This document shows positions 1 through 64,000 of a DNA stretch of 64,000 bases, piece by piece (position 1 is the first letter of the stretch; each line of letters opens with the position of its first letter). Location of the stretch: the IMG/VR virus record IMGVR_UViG_3300050156_000143, positions 1 through 64,000 of that record; one strand, given 5' to 3'. The notes under the pieces were generated by a model that saw only the letters and a list, made by a program, of their open reading frames with translations, searched no databases and was not told the origin of the DNA. This stretch comes from a virus. Its lineage: Duplodnaviria; Caudoviricetes. The position numbers were made by a program, and so were the translations under genes.

Positions 1-152
1 TGGCTAGAGTCGGTATCCCCGAAATCTGCTTATCCAGCTCCCTTATTCAACTTAGTAGGATTTAATATGTCACGGCGAATATCAATTTAACACTGGCGCC
101 ATTAATGGCACACATTTAACATCAACGCGGCAGAAAAGTAGTAAATTCGTAT

Positions 153-1342
153 ATGAGTATTAGCCCATGTAGTCTGGCAGTAATGCTATGTGACGGTCAA
201 TTTGACGTTGGAGACAACGTGATTACCACCCGTTCAGGTATTTTGGGTATAGGGTTAATAGGAAAAGTGGTGTATGTGTACAGCAGTTTGGTGGATGTGT
301 GTTTCCCATTTGGGACGTACATTATTGAGCGTGGTATGTTGAGGCATTATTTTGGAGAGTAACGTGGATGAATACAATGTTGCAATTTTGTTACTCACTG
401 GCACAATGTTTCAGCCCAGGGGATAAGGTCAGAGTAACCGTTGAGAATAGGCGAATGTTCCGGTTTCATCAACCCGGAACGGTGGTTGAAACTTGGAAGG
501 ATGGATGTGTGGTCATGATAGATCAATATGATTGCGACTGGTATATACTACGCGACCCGTGGATTCCGCACGTTTATCTCGTCTACGATTGGGAACAATA
601 TGGAAAACAACATGAATGAGCAAGATGTCGCAAACATGCTTATCGGTACTTTGCTGCCGAACGATAAGGTAAAAATTACGGTAGGACACGCTCCGTTGTA
701 TCGCCTTAACGACACGGGGACGGTGAAATCACGTCATATGGATGGTTACGTGGTTATATTAGACCTGTTTGATCCAAACTGGCATTGTCAACACAAAGTA
801 TGGATTTCAGATAGTCATTTAACATACGACTGGGAATACTATGAAAGGCAACATGGACGAACTGACCTTAGCCGATCTACTATTGGGAGACTATGACTTC
901 CAAATTGGGGATCGGGTGGTAATCAAGCAAACAAATGAGATGGCTACGATCGACAAGAAGTCGAACCCAGGATCGTGGTCATCGTCGCTTCACCTGAAAT
1001 ATCACGTGAAATACGATGTCCCACCCGACTACCCAATTTACAAAGTTTGGTTTGGGCGAAACGCCCTCCGTTTAGCTTATGAACAACCCCATGACTGAAA
1101 ACGAGTTGGCAAGAATTTTACTAGAAGGTGTCCCATTCCAACCTGGGGATATGGTGGAGTGTGTTGATGCGAGTTACACAGATGGCGACTTAAAACACGG
1201 CAAGTTGTATTGCGTTGGATTATCCAACCCAGGGTCACCACTGGTGGCGGTCAAACCCCGCGATACGAACGAACATTGCGATGAGAACATGATTATGTGG
1301 CATTTTCGAGCTAGCCGATTTAGATACTATTTCCCACCATGA
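153..1342 (+). CDS. Tandem array I of family A (SH3/KOW-like) paralogs: 153-362, 364-619 (frameshifted), 612-896, 853-1098, 1091-1342
   Basis: Each has DE/NE-x2-(L/V)A-x-LL-x-G-x1-2-F-x-x-GD-x-V near the N-terminus and an aromatic (H/Y)Y/F end; genes abut or overlap. Confidence 0.8.
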
Positions 1343-1367
1343 AAAAAGCGGCCTAGGCCGCTTTTTT
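1342..1367. terminator. Bidirectional intrinsic terminator AAAAAAGCGGCCTAGGCCGCTTTTTT
   Basis: Perfect 26-bp palindrome with A6/T6 tails between convergent genes; identical copies at 28289 and 38316. Confidence 0.9.
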
Positions 1368-1369
1368 GT

Positions 1370-2152
1370 TTAACTGTACAACTTCAAGAAATCAGGTATC
1401 AGGCGATGACGTTGAACATCTTTTGGCCCAAATTCGCACAAAGTGACCCCATCGATGGGCGATCGTTGCAAACGGTGTTGCAAATCTAGTAACCCGTTTT
1501 GTGCATTTTTTCGATCACTTTGTTCCACATCACCGTTAATCACGATTTTGCTGCCCGTGCCAATACGGGTGAGTAGCATCAATAAGTGCTCTGGGGTGGA
1601 ATTCTGGGCTTCATCCAGGATGATCCACGAGTCTTTGAAAGTTCTACCGCGCATATACCCCAACGGGCACATTTCAATCACTTGATCGTCTAACATTGTC
1701 TGCAACTCTGCACCAGAAAAAAACTCCCGAAGAACATCAAGTGCGGGTCGAGTCCAAGGTTCCATTTTGGAATTTAAATCACCTGGCAAAAACCCATGCT
1801 TTTCATCTTCAACTGCAACTGCTGGGCGAGTAAGCACAATGCGGTTGCATTCATTTGCTTTGAGCGCCTTAATTGCGGCAAGGAGTGCCAAGTATGTTTT
1901 GCCAGTGCCAGCAGGCCCAAACACTACGGTAACATCAATATCCGCATCGAGGAGTGCCATAATGTACCGCTCTTGATTGATCGTTTTGGGAACGAGGTTA
2001 ACGGGCCGGGATTTTGTTTTTGTTGGCTCAACGATTTTCGCATCTTTTGAGTAGAAGGTTTTATCAGAAATCGCGGCATTTGCGCGTTTAGACCTGGACA
2101 TATGAGTATCAGTAGATTGCCGGAGAATAGCACTGGTACGGTGTTTCGTCAT
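1370..2152 (-). CDS. phoH: PhoH-family ATPase
   Basis: GPAGTGKT Walker A, RIVLTRPAV, GFLPGDL, YMRGRTF, ILDEAQN, GDVEQSD. Confidence 0.95.
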   Translation of the reverse strand: MTKHRTSAILRQSTDTHMSRSKRANAAISDKTFYSKDAKIVEPTKTKSRPVNLVPKTINQERYIMALLDADIDVTVVFGPAGTGKTYLALLAAIKALKANECNRIVLTRPAVAVEDEKHGFLPGDLNSKMEPWTRPALDVLREFFSGAELQTMLDDQVIEMCPLGYMRGRTFKDSWIILDEAQNSTPEHLLMLLTRIGTGSKIVINGDVEQSDRKNAQNGLLDLQHRLQRSPIDGVTLCEFGPKDVQRHRLIPDFLKLYS

Positions 2153-2227
2153 TGAGGTTCCTTGAAGGTTGACTCACTTATTTAATGAGTGGATACGATC
2201 ATAGCACGGCAAGTCCTAAATAACCAC

Positions 2228-2788
2228 ATGAGCAAAAATAAGCAACCATATTTTGACCAAATTGATTATCAATATATCGTCAATAATATAAAAGGAATCT
2301 ACACGAGTGACGGGACAATGGCTGCACTGCTAGATTTTGAACGAGTGTTGGATGAAAGTGACTTATACGCATTCAAAAATTGGGAATATGGTGAATTAGT
2401 AGATGGCCCAAAGGTTAAGAAATACACCACATCCTGTGTTTTCATGTACCCTGAAAAACTCATGCCTGACCCCAGTGCTGGCAACCGTTTAATCACGATT
2501 GGCTGCAATGTGCAATTCAAGAAAACAAAGATAAAAGTCCCGGTAAAAGTGACTAATTACGATGACTTTGAACCTGGCACCAAGTATCAAAAAATGAAAG
2601 AGCACAATGTTTGGCTGGTGCAGATCATTATGCCAAAAGACTTGATGGACGATATTCGTGAAGGATCGATTGAATTGGCAGATCAGACCATAGACTTGGG
2701 TGATCTGGATGAAGCATACGCTGATGACCTCGACGAGACCCAAGTTAAAGAAGATGATGGCACAGCCAATATGATGGGAGGGTTTTAA
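2228..2788 (+). CDS. Conserved hypothetical jumbo-phage protein (probable start 2228)
   Basis: LLDFERVLDESDLYAFKNW block, acidic tail; TAAATA box 5 nt before ATG 2228. Confidence 0.65.
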   Translation: MSKNKQPYFDQIDYQYIVNNIKGIYTSDGTMAALLDFERVLDESDLYAFKNWEYGELVDGPKVKKYTTSCVFMYPEKLMPDPSAGNRLITIGCNVQFKKTKIKVPVKVTNYDDFEPGTKYQKMKEHNVWLVQIIMPKDLMDDIREGSIELADQTIDLGDLDEAYADDLDETQVKEDDGTANMMGGF

Positions 2789-3325
2789 ATGATAATCACA
2801 GAGGGGTTAGATTACCTTGATATGCAAGGCCTGCTTTCACCGAAAATATCGGTAGATGAATATTCTGCCAAAATGGGCGACGACGATGAAATTATCACTT
2901 TGGGGTTCAAAGTGAAAGGCAAGCAGCCCGCAATGGATTTGGTCAGTTGGTTTGAACGTGGTTATAAATGGGTGTTAGATGCACAAGTTAGCGATGGTGA
3001 AGTCAGTGATGGCATACATTTGGTATTCGTGGAAATTGCGCGAAGATTGAAGTCACCTGACCAAATAGTGCAACTAGTTGGAGATTTGAAAACCTTGTCC
3101 GGGATGTCGATTTCAGACTTTACGCTCCAAATTGCAGAAGACGAATGTTCGGTCACAGTGGATGACATGGTGGCCTTCATGCCGTTGAGTCCCCGTGCTT
3201 ATCGTGTACGCAAGAACCGGGAAACAAATAAGCTGCGAATTTTGTCAGGCCAATTGCCCATTCCAGAATATGAAAAGTTCAGTCAAGAGGTGCAAAGACT
3301 GAGGTCAGCAGCGGGTTTACAATGA
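2789..3325 (+). CDS. Conserved hypothetical protein
   Basis: 178-aa ORF directly coupled to the upstream gene. Confidence 0.6.
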   Translation: MIITEGLDYLDMQGLLSPKISVDEYSAKMGDDDEIITLGFKVKGKQPAMDLVSWFERGYKWVLDAQVSDGEVSDGIHLVFVEIARRLKSPDQIVQLVGDLKTLSGMSISDFTLQIAEDECSVTVDDMVAFMPLSPRAYRVRKNRETNKLRILSGQLPIPEYEKFSQEVQRLRSAAGLQ

Positions 3326-3388
3326 TTGCTTGACAGTCTGCGACAATGGGTGCTACTATGGCACCCATAATGTTTTCTGGAGCGAAAG

Positions 3389-3625
3389 ATGAGCATGGAT
3401 GAGCAAGATGTGGTAATCGGGTTACTGAGAGGGTTTTCCAAAGGCGACATGGTGATTACTTGGCACAAAGACTTGCACGGCAATGACGTGATTGGCTCTG
3501 GGAAACTACTTGTCCGACTGGACATTTTCATCGATACGTGGCAAGTGTTAGTCCCAGACCCAGAAGACTATATGAGCATTCAATGGTTTCATGAATCCTG
3601 TTTAGAACATTTCTACCAACCTTGA
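3389..3625 (+). CDS. Family A paralog
   Basis: DEQDVVIGLLRGFSKGD...WFHESCLEHFY. Confidence 0.75.
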   Translation: MSMDEQDVVIGLLRGFSKGDMVITWHKDLHGNDVIGSGKLLVRLDIFIDTWQVLVPDPEDYMSIQWFHESCLEHFYQP

Positions 3626-3632
3626 GAACATT

Positions 3633-3941
3633 GTGACCAAACATTGTATTACGGCCACAATATTGAATAAACGAGGGCGGGTTTTGGCATCGGCTAGTAA
3701 CAGTTACGAAAAAACTCACCCAATGCAAAAACAATACGCGGTCAAGGTTGGGCTACATGATAAACAATATTTGCATGCAGAAATTCATGCCATCTTGAAA
3801 TTACGGCGCATGGGGGGGAATCCTCATCGCATGGTGGTCTCAAGATTTGCCAAAGATGGTAGTCCGGCGTCTGCCAAACCGTGTCCAATATGTAGCAAAG
3901 CTATCTTAGATTTTGGTATAAAAATTGTGGAACACACGTGA
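3633..3941 (+). CDS. Zn-dependent cytidine/dCMP deaminase-fold protein
   Basis: LHAE ... KPCPIC zinc motif. Confidence 0.85.
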   Translation: MTKHCITATILNKRGRVLASASNSYEKTHPMQKQYAVKVGLHDKQYLHAEIHAILKLRRMGGNPHRMVVSRFAKDGSPASAKPCPICSKAILDFGIKIVEHT

Positions 3942-4725
3942 TGTATCGGGTAACAGTTGATATTCACGAATTTGATGCCAAAATCGAAACCTTGTACTAT
4001 GTGGGGATGGCGGATATTGTAGCAGAGTAAACAACTACCTGAAGTCAATAACCGTGGTACTATCAACCTTTCGGCAGACAATAACCAACCAAAATGGTGA
4101 TACTGTGATCATCAGTTTTGACAATCTGGAAGATTATCAGATTCATATCATGAAGGAATAAAGTGATGAGAAAAGTGATTGAATTTGACCCACAAAATGC
4201 ACAACACCGTTCATGGTACAAAACGTTCTTGGACACTCGGGCTTGGTCACATTGCCCGGTCATTTTCAACCGAGGACGAGACTTTAGCGAACTCCCGCAT
4301 TATCTGAACACGGTCTTAATAGCCTATTACATGAACAAAGACCATGAAATCCAAGAAAAAGAAGCCATCCAAGCCCAGAATGCACAAAATGTTGTTTGAC
4401 AAGGATTTACCATTTCAACCAAAACGTGAAACAGTGAAAACCAAATTTAAGCGCCATGACAAACACAAACAACCCAAATGATGACCCGGTTTCAGAGTAC
4501 GTGTACTATGGACGCTTTGGTGATTACTGCGATTGCAAATTGTGTCAACAATTTAAAGAGCAAGCTACCGTAACCCCAATGATGATGGAATCATATCTCC
4601 GCAGATTTTGGGGAGCATCTATTGAGTATACTGGGGGGATTTCTGAATACAATTACATAGTTCGTTTCGACAGCCAAGAAACCCATCTGGCGTTCTTATT
4701 AACGTTCGTGACCTGATACTGCAAC

Positions 4726-4971
4726 ATGAACAACACAATGAATGAAAACGAGTTAGCAAGAATTTTGCTAGAAGGCGTTCCTTTTCAACCTGGGGATATT
4801 GTGGAGTGTGTTGATGATAGCTATTCGTCTTTCTTAAAACTCGGGCAAGCGTACACGATCAAACAAGCGATCAATTTACACGGCGGACTACTTTTGATTA
4901 AAATGGTAGAATCCGACGTCAACTCTTCATATTACTACTCCAACCGTTTCGTATATCATTTCCCAGAATAG
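4726..4971 (+). CDS. Family A paralog, close relative of 1091-1342
   Basis: Shares ENELARILLEGVPFQPGD-x-VECVD at protein and DNA level with 1091-1342. Confidence 0.8.
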   Translation: MNNTMNENELARILLEGVPFQPGDIVECVDDSYSSFLKLGQAYTIKQAINLHGGLLLIKMVESDVNSSYYYSNRFVYHFPE

Positions 4972-4979
4972 AGGTCACT

Positions 4980-5954
4980 ATGGGCGGCAATGCGTTAAAA
5001 ACAGAGACAGTACGGTTTTCACCCATTGTGATGAACAAGGTTCGCACCACCTTGCTTCCAGAATTTGAAAAACTCTGCGTTGCTAAAATCATCCCGTATT
5101 ACGCAAATAAACTGGATTTTGGCGATGTTGACATCTTGCTAGCAAAATCTCCAAACCTAAAATCCCACATTAATCGATGGTTGTCCCAAACTAAATGCCC
5201 AGAGTGGAGCTGGAACTCTGATGTGCTCAGTTTTGCTTACCATACAGAAATCGGGTATATCCAGGTTGACTTGATCTTGGTTGATCCAACCATCTACGAC
5301 TATGCGTATCACTATTTTTCTTTTAACGACTGCGGTAATTTGGTCGGTAGAGTGGCTCACAAAATGGGGGTCAGGCACGGGCATGCTGGGCTGCAATACG
5401 TGTTGAGAAGTGATGATCACATTATCAAAACGTTTCCCCTCACGGTGGATCACTCGCATGCGCTGAGATTGTTGGGTTTTGATCCATCACGGTTCGATGC
5501 TGGGTTCGACGAATTGACTGACATTTTCCAGTTTGTGTCAAGTGGGAAATATTTTACCCCATCTTTGTATCTGCTAGAGACTAGGAATTATAGAGACCGG
5601 ACGCGGGACAGAAAGCGCAAAACGTATATGAGCTTTTTGGAATACTGTCGAACCACCGTGGTTCCAACGTTTCAGCACCCCGACAAACCAACTTGGCTCA
5701 CCTATTGGTTTGATCATTTTCCAGATTTTAAACAACAGTATGAGAACACTTTGGAAGAACTCGCCGCAACCAATGCGAGAAAACTGTTGTATAACGGGAA
5801 AATTGTAGGCAATCTGACTGGACTATCTGGAAAAGCGTTGGGCGAATTTATGCAGAAATTTAAACCAAATTTGACAGACGAGTTTTACGCAGGGTCAGAC
5901 TCGGATCGTGCTGCAAAGATACGAGAAGCAATGGGTGATTATTGTGGAAGTTGA
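4980..5954 (+). CDS. Putative Pol-beta-superfamily nucleotidyltransferase
   Basis: MGGNALK start, DFGDVDIL (GDxD) motif and downstream QVDL acidic strand. Confidence 0.6.
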   Translation: MGGNALKTETVRFSPIVMNKVRTTLLPEFEKLCVAKIIPYYANKLDFGDVDILLAKSPNLKSHINRWLSQTKCPEWSWNSDVLSFAYHTEIGYIQVDLILVDPTIYDYAYHYFSFNDCGNLVGRVAHKMGVRHGHAGLQYVLRSDDHIIKTFPLTVDHSHALRLLGFDPSRFDAGFDELTDIFQFVSSGKYFTPSLYLLETRNYRDRTRDRKRKTYMSFLEYCRTTVVPTFQHPDKPTWLTYWFDHFPDFKQQYENTLEELAATNARKLLYNGKIVGNLTGLSGKALGEFMQKFKPNLTDEFYAGSDSDRAAKIREAMGDYCGS

Positions 5955-7810
5955 AATTTACACCAACAGCCACGAATACCGTGAGTTACTAGATGAATAT
6001 CAAACTTCTGGGCATTATCCCCTTTTTTCTGATTTCATAGCCAACTGTTATAATGCGATCGATGTACGTCACCGATGGTGCGGCCACCGTCACCGGAGCT
6101 TATTGTTGGTTCGATTTGCAACAGAGTCCGACAAAACCGCTTTTTTGTTGCGCATTAGCTAAAATGCCTGGTAAGATGACATCTTCAACACACTGAGAGA
6201 GCAACATGGATTCCACATCTGATCCCACTTTGGTAGCACAGCTTGACGCTATGAAAAAGTGGCGTGACCGTTTTTTTCATCTTGCTGCTTTGCACTGGGT
6301 TCAGCCCGAAGCAGAATTTCGCATTGACTACTCTGGAGAAAGTCAGGATGAATATTTCACTGCCCTGGTGAAGTTTCTCGATGACCGTGGCGACGATAAC
6401 GACAACTCTTGCTATAAGGCGTGGAATGGCTGATGTATTATTGATTTGCGGGCTGTTTGATGTTTATGGCAAAGGCGGCCACAAAACCGGAAGACAAGAA
6501 TTTGTGGTATCACATGGCGTCGATTTGGATACCGACAAGACAGTTATATTGCCGTGTGTTCATCCAAGTGAACTCGGTGCTACTCATTTGGGTGGGAACG
6601 ATTGGATTTTGTATGATAAACTGAAGAAAGGATCACATCATGACTGAAAACGTTGATAAAAACATTGGTGACACCGTGTTCTACATCGTTGCGAACAGTA
6701 TTCGCAAAGGTGCAATCACCAAGATCATCACCGTCACCACTGCAAATGGTTCGACCACCAGCTATCATTGTGGCTCGATCGAATGCGCTACTGATGATAT
6801 CGGTGAGTTACACACGTTGGGAGAACGGTTGAAATGCCACGAAGGCACTGACCACGTCCCAGACGAATCTGGGTGGGTTACCTGGGATTTCTCCAGTAGG
6901 GACGGGCCAATCGGATGGGTGGTCAACGGAATCACGATCACAGAAAACACTACGATAGTCGCTCTGCTGCGCGATGACGAACAGTACAGAGACACCGTTG
7001 TTGACACTGACTGGGAAGACGACGATGAACTCGGCGATGTGATCAAGTTCAAACTGGCCAACTAACCACCACGTCGGGGATATTCTGTCCCCCCAATGTT
7101 AAATCCAATATGCTAACAAAATCTGAAATCGAATTGATTCACTTTTTGGTGAATCTGCCAACTCCAGAGTATCTTAGATACCTCCAAGACAAGCCCGAAT
7201 ACATTGTGTTAAAAATTGCTCAAATTTTTGAAGAATATTCAGTCAATTTGTTCAACGAATCTTATAAAACCATTTTGCTCAGTGACCCCAACATTGTGTC
7301 GTTGTCTGAATGTAATCTAGTATTGTCATCCATTATGGGAGCCAATTGATGAAACCGCTTGAAAAACGTGATCGAAACGAGTTCTTTGCCCGTGAATTTC
7401 ACGGGGAGGACTACTGGAAACAGTGTAAACTACAGCTAGACCAGTTGTATGCAAACCGTAAGAAGTTAAAAGGCAAGCCCACCCCAGAACAACGGGTGGA
7501 ACTACTGTTGGATGCCATGTTTATCCGACATTACGAAACCATTTGCTTCCACTCTGGATACGACTGTTTGAACGAAGACTGTGTTTGTGTCCAATGCAAG
7601 TCACCTTATCCAAATTTTACTGAAAAGATGGATTCATTGTTATCTCAATTTTGAAGAAAAATATGTCTGAACAACCAAAACCATCTGAAGTCCCAGTTGT
7701 CCCAGAACCCAAGAAACAATGTGGAAACTACGGCAAATGCAAGTGTGGTGAACCAAAATGACCCCCCAATTTTCTGAACACTTTTTAACACCTTTTACAC
7801 ACGGATTAAC

Positions 7811-8923
7811 ATGAAGAACGTCAATAACCTCCTTCCGCTCGAAAGCCTGTATGAATCGCCTGCTCCATTCCATCTTGGTCGTTATCTATATGACCCGGAA
7901 ACAGCGATTGTGTACAGTAATGCAAAATCCCGCACCCGCCCTTCAGCATTAAAGGCAGTAAATGGATGCTATCGTGTCATTAGCACTATGGCGCTAGTCA
8001 TGACAATCAGCGTAGCGGAGGTGCGTTCTCGCATTTATGCCCGTCACGGTGGAAATCACGTTGAAAAACGCGATGCACTTGCTGCCTCACCGTGCGAACA
8101 AGTGAAAGAACAGGGGTTTAACTGGGTTATTAAGATGTGGAGTGCAGACGACGAACTCGACTCCGAGGAGTACCCCAACCTCACAACCAGTGAAGTTCAG
8201 CAATTGATCGAAGAGCGCGCAAAGGAGCTGATCGCCGACGAATATCGTGAAGTAAGTGTTGTTGCATTTCAACAAGTTATGATCGCAAAACAACAATATA
8301 CTATTATCGTTCAAATTGCCTAAAAAGTTTTTCCCACCATGTCCAACAATCTTATCCCACTTGATATCCCACTTGAATCAGTCATTGATGCTCCGATTTT
8401 CCCCAAAAGATATTTTTGCGATAGCGATGGGAATGTGTTTAGTAATGCCAAATCCTCAACGAAGATGGCGAAATTGACCCAAACGAGTGTTAAGTCATGC
8501 AGAACTTATCGAGTGAAGATCAATGATCTTCACAACACCTGGATCAATGTTCGGTTGGATGATATTTTGAAAGGTCTGGCAAATCGGGCAGAATTGATGA
8601 AGGGACTGTCTGAACTTAAGCCCACGTTTACCCTTGGTGATTCATCGATTGATGAGTTCCTCGATGGGGGCAACGATGCGATTCCCGATCCACCAGCATC
8701 TGAAAAGTGTGACTGGATCATTGACGTATTCTATGATGGAGAGCACGATGACAACCACGATCTATCCAATTTGACATTCACCGAAGTACAAGCTCACGTC
8801 CAGAAGTTACGTGCAACGTATGACACATTTGATGAGAGTTTGCAATTCAAAATTCACAAACATTGCGCTAACATTGATTACATGGTGGAAAAAACCGTTA
8901 CTCAAAAATTGACCAAAATTTAA
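7811..8923 (+). CDS. Tandem paralog pair (7811-8323, 8339-8923) with NUMOD4-like N-termini
   Basis: Shared PLES...RY..D..G/A.V.SNAKS N-terminus and W.I.....D.E.D......NLT..EVQ C-terminal block. Confidence 0.55.
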
Positions 8924-10536
8924 CCAGAATTATCACCATCATGACTAAAATCGTTTCTACATCGCATCTATATCAATTAAACCAGTGTTCTGGAGGTCTT
9001 TCTCGGGCACGCGACCATTATTGGACGGATGGTATTGCCATCTGGTCTACTGCTAGTGGTGGTTTAGTTGAATTGGGAAAACAATCACAATCACCAAACT
9101 ACCAATACTCCATCCGAACCAACTACCACGTGGATAAATGGGACAAAAAATTGTTGTTGACTGCTGTCAACGGTGACACCGGTTTCAAACGGTGGAAAGA
9201 CAAAATGGCACAAGCAACCCGCAAATCGCCCGTTGGGGTGTTTGAAATGGAGACCATCCATCCTGGCATGCGCAATTATTTTATCAAAGATGGGCGTGTG
9301 TTTAAGAAACCACATACTCAGATTGGTAAGATCGAAAATGGCATTCGGGTGTATGTTTTTGATCAAGAAGACACCGGCAAAGGGCATTGGTTCGGCAAAA
9401 AGACAGTGGAATTCACCGACACCACATTGTCTCACCAGTTGATTAAATTTGGAGTTAAATTGAACACTCCACTGATTCCAGCACTTACTGAAAAATACCG
9501 ATTATTTGGATTGTCGGACTCTGGTGGCTGGTATGGCAGCGACTTCGCCAGTGAATTTGCATGTGAATATCCAGACGAAAAAGGTGCGAAAGCCCGGTGC
9601 GAAGAACTTGCCAAACTCAATCCTGGTCAGAAATTCGCATACGTGAAAGTTTTGGGCACCTGTTTTACCAATATCAATCCAGTCATTTGGGAATAATTTT
9701 ATGAAACGCTATTTCAGCGGTGACGACAATGTGTATGATCTATTGCGCTCGATTGTGGCATCAGCAATGAACAACGTGACGTCAGAACATATTACTGAGA
9801 ACGACGAAACTGGCTATGTCGATGCAACCCCAGAATACGGCGAACGTTGCTATGCGGGTGGGATCAAGTTGATGACGTTGGTTGATTTTGCTGACGCATT
9901 GCCCAAAGCGTTAACAGAGTTTGCATTCACCCACATTACCGAACATGGGCGTCTATGTGTCTACCGTGAAGAAACGCTTGATGAGCAACTTGTTAGGGAA
10001 CAGTATTTCCAAGATGCACAGCAACGGACAGAAGAATATGAACGCAACCTTTACGAAACATTAAAAGCCAAGTTTGAAGGGCAAAAATGAAACCCGTTTT
10101 ATTCATCCTGGGGATGATTTTGGCTAGCCAGGCTCAGGCCTATTCTGACCCACCGCGTCGTGATCCTGTGCGCCCACTGCGTTACCCTGACAGCACACAC
10201 AATGAACGTGATCAAAAACGTGAAAACCCGCCTGAGCGACGACGATCTGCACCACCGTCTGGACAAAGTTTGTGTGACGTTCGTTCTCAATGTTTCAAAT
10301 TATGCGATCCAGCACAATGCGGGAAGAAAATTCGATGAAAGTTCACAAAGTCACTCTTTACGTGTTGGATTATAACAACTTGGGAGAATCCGAAGTCCGA
10401 TATCTCCTAGAACTGAACGACGATATTATCACCAGGGTTGCACAGATTCAAACCACCGATTGTGGGGAATGGTCAGACGACCATCCGCTGAATCATAGTG
10501 CCACCGCTATAGCGGAATACGAGAGGTTGTTCAGCG

Positions 10537-10800
10537 ATGGCGAAAGTTCACAATAAACGTCACAATACTGCACCATCCGATGCAGTCTATGTTGGCCGTG
10601 GAAGCCCGTATGGAAACCCGTTTGTTATCGGTGTTCACGGTACTAGAAAAATGGTGTGCGACATGTATGAAGATTGGTTCAACGATCTTCCCAACCGTGA
10701 TACACTGTTGAAGCACATTGTTGGCAAAGACTTGGTATGTTTTTGTAAGCCCAAACAATGTCACGGTGATTTTTTAATTAAACAAACAAGGAAAATTTGA
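10537..10800 (+). CDS. DUF4326-family protein
   Basis: VYVGRGSPYGNPF ... GKDLVCFCKPKQCHGD. Confidence 0.85.
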   Translation: MAKVHNKRHNTAPSDAVYVGRGSPYGNPFVIGVHGTRKMVCDMYEDWFNDLPNRDTLLKHIVGKDLVCFCKPKQCHGDFLIKQTRKI

Positions 10801-10803
10801 TAT

Positions 10804-11085
10804 ATGAGCGAAAAGAATGAACTCCAAGACATCATGATTTCTGGCGACCAACGAATCAAGTTGACTCGCATTATGGACGAATGTATGCAGTCACTGTTTG
10901 ACATCGATACTCTCAAAGCTGGGATGAAAGATTCGATCAAGGCGATCTGTGAAGAAATTGGCATCAAGCCAAAAAATCTGAGTAAAGCAATTGCTGCCGC
11001 ACATAAAGCCAAGATTGCCGAATTGAAGCACGATGCTAGCCAGGTTGAATCCATTTTGCATGCCACGGGGAAGGACACTCTGTAA
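10804..11085 (+). CDS. T4 DsbA-like small dsDNA-binding protein
   Basis: Helical 93-aa ORF (IKAICEEIGIKPKNLSKAI) immediately upstream of the polymerase. Confidence 0.5.
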   Translation: MSEKNELQDIMISGDQRIKLTRIMDECMQSLFDIDTLKAGMKDSIKAICEEIGIKPKNLSKAIAAAHKAKIAELKHDASQVESILHATGKDTL

Positions 11086-14031
11086 TTGTACGTAGATGCT
11101 ATCCACGATAGAAATCAGGATAGGATTTTCGTAGTTGAACGTGATAAGGCGGGTAATCGTGTTTTTCAGGATTACCCGCCTAACTATTTGTTCTACTATC
11201 CTGATAAAAAAGGCAAATATCGAACCATTTATGGGGAATCGGTTGCCAAATTTCACACCAATCGACGCAAAGAATTTGAGAAAGAAAAGAAATTCTTTGC
11301 CAAGAAAAAGTTGTATGAAAGTGACATCAATGTAGTTTTCAGGTGTTTGTCGGAGAATTATCTCGGACAAGATTCGCCCACTTTGCACACATGCTTCTTT
11401 GACTTGGAAGTTGCATTTGATCCAGTAAGGGGGTATGCCCCAACAGATGATCCGTTTAACCCAGTAACCGCCATAGGTGTTTACTCAGATTGGATTGACC
11501 AGTTAGTCACATTGGTTGTCAAACCTTTTGACATGGACGACCAAGTTGCCGAGCAAATTTGCTCTCAATATTCCAATGTAATTTTATGCGACGATGAAAA
11601 GCAAATGTTTGAGATATTCTTTGAGATTATCTCAAACGCGGATGTTTTAACCGGGTGGAACTCTGAAGGATACGATATTCCGTATTCTGTTAACAGAGTA
11701 TCCCTCATCATGGGCAAAGAGTCCACTAAACGGTTTTGTTTATGGGGCCAAGAACCCAAGCCGCGAACTTATGAGAGGTTTGGCAAAGAAGAAACCACTT
11801 ACGACCTAATCGGTCGAGTTCATCTGGATTATCTTCAGTTATACAAAAAATATAATTACGAGTCGCGCCATAGTTACAAACTTGACTTTATTGGGGAAAT
11901 GGAGGTCGGAGAAAACAAGGTTCCGTATGACGGTTCTTTGCATAAGTTATATCACCATGACTTTAAAAAGTTCATAGACTATAACCAACAAGACGTGATG
12001 CTACTGTTTAAGATTCACCGAAAGCTGAATTTCCTACAGTTGGCCAACGTGATTGCTCACGATAATGCCGTACCTTTGCCCACTGTGATGGGATCGGTGG
12101 GCCTTATTGAGCAAGCCATTTTGAATGAAACCCATGCCCGTGGGTTTGTGGTGCAAGACAAACCCAGGGTGGTGGATGAGAATGCACAAACGGCGGCAGG
12201 AGCGTATGTTGCAACACCAAAACGCGGTCTTCACCGTGATATCGGTGGAGTAGACTTAAACTCGCTGTATCCATCGCTCCTACGAGCGCTAAACATGAGT
12301 CCTGAGACTCTGGTTGCTCAAATTAGACAAACGCTGACTGAGCCATTTATAAAACAGCGTTGCGCTGAATTGGCGCCCAAAAAGAAGAAAAGGGTTTATA
12401 GCACCGACGACGAATATGATCTAGACGATATGCAATTTGATGAATTCGGATACCGAATATCATCGGAAGTTAAAATGGTGGCAAAAGCATGGGACGGGTT
12501 GTTTGCATGCTTGGAATACACTGCCGTGATGAACCGTGAATCCACCATGTTGTGGATAGATTTTCAAGACGGGACTTCATATGAGTTAAGTGCAAGTGAC
12601 ATCTACGCCTTGGTGTTTGAAAGTGGTTATCAGTGGACTCTCAGTGCCAATGGCACGATTTTTACCACTGAAAAAGACGGTGTGATTCCCGGCCTCCTCA
12701 CGGGCTGGTATGTTGGTCGCCAGGATATGCAACGAAAACTTGCATTGCTCCCTGATTTGGCCACGGGCATTGATTGTGGATTAAAAGTCACAAGTTCATC
12801 AGGCCAGGCCGATAAGCTAGCCATCGATGTACAAGAACTCATTAACGCGATATCAAATGGAGACACGGGGCAAGCACAACGGTTTATCAACGAGTTTGGT
12901 CTTATTGTTTCTAACAACAAGATCACAGTGGATAAAAAGTTACTATCAGAATTTACCGAATATTGGGATAAACGACAGCACGTTCGTAAGATTTTGTTAA
13001 ACTCACTGTATGGCGCGTATTTGAATACACATTTCAGATATTATGACGTCAGAGTGGGGCAATCGGTGACGCTATCGGGCAGAACTACGATTAAGCACCA
13101 GTGTTCTCAAGTCAATTTCTTGATTACTGGGGAATATCGACATGATGGTGATGCCATTTTGTACGGCGATACTGATAGCACATTCTTTTCAGCATATCCA
13201 CAGTTTAAGCACTTGATCGAGACAGGTGAACTACCTTGGGAAAAACGAGATGTGATCGAGTTTTATAACTGGGTGGGAGAAGAGACCAACAATAGTTTCC
13301 CAGATTTTATGAACCGTGCTTTCCACTGTCCCACCAGACTTGGGAACATTATTAAAGCAAAACGGGAAATAGTTGGTGACAGTGGTTTATTCATCAAGAA
13401 AAAACGGTATGCGATCAACTTGTATGACAAGGATGGAAAACGGCTTGATGTCGGTGGAAAAACTGGTAAGCTAAAGGCTATGGGGTTGGAGTTAAAACGA
13501 TCTGACACTCCAAAGTCGGTGCAAACGTTCCTTGAGTCCACTTTGCGGCTAGTGTTGAAAGAACCCAACAAGGACACCATCGTCAAGCATATCAAAGATT
13601 TTAAGATGGCATTTTCTGAAAAACCGTCGCACGAAAAAGGTTCTCCAAAATCAGTCAACAAACTGACCATGTACCACAACATTTTGTTGCATAGTCCAAC
13701 CGGCAAGGCAACCATGCCAGGACACGTTAGAGCATCCATTAATTGGAACACCTTGCGGGAACACCATAACGACAATGTGAGCATGAAAATGATTGACGGT
13801 ATGCGAATTGTGGTATGCAAATTGTTGCCAAATCATTATGGTTTTACCAGCATTGCGTATCCAACTGACGAGCCACATTTGCCACAATGGTTTTTGGAAT
13901 TGCCTTTTGACGATGGGTTAATGGAGACAACTCTCATCGACGACAAAATAGAAAACATGCTAGGGGTGCTACAATGGGAACTAAAAAATAGCACCAACAT
14001 TAATACCAATTTTGATTCATTGTTTTACTAA
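11086..14031 (+). CDS. Family B DNA polymerase (gp43-like), TTG start
   Basis: Exo motifs FDLEV, GWNSEGYDIPY, YNQQD; polymerase motifs DLNSLYPS, KILLNSLYG, YGDTDS, KKRY. Confidence 0.97.
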   Translation: MYVDAIHDRNQDRIFVVERDKAGNRVFQDYPPNYLFYYPDKKGKYRTIYGESVAKFHTNRRKEFEKEKKFFAKKKLYESDINVVFRCLSENYLGQDSPTLHTCFFDLEVAFDPVRGYAPTDDPFNPVTAIGVYSDWIDQLVTLVVKPFDMDDQVAEQICSQYSNVILCDDEKQMFEIFFEIISNADVLTGWNSEGYDIPYSVNRVSLIMGKESTKRFCLWGQEPKPRTYERFGKEETTYDLIGRVHLDYLQLYKKYNYESRHSYKLDFIGEMEVGENKVPYDGSLHKLYHHDFKKFIDYNQQDVMLLFKIHRKLNFLQLANVIAHDNAVPLPTVMGSVGLIEQAILNETHARGFVVQDKPRVVDENAQTAAGAYVATPKRGLHRDIGGVDLNSLYPSLLRALNMSPETLVAQIRQTLTEPFIKQRCAELAPKKKKRVYSTDDEYDLDDMQFDEFGYRISSEVKMVAKAWDGLFACLEYTAVMNRESTMLWIDFQDGTSYELSASDIYALVFESGYQWTLSANGTIFTTEKDGVIPGLLTGWYVGRQDMQRKLALLPDLATGIDCGLKVTSSSGQADKLAIDVQELINAISNGDTGQAQRFINEFGLIVSNNKITVDKKLLSEFTEYWDKRQHVRKILLNSLYGAYLNTHFRYYDVRVGQSVTLSGRTTIKHQCSQVNFLITGEYRHDGDAILYGDTDSTFFSAYPQFKHLIETGELPWEKRDVIEFYNWVGEETNNSFPDFMNRAFHCPTRLGNIIKAKREIVGDSGLFIKKKRYAINLYDKDGKRLDVGGKTGKLKAMGLELKRSDTPKSVQTFLESTLRLVLKEPNKDTIVKHIKDFKMAFSEKPSHEKGSPKSVNKLTMYHNILLHSPTGKATMPGHVRASINWNTLREHHNDNVSMKMIDGMRIVVCKLLPNHYGFTSIAYPTDEPHLPQWFLELPFDDGLMETTLIDDKIENMLGVLQWELKNSTNINTNFDSLFY

Positions 14032-14032
14032 T

Positions 14033-14776
14033 ATGCGCGAACATTTGATAGACATTTTGAGCCACACCATGCCGCTCGGTGGTATAAACGTGATCAAAGT
14101 GGTGGGAACGGAAGATGCCACCAAAATTGTGGCTCACACTGAGGGGAGAACCGTTGTGATCCAAGGTTCTTTCAAAGTCGCAAAACCAGACATGAGTGGG
14201 GTATACGGTTTGCCAAATTTGGCCAAATTGAAAACCTTACTTGGGTTCTCTGAATATGCCAGTGATGCTGTGGTAGAAGTTAAGCGAGAAAGTAAAAACA
14301 ACCTTGTCTTGCCGTCTGCCATCACGTTTAGTAACCAAGGCGGGGATTTCACCAATGAATTTCGGCTAATGTCAAAGGACTTGGTGGACATGCAGGTCAA
14401 TGTGCCTCAGTATCATCCGCCAGTTTGGCAAACACAGTTTGTCTTACAAAAATCAGCAGTTGAGCGGTTTAAGAAGCAATATGCTGCTAGTTCTGAATCA
14501 ACCACTTTTACCACCAAAATGGAGGGCCAAAGTCTAAAAGTTTTTATTGGACAGCCGTCAATTCAAAGTGGCAATTTCATCATGGAGGCAAATTGTTCTG
14601 GATACTTGAGCAAACCCATGACATGGCCGTTGAAGGAATTTATCGCTATCATCAACTTACCAGGAGAAAAAACCCTCAAATTTTCAGAAAGCATGGCATG
14701 CGAAGTCTCGATTGAAACTGAACTACTGCGTTACCAATATGTCATCCCAACAGTTAAAACGGTGAAACCAAAGTAG
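14033..14776 (+). CDS. Sliding clamp (gp45-like)
   Basis: ~247 aa directly after the polymerase; beta-rich, ends YQYVIP as in T4-like clamps. Confidence 0.7.
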   Translation: MREHLIDILSHTMPLGGINVIKVVGTEDATKIVAHTEGRTVVIQGSFKVAKPDMSGVYGLPNLAKLKTLLGFSEYASDAVVEVKRESKNNLVLPSAITFSNQGGDFTNEFRLMSKDLVDMQVNVPQYHPPVWQTQFVLQKSAVERFKKQYAASSESTTFTTKMEGQSLKVFIGQPSIQSGNFIMEANCSGYLSKPMTWPLKEFIAIINLPGEKTLKFSESMACEVSIETELLRYQYVIPTVKTVKPK

Positions 14777-15518
14777 GAACCAAGATGTACCAAACGCGAA
14801 TTGACAAGATTAACCAATATTTGTTTAACCTGAATTTACTGACATTTGACAGTGATTATTTGCGTAAGTTGAAACAAGAATATACCGCAGAATTGCGAAG
14901 ACTTCAAAAACTCCAATGGAAGGAAATTCACCATGTATGAACAAGTTTACACTGCATTGTCTGAGAAACGGACTAAAGTGAAAAACGCAGCCAAGAAATA
15001 CGTCACTGTGCGGCTTGATAAACGCCTGGCATCATCACAATACCAGCAAACTATATTCAAGATTGAGGTTAAATTGGAAGTCGCGGTAGATACAGATTGG
15101 GAGGCATCTGATGACATGTTGCAAGCAATTAAAACTGCACAATGGGACGAAGTGGTGTATACTACCGACTGTCATGAGATATCGGATTTGATATATGACA
15201 GTGTTGCAACCAAATTCCCAAACCGTGAAGTTATTATCGTCGTAATGGATAACAACAGCGGATCAACCGTAATTTATTGAAATTGTAGGAAAATAATATG
15301 GCAAAATTTGTATTCAAGAATAACCCTCGTGTCGCTGAAATTTTCGACGATCTGGAATCGTTTCGTGAATTCTGTGTTTATTATGGGCATTATTTCGACG
15401 AAAAGGAAATGTACTGCGATTCTTCGCGGGCATGGCGCCATTATGAGCGTTATCAGTCTGGGAAGGATGTTCGAGACATTTGGACAGAAGACGCGGCAGT
15501 ATTTGCTCGGTAACAACT

Positions 15519-15546
15519 AAAAAAGGTGGCATATGCCACCTTTTTT
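15519..15546. terminator. Palindromic intrinsic terminator AAAAAAGGTGGCATATGCCACCTTTTTT
   Basis: Perfect 28-bp palindrome with T6 tail after 15298-15513. Confidence 0.85.
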
Positions 15547-18500
15547 CAAAGGGTGAATCAAAAATGATTGAGCATATTGTCAACCGCATCCCAATGGAAG
15601 AAATTTGGCCAATGGTCGCCAGCATCATGAACTTGACGTATCGCTCAGTTCCTGGCTCCTATGGCCATATCTCAAGCGGTTCGGTGGGAGATTGGATACC
15701 GTTTTTGCCTCATAAACAACACTTATCAACAATGTTACATCACATTGTTGGCACCTATGTTGTCCACGGTGTCACCGATGATCGAGGATTTGGTACATAT
15801 TACGTGTATCATGGGCACATTGAAGCCAGACCCGACGTTCACGCTGGTGGCACAATGGAGTTAATTGGTGGGGGGTCTTTGGTAGACATGTTCGGGAGAA
15901 TGGTGGTTGCCAGCAATTGGAATTATGATGAATTAACTGCTGCGATGCTGCAACATGGCTGAAATGGCGTTTCCACACCTAAATGAGGCTGGCGACAGGT
16001 GCGTGGAAAAGTTCATGCAATTTAAGTATTATAAAAACATGGAATGTCCTGGTGAAATCTCTGGTGCAATTGCTTGGCTGAATCAACATGAACTGCACAA
16101 GTTTGATGCTTCCATTTGTTCTATCTTGGCCCCTCGCATCAAATTCAACACACTTGAGGGGTATATTGCATTTACATTGATGTATGATTAAACTATTGTC
16201 CATTCCCACCGCTCAATATCGATCCGGTTCGTATCCCGTTTCCCTAATATGGGCTGGATTCAAGCCACTCAACTTGTCAGAATGGCCGTATTCAGATGAA
16301 TTCACCAAGCACGATTTGCGCCTTGACGGATACGAGTTGTACGGGTGTTTCAAAATGGTAGACTATGATGATGGCACCGTGGGCGTCAGTGTGGATCACA
16401 TCGTTAGTTCAACGTCGCCCATTTTGACTGAAATTATCCCGTCGCCTAGGCCTGAGCGTGAGCGTTTCCATTCCCAGCACTGTGATACTCCCTTTCTGGC
16501 CATCCTAAGCACAACCCTGATCGCCAAATTGTTATTAACACTGATTTAAAGGAAACTTACCATGTCCGTTTTCTCGAATTACAAAGTTTTCATGTGCGAA
16601 TGTTCTATGCCAGAACACCACCTCCTTTTTCAACACGACGCAGAAGATGAAATCACTGAAGTGTATGCACATATACACCTCAATCATTACCTACCGTGGT
16701 ATACACGGGTTTGGGCGGCGTTGAAATACGTATTCGGAATCAACACCAATGGTGTTTATGATACGGTGCTCATGCAAAAACAAACCATCACAGAATTACG
16801 CGACTATCTTGATGGCATTTTGAAGGGGCGTTCATGAGCTATACCCATTCATTTCAAGTCAGCGACGATGAACGTGAGTGGTTCAGACACGAGCAAAATT
16901 TGGATTTATTCCGGGAATTCAGTTGGCATTGGATAGGTGGTAGCTGGACTGTAAGTATTACCCACGACGATTTTAACCACCGTGCTGCCACCGAGTTCAA
17001 ACACGCATTGTCTGCATTGCGCAAACACCACAGTGATGAACAAACTGCGGTGAAAGCTGTGGAAGACCTTGCCCTCAAAATAGAAAAGGCGGAAAAACGA
17101 CTCACTGTGTTGCGCGACAAGATGAAAAAGTTGCAACAGCAATGTGCCCATTGCGTGACCGTGCGTGAACACATTTCCACCTATTACGAGGCATCGGGGT
17201 ATGACGACGCTTCCACCACTGATCGCACAGAAACTACATGCGCAATCTGTGGTGCAAATTTACCGTCAACCTGACTCAATATCGGAGAACTTTGATATGA
17301 ACTTTGAAGAATGGTTTTCTACCAACTTTCACCCCAATGTGCAACACGATGTTCAAATACGGTTCATCGCACATTTAGCTTGGGTCGCTGGAGTAAAAGC
17401 ATTGGCGAACAAAATTGGGATCACCGTTGTCCCTGAAGCGGTGGGAGAATAGTGTGGATTATCGTTATCACGATTCTAGAGTGCAAGAGCGGATGATGCG
17501 AGTGGGAGCTGAGACCAAGACTTCTGATCCAAATCTGATCTACCAAATTGCAGTCAATACTCTTAAACACGATGATTATCATCGTGCAAAATCGCGGTTT
17601 CCATTGCCATTAACTGAGTATGATTTACTCCGAGTGTTTCAATACCAGACAGCTCGTGGGGTTACCCCGTTGATGTTCTTGTCTGAACACCCTGTAACTA
17701 AAATGGTTACTATCATGCAAACATCTTGTATTGCAGAGTTGCTACATACTCATGACAAATATTATGATGACGCCGCCATGTTCCCAAAATTGTTAAAAAG
17801 GATGGCTCATCATGTTACCAACATTTGATTCAACCCATTGCGTGTATGTTCGAGTGGGGCACTACCTTCAAATACGTGGAGAGTATGAGGATGAAGACTC
17901 AACTGACTGGTATCGACATTGGGGCGTTCAATCCGTGGAAGATTCTCTGTATAATACCCCATCGTATCTCAGGGTCAATTTCGCATCGGATGAATGTAAA
18001 ATAGCGTTCATGCTGGCCCATTCTGGAGACTTCTCCATTCCGAGTGAACCAGCATGTCTGCCATATTGGCACACTGACTTAGAACACGGATTTGTGCCGA
18101 TGAGTCTCCGCTACCAAGCAACGAAAGTCTGACAAAAACGCTCGGGCACAAGGTGTGATGCCAACTTGTCTGATACAGTGCGCTCAGAACGCATTCAGGA
18201 GTCCAACACATGACCGATCTAACTTCTAACATCACCAAGGCCATCGTCGAGTACGGTGCAGCCAACATCATGGCACGAATTCCCACCATGAAGCGTCTTT
18301 CATGCGGTTTTGCGAACTTGAAGACCCAAGATTTTGACCATTATGAAAACTACGCGGTGACCACGCGACGAGATCATCCTGGGAAGGTTAATTGCTTTCT
18401 CCACACCGAAGACTACAAGGTAGAGTTCAAGTCCGAGTCTGGTGAGTTTGAACGCTACTATTGTAGCGATTTTGATTCACTATGGAAAAGCCGGTATGTG

Positions 18501-19034
18501 CAGGTGTACACGATGTCGCAGCACGGCGATGAAACTTTTTATACAGAAATTTTCCCAAAATGACCGTTCACATTGGCAAGCAATATTCCCACAAGTTGGG
18601 AACAGTTTATACCACAGTGGCCTTCATGCAGTTCAAGTTTGATGGCCAATGGATGAATGCGGTTCAATACCAGTCCAGTGATGGCAAACTGTTTGGAAGA
18701 ACAGTTGAAGATTTTTTGGCAAACTTCAAGGAAGTGATTTAATGTCCAACTTAACCGTAGCCAATACCATTTTCAGCCAACTTGGCGGGCACAAGTTTTC
18801 CGCTATGACTGGCGCCAAGCACTTCGTTGGTGGAGAAGACTTCTTACAGTTTGCTATTCCCTTGACAAACAAAATCAACCGGGTGTCTATCACCTTGACC
18901 CCACTTGACACGTACACGGTGAAATTCATGTATGTGCGTGGTATGTCAGTCGTTGATCGGGCAATCATTGATGACGTTTATTGCACCGATTTGCTAGACG
19001 TTTTTGAATACCATACTGGGTTGGCGACCAAATT

Positions 19035-19352
19035 ATGAGCGACCCCGAACTGGATTTAGCATCGCTATTGATTGGTGAATTCGAGGTGGGAGACACTGCG
19101 GAAATAATCGGCCTGCGCATTAATACGCTGAATTTTTCATGCGGCGACATCGTTACTGTGTTGGACGTTGTTACCTTTAATGCCGCCCTGGGCCGATCCG
19201 TGTGTATTACTCCAAAAATGGCAGTTGGCGAAAACCCGACCCGATTATCCAACAAACCGAGAACATGGTTATATTCCAGGTATCTCCGTCATCATTTTGG
19301 CCAAAATGACCCCACTGTGGGGTCAACTTCTCCACATTCTCCAGCACTTTAA
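19035..19352 (+). CDS. Family A paralog
   Basis: ELDLASLLIGEFEVGD...WLYSRYLRHHFG. Confidence 0.75.
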   Translation: MSDPELDLASLLIGEFEVGDTAEIIGLRINTLNFSCGDIVTVLDVVTFNAALGRSVCITPKMAVGENPTRLSNKPRTWLYSRYLRHHFGQNDPTVGSTSPHSPAL

Positions 19353-19396
19353 CGTATACTTTCTTCATCCGATCACCACCGACGAGAGCGCACCTC

Positions 19397-20596
19397 ATGA
19401 ACAACCCATTTGATTACAAAACCGACAAGCATTTTCACAACATGTTTGACAGCATGGTGAAGTTGCAAACTGAAATCAATCGACGTGAAGCCGCTGCTGC
19501 GTCAATGTCTGGGGGATTCAGTCAATTTATCCCTCTGGAAAAGCCGTCCGTCAAGCTGGACTGCGATCTCTTGGGAGCCAATGCCAAACATGTTATCCAC
19601 AGCGTTTCAGAATTAAAGCACCTGTATGGCAACAATCCCGACACTTTGAAAAGCCACGTGCAAAAAGAGCATGAAGCTGCTCTGAAACATTGCTTGGAAA
19701 TTGCTGAAAACAATGCGCCCAAAATGGCAGCAAACTTGACCACCAAAGAAAACATCATCAAAATGATGGCTCATGTTGGCATCCCATCTGAATACACCAC
19801 CGTCGAAACGACTCGTGGCGGCAAAAGTAAGTCCATCGTGGTGAAGGCCGGGTACTTGTCTGATTTGGAACGAGTATGTCCCACCTGCACCACCAGCAAG
19901 ATGGTTTCATATCTGAACTCCAGTTTGCCCAAGAAAATGGCAGAAATTGCAGATATGGTGACGGCAACTCGTGCTCGCAATACTGACCTCCACGGTCGCG
20001 CCACGATGAAGTACAATGTTCCCCATCTGCCTGCCATCAACGCGATGAACAACTATGGGGGGGATTTGGCCGCGTCTTTCGACACGGTGCTCTCATACGG
20101 CCCAGCATTTTCAACTCCCGTTACTATGGACGATTTTTGGTCGGTTTGCCAATCGAGTGGGCTACAAGCGTTGGTTATGGCCGCAAATGGCGATTGCTGT
20201 AAGAGGGTGTTTACCACGTCAGAAATTGCCGAAATGTTCCGTGATGACCCGACACTTGGTCGCTGCTGGTATATCAATTCCATCAAATCCAGTAAAAAGA
20301 CCGATTTACAACAATGTTTCTCCAAGTTGATCCCACGGTTAAAGGAAGATGTCGCCACCATTCAAGCGAAAATTGACCAATTTCACGAGGGAGTCGCATC
20401 GGCAAATCACCGCACCGAGTTTTACAGATTGCGGGAATTGCTGGTGGATAAAATCCAGCCATATAAGCGCGAGTACATTATCGGGTTTGATAATATCTCC
20501 GAAGGTATGGAACAATGGGAATCCATTGTTTCATTAATCTTGTCAGGTCACGTGATCGAGGCCGATCTGCCAAAATATGGCATCATTTTGGAGTAA
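19397..20596 (+). CDS. Hypothetical protein (399 aa)
   Basis: Long ORF, no motif recognised. Confidence 0.6.
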   Translation: MNNPFDYKTDKHFHNMFDSMVKLQTEINRREAAAASMSGGFSQFIPLEKPSVKLDCDLLGANAKHVIHSVSELKHLYGNNPDTLKSHVQKEHEAALKHCLEIAENNAPKMAANLTTKENIIKMMAHVGIPSEYTTVETTRGGKSKSIVVKAGYLSDLERVCPTCTTSKMVSYLNSSLPKKMAEIADMVTATRARNTDLHGRATMKYNVPHLPAINAMNNYGGDLAASFDTVLSYGPAFSTPVTMDDFWSVCQSSGLQALVMAANGDCCKRVFTTSEIAEMFRDDPTLGRCWYINSIKSSKKTDLQQCFSKLIPRLKEDVATIQAKIDQFHEGVASANHRTEFYRLRELLVDKIQPYKREYIIGFDNISEGMEQWESIVSLILSGHVIEADLPKYGIILE

Positions 20597-21244
20597 ATCG
20601 TGGAACAATATCTTCTCGTGGTTCAGGTGGTATATGCGTGGGTGTACGGCGTTGGCGTATCTATTGTGGTCACTATGGGGGTCTTCGGGATGCTTTACTA
20701 TGGAACCATGCTGATGTTTATGTGCTTGGAATGCAAATTCTTTGACAATGACGCCAGGAAACGATGGTTGGCGTGGGGGGGTGCCTTGATGCTGTTGCCA
20801 TTGGTTCCCATTATTGCGGCAGGTGTTGCTCATGAGTTACTGCAAGTGTGGTTACTGCAAGTTTGGTAGTGAAACTGACCTCTAAGTAAATATCATGACC
20901 AAAATCACCTCAACGGAACAATATCATGCCCTCAATGGTCGCATCAAGTGTGCGAAAGAGTTTGTTCAACGGTGGCAGCCGTTATCTCAGCTTGTTTACA
21001 CACTGGCATCCAAGCCGCTGTTCGACGATGAACTCAGATACTGCAAAGAACACCCGTTACTAAAAAATTCTTGGTATTACCATGATCTGAAAACATGCAA
21101 AAAACGAGATTTACCAATGTTATTTGCCCATTTGGCAGAACTTGAGCAAGAATATGTGGATGAAGTTGAGCCTGCATTGACTGCATGGTTAACGAACGTT
21201 GAATCACAACTTGCTAGTGATAATGCACAAGAGGAGGTTGCAGA

Positions 21245-21826
21245 ATGAAAAAGGTCTTCAAAGAATGGTGTGACCGTATGCCAGAAATGTTTTGGCTATG
21301 TGTTATTGCGGCGATAGCGCTAACGTGGGTCGCAATTGCTTACCATGATTGGCATTCCGGCATGCTGGCATCAGTGTGGGCGCTCGGTGGGTTTTTCATA
21401 TACAAAGATGCAAGCCCCAAAATAATGAAACACGCTGTTTGCATTTTGATTCCGGTTGGGGATCACTATTTGGTGGTTTCGCGTAAAGATGGCGGATATG
21501 GAATGCCTGGTGGTAAAGTAGAGCCAGGTGAATCCAACATTAGCGCCATTGTGCGAGAAACGTGGGAAGAAATTGGGTTTCACATTGAAAAAGAGTTGTT
21601 GGTCAGCTTGGGAGCATGGCGCGATGGGGATCAATATTTGGTTGAAACGTTTTTGTACGTGACTCCAATTTCTGAAAACACGGTGGCGAACCTGGTTTCC
21701 CCAGAAGGATTGACCATTTCCACATCTGAGGAGTTTTCCCTCACTGACCCATCAGTGTGCCCATTTCACGAATACAATTCACTTGTCTTGGAGATCGCAA
21801 AATGCACCAGTATGTCGCTTTCCTGA
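21245..21826 (+). CDS. NUDIX hydrolase with N-terminal hydrophobic helices
   Basis: GGKVEPGESNISAIVRETWEEIG Nudix box. Confidence 0.9.
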   Translation: MKKVFKEWCDRMPEMFWLCVIAAIALTWVAIAYHDWHSGMLASVWALGGFFIYKDASPKIMKHAVCILIPVGDHYLVVSRKDGGYGMPGGKVEPGESNISAIVRETWEEIGFHIEKELLVSLGAWRDGDQYLVETFLYVTPISENTVANLVSPEGLTISTSEEFSLTDPSVCPFHEYNSLVLEIAKCTSMSLS

Positions 21827-23499
21827 TGCCTTGCCATCCTGATACAGAACGCAATGAAATTCGCGTGCGTCGGTTATTAACCCCATCTTCACCAAATGCC
21901 AACACGACTGTAGAAGAACTCAACCACTTATTGCACAAATCCAATGAAGTGATTCACTTTGATTCCGAAGGGGTGTTTTTGGTGATTAAAAGTCGTTATC
22001 ACCGACGAGCGACTGGTGTATTTTCCAAAAGCGATGTGACAACATTGCTAAAATCGGATCAAACTGGCGGAACAATGGAGGTGTGAGATGATCTACGACT
22101 TAACGCAAATGTTGCGAGATGATCTTCGCCACACCAAAGCAATTCGGTCGGTCTGGTATCAGCCAGGTGATCCAATGTATCTCATCACTCTGTCAGAATA
22201 TCCCCAAACACAAGCACGGGCATTTCTAGTGTCGTCGTCGTGTACGCGATTGGTTAACGCCAAAATGGCTGGACATTGTACTGATGCCGATTTGGAAGAA
22301 CTGTGCAACAGTTTGAACTCACATTTTGACTCGGTAACATTTACGACAAAAGACGGAACCGGTCACCACAATTTCCCATATCGGTTAGAATACCGTGGAG
22401 ACACGATCTTGGTTCATTCTGACAGTATCATGCAAACTGGTCAGTTTTATAGTGGGCTATCGTCGTATATTTTAGCGCACCATGTTGGAAGAGTTACGTG
22501 AGTTTGGTTACATGGTATTTCATGGTGAGACCCACCAATGGCAGCCTAGTGGTAGTAAAATTACACACCACCAGGCCAAACGAGTATGTCTACATTGCCC
22601 CGATTCAAAACTCTGATATCGCTGTTAGAAAGATGGGGGAAATGGTCTCGGTTATCAAGAACAGAGGAGGAAAAACTGGCCAATGGTTCGGGCAAGTGGC
22701 GCCAATTGAGGTGGCATGGTGGGATCAAATTTGCACTGAAGTGACAAATTGCCCCGATGCAGTTAAACTGTTGAAAAATGCGAGGTAACGTTTATGAGAG
22801 TGTTTATTCAAATTGTTGTCATGTTGGCCATATTTGTTGTTCCAGTAGCACACCTATTTTTTTGGGTCACTGGCTCCAAAGTTTTAGCCACCATTGTTTT
22901 AGTCCTTTTGGCGTATTATGCTGCATACAAAACTTTTCGTGTTTGAGTTAGTGGTCAATGTACTATTTTGCGCATTGTCGATCATTATTTCATGTGAGCT
23001 ATTGTCCGAGGCGGATATTCCCACCCTGGTTCAATTACTCATCATCCCAGCGGTGTTTGCCACTTTTGGCAAACTTGCACACACCGTTTCCCACATTTTT
23101 TATCAAAAGGAGTTAAATGAGCATATTTCAAGCCGTTAAACGTTTGTTTAACAAGAAAACCACTCGGGAGCAAATACTTGCTCTATATGAGAAAGAGCGA
23201 GATGAATTTACCGCTCGTGGCGAAGATTATGTGAAAATCGTTGACTTGACGCCTGACAACCAAGATGTTACCAGTGGTGAATACACCTATATCTGGAATG
23301 ATTTATTCATCGTTCGTCTAATTCGTTCCGGGTATCAATTCAAGCCAACCGATACCGATGCGGACATGATCGACCGATGGCATGTGGCCGTTAGTCAAAA
23401 TTGCGCCAAAGAAGTATATGAACAGTATTTGGCCGATCCGAAAAATCGTGGTCGCCAACCTACTGCCAACAATATCAACCCAAACTACACGGAACATTC

Positions 23500-24504
23500 T
23501 TGAAATACCTTTTGAATGACACGATGAACATTTTTTCTCGTGCCAAGCACATTGCCAAACGTGGTGATACAGCGTGGGAGAAAACTGGACTAGCGCTTCA
23601 AACTACTTTAATGTCTAGTAACGCTGTGGCAAAAATGTTCAAAATTGACCATGCAGTTTTTGCATTAGAGGGCCATAGTTGGCGAAAAGCTGTTTATCCA
23701 GCGTATAAAGCCAATCGTGCTGAACAGCGTGCGCTCAGGACTCCCGCAGAAGTTGAAGAAGACACGATGTTTTATGCGGCGTATGACTCACTGGTGGAAT
23801 TCTTGACTACCAAGACTAACGTGAGCTGCATCAAGTGCCCCAACGCTGAAGCAGACGATGTTATTGCACGGTTTGTTTATCTTCACCCAAATGATGAAAT
23901 CATTATTAACAGTGCAGATACTGATTACGATCAATTACTCACCGATAAAATCAAGAGATATAACGGAGTAACTGGTGAATTATTCACAGTGAATGGAGTC
24001 TTTGATGATCGCTACAAGCCGATCAAAGATAATAAAACCGGGTTACAAAAAACGGTGGATGACCCTAAGTTCATCTTGTTTGAAAAGTGTGTGCGAGGTG
24101 ATAAGTCCGATAACGTGTTTTCTGCCTATCCAGGGGTGAGAACCAAAGGATCAAAAAGCAAAGCGGGAATCATGGAAGCATATGCCGATATCACTCGAAA
24201 AGGTTATATCTGGAATGCGTTTATGCAAAATACCTGGAAAGATCACAACAATGTTGAAAAACGGGTGTTGGACGAGTATGAACGCAATGTTCGACTCATC
24301 GATTTGACCGCACAGCCAGTTGAGATCAAAGAAGCAGTGGATGCCGCGATTCGCGCAGAATTGAACGTCACCGCAAAACCCCAGATTGGATGGCACTTTC
24401 TCAAATTTTGCGGGAAATTTGAACTCAACCGTTTGAAAGAAAGCCCAAACGAATATGTCACGTGGATGACTTCACCGTACAAGGGTCACCTTAAAGTTGA
24501 GTGA
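23500..24504 (+). CDS. rnh: T4 RNase H-like 5'-3' exonuclease (FEN family)
   Basis: FALEGHSWRK..YPAYKANR, EADDVI, SADTDYDQL, GDKSDNV. Confidence 0.9.
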   Translation: MKYLLNDTMNIFSRAKHIAKRGDTAWEKTGLALQTTLMSSNAVAKMFKIDHAVFALEGHSWRKAVYPAYKANRAEQRALRTPAEVEEDTMFYAAYDSLVEFLTTKTNVSCIKCPNAEADDVIARFVYLHPNDEIIINSADTDYDQLLTDKIKRYNGVTGELFTVNGVFDDRYKPIKDNKTGLQKTVDDPKFILFEKCVRGDKSDNVFSAYPGVRTKGSKSKAGIMEAYADITRKGYIWNAFMQNTWKDHNNVEKRVLDEYERNVRLIDLTAQPVEIKEAVDAAIRAELNVTAKPQIGWHFLKFCGKFELNRLKESPNEYVTWMTSPYKGHLKVE

Positions 24505-25086
24505 AATGTGTGGGAATATCAATTTTTGCATGGGTGGTGTTACACTGCATTCATCGATTCAGCCACTTTGGAAAAAACATGACTGCAACTTTTGATCTCT
24601 CCACCCGCACCACTAATTTGGTCGCCACTTTGAACGATGACAGTTCTGTATATGACAGCATCACAATTGATGACATCGATAAAGCCAAGGAATTGGTGGC
24701 GTACATGACGAGTGTTGGTGTTCGGTCGAAACTGACCACCAATTTTATGCTGCTTGTTTGAGAGGCAATTAGTATGTCCACCGTAACAATCAAGGTGTCA
24801 CAAACCGGGCACATTGTTGGGAAAACTGTTGGGAAACGTGTCACACATGTCCCACAACAGTTGGAATCAGCCTGCACCAATTTTGTTGCTACGTTGGACG
24901 ACAACAAGTTCAACGGTGGTAAACATTTTGCCCAACAATTGCTGAACAAATATGGGGTGGATGTTACATTCGACGGTCAAAACACCGTTATGACATTTTT
25001 TATCAACCGTGCAATGGAAAAATGTTACGTATTCATCCAAGAGTATTCAGCACTTACTACCATTACAAACCATTAAAGGAACGAAA

Positions 25087-25670
25087 ACGTATCAAAGTAA
25101 GCTCCAAATTGGCGGACACGTGCCATTCCCTGAGTTCACTGGGGAAAAGGTTTACATGAGAAAAAGTTTTCCAAGAAAGCTGGATTGCCACATTGTCTGC
25201 AACGTTGGCAACCCACCGTGGACGCAATGTTGGAGGACGTTGATGCGCCAGGTGACATCTATCTCATGATCGATCAAGGTAAGGTGAAAGCTGGTAACCC
25301 ACATCGCCGCCCCGGTGTGCACATTGATGGGTATTGGGTTGAACAGCTTGGCGGCCACCGTGGCGGACACGTTGGGCAAAACGGGTATTGGAAGAATGGG
25401 TGGAATACCGCAGACTTGATCGCACCAGAAGGGATCATTTTGGCGAGTAATGTGCCTGGCGCGGTAGCGTATGTTGGAGAATGGGATGGGGTCATCGGGG
25501 ACGGCGGTGATTGCTCCCACATTAATGTCGCCGGGATGTCCAAAATTGCTCTCAATGCACCCACCGCGTATGCGGGAAACGTTGGGTTACTCCATGAGTC
25601 GATTCCCGTGGTCGCAGATTGTGCAAGAACATTGGTTCGACTAAACGTGCCAGGGTGGCATCAAAATTGA
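25087..25670 (+). pseudogene. DSBH/2OG-oxygenase-like protein split by a frameshift at A5 (25161-25165); ACG at the expected start
   Basis: FPEFTGEKVYM in one frame continues as KAGLPHCLQRWQPTVDAML...HRRPGVHIDG in the -1 frame. Confidence 0.5.
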
Positions 25671-26235
25671 TGTTACAATGCGGGCATGATTGCTAAAAAA
25701 CTGTCTCCACAAACTTGGCTTATTTTCGATGACAAGAAAATAGGCCAGATTAATCTCATCAATGGGCACTATGAAGTAACAATTGGTAAGTCAACTACTG
25801 TTCATCATTCGTTAACCAATTTAAACTTCAAGTTTGAAGACCCACCTGCACCTCAACCTCAAACGTTACATGACGTCAAACTTGGACTAACGTTGTTCAA
25901 GAAATCTGACAACAGCAAGGCGCTTCACGCTGTTGGTTGGTACAAGTTTAAGAAACGAGGTGAGTGGGTCGTAGAAGAACACCCTAGGCACGTATTGCTT
26001 TCGCGTAACCAATTTGTGGGGCCATTTTGTTCTGAACGGGAGGCGCATCTTGCTCCCACAGTTTAAAAAGTTTGTAGACATTGTGGCGAAGAGTGAACAT
26101 AAAAATGCCAGAGAATTGTTGATGCCCATGAATGACGCAAAAGCATTGCGAGATGAAATTGCGAAGCTGCTGGCGTCGCGCACTGAAGAAACGATTGATG
26201 TAGTCGTTTCCGCAGGAACATGGGGCAAACAACCT

Positions 26236-26271
26236 TAACAAAAAAGCCGCTCTAGAGCGGCTTTTTTGTTA
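26236..26271. terminator. 36-bp perfect palindrome / terminator
   Basis: TAACAAAAAAGCCGCTCTAGAGCGGCTTTTTTGTTA. Confidence 0.85.
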
Positions 26272-26715
26272 TACCCACACGTTGTGGTCAGGAATTCGCG
26301 TTCCTGATAACGAATGTCGTACACTGCATTCACTGTTCAACACGGAGCACAGCAAATGTTCACCAATGAAGCCAAAATTGATGCCGCAGAAAAAATGTAT
26401 GCAGGCCGTTGGGTTGCCGAAGTTCGTCAATGTGATGCCAACGAAGTGTACGAAGTTAATCACAATGTTTTGATCCAGCTTGAGCAAAACCTTCGCTCGA
26501 CCCACACCCATTTGCCAGCATGGGCGCTGGACAGTGCTGTAGAAGAACTTTGGGACAATTTCACCCCACTTTGCAAGGCAGGGGATTTGGTTGCCCAGTT
26601 GGTGAATCATAAGGGCGAAGGTGAGGAACTGGTGCTGGCAACGTCTGTTGCCCATCTACCTACGTTCATTTCAAAAGCACATTGCTATCCACGTTAACCA
26701 CATCATGGGGGAATA

Positions 26716-27009
26716 ATGGACGAACATGACGCTATCGTGAGTTTTTTGCGCGGGTTTTCTGAGGGCGATTTGGTAAAACTTACACAAACAATAAGTGCAT
26801 CCGAGACGAGCTGGATCATGGATATGCTCGACCCACAGCGGATGGTAAAAGCCATAGCTGGCACGTGGATCATTGACGCGATTGATGATAATCCAGGTGA
26901 ACGCCCGGCGTATCGAATAGTAATCACTGGCACATCACAATGCTCCCCATGTTGGGTATACGCTGAAGACATGGTTCATTACTACGACCAAGAAAGTGAT
27001 CCAAGATGA
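26716..27009 (+). CDS. Family A paralog
   Basis: MDEHDAIVSFLRGFSEGD...WVYAEDMVHYYD. Confidence 0.8.
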   Translation: MDEHDAIVSFLRGFSEGDLVKLTQTISASETSWIMDMLDPQRMVKAIAGTWIIDAIDDNPGERPAYRIVITGTSQCSPCWVYAEDMVHYYDQESDPR

Positions 27010-28289
27010 ATTACGATTTGCTGCCATTGTGGGCAAAAGACGCATTACTGAAGAACCCATTGTTGATGATGCTAATAACTTCATTATTTGGGGTTCTGAT
27101 TGTATATTTCAAACAAGTACCATCCGCAATTTGGAATTTTCTGACCAGTTACATATTTGTCAGTATCAAATTAGACCACCGCACTGAAGCGTATTGGTTG
27201 TTACAGCAGCGGTTATCTGAACTTAAAGTAACTGAACATTTCAAAAACATATGTATCGAGAACGCATCAACCTCAGTGAATACATGGGCATTCTCCACTG
27301 CATACAACAATCACCGAAAAAACACTGACACAACAATACACATTTCTGCCGGGTATGGGAAAACTTTATTCAAATATGAACAAACATGGTACATTTATCA
27401 TAAACAACAAACTGTACTACAAGGAAATGCGCCGTTGGTTGAAGTGACCCTCACTGCATTGACCACTTCCAGACACAATGCCTTGAAAATTGTGCGCGAT
27501 CTTGAGGATATGATTCCGAAAACCAGTTTGGCCAACGTGTACTTATATCAAGAAAAGGGTTGGAGACAAGCTGGGGAACAAATTACCCGCACATTTGATT
27601 CCATTGTGCAGCCCCCAGGAGTGATCGACTACTTGATGGCGGATGCAGATAAATTCATCGTATCAAAATCCCAGTTTGAAAAAACAGGCACTCCATATCG
27701 TCGATCTTACATATTTCACGGGAAATGGGGGACGGGGAAAACGTCTGCTGCAATGGCGTTTGCTAAGTACCTCAACCAATCACTATACATCGTAAACCTT
27801 GGGAATTTTGGCAGTCAAGAACAACTGTTGTCGGCTCTGTGGATGACCAATCCGGGGTCAGTCATATTGGTGGAAGACGTTGATTGCGTCGGAGTCGGGG
27901 TTGGTCAGCGTGGTTCGCTAAAAGATGCACCAAACCCGGTGGATAATACACCTACAACCAAAGATGTTTCAGAATTTGGGGCCATCACCTTATCTGAAAT
28001 CTTGAACTCGTTTGACGGTGTGTTGACTCCACAAAATCGCATGTTCGTTTTCACCACCAATGTGCTGGACAGTTTAGACCCAGCGTTTTTGCGCCCTGGG
28101 CGAATTGATGAAAAAATTGAATTCAAACATTTGGAGTCCCCGGAACAAACCAGACTGGTGAAGTTGTTTTTTGATAACACGGATGGATTCAACGGGGTCA
28201 ATAAAGCGATCCCCCCATGCGAGCTAGCAAACATGTGCAGAAAATCGGCTTCACCACCCGAAGTTCAGTCGCACTGTGAGCAATACTGA
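27006..28289 (+). CDS. BCS1-like AAA+ ATPase with N-terminal TM helix
   Basis: PYRRSYIFHGKWGTGKT, ILVEDVD, TLSEILNSFDGV, FTTN, LDPAFLRPGRID. Confidence 0.85.
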   Translation: MNYDLLPLWAKDALLKNPLLMMLITSLFGVLIVYFKQVPSAIWNFLTSYIFVSIKLDHRTEAYWLLQQRLSELKVTEHFKNICIENASTSVNTWAFSTAYNNHRKNTDTTIHISAGYGKTLFKYEQTWYIYHKQQTVLQGNAPLVEVTLTALTTSRHNALKIVRDLEDMIPKTSLANVYLYQEKGWRQAGEQITRTFDSIVQPPGVIDYLMADADKFIVSKSQFEKTGTPYRRSYIFHGKWGTGKTSAAMAFAKYLNQSLYIVNLGNFGSQEQLLSALWMTNPGSVILVEDVDCVGVGVGQRGSLKDAPNPVDNTPTTKDVSEFGAITLSEILNSFDGVLTPQNRMFVFTTNVLDSLDPAFLRPGRIDEKIEFKHLESPEQTRLVKLFFDNTDGFNGVNKAIPPCELANMCRKSASPPEVQSHCEQY

Positions 28290-28314
28290 AAAAAGCGGCC
28301 TAGGCCGCTTTTTT
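28289..28314. terminator. Bidirectional terminator, identical to 1342-1367
   Basis: Same 26-mer between convergent genes. Confidence 0.9.
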
Positions 28315-28334
28315 CTTATGTTGGGTTCATTATA

Positions 28335-29786
28335 TTAAATCACAGTTAAATCAACGTCTGGCTCATCTGAGCGCAAAATGGCTTTCACCATGTAGGGCGG
28401 GTAATTGAAATCTGGGGAATACGACTTGGCCTTTTGTTTCGCGGCGTAATCGGTGTTAGCAGCGATGATTACACGCTTCCCATTCGGGGCAACCACTTCA
28501 AATTTGCCATTGTTTGTTGAATTGTCTCGGGATTGATTGATATCTTTTAGTAGACGCTTGAGTAATGGTGGGCGGTATGAGCTAGTCGGGACGAGCTGCG
28601 ATAAAATTTCAGCTATGGCCGCTAAATTATCATCAGGTAGCCTGAACAGTTTGAATAATTTTTTGGCATACAGTTCTTTAGCAAAATCTGGCCTTGATGC
28701 AATAGACATTGCATAAGCATATCGAAGCATGGTGTTAATAATCTGATCAACGCCTTTACTCAAATAATCTCCACCAGCGCTTCTAAATTCTATGTAATCT
28801 GGCTTCATATTGATCGAGGTATATCTTGACAAATTGCTTTCTATAATATGGCGAGCACCGTTTTGTAAACTTTCCCGCAGTTTGTCCACAATCCTCGCAA
28901 AGGATGAAACGTCACTGACGTGTCGGTTAGTAACGAATTTCAACGCCGAGGCACACATGGTATTTTGTAACCGACCAAATTGTTCCAAAACATATTCATC
29001 ACCAAGGAACACTGCTAATTTGGAATAATCAACTTTTCCACCAACGTGTGGCAAACTGACACCAACGTGAAATCCAGTCGATTTGTTAGTGTAAGCATTA
29101 TTATCATGCAGCCAATCGAAAAACTTCGGAACAAATTTAATCGCATCATTGATTGGCATCGGTGGAGACACGATTTCCACTGCGCAATCCCCAGGGTTCT
29201 CAGGCGTTATTGACGAATCCGGTTCAAACACAAATGTGTTATCGGGTCTGGAGCCACCGTGATTCGATGACACAATAGATGGAATGGCCATTTGAAATGC
29301 AAATTGTCCTGCCATGTGTTTGACATAGTGTGGATCAAATTTGCCAGTGAAATGCGTAGCATCCGCATCCCCACTATCGTGCGGCCAAAACTCATTTAAA
29401 TCGTAACATTCTGCTATCTCAGACATACTACGGAATTCGCCCCTCAACCAAGACGATTCACATTCACTTCGTTCCGCGAGATCGTCGTCGGTATCATCAA
29501 GCGAATCTAACCACGCATAATAATCATGATTCATTCTTTCCGACAATTCACGACGATCTCCACCAGAAAAGTCGTACGACTGTTGGAAAAATGATATTAC
29601 TTCTCGTATGGTATGCGGCACCCCAGGATCGTCCATTTCCATTTGCTCAAATTCGTAGTCTTCACTGCCCGCTGAAAACACCACTTCCGCCTCAAACCCC
29701 ATGCGTATGCCGGTGGCCAAAGGTGAATTTAGAAATTTGTTAAAAACGCCGGGGGACATTTTTAGTTCAGTTAAAGTTTGCTTCAT
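28335..29786 (-). CDS. Putative amidoligase (COOH-NH2 ligase type 2)
   Basis: GFEAE, EPDSSI, EIVSPP, STGFHVGV, RYTSIN, IEFRSAGG. Confidence 0.75.
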   Translation of the reverse strand: MKQTLTELKMSPGVFNKFLNSPLATGIRMGFEAEVVFSAGSEDYEFEQMEMDDPGVPHTIREVISFFQQSYDFSGGDRRELSERMNHDYYAWLDSLDDTDDDLAERSECESSWLRGEFRSMSEIAECYDLNEFWPHDSGDADATHFTGKFDPHYVKHMAGQFAFQMAIPSIVSSNHGGSRPDNTFVFEPDSSITPENPGDCAVEIVSPPMPINDAIKFVPKFFDWLHDNNAYTNKSTGFHVGVSLPHVGGKVDYSKLAVFLGDEYVLEQFGRLQNTMCASALKFVTNRHVSDVSSFARIVDKLRESLQNGARHIIESNLSRYTSINMKPDYIEFRSAGGDYLSKGVDQIINTMLRYAYAMSIASRPDFAKELYAKKLFKLFRLPDDNLAAIAEILSQLVPTSSYRPPLLKRLLKDINQSRDNSTNNGKFEVVAPNGKRVIIAANTDYAAKQKAKSYSPDFNYPPYMVKAILRSDEPDVDLTVI

Positions 29787-30176
29787 ACTGATATTTAGTT
29801 TGTCCCCATGATTGACTCGGGCATCACCAAGGTGGGCGGTCAGTCTGTTGCTATGTTTGCATCACCAAAGGACACAACCGTGATTCTCTACCATGCCACC
29901 ACTCCAAAGAAGCTGGATCGGTATCGATCTAGTGGCCGAATTATCACACCCGTGCGAGGGTTTACTTCGCATCTTGCTGCACAAGAATGGGCTAGAAAAG
30001 TGGGTAGAACCGTTCCCCTCAAAATTGAGGGGAACGTCGTTCACAAGCTGCCAGATCATCACAACCAATATGGAACTGCCTGGTGGATCGAACACGATGT
30101 AGAAACGTGGGAAACAGTGTCTGAGCACATTGTTGACAAAAATGGTCAGCTATGTTCTAATCAGCTCCATGATTGA

Positions 30177-30913
30177 GAGAACCCTGATGTTTAGCGTTCT
30201 TATCCAGTCTATCAGTTGTCTTAGAACGTCGTTAGCAATAACTCTGCCCTTACGTTGAAATGGTGGCCTACAACCCGTCCTCTACGTGTATGTGACGGTA
30301 GAAGCAGGATTCAGACACCCTGCACTTCAAGTGACTACCCTTCTGCTGGAAGGATGCCTTAAACCCACTCACCCATCGTGAGCTTGGTGTTTCACTTGTC
30401 GCAACGGTTTGATCCAAGTAATTGGACTTAAAGAGCACAGTATGACAACAATTGGTACTGTGCGTCTGCTGCGTCATGGTAATAGTGATAGAGGGCGCAG
30501 GCTGGTCATACGGGTGCCGTGGTGGTGAGTATGATATTCAAACAGCGATGAGATCAAGAATTCTAGTAATAGTTGGTGAGACATAGACAATCCTCCACCG
30601 TAAATTCTCCGCCACGGTCGCCAAACGGAAACCTCAAGAATGTGAGCCACCTTGTGTGGCTATGTTCATTTCCTTTGATGTACATTTTGTATATCTATTC
30701 ACCTATGTTTCCTAAGAATATGTGTGTCACATGGTAGTCAGTCCTGTAGTTCATCAGTGACTCTCATTGTGTGAGTCTATGTTCTAAGATTTATGCTAAA
30801 CTTTTCAGGTACTTCCAATGAAGACGATAATTCATGAGTGGCGTAAGCCATGAAGTGAATTTGAAGTCTTCTGTCGCGCTAGCGACTAATCATCATCCAT
30901 CACAAGGACTGTC
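30177..30913 (+). ncRNA. Candidate large structured ncRNA (alternative: structured replication origin)
   Basis: No credible ORF over ~740 bp; 5' and 3' ends pair (30183-30227 with 30781-30809); many internal helices; two GTAA (GNRA) tetraloops on +. Confidence 0.5.
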
Positions 30914-31267
30914 ATGTCACTTAAACAAAAATTCACGCAAGAAATCATGAGTCATATGGCTAACCCCATGTCTTATGAACATTGTTTCCGTCATTTCTGG
31001 ATCACTTCTCCCTCAAGTGATTGTTTAAGGTTGTCCGCCATCGGCCTTGCAGCAATGCGTGAATACGGGAATCCAGGCACATTGAAAGCTATCAATGGCA
31101 ATTCGTTTTCTACATCGCAATTGCTTATGGGGCTACGGAATCATGCCAAATCACCTTACTTCATTGATGGGGGATCGGTTCTGGTATTTGACACCGACTT
31201 AATCGCACTTATTGCCTTGTATGGATCAGTGCAAGAATGGTTGGAATCAGTTGGGGAGGCCGAGTAA
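30914..31267 (+). CDS. Conserved hypothetical protein
   Basis: 117-aa ORF with AAGGA RBS; LRLS..G and SPYFID blocks. Confidence 0.6.
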   Translation: MSLKQKFTQEIMSHMANPMSYEHCFRHFWITSPSSDCLRLSAIGLAAMREYGNPGTLKAINGNSFSTSQLLMGLRNHAKSPYFIDGGSVLVFDTDLIALIALYGSVQEWLESVGEAE

Positions 31268-31269
31268 AC

Positions 31270-34200
31270 CTTATGGATTACACTACCCTTGGAGATGGTG
31301 ATCCCTATGAATGGGGTGCCTCGGTACGGGCAGTTATGGATCGTTGGTTTGATTTCATTGCCATCGCAGAACCACCAGCCGAGTGCCTACTGGATTGGAC
31401 TACAAGGTGCAATAACGATTTGGAACAATATTCCGCTAAAATGAACTTACACTATCTTGATGGTGTTGTCATTGGTTGGAAAAACATCGAATTTGATACC
31501 GAAGACGGGTATATTGCATTCATGATGAGGTTCGGGTGATGTACAAAATCGTCGAGTGGGATGACGGGAATTGTGTTGATAACTTTTTATCCCAAGTGAA
31601 TTGGGAAAATGATTCGGTTGAAACTATGTCGATGTCGCTCCTTCATGTGTATTTCGATTATATTTTGCTGAAATATGACGCAGAAGTAGTTTATGCCGAT
31701 GGTGGTCAATGGGTTTGCCACTGGACTGATGCTGTTGTGAGTGCCCCACTTGGTTACCGCTCCAGTGCAATCCGGTTTAACACAATGGCTGGATATGTTG
31801 CTTTCACCATGACTTACAATTAATACCATGCCGTTTATACAAAACGTGTCGTTACGTGCGATTTTGATTGGCGCACACTTGCAAAACCCTGGCAGTGTTC
31901 TCATTCAAATTGCCGATATTGGAGCCAACTTTCCTGTGCCGGTGTTTGACACGGGTGGGGAAAAGTGTATCAATTCCGGTTTATGGATCATGATTATGAA
32001 CGTGGCGGATTCACTCTAGAACAGGCTGAACAAATCGCCAGCGTTTTGACAACTGCTTTAAACGATGAGGTGGATGTTGTGGTACATTGTGTTGCAGGAC
32101 TGTGTGGGTCAGGTGCAGTTGCTGAAGTTGGTGTCATGATGGGGTTCATTGATGCCCATGCTGTGCGCCAGCCTAATATCAGGGTGAAATCTATGTTGAT
32201 TAATACATTGGGGTGGGGATACGATGATTGTTGAGAAAATGCCGGATCATGATTACACACTGAGTGTGGTGGGGCGATATTTCAGCTCAGTATGTTCCAC
32301 ACTCCCCATTTGTTCTGGTGTGTCCGATCTCGAATTAGTTGAATATTTCAGGCAAGATTTGGAAAACTATGATGCCTACACTGTGTTAAACGGTAGGCGC
32401 TATCTTGGTGACGTATATTTCAACTCCGATGAAGATCATATTGCATTTTTACTCAGGTGGTCGTGATGGTGGATAAATTCTTTGTGTTCAGGCATAAGTG
32501 GATTCGTTCAGAACTGAACGTTGTGCTGCCTGATGATGCCACTGTGATCTACATGGATTCGGAAAGGTTTCTCGGCGAATTGGCCGACTTGACCTGTGCA
32601 TATCGCCGTGTATATGGATATGGTGATTACGAATTGGACGCCAATGGATACGAAAAGTATTCAAAATGGCAGAACAGTGTTAGTGAACATTTTAAAAATT
32701 ATGATTTAACTGTGCATGCACATAATGACGATACTTATTACTGTTTCATTACATTTGCAATACACGAAGGATTCTTGGCATGGACAATGACATATTGACG
32801 CCACCTGTTTACAAGGCGTTGAAACATGTTTCAACGCCTTGTCTGACACGATACATACGCATTTCATCCCATGGGATGAAATGCGCAAAGTGCTTCCCTT
32901 GTATGATTGTGAAAGCATAGACATCGATGATATTCAAATTTTCGGTGATCTCCACTTTCACACCGAATCAGGTTATGTGGCCTTTTGTGTGAGGTTTTTC
33001 TAATATGTATGTAAAATATCCAAGAACGTATCATCACCCGTTGTCTCCTGGTGTGCAAAGTGATGACAAAGTAATCTCCACTATGGAGCACATGTTGGGG
33101 AAACGATGTGTGATCACTGAGAAGATGGATGGAGAAAACTCTAGCCTATACCGGGATCATTACCATGCCAGGAGCATCGATTCCAAACATCATGAATCCA
33201 GAAATTGGCTAAAACGGTTTCACGCAAGTATTGCACATGATATTCCGGTCAATATTCGTATTTGTGGTGAAAATCTGTATGCCAAGCATTCCATACATTA
33301 CCATGAACTGCAAAGTTATTTTTATGGGTTTGGTGTGTGGGATGGAGATTTGTGTTTATCTTGGGATGACAGTTTAGAATGGTTCGATTTACTTGGCATC
33401 CAACCTGTCCCGGTGTTGTTTGAAGGAATACTGACCAGCACCCGTGTTGCCAAAATTGCTTCCAAGATGGATTTCACCGTGAGTGAAGGGTTTGTCATCA
33501 GAGTTGCTGACTCATTTTCTATGAGCGAATTTCCCACTCATGTCTGCAAATATGTGAGAAAAGGTCACGTACAAACTGGCGAACACTGGATGCACCAATC
33601 GATTGTCGCCAATGATATACGGCCGTTGGGGAACGGTTAATGACAATTTTACTCAGCAGGTATGAACAGGGAATTGACCCTACAATCGTTTCTGTGTATG
33701 TTGACATACCAGTGTTTCCAATATTGTCCGACGATGAATTGGACGTGTTGCTTGATGCGTGTGAAGCTGATACTGATGAAGTTCTGACCAGAATGCTGGC
33801 ACATGCGAACGCCGTGTTACAACAGTATTGTGGACATATTCTTCCTACGCGGTATGGGGAGTTTTGGGAGTATATCCAGTTTGACAACCAAGATGGGTTT
33901 ACTGCGTTTATTTTAACTCACGGGTAAACTTACGGGTAAGTAATATGATATTTCCATACATTGTATACACTGAACAGGCACGAGCTGATGATGCCGATAT
34001 TAACAACTGGATGAAATTTGTTAGAAATTCCACGCCAGACTTACTGCCATTTGGTGCGTATCATCGATGGGATTCTGGTTTCCAGAAGGTGGTGAATGCT
34101 TTGTCTGAAGATTTGCTTCAATATGACGCTACTATGGTTTTAACGGTGCCTGGAACGGAGGCGGCCTCAAATTACCTCATTGAATCCATCACATTCAACA

Positions 34201-35445
34201 CCGAGCCAGGTTATACTGCATTTTTACTTAGACATTTGACATGACATATGAAAAAAAAGTTTTCCAACAAGATGTTCCAACAGATTGGACTGATTACGTG
34301 GGCGAATCTATTAGATTTGGGTGCTGGCATTGGGCTTGGCGGTTAGACGCGATACAAAATTTGAGACAATATGACGCTGAACTCAACTGGTCGTCAACGG
34401 GCGGTGGAAGATTCGATTACATAAAGTTTAACAGTGAAGCTGGTTATGTCGCGTTTTGTCTAAGGTGGTCACCATGATTTATACAGAAATGGGACAAGAT
34501 GCGGATGATGTTTGGCCTGGAACGTGGACATGCCTTTATACGTGGATGGATCATATAATTTTTTCCAACGATCTCAAGCCAGTCGGCGTTACTGAGTTTC
34601 AACACCATGCCTCCAATGATTTGCTGCAATATGACGCTTATTTGATTGAATCGCTCGAAAGACACGCTTTGTACGATCGAATAGTATTCAGATCTGAATC
34701 AGGTCACACAGCTTTTATGATGAGGTGGTCATGAGTGCCGATTATTGGAAAAGTGAGTTAATCTATTCATATCTGCTGAACAATGATGACACCGCTATGG
34801 GAAAATGGATGAACTTTCACCTGCGGAAACGGCTTCGCGGGAGGCAATTCGTTCTAATGCTTTTGTTGGACTTGGAGCAATACTCTGCGACCGCACAAGC
34901 ATTCGGAACGGACGGGCTTGAAATCATTTTTATGGCCGAATCTGGCTACTTAGCGTTTTGTTTAAGGTGGTCATAACAATGTTTAAAAAGTGTTATATGG
35001 CACCGATGAATGGTTTGCTATCGAAGCACCGATTTTTGACAATTGGTATGAACTAATCATAGGTGATAGCCGAGATACGACATTCGACGAGTTCCTGCGT
35101 CAGTGCGACATCGTGAATGACATTTCCTGCCGTGTTGGCGTTGTCGGCGATGTGACTTTCTTGACCCAACAGGGTTATGTTGCATTCTGTTTACGGTTTC
35201 TGTAGAACATGGTTTGCCGAATATCAGATAACAACACCACACGCACCTGGATACTTCAGGCGTGTAACGACTACTCACGGGATGACCGTTCTTTATTGGC
35301 GTCTCAGCGATACATCACATTCGGAGAGTATATTCTATTAGATTTGTTGCAATATGATGCTAGATGGATCAACTGGGCGGGTGATGATCGTATAATTTTT
35401 GATAGCGAAGCTGGTTATGCGGCTTTTGTAATGCGTTATAGTTAA
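31270..35445 (+). CDS. Tandem array of family B paralogs (31270-31539, 31536-31823, 32224-32466, 32466-32798, 32780-33003 frameshifted, 33640-33927, 33945-34244, 34241-34477, 34474-34734, 34731-34976, 34990-35205, 35209-35445), with a phosphatase and an RNA ligase interleaved
   Basis: Shared (D)L-x-QYDA ... I-x-F-x-S/T-E-x-GY-x-AF-x-L-R-W/F C-terminus. Confidence 0.8.
31828..32234 (+). pseudogene. Cys-based protein phosphatase-like gene, frameshifted, catalytic Arg replaced by Gly
   Basis: MPFIQNV...LIQIAD in one frame, YQFRFMD...VVVHCVAGLCGSGAV in the -1 frame; break at GGGGAAAAG (31957-31965). Confidence 0.6.
32811..32842. repeat. Perfect 32-bp palindrome ACAAGGCGTTGAAACATGTTTCAACGCCTTGT
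   Basis: Self-reverse-complementary by direct reading; no U-tract. Confidence 0.95.
33005..33640 (+). CDS. RNA ligase (ATP-dependent nucleotidyltransferase)
   Basis: KYPRTYH, TEKMDGEN (motif I), ICGENLY, EGFVIR, KYVR. Confidence 0.9.
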   Translation: MYVKYPRTYHHPLSPGVQSDDKVISTMEHMLGKRCVITEKMDGENSSLYRDHYHARSIDSKHHESRNWLKRFHASIAHDIPVNIRICGENLYAKHSIHYHELQSYFYGFGVWDGDLCLSWDDSLEWFDLLGIQPVPVLFEGILTSTRVAKIASKMDFTVSEGFVIRVADSFSMSEFPTHVCKYVRKGHVQTGEHWMHQSIVANDIRPLGNG

Positions 35446-35457
35446 CAAGGGGAATCT

Positions 35458-35880
35458 ATGTCATTAATGACTGAAATCAAGGCAGCACAAGTTGCTGCGC
35501 GCATTGAACGTAACCAATTGGCCACCTCGGCCTTGACCACATTGTTGGGCGAAGCGATTGTTATCGGCAAAAATGCCGATAACCGAGAAACCAGTGACGA
35601 TGAGGTCATTCGGTTAACCAAAAAGTTCATTGACAACGTGGAGTTCACAATGTCTAAAACGAGTGACCCCACGTTGTTGACCACGTTGGCGCAAGAACGT
35701 GAAATCTACCGAAAATTCATGCCAGCACCGTTGACCACCCATGAGCTAACTGGCATCATCGAGACACGATCTGGAACCACTGGGCAAATTATGGGGTATT
35801 TGAAGGCAAACTATGCTGGTCGATATGATGGCAAAGTGGCAGCAGAATTGGTAAAAAATAAGCTCAATCGGCCTTCTTGA
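35458..35880 (+). CDS. GatB/YqeY-domain protein
   Basis: LTTLLGE, SDDEVIRLTKK, EREIYRKFMP..LT, MGYLKANYAGRYDGK. Confidence 0.85.
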   Translation: MSLMTEIKAAQVAARIERNQLATSALTTLLGEAIVIGKNADNRETSDDEVIRLTKKFIDNVEFTMSKTSDPTLLTTLAQEREIYRKFMPAPLTTHELTGIIETRSGTTGQIMGYLKANYAGRYDGKVAAELVKNKLNRPS

Positions 35881-36247
35881 TTTTTTCAAACGTGCGCAGC
35901 CCACCTAGTCCTAACATTCCGATCAATAACTCATTGAGCATTTGATTATTGCCTAGAATTGGTGGCACAATGTGTGGAGCAAACGCCGCGCAGGCCCATG
36001 TTAGCAACGGGTAGAGTAAAAATGTGTATGCCCATGCTGCCCCACACACCCACCCAATAAATGGCCGCCAGCCTGATACGAAACGATCTGGACTAGCGGC
36101 CTCAGTCTTGTTGACCTCGAATTGTGAAGTCACCATTTGAACCATCGCTGCCAACTGTTGTTTTTCAGCTTCGGTCTTATCTGGCCACACCCTGTCGATT
36201 GTTTTGCTGGCCAATTCGGCCACTTCACTTATTCCCAAAATTGACAT
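35864..36247 (-). CDS. Putative holin (3TM family)
   Basis: FVSGWRPFIGWVCG, GMLGLGGLRTFEK. Confidence 0.8.
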   Translation of the reverse strand: MSILGISEVAELASKTIDRVWPDKTEAEKQQLAAMVQMVTSQFEVNKTEAASPDRFVSGWRPFIGWVCGAAWAYTFLLYPLLTWACAAFAPHIVPPILGNNQMLNELLIGMLGLGGLRTFEKIKKAD

Positions 36248-36552
36248 ACACTTTTCTCCAAAACTTTATTTAAGGGACACTAAGCAATGACCATCAGTAG
36301 ATGGCTGTGTGGTGGAGTAACAGTCACCTATTTGAAAACCAGGAATAAGTTCCACGTTGACAACAACGGGTTGCTACATAACCGGAATGGTTCGGCGATC
36401 GAGTTGAATGACTTGCAACAGACCGACCAGTTCAAGGTGATTGGTATTCCCAAACAGTATTTTATTCACGGGCTGCGAGTGTGCGAACAACATTTCGACC
36501 TCATCAGAGACAGTGAGGATGAATGTATTGCATTTGTACTAAAAGGGGCATC

Positions 36553-37305
36553 ATGAAATTTCAACTACACAGTGATTTGCACCTTGAATTCGCTCCATAT
36601 GCGATCAAAAACGCAGGGGCCGATGTGCTATTACTTGCCGGGGATATATGTGTCGCTAGTGGATTCAACACCGATCTTGGAGCACGATTTCTAGACTTTT
36701 TTGACACAGTTTGCCACCAGTTTGAAGCAGTGTGTTATGTCCCTGGGAATCACGAGTTTTACGGCGATGATTTGTCCACGGGAGTCCAGACCTTGCGAGA
36801 CAAATTGCCCTATCAAAATCTTCACATCTTAGACAATTCATCGGTTGTATTTGGAGACACCAAAATCGTTGGAACCACGTTGTGGTCGGATATCGAGTCC
36901 CGTGGGCCGCTAGTGCAGGTGGATTGTGTTGCGACTATCGCTGATTATCAGCAAATTCACCACAATGGACAAAAACTGACACCAAGGGCGACTTCCGCGA
37001 TTTACCGTAAAAATGTTACATGGTTAAAAACACAGATGGATCATGACAAGTGTATCTTGTTAACTCATCATGCGCCTAGCAATGTGTCAGCAAGTGAGCG
37101 ATATCGGTGTTCAAACGTTGGCGCGGCATATTGGACAGATTTGTCAGAATTGATTTTAGACAACCCGCAAATCAAATTGCTGCATCACGGTCACATGCAC
37201 AATTGTGTGGATTATCACATCGGTGACACGAGAATCATCAACAACCCACGCGGTTATGCCACATTAGGCGCTAGGGATTTCTCCCCCCTGGTAGTGACAC
37301 TTTAG
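36553..37305 (+). CDS. Calcineurin-like metallophosphoesterase
   Basis: SDLHLE, LAGDI, PGNHE, THHAP, HGHMH, NPRGY. Confidence 0.9.
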   Translation: MKFQLHSDLHLEFAPYAIKNAGADVLLLAGDICVASGFNTDLGARFLDFFDTVCHQFEAVCYVPGNHEFYGDDLSTGVQTLRDKLPYQNLHILDNSSVVFGDTKIVGTTLWSDIESRGPLVQVDCVATIADYQQIHHNGQKLTPRATSAIYRKNVTWLKTQMDHDKCILLTHHAPSNVSASERYRCSNVGAAYWTDLSELILDNPQIKLLHHGHMHNCVDYHIGDTRIINNPRGYATLGARDFSPLVVTL

Positions 37306-37390
37306 ACCACATGCGACAACAACCGTTCTATCAACCGGAATGCCAACAGCATAGCAATTGAAATCAGTTCCAACAACTTAAAAGCATAGT

Positions 37391-37428
37391 AGAGCACGTT
37401 GAATAACTCCAACGTGCTCTTTATTTTT
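37391..37428 (+). terminator. Intrinsic terminator
   Basis: 11-bp stem AGAGCACGTTG/CAACGTGCTCT followed by TTATTTTT. Confidence 0.7.
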
Positions 37429-37490
37429 GCCATCACTGTTTTGAAATCAATTGCCATACCAGGGTATTTATAGAGAGAGGTAAATATGAC

Positions 37491-38150
37491 ATGCGTCTAC
37501 ATGAAATAACAGATTTGGAAGAGGGATGGAAGTCAACTTTGGCGGGCATAGGCACATCCGCTGCATTGGCTCTATCACCGTCCCAGACTAGCGTCACCAA
37601 GCCTCCAAAACAGGCTGTGAGCCACGCTAAACACACGGTTGATACCAAGGGTGCTACGCCTGAAGTCATCTTAAAGCAGACCGCAATACAGGCTGGCATC
37701 AACGGGGTTGAACTAGCGCAATTCATGGCACAATGCGCCCATGAAACCGGTGGATTCAAAGATTTGGTGGAACGTGGTGGTACAAAGTGGTTCAACCGTT
37801 ATGAGCCTCATCACAACCCAAAATTAGCCAAAATCTTAGGAAACACTAAACCAGGCGATGGAGTTAAATTTAATGGACGTGGGTTTTTACAAGTAACGGG
37901 CAAAGATAATTATGCTCGGGCCGAGAAAGCACTGGGGATTCCATTAACAACCACCCCAGAATTATTGACTGATCTAAAAGTTGCGGCGGAAGTATCGGTG
38001 TGGTATTGGAAAACCAGGGTTGCACCGAAAGTTACAAACTTCAAGAACACTGCTCAAGTCACATATCCAATAAACTCAAAACTTGTTGGATTGCCAGATA
38101 GAATTGCCAAATTCAACGATTACATGAAAGAAATACATGCTTCACTCTAA
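37491..38150 (+). CDS. Glycoside hydrolase family 19 (chitinase-like endolysin or virion lysin)
   Basis: AQFMAQCAHETGGF, GRGFLQVTGKDNY, SVWYW. Confidence 0.9.
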   Translation: MRLHEITDLEEGWKSTLAGIGTSAALALSPSQTSVTKPPKQAVSHAKHTVDTKGATPEVILKQTAIQAGINGVELAQFMAQCAHETGGFKDLVERGGTKWFNRYEPHHNPKLAKILGNTKPGDGVKFNGRGFLQVTGKDNYARAEKALGIPLTTTPELLTDLKVAAEVSVWYWKTRVAPKVTNFKNTAQVTYPINSKLVGLPDRIAKFNDYMKEIHASL

Positions 38151-38316
38151 GAGCTATCACGTTATTGTTCAAACTGACGAAACAACAGGGGATTTATTGA
38201 TTCCCCTGCCAGAGGGACTACTCAGTGAAGTGGGTTGGAAATATGAAGACCAAATATCGTTTGGCATTGACGCAAGTGGCAGATTGGTGTTGACGAAAAT
38301 TGACTCCACAAATTGA
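38137..38316 (+). CDS. Small AbrB/MazE-like protein (59 aa, absent from ORF track)
   Basis: GDLLIPLPEGLLSEVGWKYEDQISF pattern. Confidence 0.65.
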   Translation: MLHSKSYHVIVQTDETTGDLLIPLPEGLLSEVGWKYEDQISFGIDASGRLVLTKIDSTN

Positions 38317-38341
38317 AAAAAGCGGCCTAGGCCGCTTTTTT
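38316..38341. terminator. Bidirectional terminator at the major strand switch
   Basis: Third identical copy of the 26-mer. Confidence 0.9.
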
Positions 38342-38550
38342 CATGAACGTCTGATGATCCTACCCTTGGTTAAATCATAGACGGACAACTCCACATCCAC
38401 CAAATCCCCTAGCAAGATTTTGATATTGTGCTTCCTCAGTTTGCCACCAAGGTGCGCCAAAATGGTGGAATTATTGTGTAATTTTATCCTGAATTTTGCA
38501 TCACGCATCACCTCGATTACTTCACCAGACAATACGACGTTTTCTTTCAC
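38341..38550 (-). CDS. infA: Translation initiation factor IF-1
   Basis: GEVIEVMRDAKFRIKL...LAHLGGKLRKHNIKILLGDLVDVELSVYDLTKGRIIRR. Confidence 0.92.
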   Translation of the reverse strand: MKENVVLSGEVIEVMRDAKFRIKLHNNSTILAHLGGKLRKHNIKILLGDLVDVELSVYDLTKGRIIRRS

Positions 38551-40872
38551 TTCATCAATTCCAAAATTTCTGATGCACTTAGGCGTGCTAGTTTTTCTTT
38601 GAGCTTGATGGTTGCGATTTGTTCCTCACGTTGGGTTTTTCGGTGTATACAACGTTGCAACTCATTGTTTAGTTCAGTTTGAACCACCACGTTGTTTGGA
38701 AAACGGGCATCCAACAGACACAAAGCGTGTAACGGCGTGGTGATGCCCGTTAGCTCAACATCACCAACAACTTGTTCGCCACGCCGAATCAACGCCGCTT
38801 GGCACTCTTGTGGGGAAAACGTGTAATACACACTGTTGGCCACAATGGCGTGTGATGGGACAGCCTCTGGTTTATCCAGCTTTGTTTTTAAGAAGTTGTG
38901 AAATTCCGATAAGGCGCCCGCTTGGATGGCTATTTTGATTGCTGCTTGGCGTGTGCTGTATTCTGGAAGCTCATAGTATTTTGCAAATTCTGCCCCACCT
39001 TTGATCAACAGGCAATGTGAATTTTCTACGTCATTAGTGACACGTAGGCTCAAGTTGCCGTCTTTTGATGACACACCAATAAATTTGTACAACATGTCAA
39101 ATCTCGCAGGGTAGGATGTTGAATTGGGCAATCAAATCGCGGCAAGCGTTAACCGCCTTAGTCTTATTGTGGCGATACGGGACTTCAGCCGTGCCAATGT
39201 CAATTTGAACAAACCATCCGTTATCAGTTGATGGATCACCATTTCCATTATTCAAGCACCATTGAATGTCATCTAACATTTCGAGGCATTCACCAGTAAA
39301 ATGTTTGCGATACCATTTATTGTTCACGTTGACCTGAGCATATCGTTTGATGGCCGACGCGGTAAACGGGTGCATCAGATCGTCGTGGAAATTTTCGATA
39401 AACGGGCATTCAGATTCCACGATAGTCATCACCAGCGTACTGGCATCAACAATCCGCAGGGAATACGATACATCCCATTTTTGCAACAATGTGTCAGACA
39501 ACTGTTTTGCAATGTGTGTTTTACGTGCCATGTCCATGTATGCCATGATTATTCTCCGATTGTTGGGGTAATGTGTTGGGCCAGTTGAATGGCGACTTGT
39601 TGGGCAACGTAGGCATTCACTCTGCTATTGCGTCTTTCTTCCGGTATCTTGCCAACTGGAGATTATCGCCTTCGTATGCTGCGCTGTGAAATTCACGAGT
39701 TTTTTCTACGGCATTGAACAAGGATTCAAACATCGCGGCAAATGAAGTGTTATCAGTAGGCATAAGTGGCTTTCGTTGAGTGGTGATAAAAATGTTACTG
39801 CCAGTTGTAAGTTTGCAAGAACTCTTTTCGGGCAATTCGATAATAACCTTGATCGCCGTCTTTGACCAGAAAGTCGCTGTCTTTTAGGGGCATTGGTTGG
39901 CCAAAAGATGCGATGAAACTGAATTCCTGCCCATGATATTGGGCCACCAAACGCGGGGATTGTTCTGGGATCATAGTGGTGTCGGATGTTGGAGTGTAAT
40001 TTTTAGCCACTTTCTGCGGCGTCAACACATACTGTTCACCACTGTGTCCGCTGAAGATATAGTCCCCGACATTGGCTGTATTGGTGGTCTCCAAGCCGTC
40101 CGATGTGAAGGTGTGGATGACTTCTTCTGTCGCCACAATTCGGTACGTGTATGCACCAGATTGCGCCAACGTGTACACCAATGGTCGTTTGGTGATTGGG
40201 ACAAAAGTAAGGGCTGCTGCGACTTGATCGATGTTCACATTTTACTCCTTGAAAAAAGTTGCGGGATTGAGTGTTTGATTGTGTTTCTTGGCACATATTG
40301 TTGCCACAGATGGGCTTGCATATTTCCCATTCGCCAGCACATAGCCATGTTCGTAAGCGACAAGCGCTGGGAGTCCCCATGCTTCCACTTTGGCCATGAT
40401 GTCAGCATGCGTGTGGGGGCAAGGCAGCGCAATAAACCGTTTGTTGCCATCGCTCATACGTTTTACCGCTGCTGAGACCACGGGCGAATAGTCTAGATGC
40501 AAATCATTGCCAGATGAAACATCTTCTGACCAGGAGGCCGTTTCGTCTTCCAGTTCCATGTGCTCTAGAACATACTTTCGCAGACGGTCTAACACTGCGC
40601 AGTCTAACACTGTTATATGCTCACATGAGTTTGGGGATGTGCGATTCCCCATCAACACGGGATTGCCTTCAAACACATACATACCGATCCCATAATGTGT
40701 TCCATTTCTGAATTTTGGTGTGGTCACCCAAAACTTCTTCAGTTTTTGTTCGAGTTCTACTCGCAGCAATTTGCAATGATTGGGTGTGATGCCAATTGCT
40801 TGTATCACATCACCGATATCATGCACGAATGCCCTATTTGTGTGACTCATGTCCAAATGAGTAACAATGTCT

Positions 40873-41595
40873 TCAAGGTTCATAGCATTCTCCGAAAAGT
40901 GTGTGGCAACGTGTCTGACACCATGTCAGAAATTCTATTACAAAAAGTTCAGAACTGTATTCTAGTCTGATATGAATCGACAAAGTGTTGTCATTTGTAT
41001 CGAACGTTGCAGTGCAAGTGTTGTGACCACAGTATTTCGACGGACACCAAGCCCCTGCACTCACAACATCGTGCAACATCGTGCTAACACCAGTTTTAGA
41101 ACAAGTTAGCGGATGAAAGCTGACGATGACATCAGTTTCGCTCGCGATGGCGCACATTGGCTCCAACTTGTGTTGTTCGCATAATGCAACAAAGTTCGGG
41201 ACAGTTGGCTCAAACGGTGGTGCAACCTTTTTCGGCACGGTTGGTCGCATTGGATTGGCAATTTTGCCTTCAAGTTTGACAAATGTTCCACCGACCAACG
41301 TAGCTTCTCTGGTGGCAAAATTCAATAGTTCAGGCAACACCTCAGCGTGAAACCACTCTGTTTTGCCATCGTGGGGAACATCGTTGCCATCGTGGCGTTT
41401 ACTTCTGAACATCCCATGAAAAATCGATTCCACCATCATGGCATCCTTGGCGGTGGGCAGTTTCATGCTCCAGGACTCAGGGAGGTCAAAATGATCCGAA
41501 CCAATGGACGCAATTCTGGTATGCACGTTGTTGGCTTTACCGATCTTCACATACTTCCCACTTGTGTGCAACAGTGCGTAAACGTTTGAGGGCAT
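40873..41595 (-). CDS. GIY-YIG-like (T5orf172/Mug113) domain protein
   Basis: VYAL...VKIGKANNVHTRI...ESIFH...TEWF. Confidence 0.7.
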   Translation of the reverse strand: MPSNVYALLHTSGKYVKIGKANNVHTRIASIGSDHFDLPESWSMKLPTAKDAMMVESIFHGMFRSKRHDGNDVPHDGKTEWFHAEVLPELLNFATREATLVGGTFVKLEGKIANPMRPTVPKKVAPPFEPTVPNFVALCEQHKLEPMCAIASETDVIVSFHPLTCSKTGVSTMLHDVVSAGAWCPSKYCGHNTCTATFDTNDNTLSIHIRLEYSSELFVIEFLTWCQTRCHTLFGECYEP

Positions 41596-42114
41596 TTTTG
41601 TTACAACTATTCGACGATGGTTTCAGTAATGACTTCAAAATCCAGCGCCTCATTTGCGTACAAAATTGGGCGCTTTTTCATGTTTTTGCAGTGACAATCC
41701 CCCAATAAAAACACCGTTGCTTGAATCCCATTCGCCCCTTTGTTCATTGATGTGAATTCCTCAATGTAGTCAGCGGTCGTCATAGTGCGCGAAAACTTGG
41801 GGTATTTTCTGGAGCACCGGGGAATTTTCCACTTGGGGTTGACGTGGGATTTGATAGCCACGATTACTCCTCAGATTTCAGTTCATCGTTGACAATTTTA
41901 TCCAACAATCGGGCAATACGTTTGCGACAAGCTCGAACATAAGCTGCCCGGTTGCTTTTGGCAGGAGAACAGCACGCACAGTGCCATCCACCGGGGCCAA
42001 GTTTCGCGTTACGCACTTTGAGATGAAAACTTTTGTTCATGATGGTTTCAGTCAGGTCGATGAAATGTAGTGTACATCATTATGTGAAAAATCTCACAAT
42101 CCTGACCAAAACAG

Positions 42115-42465
42115 TCAGCTAAGGTAGATTTCAGGATGGAGCTTACCGTAGAGCTTGACGTATTTCCCGGCCATCATGTCGGCCAGCGCTTCGATTGCAC
42201 TGCCCGGATACGATTTTGATGCCGTTACCATCCCAAGATGTGATTGTCGGTAGTGAACAAGTTCGTGGAAAATGGTGCGGTAAACGTCAGCGGTCAATCT
42301 GCCAGCAATTTGCACATGAATGATGCGGTCAGTGATTGAAAATGACCCCGTTTTTGCACCGATGTTATTTCGAGTGAGAATGATTTTTGGCGCAGGGTTC
42401 TTGATGTTGAGCAGTTTAATCGCCCAATTCACGAAATCCACCACGTCGAATTCGTGTGCCCTCAC
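42115..42465 (-). CDS. HExxH metallopeptidase-like protein
   Basis: TIFHELVHYRQ, downstream EALAD. Confidence 0.65.
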   Translation of the reverse strand: MRAHEFDVVDFVNWAIKLLNIKNPAPKIILTRNNIGAKTGSFSITDRIIHVQIAGRLTADVYRTIFHELVHYRQSHLGMVTASKSYPGSAIEALADMMAGKYVKLYGKLHPEIYLS

Positions 42466-42905
42466 GCCCGCGCTTTCAAAATACTACGAAGTTGCCATAC
42501 ATGCTTGCCATGTGCAGCTAATCGTTCTGCCAAAAAGTTTGCAACACCTTGATGATTCTCGTTCGTTGCCAGTGTAAACGCATCGTTCAGCAATGTGATG
42601 ATCGCGGCGTGATCTTCCAGGAGTTCAGTCATCATAATGGACGCTTTTGGGATGTTTGGTTGCTCTGGCACCACAGAGAGTGATATAAATCGTGTCAACG
42701 ACCCTGGGGCGTAAGAATCTAGTACCCGAATAAACTCAGCAGTTCTGTCAACCGCATTGTCATATATTTCTTCGGCCATATTGCCGAAAAACTCGTGATA
42801 TTGTGGGAAATTATCACACTCCACATTCCAGTGAAAATTGAGGCATTTTGTATGTAACACGAAACTACTACCCAATACAGCTTTCAACTGATCGATTAAC
42901 ATCAT
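42462..42905 (-). CDS. dps: Dps/ferritin-like protein
   Basis: NFHWNVE...QYHEFFG...DRTAEFIR...FLAERLAAHGKHVWQLRS. Confidence 0.92.
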   Translation of the reverse strand: MMLIDQLKAVLGSSFVLHTKCLNFHWNVECDNFPQYHEFFGNMAEEIYDNAVDRTAEFIRVLDSYAPGSLTRFISLSVVPEQPNIPKASIMMTELLEDHAAIITLLNDAFTLATNENHQGVANFLAERLAAHGKHVWQLRSILKARA

Positions 42906-44095
42906 TTGTTGTCCTTTTTGAATTGTTCAAATTCTTTCATAAGTTTTTCCACATCTTTGGCTAAACTTTGTATTTCAGCATCTTGCTTTTTATCATCTTC
43001 CTCAGCGTGATGCAAACTCCGAATAACGTACTTGTCAAACGCATCCTGTGGGGAATCACTTGCATAATGTTTTCGAGCATATTTTTTTGCATCAGCGACT
43101 TCAGGATCGTCGGATTCTTTGATCCTAGGAGCAAGCATGCCCTTTTTGAATAGTTGTGTCCCGTTGGTGGCTATGTTGCCAGCCACCGTCTCGTCCAAAT
43201 CGTCGTCCCAGAAATGATCTGCCAGTTTTCTAGGGTTGTATACCATAAACGTGTGCTCTCGGTGATCGCCCATTTCCCCAATTTTCGACAAGGTTGGGAC
43301 ACGTTTGCTCAACATATTCGCAATTTTGCGATACAGCGTTACTCGCCCTGGTTCGGATTTATCAGCAGAAAACTCCACTAACCCCAGTCCTTCCACTTTG
43401 TCGCAAACATCCTTCACAATGTTCGCAACTGTGGAAAACACTTTGATCGGCTGTTTTGAGTCATTGGTTTGCTTGATAGTGTTCTTACCTTTCACCCACC
43501 GTTCAAAATCCACAGTCATACACGCAACTTTTCCGGCAAAACTCGTCTGAGAATATAGTGAACAATATACTACGTACAGTATTCCAGCATCGTCGGTGAA
43601 TTTTCCAGTATACAGCTTCGGCGACGTATGCGAAATCTCATAATCAAACGGTGAATCAGTCCATTCTCGCAATGTTTGGGCAGGTTCTTCGTAAAATCCC
43701 CACTCTGCGAGAGAATTGCCTTCAGTGAACAAGTTTTTGGCTTTTGTTTTCAGACTCAATATCTTGAATTTACCTTTCAACACTGATTCGCCATGTTGCA
43801 CTGCATAGTCTTTGGAAATTGTGACCCAATCTCCGTTGTTTATTTTGGTTATATTCTGGTCAGGTGGGACAGCACGGTAAATGGTAACAATTGCATCAGG
43901 CTTGTTCCTAACCTTGACAGCAATATTCCATGCAGCGGTTTCTTCAGGGCTGCGGTTATACCATCGTGGCTTGGTGTATACATCCCGTGGATAAATGTCG
44001 TTCGCTGTTAAATTGTATAATGGACAGTTATCCTCTGGGCCAGGTGCAGTATGATGCCCCCTGTAGTCATCTTCGTGTATCTGTGATAATTTCAT
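42902..44095 (-). CDS. Multidomain protein, N-terminal domain possibly ADP-ribosyltransferase-like
   Basis: TIYRAVP...GDWVTISKDYA pattern; fold assignment is inference. Confidence 0.45.
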   Translation of the reverse strand: MKLSQIHEDDYRGHHTAPGPEDNCPLYNLTANDIYPRDVYTKPRWYNRSPEETAAWNIAVKVRNKPDAIVTIYRAVPPDQNITKINNGDWVTISKDYAVQHGESVLKGKFKILSLKTKAKNLFTEGNSLAEWGFYEEPAQTLREWTDSPFDYEISHTSPKLYTGKFTDDAGILYVVYCSLYSQTSFAGKVACMTVDFERWVKGKNTIKQTNDSKQPIKVFSTVANIVKDVCDKVEGLGLVEFSADKSEPGRVTLYRKIANMLSKRVPTLSKIGEMGDHREHTFMVYNPRKLADHFWDDDLDETVAGNIATNGTQLFKKGMLAPRIKESDDPEVADAKKYARKHYASDSPQDAFDKYVIRSLHHAEEDDKKQDAEIQSLAKDVEKLMKEFEQFKKDNK

Positions 44096-44134
44096 GTTAT
44101 ATTTAACAAAAAAGGGAGCATATGCTCCCTTGAA

Positions 44135-44884
44135 TTATTCTGCATGCAAACTTGGTGTCAACATTGTCCCGAAACTTTCAATCAACTTTTGTTGTGCATC
44201 GTCGCTAAAAGTGAACGAACCCGTGTGCTTCAATCTGACCCTAGTATCGACATACACTTTGCCCCCAAGTTGCCTGAAATTGTCACAAAATTGCCAATCT
44301 TCTGACAATAATCTCCCACCACGAACATCTGTCCCAAAATATGTTTTCATGTGTTGATCCAAATCTGGATTCATGCCGATGTCATTTTGGTAAGAATGCA
44401 CTGATTGATGTGAATTCAACTTGAAAAAAACTTCACGTTTAATGGCCATGAATCCAGTGCCAATTTTTGAAACTTCTACCAATCCATCGCCAGAATCGTG
44501 GCCATTTTCGATTCCGTTGACACACCATTTTATTGGCAAAGTTTTCATCGGGTAAAGACCACCAATCACATCGACGTTTCTATCAATGATGGCCAGCAGA
44601 TGCCAAGGTTTCCAACCAATGTCAGCATCAATAAAGACCAAGTGTGTTCTTTCGGGATTGGCTAGGAAATTGGCAGTCATCGTGTTCCTAGCACGGTTGA
44701 TCAGCGATTCGTTGGTTAAAGTTTCGATTGTCCATTTAATACCAAGCTCGTTGGCGGTATTGGCCCATTCAATGAAACTCATGAATGCAGACTCAGTTAA
44801 CATTCCGCCATAACAGGGCATGGCTATGTGTAAATGAAGTGTGCGAAGATAGTCTAGATTAACTTGGATTTGCGTCATCAGCAA
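44135..44884 (-). CDS. GT-A (GT2-like) glycosyltransferase
   Basis: IAMPCYGG, LINRARN, FIDADIGW (DxD), LSEDWQFC. Confidence 0.8.
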   Translation of the reverse strand: MLMTQIQVNLDYLRTLHLHIAMPCYGGMLTESAFMSFIEWANTANELGIKWTIETLTNESLINRARNTMTANFLANPERTHLVFIDADIGWKPWHLLAIIDRNVDVIGGLYPMKTLPIKWCVNGIENGHDSGDGLVEVSKIGTGFMAIKREVFFKLNSHQSVHSYQNDIGMNPDLDQHMKTYFGTDVRGGRLLSEDWQFCDNFRQLGGKVYVDTRVRLKHTGSFTFSDDAQQKLIESFGTMLTPSLHAE

Positions 44885-44885
44885 A

Positions 44886-45485
44886 TTATAACATGCGTTT
44901 TAATCTGATGATTGCTTCTGTTAGCTGCAACTGTGTGTCAAAAATTGGTTTCAAAGTGGGGGCATATTTTCCGTACAATGAACGCAATATGGTCATTTTG
45001 TTTGGCGACCTTGCATACAATTTGCGCACCATTCTGGCATCTTTGATTGTGTGCCCATCAACCGTGAATCTGCCCACTTCCAACGTTTTGACGTAAGCAT
45101 GTTCCAACACCGTTTCCCCAAACCCCTCCCAGGGTTGCATGTACGATTCGTCAGTAAAAGAAAATCGTGGGGAATCACCTCGCATATCTTTTTCTGAAAT
45201 ACCAAACACCAACACGGTGGATTCAGGATGTGCGAAAAGTGACGTATATTGTTTTGCCGAATAAGGTCTCTTCACGACCAAAATGTTTTTGCGTGGAATA
45301 CCAGCAGCCACCGCCATTTTGATTCTATCTTTTGAGGAAAATGGACTGTCAGGTAATTCTTGCTTTGAACTGATTGCAACAAACGAATGTTCGATACCAA
45401 ATTCGTTCACCAATTGCCAGAAAGCATGGGCATGCCCTTTGTGAAACGGGTGAAATCTACCTGGCATTATGGCGATGGTTGGCAT
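44886..45485 (-). CDS. Cytidyltransferase-like (HIGH-family) nucleotidyltransferase
   Basis: PGRFHPFHKGH. Confidence 0.8.
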   Translation of the reverse strand: MPTIAIMPGRFHPFHKGHAHAFWQLVNEFGIEHSFVAISSKQELPDSPFSSKDRIKMAVAAGIPRKNILVVKRPYSAKQYTSLFAHPESTVLVFGISEKDMRGDSPRFSFTDESYMQPWEGFGETVLEHAYVKTLEVGRFTVDGHTIKDARMVRKLYARSPNKMTILRSLYGKYAPTLKPIFDTQLQLTEAIIRLKRML

Positions 45486-45821
45486 ATTAGTAACTAAGAC
45501 TCACAAAATTGATAGTCCCGGCAGTAAATCCGGTCAATTTGGCCCGTATCAACACGAAATTGCCAATGACGTTCAAATAAGACGCCGCAGTGCCCGTCAA
45601 CGTGATGGAGTCAATTTGGCACCAATCGGCTTCAGACGGGGCATCCGCTAGGGTGCCTTCAATTGTGAGTGAACCAACTGCATTGGTGGCACTGTACGAC
45701 ACGGTTTGTCTATCTTTGCCAGCAAAGGTGTATCCAGCCGCTGGTTTGGCAATTCCGGTAACCGTTGGCCCAGCGGATGCCACAGTTTGTGCCAGCAATT
45801 GAACAGTTTGAATCTGTGACA

Positions 45822-45983
45822 TTACAGCCGCCCAACTTCTACCACAAAATCTGGAACAAGTTCTTGGACAACGTTTTGCACATCTGCAATCAAATCACCA
45901 CTCACATCGAAATTGATGTCATCGTTGTCGTGAATCAGTTTCTGAAACTTTACTTGAATAGTGGTTGTAACGATTGTTGCCAT
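45822..45983 (-). CDS. Small hypothetical late protein (53 aa, absent from ORF track)
   Basis: MATIVTTTIQVKFQKL...VVQELVPDFVVEV; TAAATA 4 nt upstream; overlaps 45487-45822. Confidence 0.6.
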   Translation of the reverse strand: MATIVTTTIQVKFQKLIHDNDDINFDVSGDLIADVQNVVQELVPDFVVEVGRL

Positions 45984-45990
45984 GTTGTAT

Positions 45991-46431
45991 TTATGGTGCA
46001 GTCAAAATGTCTCTAACTTGCATCAACAGTTTCCCCAACATGTTCGCACCTGATCCGTTTCCACCGTCACCCCAGTATTTGTCATTGGTGGTGTGCTCGC
46101 ACAATATACTGTCTCCGGTCGAAATCAATAATAACCTGAGCTTCTCATGTTGCGTGAATTTTGCAAGAAGCACTTTTAATATAACGTCGTTTTTGACCTG
46201 TTCCCAATCTTCTCTAAGTTGAACATCGGGATCGCGCCCATAAGTCGCTGCGAGTTTTGGAGTACCAGCTTTCCTTATTTTTTCTTGATACGTGGGGTCG
46301 ATGAACTTTTGCGATTGATAATAATGCTCCGAAGTTGGCCACAACTTGTTATCCAATCTGATCGGATACCTGACAAAATTAGAAAATGCACCGTAAGTCG
46401 AAGTGGTGGAATAAAAGTTGATCGTTTTCAT
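45991..46431 (-). CDS. NADAR (YbiA-like) protein
   Basis: FSNF, WPTSEHYYQSQKF, LLAKFTQH, DKYWGDG...NMLGKLLMQVR. Confidence 0.92.
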   Translation of the reverse strand: MKTINFYSTTSTYGAFSNFVRYPIRLDNKLWPTSEHYYQSQKFIDPTYQEKIRKAGTPKLAATYGRDPDVQLREDWEQVKNDVILKVLLAKFTQHEKLRLLLISTGDSILCEHTTNDKYWGDGGNGSGANMLGKLLMQVRDILTAP

Positions 46432-46707
46432 GTAAACAATAGTGTAAACGCCGTTCTTAGGTCAGGGTCTGGGATATACACGTAGAACACGTTAGTGGGT
46501 AACCAGCTAGTTACCGATGAAAATCGATATGGTATACCCACTGTTTGATGCCATATGGCTTGTTCTGGGTATTGCCCAGGGCGTTCATCATGTAAAACCA
46601 ATACACATTGAGGTTTGGGGACAATAAGCGGGTTCAACTTGGAGAAGTCAAAGTTTCCATCCGATGACATCCCTATCCGTTCTGAAACCTCAACCAAGTC
46701 TTGAACT

Positions 46708-47832
46708 TCAATCGGCATAATAGTGTGAAATCTCATCTTCAAACAGCCAAAAACCCAGAGAATTTGCAATCTGAACATCAACTCGATATTGCGGGGCGGG
46801 ATATGAGACCGCAACCAAACGAACATATGGTTGTTTGCATAGCCACTCAAATTCTTTTCTGCCAGTTTTGAAATACGGATTATGTTTTTGTTGCAGATGT
46901 CTCAGGTTTCCAGGCCCGTGTACAACAACCTTATCCCCAACCTGAAATCCCCGTAGTGGGCCGATTAACTCATCATGTTCAATTATTGTGTTCCTCATAT
47001 TGGTGGACGATTTCATCATCGTGAACCCATACTGTTTCAAAATAGTTCGGGTAAGTTTCGATTTCGAGCAGATACGCTGGTGAATTAACTGGGTCATAAT
47101 CCACTAGAACTATTTTTCCCTTGGAACCAGACATGGCTATTTCTGACTCGGACAATGCCCACGAGTTCAATGATGCGCGACGCTGTGCAGTATCCGATTG
47201 ATTCACTTTGAATACAATTTTGTCGCCAATTTCAAACCCACGAAGTAACGATGCCAAGGAAAGTTCGTCCATACTAATTCTCAAAGTGGAAATTAAGGTC
47301 TGACCCACTGAACCACGATGAATGGTTAAACTTGCTATTGGGTTCATCACAGTGCAAGGACTCGACGAACCCAAAAAACTCGGGATCAACATCTACCAAA
47401 TAACTATCATCCGCATAGTCGCAAACGATGACCACACCCGTCATCCCCGATTTTGCATATGCACGTAATTCATCATCGGACGCGGTGACAATCACTCGGT
47501 CTCCAATTTCATACGGCACATCGGATAACAACAGGTTGGCCACATCGGTTTCAATCATTTTGTTCCTCATAGTAGTGAGTGAGTTCATCGGAATATGCCC
47601 ATACAGTTGGCAAATTCGTGCCAAGACTGATTTTGTGACACGGCTCGTCCACATCGACGGCCAAAATTATCGCTGGGGTCATCCCAAGCCCGTTCTGATT
47701 TCTAATATGCACATATAAGAAGACGATATCCTCACCAGCGTCATTTTTCTTTCGCATTTTCCCCGAATGCAATGTGACTTTATCCCCAACCTGAAATCCC
47801 CGTAGAAGGCCGATTATTTCATCTTGTTCCAT
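46708..47832 (-). CDS. Tandem array II of family A: 47551-47832, 47274-47558, 46979-47272, 46708-~46990
   Basis: DEIIGLLRGFQVGD / DVANLLLSDVPYEIGD / DELSLASLLRGFEIGD N-termini; DE(I/L)xHYYE C-termini. Confidence 0.85.
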
Positions 47833-48027
47833 CTGATGTGTACTCGTAGTAAGAAGTTAGAAACTCATGGACTGTCAAGTCTCCAGAACTGTACGTCACG
47901 GTTTTGACAATGTATCGCCCAATTTTGCGCCGCATGCACCAACGTAGCCACAGAAAGTGGTCTCCGACCTTGATCGGCAACCATGCAAAGTGCGCTGTGT
48001 ATTCGGTGATGGGCTTATCAATGATGT

Positions 48028-48759
48028 TCACTGGTAGCACAGCAGTTCTCCTATCAGTTGTTTGACTTCCACAACGTCTTCTGCACGTCTGGAAAACATG
48101 ACCGCCCACTTGGAGGGATCAACGTAATCGTACACCATTTTCACATGTTCTTGCCCAAGTTGATCTAAAAATCGAATGCCATCGTTGTAATTATACAACA
48201 ACCAGGGACTCAATTTTCCAGACACGATGGCTGAACACAACACACTCGCGTGTAGGAAAAACACTCCAGTCATGTCAACGTCATGTTCTTCGCACAAATC
48301 ACACAATGTTTCCACACTTCGTTGCACTGCATCCACGTGATTCTCATTGCGTAAAAATGTAACTAAAAATTGCGTGTAGGTTGAATCCAAGTGCCACAAA
48401 TCTAGTTTCAGATTTTCCTTGAACAAATGATCTAGGTATTTTGTTCTATTGATGACATAAGTGTTTGTGCAAAATTCCCCAAATTTTAGAAATCCATTGA
48501 ACAACTTTGATTCAGCAAATTGCTCATATGTGGTGACTTTCCCAAAAGATTGCTTGAAGTATTTTGAATATGCGTCGAACGCGATCAAACAAGGCTTCGT
48601 TGCTTTATTTTCATGCCGTTGTTTTTTGGTGCAGGTGTGCCTACTCGCGGCTGATTCTCGTTGGAATTCTTTTTTGCAATATTGACAGACAAACTTACAT
48701 GCCAGAGGAGGCTTGATGGTCGGTGATATCGTCCTGCGTGACATAAGTGCTGAGTTCAT
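48028..48759 (-). CDS. Conserved hypothetical with N-terminal C2H-C zinc finger
   Basis: CQYCKKEF...HTC. Confidence 0.6.
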   Translation of the reverse strand: MNSALMSRRTISPTIKPPLACKFVCQYCKKEFQRESAASRHTCTKKQRHENKATKPCLIAFDAYSKYFKQSFGKVTTYEQFAESKLFNGFLKFGEFCTNTYVINRTKYLDHLFKENLKLDLWHLDSTYTQFLVTFLRNENHVDAVQRSVETLCDLCEEHDVDMTGVFFLHASVLCSAIVSGKLSPWLLYNYNDGIRFLDQLGQEHVKMVYDYVDPSKWAVMFSRRAEDVVEVKQLIGELLCYQ

Positions 48760-49222
48760 ATAAATCCGACAATTTCATATTGGGGCAAACTTTTGCCAAA
48801 TAGTGACATTTATTTTGGGTGGTCACGTAGTCAGCAATGTGTGTGGCAGACGTTTCTCCAATTTTGTTGAAATATTCTTTGGCATCTTTGTGTTTAATTT
48901 TTTCCCTAAACTTGGTGTATTTTGTTGACAACTGTGGAATCCACTGATGCTTCAACATTGTTCCCAAACTGGCTGAACACAGTAACTGCCATTGTAAGGT
49001 CGGGTGACGACCAATTGTCGAACTAAACATCAAGTCGTTGATGTGATTGTATCCTCGAACCTGATACTCCTGTGTGTCCTGATTGCCTGTGACTGAACTA
49101 AGCCAGATCATCATAGTGTATGGGGCAAATTTACGTTGTTCTTCTATGGGCAATGATGCCAGGTATCCATACGATTTTGAATCGATGGCGGTCAATACTG
49201 GGAATAAATTGAAGTCACTCAT
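48695..49222 (-). CDS. Possible clamp-loader small subunit-like protein
   Basis: LTAIDSK...FAPYTMMIWLSSV...HPTLQWQLL recalls gp62-like proteins; tentative. Confidence 0.4.
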   Translation of the reverse strand: MSDFNLFPVLTAIDSKSYGYLASLPIEEQRKFAPYTMMIWLSSVTGNQDTQEYQVRGYNHINDLMFSSTIGRHPTLQWQLLCSASLGTMLKHQWIPQLSTKYTKFREKIKHKDAKEYFNKIGETSATHIADYVTTQNKCHYLAKVCPNMKLSDLYELSTYVTQDDITDHQASSGM

Positions 49223-51873
49223 TAGTCGTTTTGTCGGGAAAGTGGAATTTAAGTTCTTCATCAAAGTACATATAACAGATGGCACCAACCATGACGTAAT
49301 TTGCCAGCCATGTTTTATGCACTATTTTTCCGACAAAGCCCGCATTGGTTCTCACCGTGTCTCCCACCTCGAATTCCGCGTCTGAAAGGAGCATTTGAGC
49401 CACATCGTCTTCATCATGTTCAATCATTTTGATCCTCATAGTAATGGGAAATTTCGTCAGAATATACCCAAACATTGGGCGAACTCGGGCTGAAGTTGAT
49501 TTTGTAACACGGTTCTTCCAAATCGACTGCCAAAATTCGCGCATGAACTAAACGTTGTCTAATGCGTAACCGGTTGAAGAGGTCATCATCCACTACGTTA
49601 TCAGTTTTTCGCATTTTCCCCGAATGCAATGTGACATTATCACCAATTTCAAACCCACGTAGAAGGCCGATTATTTCATCGTGTTCAGTCATTTCGATCC
49701 TCATAGTAATGGGCGATTTCGTCTTCCCAAAGCCAAAACTGTTCACCTGTGTAGTCCACTGAAACGACCCCAATACCATATTGTGGGCATGGATACATGA
49801 TGTCTGTCAATTCCACATATGGTTGCTGAACTAGCCAATCGAATATACGTTGGTAATCAGGTTCTCTCAGTTTCGGAACGCTTGGTTCACGTACAACAAT
49901 TTTGTCCCCCACGCAAAAGCCCCGTAGAAGGCCGATTATTTCATCGTGTTCAATCACGTTGATCTCCAAAATGGTGAGTAATTTCATGTGGATATACCCA
50001 CCACCAGCCAATGTCTTGTGTCCGACATGCAATCGATGGGTATGGGTGCTCTGGTGGCACATCAAGGACATCGGTTATGGTTCCCGTGCGCCCCTCGAAC
50101 CGTCTTAGGCGTTGTTGTCTAATAATTTGTCGAGATTCGACGGCGGGTTCAAATGCGAGTCTCCGTGAGTAATCCAGATGAAATACGACTTCATCCCCAG
50201 CGCAAAAGCCCCTCAATATGCCGATCAACTCATCTTGGTTCATGATAGGGTAGAAGATTTAACGAACAAATTTAGATCGGCAGCGGTAGCGAATTCCAAT
50301 GAAAGTTCATGGACAAAAACACAACAGTTGCCATCCCTTAAATCTTGAAACACTTCAACCCGCATGCAACTAACCGTGAAAGGAACGCTAAAGACACATG
50401 CGTGCATGGTGTTATCAATGTACCCACGTATTTGCGCCAAATCGTATTGGAATGAATTTCCATCCACAAAAAATCGCGGAATTAATTCAAACCGATCTAG
50501 CAATTCATCCGCAGTGAAAGTAATCGTGCGTGTCATTCCGGGAAATAGTGTTTACAATAATTGATATGAGTGACAATCACGATGTCGGCCCACGCTGGCG
50601 AGTCCAAAATAATTGACACGTTTTCCCCATCAGATTCGACAACGGTTCCTGCATATTTTTCACCACAGTAGTCATACATGATGGGATCACCTTCGTCAAA
50701 TGGTGTGCCATCGATCAGTAAACTTGCTAACTTATTTTCATTCATGATGCACCTTGATCAAAAAAGTATTCCAAATCGTTGCGTGTATACCATAAACACA
50801 ACTTCTGATAAGTTAGTTTGGAATCAAATACGATCTGAATTTCCATGCCTCTTACGATAGCAGCTACCGTTCCGACTAATCCATTCCCATCAAACTGATC
50901 GTCTGCATTCTTGCCAATCGCCATCATTGCCACTGTATCTGGGTCAGCTTTGACCCTTATCCGGTCTCCGATCTCGAACTGTACATCGGATAACAACAGG
51001 TTGGCTAAATCGGTTTCAGTCATTTTGTTCCTCATAGTAGTGAGTGAGTTCATCTTCAAATGCCCACATTGTTCTAGTCGTAAATCTGACCTGAATTGGC
51101 GCCGATCCGGGAGGTTCCGTGTATATTCTAATCACCACGCAACCCCGTCCATCTAGACTACTGGCTAATTCAGCGTCGTGAATCCCAAATACTCGTCGAT
51201 CTGTTCTCCTGGAAGCATCGAAGTGATAAATTACTTCATCACCAACTTCAAACCCACGTAGTAACGATGCCAAAGAAAGTTCGTCCATGATGCACCTCAC
51301 AGTGAAAACTGTTGTCTAAATGATGATAGCCCATTATCCGAATCAAACTGTAAGACCAATTCTATAATTCGCACAGTTATTTTTGGTTTAATGACATAGC
51401 GGTCACCCTCTGGGGTCACCACTATCCCTGGCACACTAGATTGCTCTATCTCAACTGTATGTTTAACCACGCTCCCGCCGTATTCCGACAATTTAATCGA
51501 CACTGCATCTAGGTAAAATTTGTCGATGTGTGTTCGCATGTTCTCAAGCCCAGACATGTATGTGGTAAACGATGTTGGCGGGCCAAATATTTTAAACAAT
51601 GCCAGACGACGCAATATCATCGTCGATTTTTGGTCAGTTTTCATAATAGTGAGTAATTTCATCGGAAAATACCCACTCACGCAATGTATTGTGCTCAATC
51701 CGGTATCGTGGCTCACTGTCATCACAATCAACGATCCTCCAATAGACACCCGTTAGTGGTAGTGCGTATCGCCACGATATATCGTGGTATTCCCGCATTT
51801 CACCTGGCCACACCGTCACCGTGTCCCCTACGCAAAACCCCCGTAGTAGACCGATCATTTCATCTTGTTCCAC
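49215..51873 (-). CDS. Tandem array III of family A (8 copies: 49215-49427, 49420-49692, 49685-49957, 49950-50243, 50533-50745, 50742-51023, 51016-51288, 51634-51873) with two family B-like genes interleaved
   Basis: Conserved termini, mostly 8-nt overlaps, repeated DNA blocks. Confidence 0.85.
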
Positions 51874-53058
51874 ATCGTTTCCTCGTGTTAACTGAATAGT
51901 AGTTCAAACGCAGTTCTCATGGTCGTATCCGCAATAAACACGTAACACCCCATGATGTTCTCATCGGAATGAATAAAAGTCTTTGACCATAACGAAATGC
52001 AGCCCAAATCTATCAAGTATTGTTGAGCCAATAACAGCTTTTCCCATTCGTGTAGTGAATAGCAAAGTTTTATTGTTTGATCCAAGGGCACATCAACGGG
52101 TGAATCCAAAATGAAGTCATCATAAAACCACGGTGGTGCCCACGATGGATGAGGATAAACTTCAACAGTTTTGGTCACATGCCGTACCTTAAACTTTGGG
52201 ATTTGGTGGCAAATGAGTGAGAGGTTGATTTATTGCCACTTACCATGAGATGATGCGTCGTGCAAGATGCTGGTAATATCAATACTATCAAAATGGCCGC
52301 AAGAATCGGGTTCAAGGTGCCTCCATCGTGTTTGCCATCATTCCCGCTCGCATGGCGTCGATCAACGTATTATACGGGGCGGCGTTCTCATATTGAGTTC
52401 CAACACCAATCTGAGGAAACCACGCATTGCGAACGTTTGCCATAAAAGAGTTCACCACCACAAACTTCACCCATTCCTTCAACACTTCATCGCCATCGGC
52501 TGTGGCAATCGCATCCGCAATACTGACCAGCACATTGGTCTCCCACTGGCGAAGTAAGCATTTCAAATAGTCTACCACAGGATCACGTGAATCACGTTGC
52601 CGAATCGACCCAGAGGCACTGCTTAGTTGCGCAATCCCGACAGTATATTCACCAACAGTGAACTCATGATGTTCAACAATGTGATCCCAAACTTGTTGAT
52701 GAATAAGCGCAAAATGTAACCTACCTCGACCCATCTCGGTATTCACAAATAGTTTTCTGTCATGATCCATTTGAAATAAGATGGAAAAATCCATTGACTC
52801 ATTTTGTTCAACCAAGTTTTCACGTGCGTAATTTAGCACCAATGCCGCACCCGACCCCCAGATATTTTCCACCCCGCCGTAACCATCATATTCACCATAA
52901 CACGGTGTTTTTATGGGGATATAATGAGACTCAGGGTAACACAAATCGGTGGTAAATGTGTTTTGCACCATCGCCACAATGACCACAGATTGGCCCTGAA
53001 TGATTGGCAAATGTGAAATAGCGCATGTTTGATTCCAGTACCCCACAATACCCCCGTG

Positions 53059-53559
53059 TTAAAAACACTGACTAAAATCGACTATTTCACTGTTGCGTGA
53101 CACGTCTTGAACAAAATACACACATTTTGGTTTATGTGAATTCTCGATCGGCACACACAGGTATTGGCCACTTTTCAACTTTGGGCTGCACCAGTCTACA
53201 TCATGATACACGTCGAGTACCTCAATTTCTGGAAAAGATGGTCTAAACCCGGATAATGGATTCAACTCAAATGCCTTGAAACCACGATCATTGATGCTGG
53301 TAAGAGGCAATGCTTCGAGGTCTCCAACTTCAGGGTCTCCAATCAGTATTTGCCAGTTTAGGGGCATTTTGATCACATGAGTACCAATTCTTAGCACCAA
53401 AGCTGGCGCCTTGAACGTCTCCAATAGGATCAACTGTGAAAAAAAGTAATCCACATCTTTGGGGTTACTATTATCCAAAATTGCATATCTAAGGTCGCCC
53501 ACATCATTCGGAACAAAATCTAGACACATGGTCTGATTTTCAATCGTTAGTATATTCAC
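53059..53559 (-). CDS. Conserved hypothetical protein coupled to uvsW
   Basis: 166-aa ORF overlapping the uvsW stop. Confidence 0.6.
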   Translation of the reverse strand: MNILTIENQTMCLDFVPNDVGDLRYAILDNSNPKDVDYFFSQLILLETFKAPALVLRIGTHVIKMPLNWQILIGDPEVGDLEALPLTSINDRGFKAFELNPLSGFRPSFPEIEVLDVYHDVDWCSPKLKSGQYLCVPIENSHKPKCVYFVQDVSRNSEIVDFSQCF

Positions 53560-55028
53560 TTATAATTCACTTTCTCGATATCAAACGGATACTGAGCATT
53601 TTTGTAAAATTCCTTACGTTTGGTAAGGTGGCGTTTAGCAAATTTGCAACTTGAGGTGATATCGTAAATTTGGACAAAGTTCTTGTCTTCTGTTCTACGT
53701 ATTCCTCGGCCTATACTCTGGATAACTCTTACGAACGATTTGCCAGGTTCAATCAAAACCACATTGAAAATTCTCGGGGCGTTGATACCAACCGCTGCTA
53801 CCCCATAAGTCGCTATCGTAATCTGGTTATTGCTGGTGGCGATGGATTCATATTCGTCTTTTCTATCTGCCTGTTTCATCTTGCCACTTACAAAAGTGAC
53901 TTCAGGCTTGTTGTACAAGCTGGTCTCCGATGAGAGCATGATTTGTAACATTTTGCCAGCTTCGATTCTATCCACCAGCACCAGTGTGTTTCCACTGTTT
54001 TTTATGTCCAAAATCTGTTTAGCAATGACCTCCATTCTGGACACATCTTCTACCAAAAATTTCAACTCGGCTTGGTAATTGCCGAATTCTCGCTGGTCTT
54101 GTAATTGCAGTATCTTTACATGGCAATCGGACAATACCTTTTTATCTTGTAGTTGCTTTGCAGTGAGTTTGTTTGTGACCGGGCCAATAGATGTTATCAA
54201 AGATGTGTAATCTATTTTCTCCGGCGGAATCGTCCCCGTTAGCCCCAATCTGATGGGTATCTTTGCCATACAACCACAGAGCATGCTTCTGAGTTTATTG
54301 GCCTTTGCGCTGTGGGTTTCATCCACTATGACACATATTACCCCGTCTAGGAACTCACTATTATCAACTAGCGCGGTTCCCTTGATAATAATGTCAATAC
54401 TCTGCCAGGTGCAAATGACGTGTGTGTGGTTTGCCTCTTTTCTATCCCCGTAGTAAACCCCGACATCGAGTCCAAGGTTTATATAATCGGCCTCGGTCTG
54501 TTCTACTAAACTCTTGTTTGGAACTATGACAATCGATCTGCCATATTGTTGAACCATGAGGCTCACCGCCGCAGTGATCAGGGTTTTGCCAGCAGATGTT
54601 GCCAGTTCTTGAATGCACTGGCGATTGGTTAGAAAGTCGTTTACGGCGGTAACTTGATAGTCTCTGAGCATCACGGGCTTGCCAGCCGCTGGGTGTTTCT
54701 CTGGCCAGACAATGTGTGCAAAAGAATCTTCTCGTATGGGATCAAAGTGCATGTCATGTGAGTAATCACGCAAATCGTCCAATTCAAGTTGGTAATTCCG
54801 TTTCTCCAAAATTGGGATAATTTCAGACAACAAATTGATATAGGTTGTCCCGTTAGCGTTGAAAAACGCTGTTTTGCCGTTCCAGCGTCCAAGTCTCACG
54901 CTGGGCATAAACCTGGCGCTAGGAATTTCATATTCAAATTGTCTTTGCAACAGTGATTTAGTTTGTGGGTCTAATCCTGTAATACGGCAATTTACTTCAT
55001 CTAGTATTTGTATGGTGCAGTTGGGCAT
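53556..55028 (-). CDS. uvsW: UvsW-like SF2 DNA helicase
   Basis: LRDYQ, ATSAGKT, IVDETH, GLTGT, QSIGRGIR. Confidence 0.93.
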   Translation of the reverse strand: MPNCTIQILDEVNCRITGLDPQTKSLLQRQFEYEIPSARFMPSVRLGRWNGKTAFFNANGTTYINLLSEIIPILEKRNYQLELDDLRDYSHDMHFDPIREDSFAHIVWPEKHPAAGKPVMLRDYQVTAVNDFLTNRQCIQELATSAGKTLITAAVSLMVQQYGRSIVIVPNKSLVEQTEADYINLGLDVGVYYGDRKEANHTHVICTWQSIDIIIKGTALVDNSEFLDGVICVIVDETHSAKANKLRSMLCGCMAKIPIRLGLTGTIPPEKIDYTSLITSIGPVTNKLTAKQLQDKKVLSDCHVKILQLQDQREFGNYQAELKFLVEDVSRMEVIAKQILDIKNSGNTLVLVDRIEAGKMLQIMLSSETSLYNKPEVTFVSGKMKQADRKDEYESIATSNNQITIATYGVAAVGINAPRIFNVVLIEPGKSFVRVIQSIGRGIRRTEDKNFVQIYDITSSCKFAKRHLTKRKEFYKNAQYPFDIEKVNYK

Positions 55029-55445
55029 GTAGTGAGGAGTTAGCGCTATTATATCATCCGATGATGTATTTAAGCGGTAAGATGCGAGTATACCAGAATA
55101 CTGGTAGAATACTGGTATACAAACTGGGGGAACTATGTCAAATATGTTAGTTGAAAGTGGGTGAGTTCTTCAGCGGAATTAAAATTGATTATCGTGTGAG
55201 TCAATGTGTGCCATGTGATACTTGGGATGTCTGGAAACCGGACTAGAAATCTTTCCACGTTTTGTGGCACAGTGAGTTCACAATGGTAACCCAAAACGGA
55301 AGAAAGGCTATTCGCCACCTTTTCCAACAGTGTTGGCAACATATCCACATAAACATCACTACTAACGCATCTGGTAATCCCAAGTAGGAATGCGTTGGGC
55401 AGCAAGGGATATATGGCAGAGAATGGCACTATGATCGCACAGCTT

Positions 55446-56290
55446 TCATCCATAGTAGTGAGCGATTTCATCAGAAAATACCCAGTCATATACACGATCG
55501 TTCAAACTATCTCCACCATTCCAATACACTCTATATGCTGGCTCGGTGGTATCAATCATGTCAATGATCCAATAAACGTGTTCTGCATCATTGGAGTCGC
55601 ATAGGATGTTGCCTGACCATCCAGCATCTGCCCGTTGATTCCTAATAGGGTACAACGTAACTCTAACTTTGTCTCCAACGCAAAAGCCCCGTAGAAGGCT
55701 GATTATTTCATCTTGATCAGACATCTTGATCTCCATAGTGGTATGCAAGGCGGGCAGATGGAATCCACATTTTAAATGGGGCAGAGTTAAGATTAGTATG
55801 TTGGTTGGAAAATGATATTCTGGCCCATTTTGTGGACTCACGATCGCTAACAACGCCTATCACTGTGCCAATATCACCGACATTGTACAAAAATTCATCC
55901 TGATGAACCGGGGAGCTTACGATGATCACTTTATCACCAGGCTGAAAGTCGCCCCGTAACAAATTTGCCAAAACAATTTCATCCATATTATTCCCCATAA
56001 TAATAGACCAATTCTTCAGAACATACTGGCATCATGCGGGGTATTGAGCATAGATCGTCTTGCCGTCTAACACACCAAGGTGGCTCTATCCCATCCTCAT
56101 ACTTTTCGATCACCACGCATATTGTCCCTGGTGGATAATCGTCCATCTCGGTTTGCGATCTTTTGTCAGTGAACCTCGGGAGTGATATTTTTCGTTTTGA
56201 TACATCATTTGACAATATTTTCACCAAGTCACCTGGCTGAAAATCACCCAGCAAAAGTGTGGCCACCCGTTCTTCACAAATTTCGTTCAT
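55446..56290 (-). CDS. Tandem array IV of family A: 55988-56290, 55717-55986, 55446-55724
   Basis: VATLLLGDFQPGD / LANLLRGDFQPGD / DEIISLLRGFCVGD; (H/Y)YG ends. Confidence 0.85.
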
Positions 56291-56648
56291 GATGATTAAA
56301 AACTGTTGTGAATGGTGTCAAAAGTTTCATTCAATTTGCTTCCCATTTGGGCCGTTCGAGCTGTTTGGGTGGCGACCGTTTTTGTAATTTCCTCTAACAA
56401 TATGACAATATCGGTTAGATCGTCCGCCACTTTTGATTCACAAATTCGTTTGATTGTCGCTTCTAACATATATGTTACGTTGCGTAATTTGGTGGATTGA
56501 TCTTCACCCTTGGCCACAGTCATCAATTCCACACAAAAATCTGTGTGTTCACCATAGTCAATCGATGTGACTACTTCCTCCATATACAACAATTCCTCAA
56601 TTTGCTCAGGCGTTAAAGTCCCATGCAATTTAAAATATTCGGCATTGG

Positions 56649-57380
56649 TTAATGGCATTTTGTATTCCTTATTTGATTCAATGCTCGGCGAATGGCACTT
56701 TGATCTTTTACCTCAATCCACCCGTCTTGTTCATATTCCTGCACTTTTGCTTGTGTTGTTTTTCTGCACATATCTGCGTTCACCATATATGCGGGTTTTG
56801 TAGCAATACGTTGGTCAAAAGTCTGTGTCCATTCTGTTAAAGACGGTGCTTGCCGCTTTGGAAACTTTCTGACACAAGATTGGTCGTAATTTGTGAACCA
56901 CACCATTTCATCGGGATGGTTAGTTTTAGAGGCATATCTGTAATTGCCAGTAGACACCAAAACTTCTGCTTCACCTTGGGGCACACTTTGAATTACACCG
57001 TTCACATCGATTATTTTCACTTTGCCCTTGAACCGTGCAGAAGTCGATTCGGCCACTAACAGCCGTGCTCGCTCATACTGTCGAGAGAATTTTGCAGTGC
57101 CTGTGGCTCCACGTAGTAGAACAAATGCACACGCCATTTTGGAACTAGCTTGACCCGACGTGATTTTTGTCAGGATGTAATGACACACAAAATGCTCACG
57201 AGGGGTCAAATCTACCAAATTGTCTTTGGTGTTGTCTCCACCCATTGAGCGGGGGATTATGTGATGCCTCTCGCATTTTCCTGGAGAAGGTCTGTTTTTA
57301 GCATTAGCAATGATCTTCAAGTACCAGTCCAGCAATTTGCCAGGGGCAAACATGGTCAATGCAGTAGTGGATGGATTCAT
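56649..57380 (-). mobile_element. HNH homing endonuclease
   Basis: ERHHIIPRSMGGDNTKDNLVDLTPREHFVCH. Confidence 0.88.
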
Positions 57381-58113
57381 GACGCAAAGTATAACGCAAA
57401 ACTGCGACCTAGGTCGCAGTTTTGCTCATGGTGGTAACAAGATTCGTTGCATCAAGCCTTCAACGACTTGATGGTGTAAGTCGCCCAAGACCCCGGTGCC
57501 CACACTTTGGTGTACGCTTTGCCCGTCACGATCAATTCGCCGTGGGTTCCAACTTGGACGTCAGTTTTGGATTCAACTTCCAAGCGAATCGGGTAATATG
57601 CGTCGTCGGCAATCGCCGCCGTAGTGAGGGACACGAGAACTTGCATGGGCGTTGTAACCTTGGAATCCATGCTCATCACAGCGTCAAGCTCTGTTTTCAG
57701 CATGATTGTGTCATTGTGGAGGACGGCATGTGCTGTAAGATCAAGTTTGCCCCATTCGCTAGCTTGCTCGCCTTGTGTATACATATATATCCGATCATCG
57801 CCCGGTTCGACCAGCTCAACACCGTCGATCCCCACACAACCAATATATGGCAACGTGGTGTCTAAGATTTCAGTGCCGCGCTTCCACCAGGTCGCGCCAT
57901 TTGCAATCATGATTTGTTGAATTTGCGCAGATTGTGAGGCGCTATCAACACGGACGGTCAGTCCAGGAGTCACCATTGCCATTTTTGCTAGCTCGGACAT
58001 GTTGTTGACGATATTCATGTTAATTCCTGAAAAGTTGTCTGCGTCAGTGCAGTGAATGCAGTGTACAACAATATTCCCAACATTGTCAAAACCCATGTGA
58101 AACGGTCGGAAAT

Positions 58114-58137
58114 AAAAAAGCCACCCGAAGGTGGCTT
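58114..58137 (-). terminator. Intrinsic terminator with C(UUCG)G loop
   Basis: Minus strand reads GCCACC-TTCG-GGTGGC-TTTTTT. Confidence 0.85.
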
Positions 58138-58354
58138 CAACATCATGCAAAACGCCCAATGCGTGTGTTCAGTGTGTCAACGTACTCTCGCATGATGGCC
58201 AATTGTTTCGACAATAATTGCTGATCAATTTCAGGCAGACTCTGGTAAATCCGCCCCCCCCACGAATGTCCCAAGTGCATCAACTTTGACTTGCAGTGCA
58301 TCTCGCTCATCGCGCACTCGTTGTTGATAATCGTTCATAAAAAGTCCTTTCAAG

Positions 58355-58807
58355 TTAAAGCCCAGCGTCTTCCAAACCTGCACATCGCAGCCTGGTGATA
58401 TTGTTCAAAGCATACGATTTACTTTCTAATGCTTTGATGATTCCTAGATACTTGTTGCGAATTAATGCAACTTCGTTGATTTTCAGCTCATAGTCGATCA
58501 CGTCTGGATCGCCGTCGGTGTATTTTTCGGCAACTTGAGGAGTCAATGCTCGCTGATTGTTTTCCAAAAAGTTCCGAAAGATGGTTCGACGCTTGCTCCT
58601 AAGTTGGATATTCATGTAATTCAGGATGGCTTCAATTTCTTGAAGTTGGTTGAATCGCAGTTCAGTCGTTCCAGGCATCATTGAAATATTCTGTTCAATT
58701 CGGCCTTTGACTGATGTCTCGCATGACGCGGTTTGCAACTCGTTTTCATAAAATTGCAAACACTGCGGTAAACATGCGAAATCATTGACCACACGGTTAT
58801 ACCACAT
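58355..58807 (-). CDS. uvsY: UvsY-like recombination mediator
   Basis: AEKYTDGDPDV...RNKYLGIIKALESK...GLED; helical, next to uvsX. Confidence 0.8.
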   Translation of the reverse strand: MWYNRVVNDFACLPQCLQFYENELQTASCETSVKGRIEQNISMMPGTTELRFNQLQEIEAILNYMNIQLRSKRRTIFRNFLENNQRALTPQVAEKYTDGDPDVIDYELKINEVALIRNKYLGIIKALESKSYALNNITRLRCAGLEDAGL

Positions 58808-59080
58808 TTAGTCTTCGCACCAATCATCGTCGTCATATTCATCGGGATCACACGTCTGGTCGTAACCACGAATTGCACCCATCATGGCAGAATCACCCCG
58901 AAATGATTCCTTGATTTCAGTTATTTCATGCCCATTATCAACCAATGCTTGCAGCAAGTCATCAGCGGCGTATTTCACATCGGTGCTCTGCACATGTGGC
59001 AGCATGAGTTCCCAAACCTGGGTAACAGTTTCAATATCCATGTTGTTCCTCTACGTTAAGGGCAGATAGCCCAAAAAATT

Positions 59081-60145
59081 TTACTCGGAAAGCTCCAATA
59101 CTGGCATTTTGGCAATTTTGCTAGGAAAATCGTTAATCACAGTATCCAGCGCATTGTTTTCATTTTTATTCCACTCTTTTCGGAAATACTTGAGAATTTC
59201 ACCCGATGACGTGGTATATGCGTAGCGATTGCCTTCTTTACTCAACAATCCGTTCTTTTCCATCAAACTGAACATCCCCGAATACAAACTGAGGCCAGTA
59301 TCATATGGAATATGCACTTCAATGTCTTCAAACGGTTTGGCATACCGTGTTTTCATGATCTTACATCCTGCACGAATGCCAAGAACATCTGTGGTCTTAT
59401 TGCCATCAGTATCTTCTTTTAGTTTTAATTTCTTCATCGCAATCACAATGCTTGCAGCATAGACTGCACCCTGACCACCACTGATTTTATCATCCGGGCT
59501 ATACGGGTCTTGTGAAGCATAGGTGTGATTTGTGCAAACCATCCCCAGATTCAACTCACCAAACATGTTAACACAGTTGCGAACCAAGGCTGCCAACGCT
59601 TTTGGCTTACGCCCCATGTCACCTTTTAAATCACCGTCTTCAAACTGTTTAACATCAGTTGGGGTCATTAGCATCCCCAAACTGTCAATCACGATCAACA
59701 CCTTTTGGCGATCTTCAACCGGGGTTTCTCGGTATAAGGCAACAAATTCAGTGATAGTCTTAGCAACGGCATCAATCTGTGACATAGAAAGTTTCATCAA
59801 CTTTTCCTCACTCGTATCAACACCCAGGTCTTGTAACCAAGATTCATCCAGTGCGTTTTCAGTGTCAATCAACACCACAAAAATACCGGCCTTTTGCGCG
59901 TTTCGGACAATATTGCCTGAACAAATGTAGGACTTTCCCGCACCACTTTCGCCAGCGATCATGGACACTTTACCTAGTGGCACGCCTTTCTTGAAATCTC
60001 CCGAAATCAGGTAATTCAAAGCGTAGTTGCCAGTACAAATCCAATCTTTTGGGTCATTAAAACCAACGCCCAAACCTTCAACTGATTTTGTTAGAGTCTT
60101 GCGAAGTTTACTTACATCAAACGGTTTAACCAAAATTTCTCCCAA
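59081..60145 (-). CDS. uvsX: UvsX/RecA-like recombinase
   Basis: AGESGAGKS, IDTENALD, VIDSLG, TNHTY, SGGQG, KTRYAKPF. Confidence 0.95.
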   Translation of the reverse strand: MGEILVKPFDVSKLRKTLTKSVEGLGVGFNDPKDWICTGNYALNYLISGDFKKGVPLGKVSMIAGESGAGKSYICSGNIVRNAQKAGIFVVLIDTENALDESWLQDLGVDTSEEKLMKLSMSQIDAVAKTITEFVALYRETPVEDRQKVLIVIDSLGMLMTPTDVKQFEDGDLKGDMGRKPKALAALVRNCVNMFGELNLGMVCTNHTYASQDPYSPDDKISGGQGAVYAASIVIAMKKLKLKEDTDGNKTTDVLGIRAGCKIMKTRYAKPFEDIEVHIPYDTGLSLYSGMFSLMEKNGLLSKEGNRYAYTTSSGEILKYFRKEWNKNENNALDTVINDFPSKIAKMPVLELSE

Positions 60146-60229
60146 GATAGCATAAAAATGCTAGTCAAATTAATTTCAACCATGTCATAAAAAATGGGAA
60201 CATTATGTTCCCATTTTGCTACTCAGTGT

Positions 60230-61240
60230 TTAGCGAGGGGTTGCGCCACGATTGCGGATAGCTGCAAGTCGATCCATGATGTCACTTTTCATAGCAGGCT
60301 TATTAACTTCTGGCACTACCGGGGTTTGGGCAGTGTTTTCCCAGGGAGCATCACCAGATTCTGGTGTTTTTGCCTCATCGTCGGCGTCAGCCTGAGCGGT
60401 GGGCTGTGGGGCAGAGGTTTGTTTAAACTCAACTCCATAGGGCTTGTAAAAATTGCCCCACCGTTCCACATCGTACAACCCACCATCCACGCTCACATCG
60501 AACATTTCACGAATGGCAATCAGACAAGCGGCATCCGGGCGCTTGGGCAAGAACTTCTCCAAATCGTTCAGCCCATATTTTTCAATAGCCTCACGCTCGG
60601 CAGCGGTCAATGCGGATTCACGCTTCTTGAATCCAGATTCATCATAGTTGGCAAATTCACCGGACTTGCCCTTCTTGATCACAAAATCAAGACCTTGCTC
60701 GTAATCGGACGGTGAAGCAATAGTTTCCTCGTCGTCAATATTGGCGATCAACTTGCCACCCAGCTTTTTGGACAGCATGAAACTACGGATTGGGTTCTCG
60801 GGCTGTTGGTCATCTTTGGCTGGATTGTCACCTCGCACAAAACCTTGCAAGATGAAATCTTTCTTTGGCCAATATTGACGACCAAGTTCCACCAGAGAAG
60901 GGTCTTTGGATTTGAACCATGCACGCAAATCGGGCATGATCGGGCAGTCCATTTTGTGACCAAAGATTCCGTACATTTCCACGCACGGTACTTTCACGGT
61001 GACTTCACCGACAGAAGGATCATTCTTGATGCCAGCAAACTTGATGGAAATCATTTGGCGCTCGGCCCAGTACCAGGGGTTATCCTTATTGGCATCAGGC
61101 AGAAACCGTAGTGTCACGCTGCTGTTAGTGGGAATGTCCCAATGTTTGTAGAGCTGGTTTGCATCACCCTTTTTACCAGCGTTTTCTTGGGATTCTTTGA
61201 TCTTAGCGCGCAGAGCACGCATTTCTTGAATAGTAGCCAT
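60230..61240 (-). CDS. gp32-like single-stranded DNA-binding protein
   Basis: LRFLPD, PCVEMYG, YWPKK, GLDFVIKK...FANYDES, acidic tail. Confidence 0.9.
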   Translation of the reverse strand: MATIQEMRALRAKIKESQENAGKKGDANQLYKHWDIPTNSSVTLRFLPDANKDNPWYWAERQMISIKFAGIKNDPSVGEVTVKVPCVEMYGIFGHKMDCPIMPDLRAWFKSKDPSLVELGRQYWPKKDFILQGFVRGDNPAKDDQQPENPIRSFMLSKKLGGKLIANIDDEETIASPSDYEQGLDFVIKKGKSGEFANYDESGFKKRESALTAAEREAIEKYGLNDLEKFLPKRPDAACLIAIREMFDVSVDGGLYDVERWGNFYKPYGVEFKQTSAPQPTAQADADDEAKTPESGDAPWENTAQTPVVPEVNKPAMKSDIMDRLAAIRNRGATPR

Positions 61241-61269
61241 TGTGTATTTTTCCTAATGTAAAGTTTGAT

Positions 61270-61357
61270 ATAGAAAATATGTTTTCTATCGGTGTATCTT
61301 CATACTGAATTCAGTATGAAGTTTCGGTATAAACCAAGCGAATTCCCAGTTTATACC
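61270..61357 (-). promoter_or_regulatory. Three hairpins in the SSB 5' leader
   Basis: Stems 61270-61289 (8 bp), 61298-61321 (perfect 24-bp palindrome), 61326-61357 (9 bp). Confidence 0.6.
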
Positions 61358-61363
61358 CAGAAG

Positions 61364-62593
61364 TTATTTAACCTCTGTTTTGGTTAGCGACGTCGCAACC
61401 CGTTTGAGTTGTGGGTCACTTTGTTGCTGAATCCATGAAGTGATTGTAGCACGAGCATCTGAAGTCGGGGAACGTTTTGCTAAGTTTTTGAGACTCTGTG
61501 TGAGTTCATCGTCTTCGATGATGTCGGTCAACATAGACAGTGCGTTCATCGCATCAGCGCCAACCACAAGTGGATTGTCCATCAGCGCCACCAGTTTGTC
61601 AACATCCATTGGTGATGATGGATACAACGATTCCTTTACTACCTTGTTGGCCCATTGTTCAAGTGCAGTTGTCTTTTTTCCAAAACGCCGCAAGATTGGG
61701 AACGCATTGGTTACACGGTCATCATCGGTTTCAAACAACTTTGCGACCATTTTGACTGACATTGTGGGGTCGGTAAATTCCACTTGGGATTTGAAATATT
61801 CACCATATCCACGCCTTGATGCCAATTTGGCAATAGAGTCTGACAACAATTGGCGATAATCGCGTGCGTGCGTGACAACATCTGTTGCATCATCGCTCAA
61901 CGACGATTCGTTCACAGTCTTACAAAATTTGTTCAAAGTGCGCAACTCTTCGGCTAAACGAGTGATGTGTTCACCACCTGAGTCGTAGATGTTACCACCT
62001 TCAGCCACGTGTCTGGCAAACGCTTTGGCCACTTTTGTGGATTTAGTTGGTAATAAAAATCGCTCACCCGACGTATTCTCAACAAACATCTTATCTATGG
62101 CCCGGTGTCGTTGCTCGGTTTCCGCCAAAGTTCTACTATGATGAATTACTATTTTCACGGATGGGACAGAATCTGAACAAGATTTCTTATCACCTGCCGA
62201 ATAGTATGATTCAACCATTTGCTCACGGTGTTTTCTCTTCGCCATGTCATGGGTCATTTTGTCCATGTTGCTCAATTCAAATCCAAGCTGGTGAGATATT
62301 GCAAAACCTTTGAGGCGTCTTAGCAGTTGATACCACGTTTCATCACCACTTTTACTCTTATCTGAATGTGCAACGTCATCCCCATAATACACTATCAAAT
62401 TGCGCAAACCATCGACCGATGCAGTCACTGTGCCGTAATCTTTGGCGTCTTTGTGGAAATGGAATTGAAATACTTCACCCTGTTCTGGCACCGGGACTTC
62501 TTTGCCATCCACCCCGTAAACTTTTGGTGAATATCCTCGACTCTGTAACAAGTCAAAGAGTTCTCTGTTTGTATTTGATGAATTTCTGGTCAT
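61364..62593 (-). CDS. Conserved hypothetical late protein
   Basis: 409-aa ORF, TAAATA 4 nt upstream. Confidence 0.65.
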   Translation of the reverse strand: MTRNSSNTNRELFDLLQSRGYSPKVYGVDGKEVPVPEQGEVFQFHFHKDAKDYGTVTASVDGLRNLIVYYGDDVAHSDKSKSGDETWYQLLRRLKGFAISHQLGFELSNMDKMTHDMAKRKHREQMVESYYSAGDKKSCSDSVPSVKIVIHHSRTLAETEQRHRAIDKMFVENTSGERFLLPTKSTKVAKAFARHVAEGGNIYDSGGEHITRLAEELRTLNKFCKTVNESSLSDDATDVVTHARDYRQLLSDSIAKLASRRGYGEYFKSQVEFTDPTMSVKMVAKLFETDDDRVTNAFPILRRFGKKTTALEQWANKVVKESLYPSSPMDVDKLVALMDNPLVVGADAMNALSMLTDIIEDDELTQSLKNLAKRSPTSDARATITSWIQQQSDPQLKRVATSLTKTEVK

Positions 62594-62596
62594 GTA

Positions 62597-63700
62597 TTAT
62601 TTACGACGCTTGGTAGCATCGGCCTTTTGCAATTTGGTTTTCACGGTTTGATAATGATGCGAAACCTGTTTGTAAATGTCTCTCACCAGACGGTTGAACA
62701 CGGCGCCTGCTTTGGGATCAGGATAAACAAAGAATCGCGGCGTCACTTTAGTATCAATAATCGACCGGATTTCCGCAGCCACCTTGGCGGGCGATGGCAA
62801 TTGATCAATGTTTTTTATCCCGTTTAAGCCCAACTTGTCAACCACTATGGCTGCATATGACGTCGAAAACGCGCCAACCTCGGTGACGAGCGAAGCATAC
62901 AGCAAATCATGTCGTTCGCGCATTTCCTGAAACTCGTCACGAAACGTTGACTGTTCACCTGATGGTAGTTTTGCAAATTGTTCGGTCGTCATGTACTCCT
63001 GCATATCACGCAAGAGTTTTCTAATACGCTTGTATTCCGTGCCTGCTGATGCACCAAGATGCGAGGCATGAGTTTTAGTGTTGCCTTTGTGCGTAAAGTG
63101 GATGTAATGAGTTAACTCGTGCGCCAAAAGCACGGCCAGGTGATGAAGGTTTGGGACAAAATCACCTGATGAAAATTTGACTAACTGTGTCCATACCGTC
63201 GTTTCCATCATCAAATCGGTAGCCACCCGTTCCACGATGTCATCGACGTCTGATGTGGATGTCATAACTGCGCGAGTGGTATTTGCTACTGCGGCATACA
63301 GTGCCCGTGAAATGAACGTCATTGAATCGGTACTGATGGTCATTCTTTTTGCAGATGTACTATAGCTCGCTTCTGCGCTACCCATGTCAGATATAACAAC
63401 TTCAGATATATCACTGTATTTTTTAGAAGTTCTCAGTAATATAGTCAAATTGGTGCAGAAGTGAGTTTCAATCTGGGACAACCCGTTTTCAGAACGAGTT
63501 ACCATAGAAGTCGCAATCGCACTTGGCAGTCTTTTAGGATTCATGTTGGCAAAGTCATCAGCGTCCAATTCTGTCATGATGGACACCACCGACCGCGTGA
63601 TTGCCGATTTTAGTAGTTTGGTAATAGCGGGTATCTCAACTGTCATTTGCACCGTTTCAGCAACAAATCTCGAATCCGGTCTCGAAAAAACTTTTGTCAT
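62597..63700 (-). CDS. Hypothetical late protein with HExxH motif
   Basis: LAHELTHYIH...TEVGA; TAAATA 4 nt upstream. Confidence 0.6.
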   Translation of the reverse strand: MTKVFSRPDSRFVAETVQMTVEIPAITKLLKSAITRSVVSIMTELDADDFANMNPKRLPSAIATSMVTRSENGLSQIETHFCTNLTILLRTSKKYSDISEVVISDMGSAEASYSTSAKRMTISTDSMTFISRALYAAVANTTRAVMTSTSDVDDIVERVATDLMMETTVWTQLVKFSSGDFVPNLHHLAVLLAHELTHYIHFTHKGNTKTHASHLGASAGTEYKRIRKLLRDMQEYMTTEQFAKLPSGEQSTFRDEFQEMRERHDLLYASLVTEVGAFSTSYAAIVVDKLGLNGIKNIDQLPSPAKVAAEIRSIIDTKVTPRFFVYPDPKAGAVFNRLVRDIYKQVSHHYQTVKTKLQKADATKRRK

Positions 63701-63707
63701 ATATTAT

Positions 63708-64000
63708 TTAAGTTGTTTGCCAATATGTAGAAGTCATGATGCACGGCATGGGCATAACATAATCGGAAACGTTGCGATAGTTTGACTCGACTTCCAAATG
63801 GTACTCTCCAATCTGGATTATCATTCTGAGTGCAAGAATGGCCGCCATAATCAGATCATCGTTGGTTCCGGGTTTGGCCTTATAAGTCCCACCAACTGCC
63901 ACGAAGTTCTTGATTTCAGAGATGAGTGGCTTGGAATGGAATATCATAGTGCCACGCTCTACTAGTTGTTTCAATTTGGCGCATGCAGTCACTTTGGATT
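63708..64000 (-). CDS. Terminase large subunit, C-terminal nuclease end (partial)
   Basis: LISEIKNFV...YKAKPGTNDDLIMA. Confidence 0.85.
   Translation of the reverse strand, partial: SKVTACAKLKQLVERGTMIFHSKPLISEIKNFVAVGGTYKAKPGTNDDLIMAAILALRMIIQIGEYHLEVESNYRNVSDYVMPMPCIMTSTYWQTT

What the first reader, a model, noticed from the sequence alone, without database searches (positions are those of the whole stretch)
153..56290. About 24-copy family of small SH3/KOW-like proteins with fixed ends and hypervariable cores (family A)
Seen: 24 ORFs of about 70-105 aa in four tandem arrays (153-1342 x5, 46708-47832 x4, 49215-51873 x8, 55446-56290 x3) plus singles (3389, 4726, 19035, 26716). All share an N-terminal acidic/amphipathic tag running into a first strand, DE(I/L)xxLL(R/L)G-F(E/Q/C)(V/I/P)GDxV. 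Most also end in W(V/L)xxDE(I/L)xHYY(E/G). The 40-70 residues in between do not align by eye. Knowledge: GDxV...G.V...Y.V...W is the strand pattern of SH3/KOW/Tudor-like barrels. Inference: this is a diversified effector repertoire, with a shared docking tag and variable binding loops, e.g. anti-defence or host-takeover adaptors. The arrays sit between core genes (uvsY-uvsW, uvsW-clamp loader), suggesting lineage-specific expansion. I do not recognise this as a described family.
Basis: partly seen in the sequence, partly recalled or inferred. Interest (0 to 1): 0.85.

Follow-up and report, generated by a model that had tools for sequence, protein, structure and literature searches.

The report
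Expanded SH3-like small-protein family, jumbo phage
An uncultured 277-kb phage carries 41 copies (24 in this window) of a small, mostly acidic SH3/KOW-type barrel protein that is not in Pfam or PHROGs, arranged in overlapping gene arrays whose conserved gene junctions seem to let the variable middles be reshuffled; its function is unknown.

Summary
The whole 277,516-bp phage record holds 41 such genes.

Two AlphaFold models (pLDDT 73 and 87) give the same fold: an N-terminal helix plus a five-stranded SH3-like barrel. The best matches are Tudor, KOW, Agenet and Mind-bomb repeats.

No Pfam, PHROG or PADLOC family claims it. Profile searches show only remote kinship to SH3_15 repeats (hhalign 96%), YdhK/DUF1541 and Spt5 KOW. 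Full-length relatives were found only in this phage and near-identical strains.

The "fixed ends" are helix plus strand 1, and strand 4 Trp, a 3-10 turn and strand 5. The "cores" do align as a barrel with large loop indels.

Part of the end conservation is at DNA level:
- The C-terminal Y-E/G-E/D codons encode the next gene's Shine-Dalgarno and overlapping ATG.
- Junction blocks are up to 69/72 identical between arrays whose cores are unrelated.
- N-terminal, core and C-terminal modules have different nearest paralogs.
- Related strains differ by whole gene units and by replaced cores.

Function is only inferred: a diversified set of protein-binding modules for host takeover or counter-defence. 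A "docking tag" is not shown. The scan's first readers noted the same arrays and junction repeats on this genome, not on other DNA.

The parts
153..362 (+). family copy (69 aa), first of the 5-gene + strand array
   Evidence: HMM E 4.4e-10; coordinates
368..619 (+). family copy (83 aa)
   Evidence: HMM E 2.4e-13
612..896 (+). family copy (94 aa; start overlaps the end of the previous gene; an upstream ATG at 528 is unlikely)
   Evidence: HMM E 4.5e-19; start candidates
853..1098 (+). family copy (81 aa; alternative ATG at 841)
   Evidence: HMM E 4.1e-16
1091..1342 (+). family copy (83 aa; alternative ATG at 1079). Its N-terminal block is 88% nt-identical to 4738 over the 22 aligned codons, then the two diverge
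3395..3625 (+). single family copy (76 aa; the ATG at 3389 with GGAG 6 nt upstream is at least as likely as 3395)
   Evidence: HMM E 1.2e-14
4738..4971 (+). single family copy (77 aa; alternative ATG at 4726)
   Evidence: HMM E 1.5e-14
19035..19352 (+). single family copy (105 aa, with a C-terminal tail)
   Evidence: HMM E 5.8e-16
26716..27009 (+). single family copy (97 aa); its stop overlaps the start of a BCS1-like AAA ATPase gene (27006-28289)
   Evidence: HMM E 2.2e-23
46708..46998 (-). family copy (96 aa), last gene of the 4-gene array
   Evidence: HMM E 8e-23
46979..47272 (-). family copy (97 aa)
   Evidence: HMM E 1.1e-26
47274..47558 (-). family copy (94 aa, net charge -15)
   Evidence: HMM E 2.3e-19
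47551..47832 (-). family copy (93 aa), first gene of the 4-gene array
   Evidence: HMM E 2e-26
49215..49427 (-). family copy (70 aa), last gene of the 8-copy array
   Evidence: HMM E 2.1e-14
49420..49692 (-). family copy (90 aa); modelled, pLDDT 73
49685..49957 (-). family copy (90 aa, GTG start); missing from the related strain contig L012
49950..50243 (-). family copy (97 aa)
   Evidence: HMM E 8.3e-25
50533..50745 (-). family copy (70 aa); modelled, pLDDT 87: helix at residues 3-11 plus five strands
50742..51023 (-). family copy (93 aa); its core is largely replaced in strain L012
51016..51288 (-). family copy (90 aa)
   Evidence: HMM E 4.6e-26
51634..51873 (-). family copy (79 aa, GTG start), first of the 8-copy array
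   Evidence: HMM E 4e-28
55446..55724 (-). family copy (92 aa), last of the 3-gene array between uvsY/HNH and uvsW
55717..55986 (-). family copy (89 aa)
   Evidence: HMM E 1.3e-25
55988..56290 (-). family copy (100 aa), first of the 3-gene array
   Evidence: HMM E 3.1e-21
47518..47589 (-). junction block: C-terminal codons of 47551-47832, the SD inside them, the ATGA overlap, and the N-terminal codons of 47274-47558. It is 69/72 identical to 50983-51054
   Evidence: D7 (123 nt, 83%)
50983..51054 (-). second copy of the junction block (gene 51016-51288 into gene 50742-51023)

Best explanation
SHOWN.
- This is a real lineage-specific expansion of a previously unclassified small protein of 66-105 aa, median pI about 5. 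There are 24 genes in the window and 41 in the 277.5-kb jumbo phage.
- Each modelled copy is an N-terminal alpha-helix followed by a five-stranded SH3-like (Tudor/KOW-type) barrel.
- The conserved N-terminus is the helix plus strand 1 (F-x-x-G-D-x-V). The conserved C-terminus is the Trp at the end of strand 4, a 3-10 turn and strand 5 (L-x-H-Y-Y).
- The variable middle is strands 2-4 with loops that carry indels of up to about 35 residues.
- The genes lie head to tail with overlapping stop and start codons. The Shine-Dalgarno of each downstream gene is written in the Y-E/G-E/D codons of the upstream C-terminus.
- The unit conserved in DNA is therefore the gene junction, 53-134 nt long and up to 96% identical.

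INFERRED WITH FAIR SUPPORT.
- Homologous recombination or gene conversion between these junctions keeps the ends alike, moves cores between contexts and changes copy number.
- Purifying selection also acts on the N-terminal block at the protein level.

INFERRED BY ANALOGY ONLY.
- The products are a repertoire of small protein-binding modules on one scaffold with different loop surfaces.
- They would be made alongside the replication and recombination genes and aimed at different host proteins, for takeover or counter-defence.
For: Family and copy number.

Fold:
- Models of pLDDT 73 and 87 have the same strand order; the better one also shows the N-terminal helix.
- VIA matches are PHF19 Tudor (Z 8.4, rmsd 1.4, 52 aligned), AGDP3 Agenet (Z 8.3), Spt5 KOW (Z 8.0), NusG KOW (Z 7.6) and the Mind-bomb repeat (Z 7.3).
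- BFVD, AFDB and Atlas agree.

Remote sequence kinship:
- hhalign to SH3_15 repeats gives 96% probability, E 3.8e-9.
- PDB profile hits are YdhK at 1.1e-6 and Spt5 at 2e-6.

Coupling and SD inside the C-terminal codons.

Mosaicism:
- In the window's closest N-terminal pairs (nt identity 0.79-0.88) pS is 0.19-0.44, while the same pairs have core identity 0.29-0.47 and core pS 0.71-0.83, apart from 47551/49420 whose cores are also alike (0.68). The best partner often differs between modules.
- One junction block is 69/72 identical. Repeat families are listed.

Strain variation:
- L012 is 91% identical overall. Three of its five shared copies have core amino-acid identity of 54-67% with in-frame indels, and it lacks one gene unit.
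- Contigs from other samples join across whole units or replace cores.

Selection:
- In the strain comparison pS is about 0.3 in all parts, but pN is 0.044 (N), 0.145 (core) and 0.098 (C).
- Forty of the 41 copies are separate intact ORFs; the remaining ORF (122231-122719) fuses two domains and its first half lacks an ATG start.

Acidity: 33 of 41 copies have pI < 6.

Precedents:
- Amplification of a small anti-defence gene in T4 (bioRxiv 10.1101/2022.04.14.488369).
- Junction-mediated shuffling in T4-type phages (PMC2839356).
- A ~35-copy zinc-ribbon expansion in phage G (PMC7824862).
Against: - No functional datum exists. There is no expression data, no partner and no cultured host.
- Core dN/dS is about 0.45, not above 1, so diversifying selection is not shown. 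Relaxed constraint would fit as well.
- Core divergence between paralogs is near saturation, so the lack of N-versus-core correlation (Spearman 0.01) is weak evidence for shuffling.
- Joints seen in short metagenome contigs have short sides (21-49 nt) and could partly come from other strains or from repeats.
- The SH3-like fold is very common and by itself says nothing about function.
Confidence: 0.5

Rival explanations
1. Packaged, injected proteins. The conserved N-terminus would be a capsid-targeting sequence like that of the T4 internal proteins IPI-III. The variable remainder would be a set of injected inhibitors of host nucleases.
For: [quoted passage not shown]
- The family here has a constant N-terminus and a diverse body, is small and is mostly acidic.
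Against: - The N-terminal block is modelled as a helix (residues 3-11; pLDDT 72 for 1-10 and 88 for 11-20) that runs on into strand 1.
- No conserved (L/I)-x-E cleavage site follows it. L-L-E-G occurs in only two copies.
- The C-terminus is conserved too.
- The arrays lie among replication and recombination genes, not head genes.
Confidence: 0.1
2. The fixed ends are only a by-product of DNA-level processes: translational-coupling signals and gene conversion at junctions. The copies would be leftovers of repeated amplification with little individual function.
For: - The SD and ATG of the next gene lie inside the C-terminal codons.
- A junction block is 69/72 identical.
- Synonymous divergence at the ends is lower than in the cores for the closest pairs.
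- Copy number differs between strains.
Against: - Distant arrays at 180 kb and 253 kb keep the N-terminal protein motif although their synonymous sites are saturated there (pS 0.6-0.9, pN 0.1-0.3, against core pN 0.6-0.7).
- Between strains, N-terminal pN is 0.044 against pS 0.33.
- The last genes of arrays, which have no downstream partner, still carry the aromatic C-terminus.
- All copies are open, and indels between strains are in frame.
Confidence: 0.15
3. Nucleic-acid-binding regulators: KOW-, Tudor- or Sm-like factors acting on RNA, DNA or the transcription machinery.
For: - Best fold and profile matches include Spt5/NusG KOW domains and a PWWP-ssDNA complex.
- An N-terminal helix plus small barrel is also the Sm/Hfq layout.
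Against: - Median pI is 5.0 and median net charge -4. Only 1 of 41 copies is basic.
- No NGN domain is attached.
- Only one weak LSM14 hit was found, E 0.14.
Confidence: 0.1
4. Targeted hypermutation by a diversity-generating retroelement makes the variable cores.
For: Variable regions are framed by constant sequence.
Against: - No reverse transcriptase is found in the 277-kb record. The PF00078 search was empty while the controls rang.
- Substitutions between strains are ordinary transitions in both directions, not adenine-specific.
- The cores differ by large indels.
Confidence: 0.01

Closest known systems
Mind-bomb-type SH3 repeat (Pfam SH3_15, PF18346; PDB 4TSE)
   Same: - The sequence pattern matches: F-x-V-G-x-x-V-x-V ... 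G-x-x-G-x-V ... V-x-F ... W ... E-(M/I/L)-x.
- hhalign gives 96% probability, E 3.8e-9 over 51 columns.
- The exhaustive profile search is dominated by such repeat proteins.
   Different: - Those are many repeats inside one long, mostly eukaryotic protein, from fish and Cafeteria. Here each unit is its own gene with its own start and stop.
- Only 2 of 44 members touch the Pfam model, best E 2.1e-4.
- The N-terminal helix and the H-Y-Y end are specific to the phage family.
KOW domains of NusG/Spt5, and Tudor/Agenet/chromo barrels
   Same: - Same fold: Z 7.6-8.4, rmsd 1.4-3.0.
- Profile hits to Spt5 KOW at E 2e-6 and NusG at E 0.003.
- The G-D-x-V-x-V ... G-x-x-G-x-V motif is KOW-like.
   Different: - The phage proteins are stand-alone and acidic, with no NGN domain or chromatin context.
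- No aromatic cage was tested.
- Pfam KOW matches 2 of 44 members, best E 7.5e-4.
Bacillus subtilis YdhK (DUF1541; PDB 4MDW, 2KY9, 4FIB)
   Same: - It is the best sequence hit among solved structures, E 1.1e-6.
- It shares the W-V-x-x-D-E-L end of the barrel.
   Different: - YdhK is a two-barrel bacterial protein of unknown function, not a multigene family.
- No member hits the Pfam DUF1541 model on its own.
PeSL cassettes of T4-type phages (Arbiol et al. 2010, PMC2839356)
   Same: - Short conserved blocks sit between small, variable accessory genes in plastic regions between core genes.
- Recombination between the blocks gives insertions, deletions and replacements between close strains.
   Different: - PeSLs are non-coding promoter plus stem-loop units between unrelated ORFans.
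- Here the block is coding (C-terminus, SD, N-terminus), the genes are paralogs, and no promoter or terminator signal above shuffles was seen.
T4 internal proteins with a capsid-targeting sequence (PMC3012670)
   Same: A constant N-terminus on otherwise diverse small proteins; known counter-defence role (IPI*).
   Different: - No cleavage motif is present.
- The N-terminus looks like part of the fold, and the C-terminus is conserved too.
- The location is not in a head module.
- Packaging was not tested.
Lineage-specific expansions in jumbo phages, e.g. the ~35 zinc-ribbon genes of Bacillus phage G (Iyer et al. 2021, PMC7824862)
   Same: Tens of copies of one small domain in one jumbo phage genome.
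   Different: - The domain here is an SH3-like barrel, not a zinc ribbon.
- Here there is also the junction-repeat architecture, plus evidence from strains.

Membership tests
SH3-like small beta-barrel fold (Tudor/KOW/chromo class) | Five bent strands forming a small barrel, with a 3-10 turn before the last strand | tested here: met
   The AF2 models show five strands (E21-26, 29-38, 42-47, 56-60, 64-66) and a turn at 61-63. Matches at Z 7-8.4 are to Tudor, KOW, Agenet and PWWP.
Pfam KOW (PF00467) | Match to the curated model at its gathering score | tested here: inconclusive
   2 of 44 members match, best E 7.5e-4. The family profile hits Spt5 KOW chains at E 2e-6.
NusG/Spt5 proteins | KOW domain attached to an NGN domain | tested here: not met
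   The proteins are 66-105 aa, and the two modelled copies consist of a single barrel. No NusG/NGN family match was found.
Pfam SH3_15 (Mind bomb SH3 repeat, PF18346) | Match to the curated model | tested here: inconclusive
   2 of 44 members match, best E 2.1e-4. Profile-profile comparison gives 96% probability, E 3.8e-9.
Pfam SH3_15 (Mind bomb SH3 repeat, PF18346) | Tandem repeats within one polypeptide | tested here: not met
   Each unit has its own start and stop. Only one two-domain ORF exists, at genome 122231-122719.
DUF1541 / YdhK | Sequence match to the family | tested here: inconclusive
   The profile hits YdhK chains at E 1.1e-6 to 1.9e-6. No member hits the Pfam model at E <= 10.
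T4-type internal proteins (CTS-tagged) | About 10-residue N-terminal targeting peptide ending in a prohead-protease site (L/I)-x-E | tested here: not met
   No conserved L/I-x-E follows the N-terminal block. The block is modelled as a helix that runs on into strand 1.
T4-type internal proteins (CTS-tagged) | Presence in the virion and ejection with the DNA | not testable with these tools
   The phage is uncultured and no proteome exists.
DGR variable proteins | Reverse transcriptase plus template/variable repeat with adenine-specific changes | tested here: not met
   No RVT_1 match in the record. The substitution spectrum is symmetric transitions.
PeSL regulatory cassettes | Sigma-70 promoter plus terminator stem-loop between ORFs | tested here: not met
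   Genes overlap by 1-8 codons with no intergenic space. Promoter-like and terminator-like sites are not above shuffles: 21 vs 27.8 and 11 vs 10.3.
PeSL regulatory cassettes | Recombination between the repeated blocks reshuffles the genes between them | tested here: inconclusive
   Evidence in favour: module incongruence, a unit missing in L012, and joints in other samples. No long reads or experiment are available.
Sm/Hfq-like proteins | Sm1/Sm2 motifs and ring oligomers | tested here: inconclusive
   One weak LSM14 hit, E 0.14. The fold lists are led by Tudor/KOW matches, not Sm.

The most novel reading that the evidence does not exclude
The arrays are a recombination-based diversity system in a phage. 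The coding junctions (end of one gene, its neighbour's ribosome-binding site and start) would act as portable homology arms. These would let the phage population swap, duplicate and delete hypervariable SH3-like binding cores. The result would be a natural combinatorial binder library, comparable in logic to antigenic-variation cassettes, tuned against varying host proteins or defences.
Probability: 0.2. Interest if true: 0.85.

Novelty: new variant of a known kind. Interest (0 to 1): 0.6.

Why it matters
About 4% of a jumbo phage genome is spent on one small domain that no database names. Expansions of this size are rare in phages; the ~35 zinc-ribbon genes of phage G were called unprecedented (PMC7824862).

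The family offers a compact, well-folding scaffold of 70 aa (pLDDT 87) with natural loop diversity. It also offers a clear case in which protein motifs, translation signals and recombination substrates are written in the same bases.

If the copies prove to be inhibitors of different host proteins, they would be a ready-made panel for finding new phage-host conflict points. The junction architecture would then be a new way for phages to generate and exchange such inhibitors.

Tried and rejected
- **Single-member database scans.** Pfam, PHROGs and PADLOC gave nothing usable.
- **Word-index protein search with A1.** It returned only the phage's own proteins and one 5-kb JGI contig of a near strain.
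- **GenBank phages.** tblastn with one member and blastn with neighbouring genes gave no match.
- **Pattern scans with A4.** A2 was too diverse for the tool.
- **Homodimer prediction of the 70-aa copy.** No verdict (score 0.01). This is not evidence either way.
- **Expression.** No RNA holder was listed among the sequencing runs.
- **Promoter and terminator scan of 45.5-57.5 kb.** Not above shuffles.
- **DGR.** Rejected.
No hit at E <= 0.001. VIA and the second model were needed.
- **Global codon-identity test over all 820 pairs.** It showed only a modest excess at the ends: 39-48% against 34%. The signal is confined to the closest pairs.
- **Mantel tests of module similarity.** Uninformative for all 41 copies because the cores are saturated.
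- **Clamp loader next to the arrays.** Not confirmed.
- An empty script.

Full report
**What the window is.** The window is the first 64 kb of a 277,516-bp IMG/VR virus record with direct terminal repeats. Its DNA polymerase (11086-14031) is at most 44% identical to those of Sinorhizobium phage Phosso, Agrobacterium phage Atu_ph07 and the Rak2/GAP32 group of jumbo phages. Runs that hold the sequence are leaf-litter and freshwater metagenomes.

**Checking the observation.**
- I built an HMM from six obvious copies and iterated it on every stop-to-stop ORF of the window. There is a gap from E = 2.5e-9 to E = 0.77.
- On the whole genome the same procedure gives 41 ORFs, or 42 domain matches.
- The extra copies lie at 180.8-182.3 kb (6), 184.4-185.6 kb (4), 188.0 kb (1) and 253.7-255.7 kb (5). 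There is also one ORF at 122.2-122.7 kb that carries two domains in one frame.
- It is by far the largest paralog family of the genome.
- The F-x-x-G-D-x-V block is in 24 of 24 window copies. The strict W..DE(I/L).HYY end is in 8 of 24, and a looser aromatic end is in 19 of 24.
- Amino-acid identity over all 41 copies is 44% (N block), 13% (core) and 22% (C block). The ends really are much more conserved.

**Fold.**
- With the 44-45-sequence alignments, AlphaFold gives pLDDT 73 for 49420-49692 (90 aa) and pLDDT 87 for 50533-50745 (70 aa).
- The better model has a helix at residues 3-11, five strands, and a short turn before the last strand.
- Both models match small SH3-like barrels: PHF19 Tudor (Z 8.4, rmsd 1.4 over 52 residues), AGDP3 Agenet (Z 8.3), Spt5 KOW (Z 8.0), NusG KOW (Z 7.6), Mind-bomb repeat (Z 7.3), NdhS/NdhO, PsaE and YorP.
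- BFVD lists many small uncharacterised phage proteins of the same shape. AFDB and the Atlas give Spt5 KOW, Tudor and Agenet.
- The conserved N-terminus is therefore helix plus strand 1, and the conserved C-terminus is the end of strand 4, the turn and strand 5. It is established knowledge that strands 1 and 5 are neighbours in this fold, so the two 'fixed ends' should lie together on one side. I could not inspect coordinates to confirm this.
- The middle aligns as strands with a G..G.V and a Y.V.F pattern. The strands are separated by loops with indels of up to about 35 residues.

**Family membership.**
- No member reaches a Pfam, PHROG or PADLOC family.
- The exhaustive profile search found 1858 proteins at E <= 0.001. 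The top ones are long proteins hit 5-28 times on the barrel part only.
- Of the ten top hits scanned, two carry strong SH3_15 (Mind bomb SH3 repeat) matches, and the two named ones are eukaryotic, from a fish and from Cafeteria.
- Every full-length single-domain hit among the best 150 is from this genome or a near-identical strain.
- A profile-profile comparison with SH3_15 repeats gives 96% probability, E 3.8e-9.
- Against solved structures the profile hits YdhK/DUF1541 (E 1.1e-6, sharing W-V-x-x-D-E-L) and Spt5 KOW (E 2e-6).
- So it is a new family inside the SH3/KOW superfamily, not a member of a named family.
- Phosso and the Vibrio phage have no match. Atu_ph07 has one marginal match, E 0.002.

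**Gene junctions.**
- Within arrays the stop of one gene overlaps the start of the next, in ATGA-type overlaps.
- The codons for Y-E/G-E/D, such as TAT GAG GA, TGG GAG or TAT GGG GA, supply GAGG, GGAG or GGGG 6-9 nt before the next ATG.
- Part of the C-terminal 'motif' is thus also a ribosome-binding site.
- At the DNA level the repeated units are these junctions. Families of 53-134 nt are 64-87% identical, and one 72-nt block is 69/72 identical between two arrays.

**Mosaicism.**
- For pairs such as 1091/4738, 47274/50742, 46979/51016 and 49420/49685, nucleotide identity is 73-93% in the first 20 codons. It falls to about 30-40% in the core, which is random level, and in the last two pairs it rises again at the end.
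- For the window's closest N-terminal pairs, synonymous divergence is 0.19-0.44 at the N-terminus. It is 0.71-0.83 in the cores of the same pairs, except 47551/49420 whose cores are also related (pS 0.43).
- The nearest paralog often differs between the N, core and C modules. For example, 46708 pairs with 47551 at the N-terminus but with 49685 in core and C. Likewise, 47551 pairs with 51016 at the C-terminus at 90%.
- This is what gene conversion or crossing-over at junctions would give.
- It is not the whole story. In distant arrays the N-terminal protein motif persists with saturated synonymous sites (pS 0.6-0.9, pN 0.1-0.3).

**Strain comparison.**
- A 5.1-kb JGI contig (L012) is 91% identical to 54902-49899.
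- Core genes there are 93-100% identical per 60-nt bin. The cores of three family copies drop to 40-75% with in-frame indels, while their ends stay at 90-100%.
- Pooled over five orthologous copies, pS is about 0.3 everywhere, and pN is 0.044 (N), 0.145 (core) and 0.098 (C). The cores are under weaker constraint or some diversifying pressure, but dN/dS stays below 1.
- L012 lacks gene 49685-49957. The join lies in the conserved end region.
- Contigs of three other samples show a skip of 538 nt (two gene units, 49442 to 49981). They also show joins between paralogous starts (49950 to 47834, in two runs), and stretches where only the cores fail to align.
- These contigs are short, so I treat them as supporting evidence, not proof.

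**Function.**
- Nothing measured bears on it.
- The proteins are acidic: median pI 5.0, with 33 of 41 below 6. This argues against nucleic-acid binding and for protein binding or mimicry.
- The arrays lie in the replication and recombination region, co-oriented with gp32-like SSB, UvsX, UvsY, an HNH gene and UvsW.
- All copies are open, and strain indels keep the frame.
- By analogy with SH3, Tudor and Mind-bomb repeats as peptide binders, I favour a repertoire of binding modules against host proteins. Amplification of small counter-defence genes in T4 points the same way (10.1101/2022.04.14.488369).
- I put that functional step at roughly one in three to one in two.
- A capsid-targeting role of the N-terminus (PMC3012670) is less likely. 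No cleavage site follows it, and it looks like part of the fold.
- A DGR is excluded.

**Comparison with known systems.**
- The closest mechanistic parallel for the architecture is PeSL-mediated modular shuffling in T4-type phages (PMC2839356). There the repeated blocks are non-coding promoter-terminator units between unrelated genes.
- The closest parallel for the scale is the ~35-copy zinc-ribbon expansion of phage G (PMC7824862).
- I rate this a new variant of a known kind. It combines a new SH3-superfamily family, an unusually large phage expansion, and conserved coding junctions that double as translation signals and likely recombination sites.

**Earlier notes of this scan.** Notes on the same genome (e1-5382585, e1-5382576, e1-5382586) describe the same arrays and the junction repeat. 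I re-derived both independently. Nothing like it was reported on other DNA.

Noticed in passing
genome 122231-122719 (outside the window; L011:1231-1719): One ORF carries two family domains in a single frame with no stop between them. The first domain has no ATG start. In a related strain (P0143, contigs L013 and L014) the first domain is a separate 79-aa gene with a normal start and is followed by an 83-aa gene. This is either a recent fusion or a decaying copy.
   Followed up: partly
window 26716-28289: The single family copy 26716-27009 overlaps by 4 nt the start of a 427-aa BCS1-like AAA ATPase (Pfam BCS1_N plus AAA). This suggests possible co-translation of a family member with an unfoldase or translocase-type ATPase.
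   Followed up: no
window 56649-57380 (-): A 243-aa ORF has a weak HNH endonuclease match (E 3e-4, just under the Pfam cut-off). It sits between the UvsY side and the 3-gene array, and could be a homing-type insertion in the plastic region.
   Followed up: no
window 44886-46431 (-): A NADAR domain protein (E 1.4e-37) lies near a cytidylyltransferase-like protein, directly downstream of the 4-gene array. This could be a module for NAD/ADP-ribose-related metabolism or counter-defence.
   Followed up: no
window 49215-51873: Two non-family ORFs are interspersed in the 8-copy array: 50240-50536 (98 aa) and 51297-51749 (150 aa). Neither has a Pfam or PHROG match. Both are conserved in strain L012 (93% and 84% aa identity).
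   Followed up: partly
window 47428-47718 (+) and 50911-51156 (+): Two antisense ORFs resemble each other in BLASTP only because they lie opposite paralogous junction blocks. They are almost certainly not genes.
   Followed up: yes
window 1370-2152 (-), 28335-29786 (-), 42462-42905 (-): Accessory genes recognised in passing: PhoH-like ATPase (E 2e-67), an amidoligase-like protein, and a ferritin-like protein.
   Followed up: no
genome-wide: The second-largest paralog group has six members of about 290-420 aa, at 75.5, 122.7, 128-130 and 133.9-135.9 kb.
   Followed up: no

Follow-up and report, generated by a model that had tools for sequence, protein, structure and literature searches.

The question raised by this locus is what a large phage keeps in a long stretch of DNA that contains no credible gene for a protein. 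The window, that is, the whole stretch of 64,000 nucleotides analysed here, covers the first 64 kb of a virus record of 277,516 bp, which has direct terminal repeats. Between two complete ORFs of 122 and 117 aa, for neither of which Pfam or PHROG gave a match, lie 737 bp (30177-30913) with stop codons in all six frames, where the longest ORFs are of 69 aa (- strand) and 58 aa. An earlier note on this DNA had described the stretch as free of ORFs, which is borne out, and as by far the longest of its kind, which is true of the window (737 against 396 bp for the next gap) but not of the genome, where gaps of comparable size are of 872, 737, 693 and 692 bp. The same note had proposed a large RNA read from the + strand, and had made that proposal depend on a folding energy below that of shuffled sequences and on covariation in homologues. 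The first of these was found for the + strand of 30177-30913 (-226.7 kcal/mol, z = -3.8; for the - strand z = -2.6; only 20 shuffles in each case), and so, as described below, was the second. Our conclusion, to which we assign a probability of about 0.8, is that 30227-30730 on the + strand, perhaps extending to ~30895, is the gene for a large structured non-coding RNA that belongs to a new family; slightly more likely than not, it acts in trans as a scaffold or binding RNA.

Relatives of the RNA and their distribution

An nhmmer profile of the family matched 30233-30715, and a profile made without this genome, from 50 foreign sequences, matched 30246-30726 with E = 8.4e-47. The same foreign-only profile matched one other place in the genome (E = 1.7e-35) and no further one. 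This second copy, at ~251.0-251.5 kb, lies in a gap (250997-251689) of the same phage some 220 kb away, and is 68% identical to the 30227-30730 copy over 337 nt. The differences between the two are compensatory: UCCAA-GUAA-UUGGA in the 30227-30730 copy corresponds to UCCGA-GCAA-UCGGA, UGCUGCG..CGCAGGC to UGCCGCG..CGCGGGC, and CCUUC..GAAGG to CCCUU..AAGGG. As judged from these alignments, the 30227-30730 copy is a diverged paralogue of the copy at ~251.0-251.5 kb, which is the syntenic one. The RNA thus accounts for one of the few large non-coding gaps of a 277-kb jumbo phage, and its paralogue for the gap at ~251 kb; the genome's other large gaps (at 132.1, 183.1, 200.9 and 77.7 kb) are not members of the family by profile.

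Exact-motif scans with two conserved strings, one of them the P9 loop motif, found 97 viral or metagenome loci in IMG/VR and the JGI metagenomes, which collapse at 96% identity to 52 distinct sequences; of these scans, the one with the P12 loop motif found 75 viral contigs. Every one of the 97 loci gave exactly one full-length match to the family profile. The source contigs are up to 364 kb long, and since each of the five large records that were checked carries one copy of the RNA, the presence of two in a 277-kb phage is unusual. Among 50,697 GenBank phages blastn found no match either for the 30227-30730 copy or for a consensus-like member, and the cultured relatives picked out by neck-protein similarity, Pseudomonas phage PA5oct and Agrobacterium phage Atu_ph07, showed neither a syntenic gap nor a credible motif match. 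In a prokaryotic collection of one genome per species (185,579 species) the first motif had no match and no family member was found; the second had four matches, over the 24-nt motif alone, where ~17 were estimated by chance. As far as these searches reach, the family appears to be confined to uncultured large T4-like phages, and its carriers are virulent large phages whose habitats are freshwater and litter.

Secondary structure of the conserved core

The structure was derived by a column-pair scan with helix extension on the 52 sequences, in addition to RNAalifold on 20. The latter returned 48 pairs, and compensatory changes were seen in 37 of these. The larger set gave 67 non-conflicting pairs with 95.8% canonical cells. 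Double changes occur at 55 of the 67 and add up to 545 cells; no column shuffle out of 500 attained any of the four measures used, and sliding the 3' partner by 1-3 columns reduced pairing to 35-43%. G.U cells outnumber A.C cells by 172 to 33, and the RNA is therefore read from the + strand, as the earlier note had it. The core elements in the 30227-30730 copy are as follows.

30227..30730, + strand: conserved core, ~500 nt here and 385-450 nt in most members, as delimited by profile hits and alignments
30177..30226, + strand: 5' flank holding the closing strands proposed earlier; not conserved in the family
P1, unformed in this copy: 5' closing helix, family consensus UUGRY / RYCAA
30240-43/30252-55, + strand: P2 hairpin, with covariation; weaker than the consensus in this copy
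30246-49 (P2 loop) with 30262-66, + strand: PK1 pseudoknot, with covariation; weaker than the consensus in this copy
30275-79/30294-98, + strand: P3 hairpin (CCGUC/GACGG), with covariation
30328..30398, + strand: domain II, comprising P4 around CUACCC, P5, conserved GGAUGCCUUAAA and P6
30328-34/30392-98, + strand: P4, 7/7 pairs double-changed
30335-40, + strand: conserved single-stranded CUACCC inside P4
30339-53, + strand: P5 hairpin, covarying between the genome's two copies
30361-92, + strand: P6, inner part 30368-82
P7, no coordinates in this copy: weak, G.U-rich helix
30413-26, + strand: P8 hairpin with a GNRA loop, in about half of the family; 4/4 pairs covary
30435..30463, + strand: inserted, lineage-specific hairpin of 8 bp, seen as gaps in the alignment
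30469-75/30494-500, + strand: P9, closing the near-invariant 18-nt loop AUGGUAAUAGUGAUAGAG (30476-93)
30506-11/30529-34, + strand: P10 hairpin, 7/7 pairs double-changed; its loop holds the 5' strand of PK2
30517-25 (CCGUGGUGG) / 30609-17 (CCGCCACGG), + strand: PK2 long-range pseudoknot, 8/8 pairs double-changed
30541..30560, + strand: conserved single-stranded junction, consensus AACAGCGAAUACGG
30563..30572, + strand: P11 mini-hairpin (CUA-GUAA-UAG)
30574..30600, + strand: P12 hairpin with a 12-nt loop, CAUAGACAAUCC (30582-93); the stem covaries

The fold consists of four helix-closed domains: P1-P3 with PK1; P4-P6; P7-P9; and P10-P12, closed by the long-range PK2. Most conserved nucleotides are unpaired, namely those of the 18-nt P9 loop, the P12 loop CAUAGNCAAUCC, CUACCC and AACAGCGAA, and the 30227-30730 copy matches the consensus at the P9 loop, the P12 loop and CUACCC. 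P3, P4, P9, P10, P12 and PK2 can all be formed in it. Its P1 strands are UAGC and GACAC, which do not pair, and the paralogue retains UCGG/CCGA at this position; because P1 is unformed, the 30227-30730 copy may be partly degenerate. The P8 loop is GUAA here and GCAA in the paralogue, and at the site of the inserted hairpin the paralogue has extra sequence and other members have nothing.

By covariation PK1 and PK2 are proven pseudoknots of the predicted fold. PK2, of 9 bp in the 30227-30730 copy, is the clearest case, its pairing being kept by three unrelated sequences: the one listed above, CCACAAUG/CAUUGUGG in the paralogue and CGAUGAAU/AUUCAUCG in the family consensus. Also of interest is P12, the most conserved element of the family, whose loop is identical in 52/52 sequences save three variable positions. 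A variable base of this loop (N) tracks the neighbouring P4 pair, a G-C pair going with A in 34 of 41 cases and an A-U pair with U in 7 of 8. This, together with an invariant CUA after P4 and an invariant UAG in the P12 loop, suggests on comparative grounds a tertiary contact, whether a base triple or 3 bp, a pattern that phylogeny may confound.

Six of the stems drawn earlier from the single sequence are conserved, covarying helices of the family, namely those at 30275-98 (P3), 30339-53 (P5), 30368-82 (inner P6), 30469-500 (P9) and 30506-34 (P10), along with the GNRA-type hairpin P8. The stems at 30301-28, 30435-63, 30645-61, 30759-77 and 30820-71 exist in the sequence, but each is peculiar either to this copy or lineage or to the pair of copies in the genome. 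In the inner helix proposed as TGACTACC/GGTAGTCA, one strand contains the family-conserved CUACCC, which is single-stranded, but its downstream partner is copy-specific. The boundaries and the 'closed' topology found no support. The three nested closing helices (30183-227/30781-809) exist in the sequence and in the MFE fold, but they fall beyond the limits of the conserved core, neither the paralogue nor the homologues have anything equivalent, and they do not exceed chance: the flank-to-flank duplex energy of the 30227-30730 copy has z = -1.0 against shuffles, and of 50 members tested, 49 (among them this copy) had no closing helix between the 5' and 3' flanks that was above shuffles. In this copy the closing helices might stand in for P1, which is lost. 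The earlier list lacked the best-supported long-range pairings (P4, PK1 and PK2) and the P12 hairpin.

The 3' tail, genomic context and expression

Following PK2, the tail contains in order UCGCC, an optional hairpin, repeat X (consensus CCUCAAGAAU), a U-run, P13 (family strands GGCGAGUAGA..UCUACUCGCC), a linker and repeat X', of which the family form is CCUAAGAAU. The corresponding elements in the 30227-30730 copy, and those beyond the core, are listed here.

30632..30642, + strand: repeat X (CCUCAAGAAUG), co-varying with X' across the family
30645..30661, + strand: terminator-like hairpin with a U-rich tail, only in the genome's two copies; other members have a U-run
~30677..30703, + strand: P13-like 3' hairpin, the family 3' strand AUCUACUCGCC being AUCUAUUCACC here
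30708..30719, + strand: repeat X' (CCUAAGAAUAUG), a direct repeat of X
30731..30913, + strand: copy-specific 3' extension, either part of the RNA or the leader of the next gene
30759-77, 30820-71 (long) and 30874-88, + strand: hairpins of the 3' extension
30777-88, + strand: third X'-like module (CUAUGUUCUAAG), in the 3' extension

X and X' change together, in that AAGCAG, GCAU, AAAAGAUAG, AGUAAUG and UGCUGAUU each occur in both repeats of a member, and in several members a covarying hairpin, followed by U's, carries X in its loop. No consistent complementary site for X/X' was found within the RNA, nor was a complement found elsewhere in the phage genome. The idea of a template jump between the repeats was rejected, the phage having no reverse transcriptase domain. 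A two-state tail is possible, because a single GGCGA can serve as partner to either of the two UCGCC strands. Beyond the core, a module of a hairpin plus CUAUGUU(C)UAAG recurs at 30759-88 in the 30227-30730 copy, and a perfect 11-bp direct repeat, CTATGTTCTAA, at 30150 and 30777 brackets the element. In many homologues, too, variable hairpins lie in the interval that separates the core from the late promoter of the following gene.

The RNA is always encoded on the strand of its neighbours, in at least three gene contexts. One of these, which includes the 251 kb paralogue, has a MazG-like gene upstream and genes for a neck or head-tail-adaptor protein and a dNMP kinase downstream, a gene order also present in PA5oct; in another the large terminase gene follows a few genes downstream of the RNA; the 30227-30730 copy represents a third, among small ORFs with no assigned function. 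No partner protein that co-occurs with the RNA across these contexts was found. An Rfam search placed a freshwater-2 RNA ~9-10 kb from the RNA in three loci.

Most loci have a late-promoter-like box, GATAAATA, between the RNA and the next gene; it resembles the T4 late promoter, TATAAATA. A GC-rich hairpin or full terminator often abuts the first helix, P1, and so leaves no room for a promoter; no convincing sigma-70-type promoter was seen upstream of the RNA and no promoter was identified. In one metatranscriptomic run a single 228-nt contig of low depth, its strand not readable, corresponds to 30521-30747 at 100% identity, with nothing else across 28000-33000, and this gives a weak hint that the RNA is expressed. 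Three other runs, of uncertain type, have contigs only within 30100-30603 and do not count as evidence of expression. RNA libraries contained no more than minor fractions of the sequence words of a consensus-type member, which is no evidence of its expression.

Putative role and known systems

Our current working hypothesis, which by analogy with other large RNAs we hold to be somewhat better than an even bet, is that the RNA works in trans: it would be a tertiary scaffold of compact form, binding a phage or host protein or another macromolecule, and would not be a cis-regulator of a neighbouring gene. It would probably be made by read-through from an upstream (non-late) unit, past the GC hairpin abutting its 5' helix; we infer read-through because that hairpin or terminator leaves no room for a promoter and because no sigma-70-type promoter stands out. 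The transcript would then be processed or protected, and would stop short of the late promoter that serves the next gene. The 3' tail, with two UCGCC-linker-CCU(C)AAGAAU modules around the U-run and the conserved P13, and two alternative pairings to a shared GGCGA strand, probably serves 3'-end formation or as a binding platform. The scaffold model leaves the co-varying direct repeats X/X' without an explanation, ordinary RNA folding being inadequate to account for them, and these repeats may point to a new mechanism.

One alternative explanation, which we consider unlikely, is a new large ribozyme, either self-processing or acting on phage or host RNA, in which the two pseudoknots would hold in place an active site made of the P9 and P12 loops and the AACAGCGAA junction. 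Catalytic RNA cores typically have such a size, pseudoknots, and unpaired nucleotides that are invariant or nearly so; the contact suggested between CUA at P4 and UAG in the P12 loop, with a loop base that follows the P4 pair, fits such an arrangement, and there may be some likeness over short strings (UUCACAGAACUAC; GAGACAUAGUC) to the R and S elements of group I introns. Against this, no Rfam 15 ribozyme model matches even at E <= 10, no cleavage or ligation site was identified, and OLE, GOLLD and ROOL share the same hallmarks without demonstrated catalysis. A wider form of the idea, in our estimation just as improbable, sees in the family a new class of large RNA made by virulent jumbo phages, either catalytic or able to assemble itself, in which the P9 and P12 loops would be the active or assembly site and X/X' around P13 a repeated reaction or template-jump site; if true, this would imply a processing, ligation or copying step unseen in known ribozymes. 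T4-like phages carry group I introns, and the R- and S-like strings, with the 11-bp repeat that brackets the element, could also be read as traces of a mobile self-splicing element, such as a group I-type intron that is degenerate or atypical. This explanation is very improbable and indeed close to refuted, and membership of the group I introns is rejected. The R-like string is one strand of the 7-bp helix P4, whose partner is ~60 nt downstream, and the S-like string is a hairpin loop; the covariation topology has neither a P3-P7-type arrangement nor the P4-P6 domain of the group I core, and the Rfam group I model (RF00028) has no match at E <= 10. Nor is there a split host gene, the flanking ORFs being complete with stops in all frames between them, and in the paralogue and homologues terminators or hairpins stand between the upstream ORF and the RNA.

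Alternatively, the element may act in cis, as a giant attenuator or 3'-UTR stabilizer that would control whether transcription of the early or middle gene upstream reads through into the late region downstream of the element, with the U-run and the competing UCGCC/GGCGA pairings as its expression platform. The terminator-like hairpins immediately upstream, the U-run after X, the hairpin that presents X in its loop ahead of the U's in several members, and the two UCGCC strands that vie for one GGCGA strand would all suit such a device. However, the flanking genes vary over at least three contexts (MazG-like and neck-protein genes, near the large terminase, small ORFs), the downstream gene has a late-promoter-like box of its own after the RNA, no U-run follows P13, and a conserved, tertiary-looking core of ~350 nt far exceeds what known attenuators need; we regard this explanation as quite unlikely. 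The earlier note had named a replication origin as its own alternative. An origin, or another site acting at the DNA level, could draw on the AT-rich 30661-30720 and on the several hairpins, and there is a precedent in T4, at whose origins a transcript serves as primer. Yet the compensatory and strand-specific G.U changes reflect selection on the folded + strand RNA, the cumulative GC skew, when checked, has its extremum at 38-40 kb, where gene orientation flips, and not at 30.5 kb, there is no iteron-like repeat array, and the genome holds two copies in different contexts. With these results the origin becomes extremely improbable, and a trans-acting scaffold or binding RNA remains the reading that we prefer.

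The RNA is probably a previously undescribed family, new by every test applied, and it is known to us through sequence comparison. Rfam 15 had no match at gathering score in the whole window, or at E <= 10 in 29700-31400; nothing relevant was found by Rfam in the paralogue, in four other non-coding gaps or in 20 related or bacterial loci, and the GOLLD, ROOL, OLE and HEARO models did not match at the position of the RNA in 16 related loci. Membership of GOLLD, ROOL, OLE, HEARO, the group I and II introns, RNase P and tmRNA was ruled out on the lack of an Rfam 15 match. ARAGORN found no tRNA or tmRNA in the window, and placed the phage's seven tRNAs at 171-173 kb. The earlier view of a large structured + strand RNA carrying no tRNA, tmRNA or RNase P signature is thus upheld by the covariation, by the match to the foreign profile and by the Rfam and ARAGORN results. 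Its comparison with GOLLD and ROOL stands as an analogy, neither Rfam model giving a match.

To our knowledge, the classes of large (>400 nt) structured non-coding RNA described from bacteria and phages number only a handful, and every one of them has led to new biology or to new structural principles, ribozymes and RNA-only complexes being examples. With ~52 sequences, abundant covariation, two pseudoknots and invariant or near-invariant loops, the present family is well suited to follow-up. A catalogue drawn from IMG/VR lists 8,495 unnamed candidate structured RNAs obtained by comparative structure prediction (Fremin et al., 2023; PMC10690425), and thus shares with our family both the data source and the kind of evidence. 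The text of that article, as far as keywords reach into it, describes no family like the 30227-30730 RNA, and all or part of the family may figure in the catalogue's unnamed entries.

Several known systems resemble the family in part. The group I introns of T4-like phages (td, nrdB, nrdD) are likewise phage-borne, 250-500 nt long and pseudoknotted, with GNRA loops and R/S-like strings, but their model is unmatched, the topology differs, and the family shows neither an interrupted gene nor splice-site features. RNase P RNA and tmRNA are of similar size, with at least two pseudoknots and conserved single-stranded core elements, whereas our family is a linear series of closed domains and has no Rfam or ARAGORN match. 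GOLLD, ROOL and OLE form RNA-only homo-oligomeric complexes by cryo-EM (PMC12286853). By analogy, the closest relatives in kind would be GOLLD (RF01998) and ROOL (RF03087), the large ornate phage-associated RNAs. The present family differs from both in its smaller core of ~420 nt, in having no sequence or structure match to them, in its occurrence in T4-like virulent phages rather than in Lactobacillales or rumen prophages, and in that the 30227-30730 copy is not beside tRNA genes. We know of no biochemical function for GOLLD or ROOL. What they have in common with the family is a length of >400 nt, many helices, pseudoknots, conserved unpaired nucleotides, carriage by phages, members from lake metagenomes in some cases, and existence as stand-alone genes.

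The 251-kb paralog and other large ORF-free gaps

The 693-bp ORF-free gap at genome positions 250997-251689 of the same phage is a syntenic paralog of the window RNA and is better preserved than the window copy; the RNA itself occupies L002:1447-1937 (genome ~251005-251495), has an intact 5' closing helix, P1, and is preceded by a bidirectional terminator at a distance of 40 nt. This genome contains another four large gaps without ORFs:

183134-184005 (L101:335-1206)
132139-132830 (L100:340-1031)
200893-201350 (L103)
77747-78062 (L102)

None of the four was matched by the profile of the new RNA family or by Rfam at E <= 0.1, and they have only short strings in common. They may be other non-coding elements.

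A 28-bp palindrome, GAAAAAAGCGGCCTAGGCCGCTTTTTTC (window 38315-38342), is located in a 396-bp gap at which gene orientation changes from + to -, and looks like a bidirectional terminator; near-copies of it border the gaps located at 183.1 kb and at 251.0 kb.

Direct repeats of the window copy

Two sets of direct repeats were recorded in and around the window copy, the first of which is present in all family loci:

30632-30642 and 30708-30719, repeats X and X', consensus CCU(C)AAGAAU
30150-30160 and 30777-30787, perfect 11-bp repeat CTATGTTCTAA, bracketing the RNA element

X and X' flank a U-run and the conserved 3' hairpin P13, and they co-vary across the RNA family. A complementary partner for X/X' was sought and none was found; their joint change is not accounted for by ordinary RNA pairing. 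Across the entire genome the + strand holds four occurrences of the string CTATGTTC, three of them inside 30150-30784, each directly 3' of a hairpin. It is possible that this clustering, together with the 11-bp repeat, is a trace of the insertion or expansion of the window paralog.

Other elements in family loci

Some family members carry an optional hairpin 40-170 nt 3' of the RNA core, with a covarying stem and the conserved loop GAGCNNAGCGA:

L025:1775-1815
L002 ~1975-2015, beyond the 251-kb paralog
also L006, L009, L058, L079, L013, L068, L077 and L097

The pattern was matched in 12 of the 52 family sequences (background 0.015 per kb), 11 of which have the GAGC loop; the window copy has only a degenerate GUCGCGCUAGCGAC. 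Rfam gave no match to this hairpin. In three related phage contigs, the freshwater-2 RNA motif (RF02980) was observed ~9-10 kb from the new RNA (L052:9274-9351, L080:11873-11949 and L095:2006-2082).

A further element resembles the T4 late promoter:

L011:10085-10111, GATAAATA box, also in most family loci

In L011 and most family loci the RNA is followed by this box, then by an SD-like sequence and a neck or head-tail-adaptor gene, and the box together with the SD-like sequence is consistent with these uncultured phages using late transcription of the T4 type.

Follow-up and report, generated by a model that had tools for sequence, protein, structure and literature searches.

Short blocks of nearly identical DNA recur at the junctions between small genes in the window, the whole stretch of 64,000 nucleotides analysed here, which belongs to a T4-like phage genome of 277 kb. 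What are these repeats, and do they serve as sites at which the genes between them are lost, gained or exchanged? The preliminary description of the locus rested on five repeat pairs, all of which are reproduced: a 72-nt pair (47518-47589 and 50983-51054) and a 47-nt pair (47226-47272 and 51242-51288), each with 3 mismatches, and three exact pairs of 29 nt (47750-47778 and 49607-49635), 30 nt (49658-49687 and 49923-49952) and 26 nt (46931-46956 and 47780-47805). The region 46400-52200 contains 59 pairs of shared 20-mers, compared with none in 200 shuffles. In the 60 nt on each side of the five pairs, aligned without gaps, identity drops to 17-31/60, with the single exception of a flank at 46/60 that belongs to the closest paralog pair.

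An array of diverged paralogs

Between 46.7 and 51.9 kb, eight family A genes, three family B genes and C50533 (about 12 members) all lie on the minus strand (Table 1). A full-length profile unites all family A members: the eight members of its seed score E-values between 1e-28 and 1e-34, and A55446, the ninth and outside the seed, reaches 3e-18. Families A and B have one alignment pattern in common. The array has the three or more neighbouring, co-oriented homologues that characterize a tandem multigene family. The array is a dense, co-directional set of diverged paralogs from one lineage-specific family of ~90-aa proteins. The family is dispersed across the entire genome on both strands; a sequence search extends the superfamily to at least 39 ORF segments genome-wide, and these small hypervariable proteins, at least 39 in number, make up about 4% of the genome.

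The copies are ancient and their cores have diverged to saturation: pS among paralogous cores is about 0.76, and at the nucleotide level all core pairs but one are 26-49% identical. With no run of near-identical, recent copies, the likening of the array to an accordion does not hold. The remark that the cores flanking the 72-bp pair are unrelated by eye is right for their sequences (A47551 and A51016 are 31% identical at the nucleotide level, and a leave-one-out profile built on cores alone misses A51016), but the full-length profiles and a shared predicted topology speak against it. A51016 is a mosaic, since its N-block resembles that of A46979 and its C-tail that of A47551.

The family proteins are predicted to adopt a small beta-barrel fold of the SH3/Tudor type, preceded by an N-terminal helix. 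The AF2 model of A47551 reaches a pLDDT of 78 and a pTM of 0.70, and that of A51016 (pLDDT 69) has the same order of helices and strands. A fold comparison yields many Tudor, Agenet, Mib, KOW and SH3 matches with a best Z of 7.5; Foldseek E-values are 0.02 or higher, and Pfam matches lie below the cut-off (SH3_15, E 0.003; LSM, E 0.05).

Table 1. Genes, junction blocks and rearranged segments of the array (window coordinates)
Feature	Position	Strand	Description
X51888	51888..52178	-	96 aa, second small family (tail RTAF.LLF[ST]); opens the block
A51634	51634..51873	-	Family A, 79 aa, GTG start
U51297	51297..51644	-	Interleaved non-A gene; ATG overlaps A51634 tail; no match in the Pfam scan
A51016	51016..51288	-	Family A, 90 aa
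72-bp junction block, copy 2	50983..51054	-	A51016 tail, SD, start/stop overlap and B50742 N-terminus
B50742	50742..51023	-	Family B, 93 aa; N-terminus M.ETD.ANLLLSD..FEIGD
C50533	50533..50745	-	Short superfamily member, 70 aa
U50240	50240..50536	-	Interleaved gene, 98 aa, belongs to neither A nor B
A49950	49950..50243	-	Family A, 97 aa; tail replaced in relative
265-bp unit missing in L001 and L002	49721..49985	none	Ends at equivalent positions of two successive junctions
A49685	49685..49957	-	Family A, 90 aa, GTG start; cassette missing from related strains
A49420	49420..49692	-	Family A, 90 aa; nearest paralog of A47551
B49215	49215..49427	-	Short family B, 70 aa
U47819	47819..48109	-	Small gene, putative own start; tail ..SYYEY.. 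carries overlapping A47551 start
A47551	47551..47832	-	Family A, 93 aa; core replaced in relatives
72-bp junction block, copy 1	47518..47589	-	A47551 tail, SD, start/stop overlap and B47274 N-terminus
B47274	47274..47558	-	Family B, 94 aa; inverted in relatives
Inverted segment (L003, L004, L005)	47193..47592	none	Breakpoints at 14-nt imperfect inverted repeat
A46979	46979..47272	-	Family A, 97 aa; N-terminus MDELSLASLLRGF; truncated in relatives
A46708	46708..46998	-	Family A; candidate starts: ATG at 46998 or ATA/ATT near 46986
X46428	46428..46760	-	Second X-family member; closes the block

Anatomy of the junctions

The repeats are the conserved ends of one small-gene family, the end of one member together with the start of its neighbour. 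The 72-bp block does cover a gene end, a ribosome-binding site and the start of the next gene, as had been read from the sequence. A junction consists of a conserved C-terminal tail (W..DE[IL].HYYE[ED]QND), a Shine-Dalgarno (SD) motif GAGGA embedded in the YYE(E/D) codons of that tail, the ATG of the next member, in an 8-nt overlap with the TGA stop, and that member's conserved N-terminal helix. Four of the six A-tail junctions have GAGGA followed by 5 nt and ATGAnTGA, and the remaining two have variants of this pattern; the GAGGA that serves A51634 comes after the X51888 stop. Judged from its sequence, this combination of a start/stop overlap with an SD inside the upstream coding sequence is the layout of translationally coupled overlapping genes. 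Because the junction is made of protein termini and an embedded SD, most of its DNA similarity stems from common ancestry and from constraint on the protein and the ribosome-binding site.

Variation among close relatives

The relatives are represented by short metagenome contigs of 0.9-5.1 kb. Strains about 90-95% identical to the window are without exactly one 265-bp cassette (A49685): contigs L001 and L002 are collinear with the window over 54902-49899 and continue at 49720, which one 265-nt gap in the alignment explains. On its left the hybrid junction agrees with junction 1 and on its right with junction 2; the crossover falls in the tail codons, and the breakpoints of the copy-number difference occupy homologous positions in two repeats. 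Sample 3300050162 yielded contigs of both kinds, those that have the unit and those that lack it. The difference comprises a whole cassette, and its direction was probably loss rather than gain.

At the position of A47551 the relatives hold a different core, and over its first ~90 nt the gene shows 97% identity to a paralog at a distance of 3.9 kb. In one relative this gene has about 87/90 nt in common with that strain's own A51634 ortholog, after which identity is only about 50%; its N-block matches the A51634-type paralog at 55/60 positions vs 46/60 for the positional ortholog. This is the one clear case of two paralogs in the same genome resembling each other more than orthologs from different genomes do. 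Since most N-blocks still group by orthology, conversion is episodic and not pervasive. C-tail relationships are decoupled from core relationships (Mantel r 0.09). Cores also vary between orthologs: that of A51634 is just 58-80% identical, with flanks at 95-100%, and that of B50742 is 20-60% identical to its relative, with indels. For genes next to family members, dN/dS is 0.02 (X51888 and its ortholog in L001) and 0.12 (U47819 and a relative).

A third difference is a 400-bp segment inverted in L003, L004 and L005, with breakpoints in a 14-nt imperfect inverted repeat (47193-47206 and 47579-47592). The inverted junction of the relative has 97% identity to the other copy of the junction in the window. 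What the inversion exploited was the 14-nt microhomology and not the long homology of the junctions, and two genes were broken by it; the event resembles an accident more than the work of a cassette mechanism.

A missing cassette, a replaced core and an inverted segment mean that array order is not fixed among close relatives. The preliminary description saw the junctions as homology anchors that would allow cores to be swapped, gained or lost. They are real recombination sites, but the units that they flank are diverged paralogs and not unrelated cores between generic linkers; a swap (the A47551 core) and a loss (the 265-bp cassette) are found, and there is no direct instance of a gain. Very probably, the locus is a tandem-family array reshaped at its shared ends by general homologous recombination, an ordinary process that involves no dedicated system. 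Such recombination, for which a UvsX-type pathway may be the agent, occasionally pairs the 30-120-nt blocks out of register or between paralogs. Mispairing results in the loss of whole cassettes and in core replacement, both of which are seen, and in short gene-conversion patches, to which the pattern of similarity points. Occasional mispairing leaves the array polymorphic in natural populations, with the cores meanwhile diverging to saturation. The closeness of the UvsX/UvsY/UvsW machinery had been offered in support; uvsW, uvsX and gene 32 do lie nearby, but their proximity is no evidence because they act in trans.

Synonymous sites and gene conversion

Where paralogs carry the same amino acid, they use the same codon in 56% of cases in the N-block (36% expected), 70% in the C-block (49% expected) and 41% in the cores (37% expected); these are pairwise counts among nine paralogs and not independent, so that their z-scores overstate significance. 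In the 72-bp pair, 20 of 22 synonymous codons are identical vs 9.2 expected (P ~7e-7), and single short repeats are marginal when set against the family-wide block average (P 0.004 to 0.1). Between orthologs, pS is 0.33 in the N-block, 0.52 in the C-block and 0.26 in the core. The synonymous sites of the end blocks, which are more alike among paralogs than those of the cores yet free to vary from ortholog to ortholog, show a pattern that fits episodic gene conversion. They behave differently from the rest of the genes. A fixed array order and junction synonymous sites that diverge like the remaining gene had been named beforehand as signs against recombination; neither is found, because the array varies and the block sites differ from the rest.

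An old tandem duplication followed by divergence, with the ends kept alike by constraint on protein termini and ribosome-binding sites and no role for recombination at the junctions, would explain why the conserved blocks match the protein termini and the SD/overlap exactly, why the cores are saturated, as expected of old paralogs, and why N-blocks mostly group by orthology. This reading is very unlikely, as it does not account for an array that differs among strains 90-95% identical with breakpoints within the blocks, for block synonymous sites that show greater likeness among paralogs although orthologs are free to differ at them, or for patches of 72-98 nt at 96-97% identity amid an otherwise unalignable background, and it is contradicted by the hybrid junction.

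A shade less likely still is the possibility that the extra synonymous conservation reflects selection on nucleotides (translational coupling, an unstructured initiation region or an RNA element) instead of gene conversion. About 20 nt over the SD and overlap are indeed constrained at the nucleotide level, GAGGA is invariant in most junctions, as is the 8-nt overlap, and the design in which a tail encodes the next SD recurs in other gene clusters. Nevertheless, the exact repeats reach 30-50 nt past the SD and overlap and the junctions have no consensus RNA structure (energy 0). Nucleotide-level constraint fails to explain the likeness of the paralogs because pS between orthologs is not lower in the blocks than in the cores.

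Assembly and dedicated machinery

It is highly improbable that the repeats led to misassembly and that the structural differences are artefacts of it. Logan contigs assembled from the source run do break at the 72-bp repeat and the contigs of the relatives are short, but the deletion junction is seen in two JGI samples and one Logan contig (run X2 contig joint), the identical inversion occurs in three JGI samples at an inverted repeat of merely 14 nt, and the hybrid junction bears substitutions of its own that are found in neither window junction.

The suggestion of an integron-like array finds no support. Pfam scans of 30 ORFs (42.9-63.7 kb) detected RecA/UvsX, gp32, HNH, NADAR and cytidylyltransferase, and no integrase or recombinase; the junction alignment contains no attC-type hairpin (consensus structure with energy 0 and 0 pairs), and no inverted repeats were found at the junctions. 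Since the genes overlap, there are no intergenic gaps in the array, which has no promoter/terminator cassette; neither promoter-like sites (21 vs 24.9 expected) nor terminator-like sites (9 vs 8.8 expected) are enriched. Least probable of all is a dedicated system, integron-like or based on mini-circles, with the junction as the specific site of its enzyme: the cassettes have no promoters and each contains the ribosome-binding site of its neighbour, an HNH-endonuclease-like gene is found at a distance of 5 kb and T4-type phages make PeSL mini-circles (PMC2839356), but beyond the missing enzyme and hairpin, the family is scattered genome-wide on both strands and the crossover points differ between events (tail codons, ~90 nt into a gene, or the 14-nt microhomology).

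Comparison with known systems

Hyperplastic regions of T4-type phages undergo modular shuffling through PeSLs, intergenic cassettes that combine an early promoter with a stem-loop terminator (Arbiol et al. 2010, PMC2839356; Comeau et al. 2014, PMC4122927). Like PeSLs, the junctions are short repeated motifs between small accessory genes of a T4-type phage that provide homology for the insertions, deletions and replacements separating close relatives, by general recombination and without an integrase; the 265-bp indel and the core replacement are both bounded by junction blocks. Unlike PeSLs, the repeat is coding sequence (protein termini with an embedded ribosome-binding site), its genes belong to one family, and the array lacks a repeated sigma70-like early promoter and stem-loop terminator between genes.

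The multigene families of African swine fever virus are tandem families that undergo birth-and-death or concerted evolution through unequal crossing-over and gene conversion. The array resembles such families in its co-oriented paralogs, its copy-number polymorphism with breakpoints at homologous positions, its hypervariable middles and the conversion patches that make paralogs more alike than orthologs. It differs in being a phage family of ~90-aa genes with overlapping start and stop codons and, its cores being saturated, in showing homology over only 30-120 nt at the ends of the genes. In T-even internal-protein (ip) loci, which Repoila and colleagues are said to have described in 1994, a conserved 5' capsid-targeting sequence precedes variable bodies. 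In these loci, too, small variable genes have in common a conserved coding motif at one end, for which a role in shuffling between T-even phages has been proposed; here, in contrast, both termini are conserved, the family is far larger (at least 39 segments) and there is no evidence of capsid targeting or prohead-protease cleavage.

Poxvirus K3L is one example of a gene accordion. In T4, tifA undergoes recombination-driven segmental amplification of this kind (Srikant et al. 2022, PMC9391042). Here too, short-homology recombination alters accessory-gene copy number in a T4-type phage; accordions, however, consist of recent near-identical copies under acute selection, whereas the present copies are ancient and a single copy-number difference is seen. 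With integrons the array shares small promoterless cassettes in one orientation and a content that varies between relatives, but it has no IntI integrase and no attC hairpins, its cassettes are mutually homologous and its recombination points are not fixed.

Outlook

A more far-reaching reading, which we consider rather unlikely, is that the array is an evolved diversification device: each cassette would supply the ribosome-binding site and start context of the next and both termini would be kept alike, so that hypervariable SH3-like cores could be added, dropped or exchanged by the phage's own recombination and still be expressed. If true, the array would be a counterpart, within coding sequence and without an integrase, of an integron or antigenic-variation locus, serving a host-interaction or counter-defence repertoire.

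The locus broadens the idea of modular shuffling in T4-type phages, which was framed around promoter-terminator cassettes, to include junctions that code for protein. In a giant T4-like phage, a large orphan family is remodelled via short coding-sequence homologies that carry the translation signals of the next gene, and the co-occurrence of variants in one leaf-litter sample provides an example from a natural population. The small hypervariable proteins, at least 39 of them and predicted to be SH3-like, are candidates for host-interaction or counter-defence functions, and their variable cores may be surfaces for host interaction on which diversifying pressure acts. Should the cores turn out to be binding surfaces, the array would offer a compact model of how phages diversify their protein repertoire.

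Conserved ends and variable cores

Every gene at 46.4-52.2 kb lies on the minus strand and abuts or overlaps its neighbours. Two families of small genes, A and B, which a single alignment pattern accommodates, occur here together with the short member C50533. Family A proteins begin with the form [EQ]DE[IL]IGLLRGF.VGD, or MDELSLASLLRGF, and end with W..DE[IL].HYYE[ED]QND. X51888 and X46428, which have the tail RTAF.LLF[ST] in common, form a second small family; it is interleaved with family A, as are several unrelated genes within the array.

Genes of the array and features elsewhere in the genome
Feature	Position	Strand	Remarks
Family A (n=8)	A51634, A51016, A49950, A49685, A49420, A47551, A46979, A46708	-	common N- and C-termini
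Family B (n=3)	B50742, B49215, B47274	-	start M.ETD.ANLLLSD..[FY]E[IV]GD
C50533		-	short member
Second small family	46428-46760, 51888-52178, also 50240-50536 and 51297-51644	-	
U47819	47819-48109	-	
NADAR-domain gene	45991-46431	-	Pfam E 1e-37
UvsW	53556-55028	-	best match 53% identical among 50,697 phage records
HNH-like ORF	56649-57380	-	243 aa
RecA/UvsX homolog	59081-60145		
gp32 homolog	60230-61240		
Apparent fusion ORF (locus L014)	122231-122716 (genome)	+	162 aa; two family domains in tandem, residues 8-76 and 80-118

An iterated profile search of the genome raised the number of ORF segments from 16 to 39, clustered and on both strands, 39 being the count after five rounds, when the search had not converged. 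Clusters lie at 0.5-5 kb, 19 kb, 27 kb, 46-56 kb, 122 kb, 181-188 kb and 254-256 kb. The ORF at locus L014 appears to be two adjacent cassettes fused into one reading frame. An exhaustive search of 1.84 billion representative proteins with the family profile gave 13 matches, nearly all from this phage and close strains, and a superfamily profile run against a 5.8-billion set had the same outcome. Neither megablast (46400-52200) nor tblastn (A47551) found a match in 50,697 phage records. No relatives emerged when IMG/VR was scanned with a back-translated pattern, nor from two metagenome-contig scans and a search with a junction DNA pattern, in collections that may leave out near relatives. Ten members compared with Pfam and PHROGs scored nothing above the cut-offs. 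Capsid targeting or prohead-protease processing was also weighed as a reading of the N-terminus but not adopted.

The cores had initially been taken to be unrelated. Some are indeed unrecognisable at the sequence level, but the genes read as diverged paralogs with a common frame and hypervariable middles. Core nucleotide identity is 26-49% in all pairs except A47551/A49420 (66%), and leave-one-out profiles built from cores only ranked five of the nine cores first out of 2001 and one more second, but missed A51016, A49950 and A46979. AF2 models of A47551 (pLDDT 78) and A51016 (pLDDT 69) agree in the order of their elements, with a helix at the N-terminus followed by one strand, a helical insert and then four strands; the A51016 model was built from the family alignment and so depends on that of A47551. 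Fold searches returned generic small-barrel matches only (Tudor, Agenet, Mib, KOW and SH3; Z at most 7.5, Foldseek E at least 0.02).

Anatomy of the gene junctions

The preliminary description listed five repeat pairs, and each was confirmed in both position and mismatch count. Beyond the repeat blocks, ungapped identity is at background level; the region contains 59 shared 20-mer pairs, compared with 0 in 200 shuffles. A typical junction, read on the minus strand, is TAT GAG GA. CA. AAT GA. TGA, in which the Y-E-(E/D) codons of the tail spell the SD GAGGA, the ATG of the next gene (GTG in one case) comes 5 bases after the SD, and this start codon overlaps the TGA stop by 8 nt. Because of this anatomy, the 72-bp unit present at 47518-47589 and 50983-51054 is made up of the tail of A47551 or A51016, the RBS with the overlap, and the opening 12-13 codons of B47274 or B50742. 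The principle that tail codons supply the SD of the next gene also holds in other clusters of the superfamily. An explanation of the junction by RNA structure was rejected, as no conserved structure was found there, and neither promoter-like nor terminator-like sites show enrichment; this combination, together with the junction anatomy, makes the array look, as far as its sequence goes, like a polycistronic, translationally coupled unit.

Apart from a GTG lying ~80 nt inside the upstream gene, U47819 has no clear start codon; its frame has a dN/dS of 0.12, gene callers on the related contigs took another frame, and the gene ends in a family-like ..SYYEY.. tail bearing the start of the next gene. 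The canonical start of A46708 (46986-46998, minus strand) reads ATA/ATT in the window versus ATG in the relative, and the window gene may start at the upstream ATG (46998) or be translated poorly.

Array differences among related strains

Relatives were obtained by exact-protein look-ups as JGI metagenome contigs from three samples, ~88-95% identical to the window in the flanking genes and short (5.1 kb for L001); the same look-ups returned two contigs, L006 and L007, identical to the window. Array order is not fixed among these relatives but varies. Contigs L001 and L002 are collinear with the window from 54902 to 49899 and then resume at 49720, and the alignment to the relative contains just one gap, 265 nt long (49721-49985), corresponding exactly to gene A49685. 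Up to the H-E-I codons the relative's hybrid junction follows the upstream junction, and from there on it follows the downstream one, so the crossover falls within the conserved tail. We infer the direction of this 265-bp change, which we read as a cassette loss. The same join occurs in a Logan contig of another run, and sample 3300050162 yields contigs both without the unit (L002) and with it (L007). In run X4 the A49685 core is without Logan contig cover, which was not counted as evidence.

In contigs L003, L004 and L005 the gene after U47819 retains the family ends and carries a different core; over its opening ~90 nt this gene shares about 97% identity with the A51634 ortholog of the same strain, 3.9 kb away, whereas the corresponding paralogs in the window are 76% identical over that stretch. 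The same three contigs have 47193-47592 (a tail, B47274 and the N-terminus of A46979) inverted, with breakpoints at a 14-nt imperfect inverted repeat and two truncated family A genes as the result. Compared with the window's other copy (50957-51054), the inverted junction shows 97% identity; compared with the strain's own copy, it shows 90%. The Logan-contig joints '49950 to 47834' and '47167/51054 opposite strands' repeat the variants of L004, and '49442 to 49981' repeats that of L001; they add no new arrangement.

L001 and the window agree at 100% over 500 bp, but the cores of A51634, A51016 and B50742 retain just 20-66% identity, with 88-98% in the junction blocks that separate them. Family genes have a dS of 0.55-0.67 versus 0.04-0.36 in their neighbours, which suggests older or imported alleles and not fast point mutation alone; taken whole, they have a dN/dS of 0.23-0.39 against the relative, with no signal of gene-wide positive selection. 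The fully identical stretch of L001, about 500 bp at 52770-53300 with 75-95% identity on either side, makes a sharp mosaic, as is typical when co-occurring strains recombine often.

Constraint and conversion at synonymous sites

Where paralogs share an amino acid, they use the same codon in 56% of cases in the N-block versus 36% expected from genome codon usage, in 70% versus 49% in the C-block and, at expectation, in 41% versus 37% in the cores, these being non-independent pairwise statistics over nine paralogs. The 72-bp pair has 20 of 22 codons identical versus 9.2 expected (P about 7e-7, or about 0.004 when tested against the family-wide block average). The deciding control comes from orthologs: their pS against the related strain (N block 0.33, C block 0.52) is not below that of the cores (0.26), and the synonymous sites of the blocks are therefore free to change. 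Between paralogs, pS is 0.59 in the N block, lower than the 0.76 of the saturated cores. C-tail and core distances are uncorrelated (Mantel r 0.09), and N-block and core distances only weakly correlated (r 0.37, P 0.02). Junction synonymous sites do not, then, behave like those in the rest of the genes, and the extra likeness of the blocks between paralogs is best explained by a more recent common ancestry of the blocks, i.e. gene conversion.

Genome setting and mechanism

The window forms the first 64 kb of one 277,516-bp contig from a T4-like phage, and the public runs containing the stretch are leaf-litter metagenomes. In six IMG/VR contigs with a UvsW 53-59% identical, no family member lies within 10 kb of uvsW. 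The NADAR-domain gene sits just downstream of the array and is a counter-defence candidate, since NADAR enzymes reverse DNA ADP-ribosylation; the L004 match to it skips 46252-46323, and the called NADAR ORF there is only 91 aa. The HNH-like ORF, flanked by uvsX and the family members at 55.4-56.3 kb, matches HNH endonucleases only weakly (E 3e-4, narrowly missing the Pfam cut-off); a nuclease of the homing type at this site could promote recombination nearby.

Of the systems described for this phage group, PeSL-mediated modular shuffling comes closest; its repeat, unlike the junction repeat here, is an intergenic promoter-terminator cassette (PMC2839356, PMC4122927). For T4 tifA, recombination-driven copy-number change has been shown experimentally (PMC9391042). 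That the conserved ends are kept in order to promote shuffling seems to us rather improbable. The integron-like side of the first proposal is not supported: no integrase was found in Pfam and neighbour ORF scans, the junctions have no attC-like structure, and crossover positions are variable. Recombination at the junction blocks is real and, because of these three properties and one disruptive microhomology inversion, its mechanism is the ordinary one of tandem gene families.
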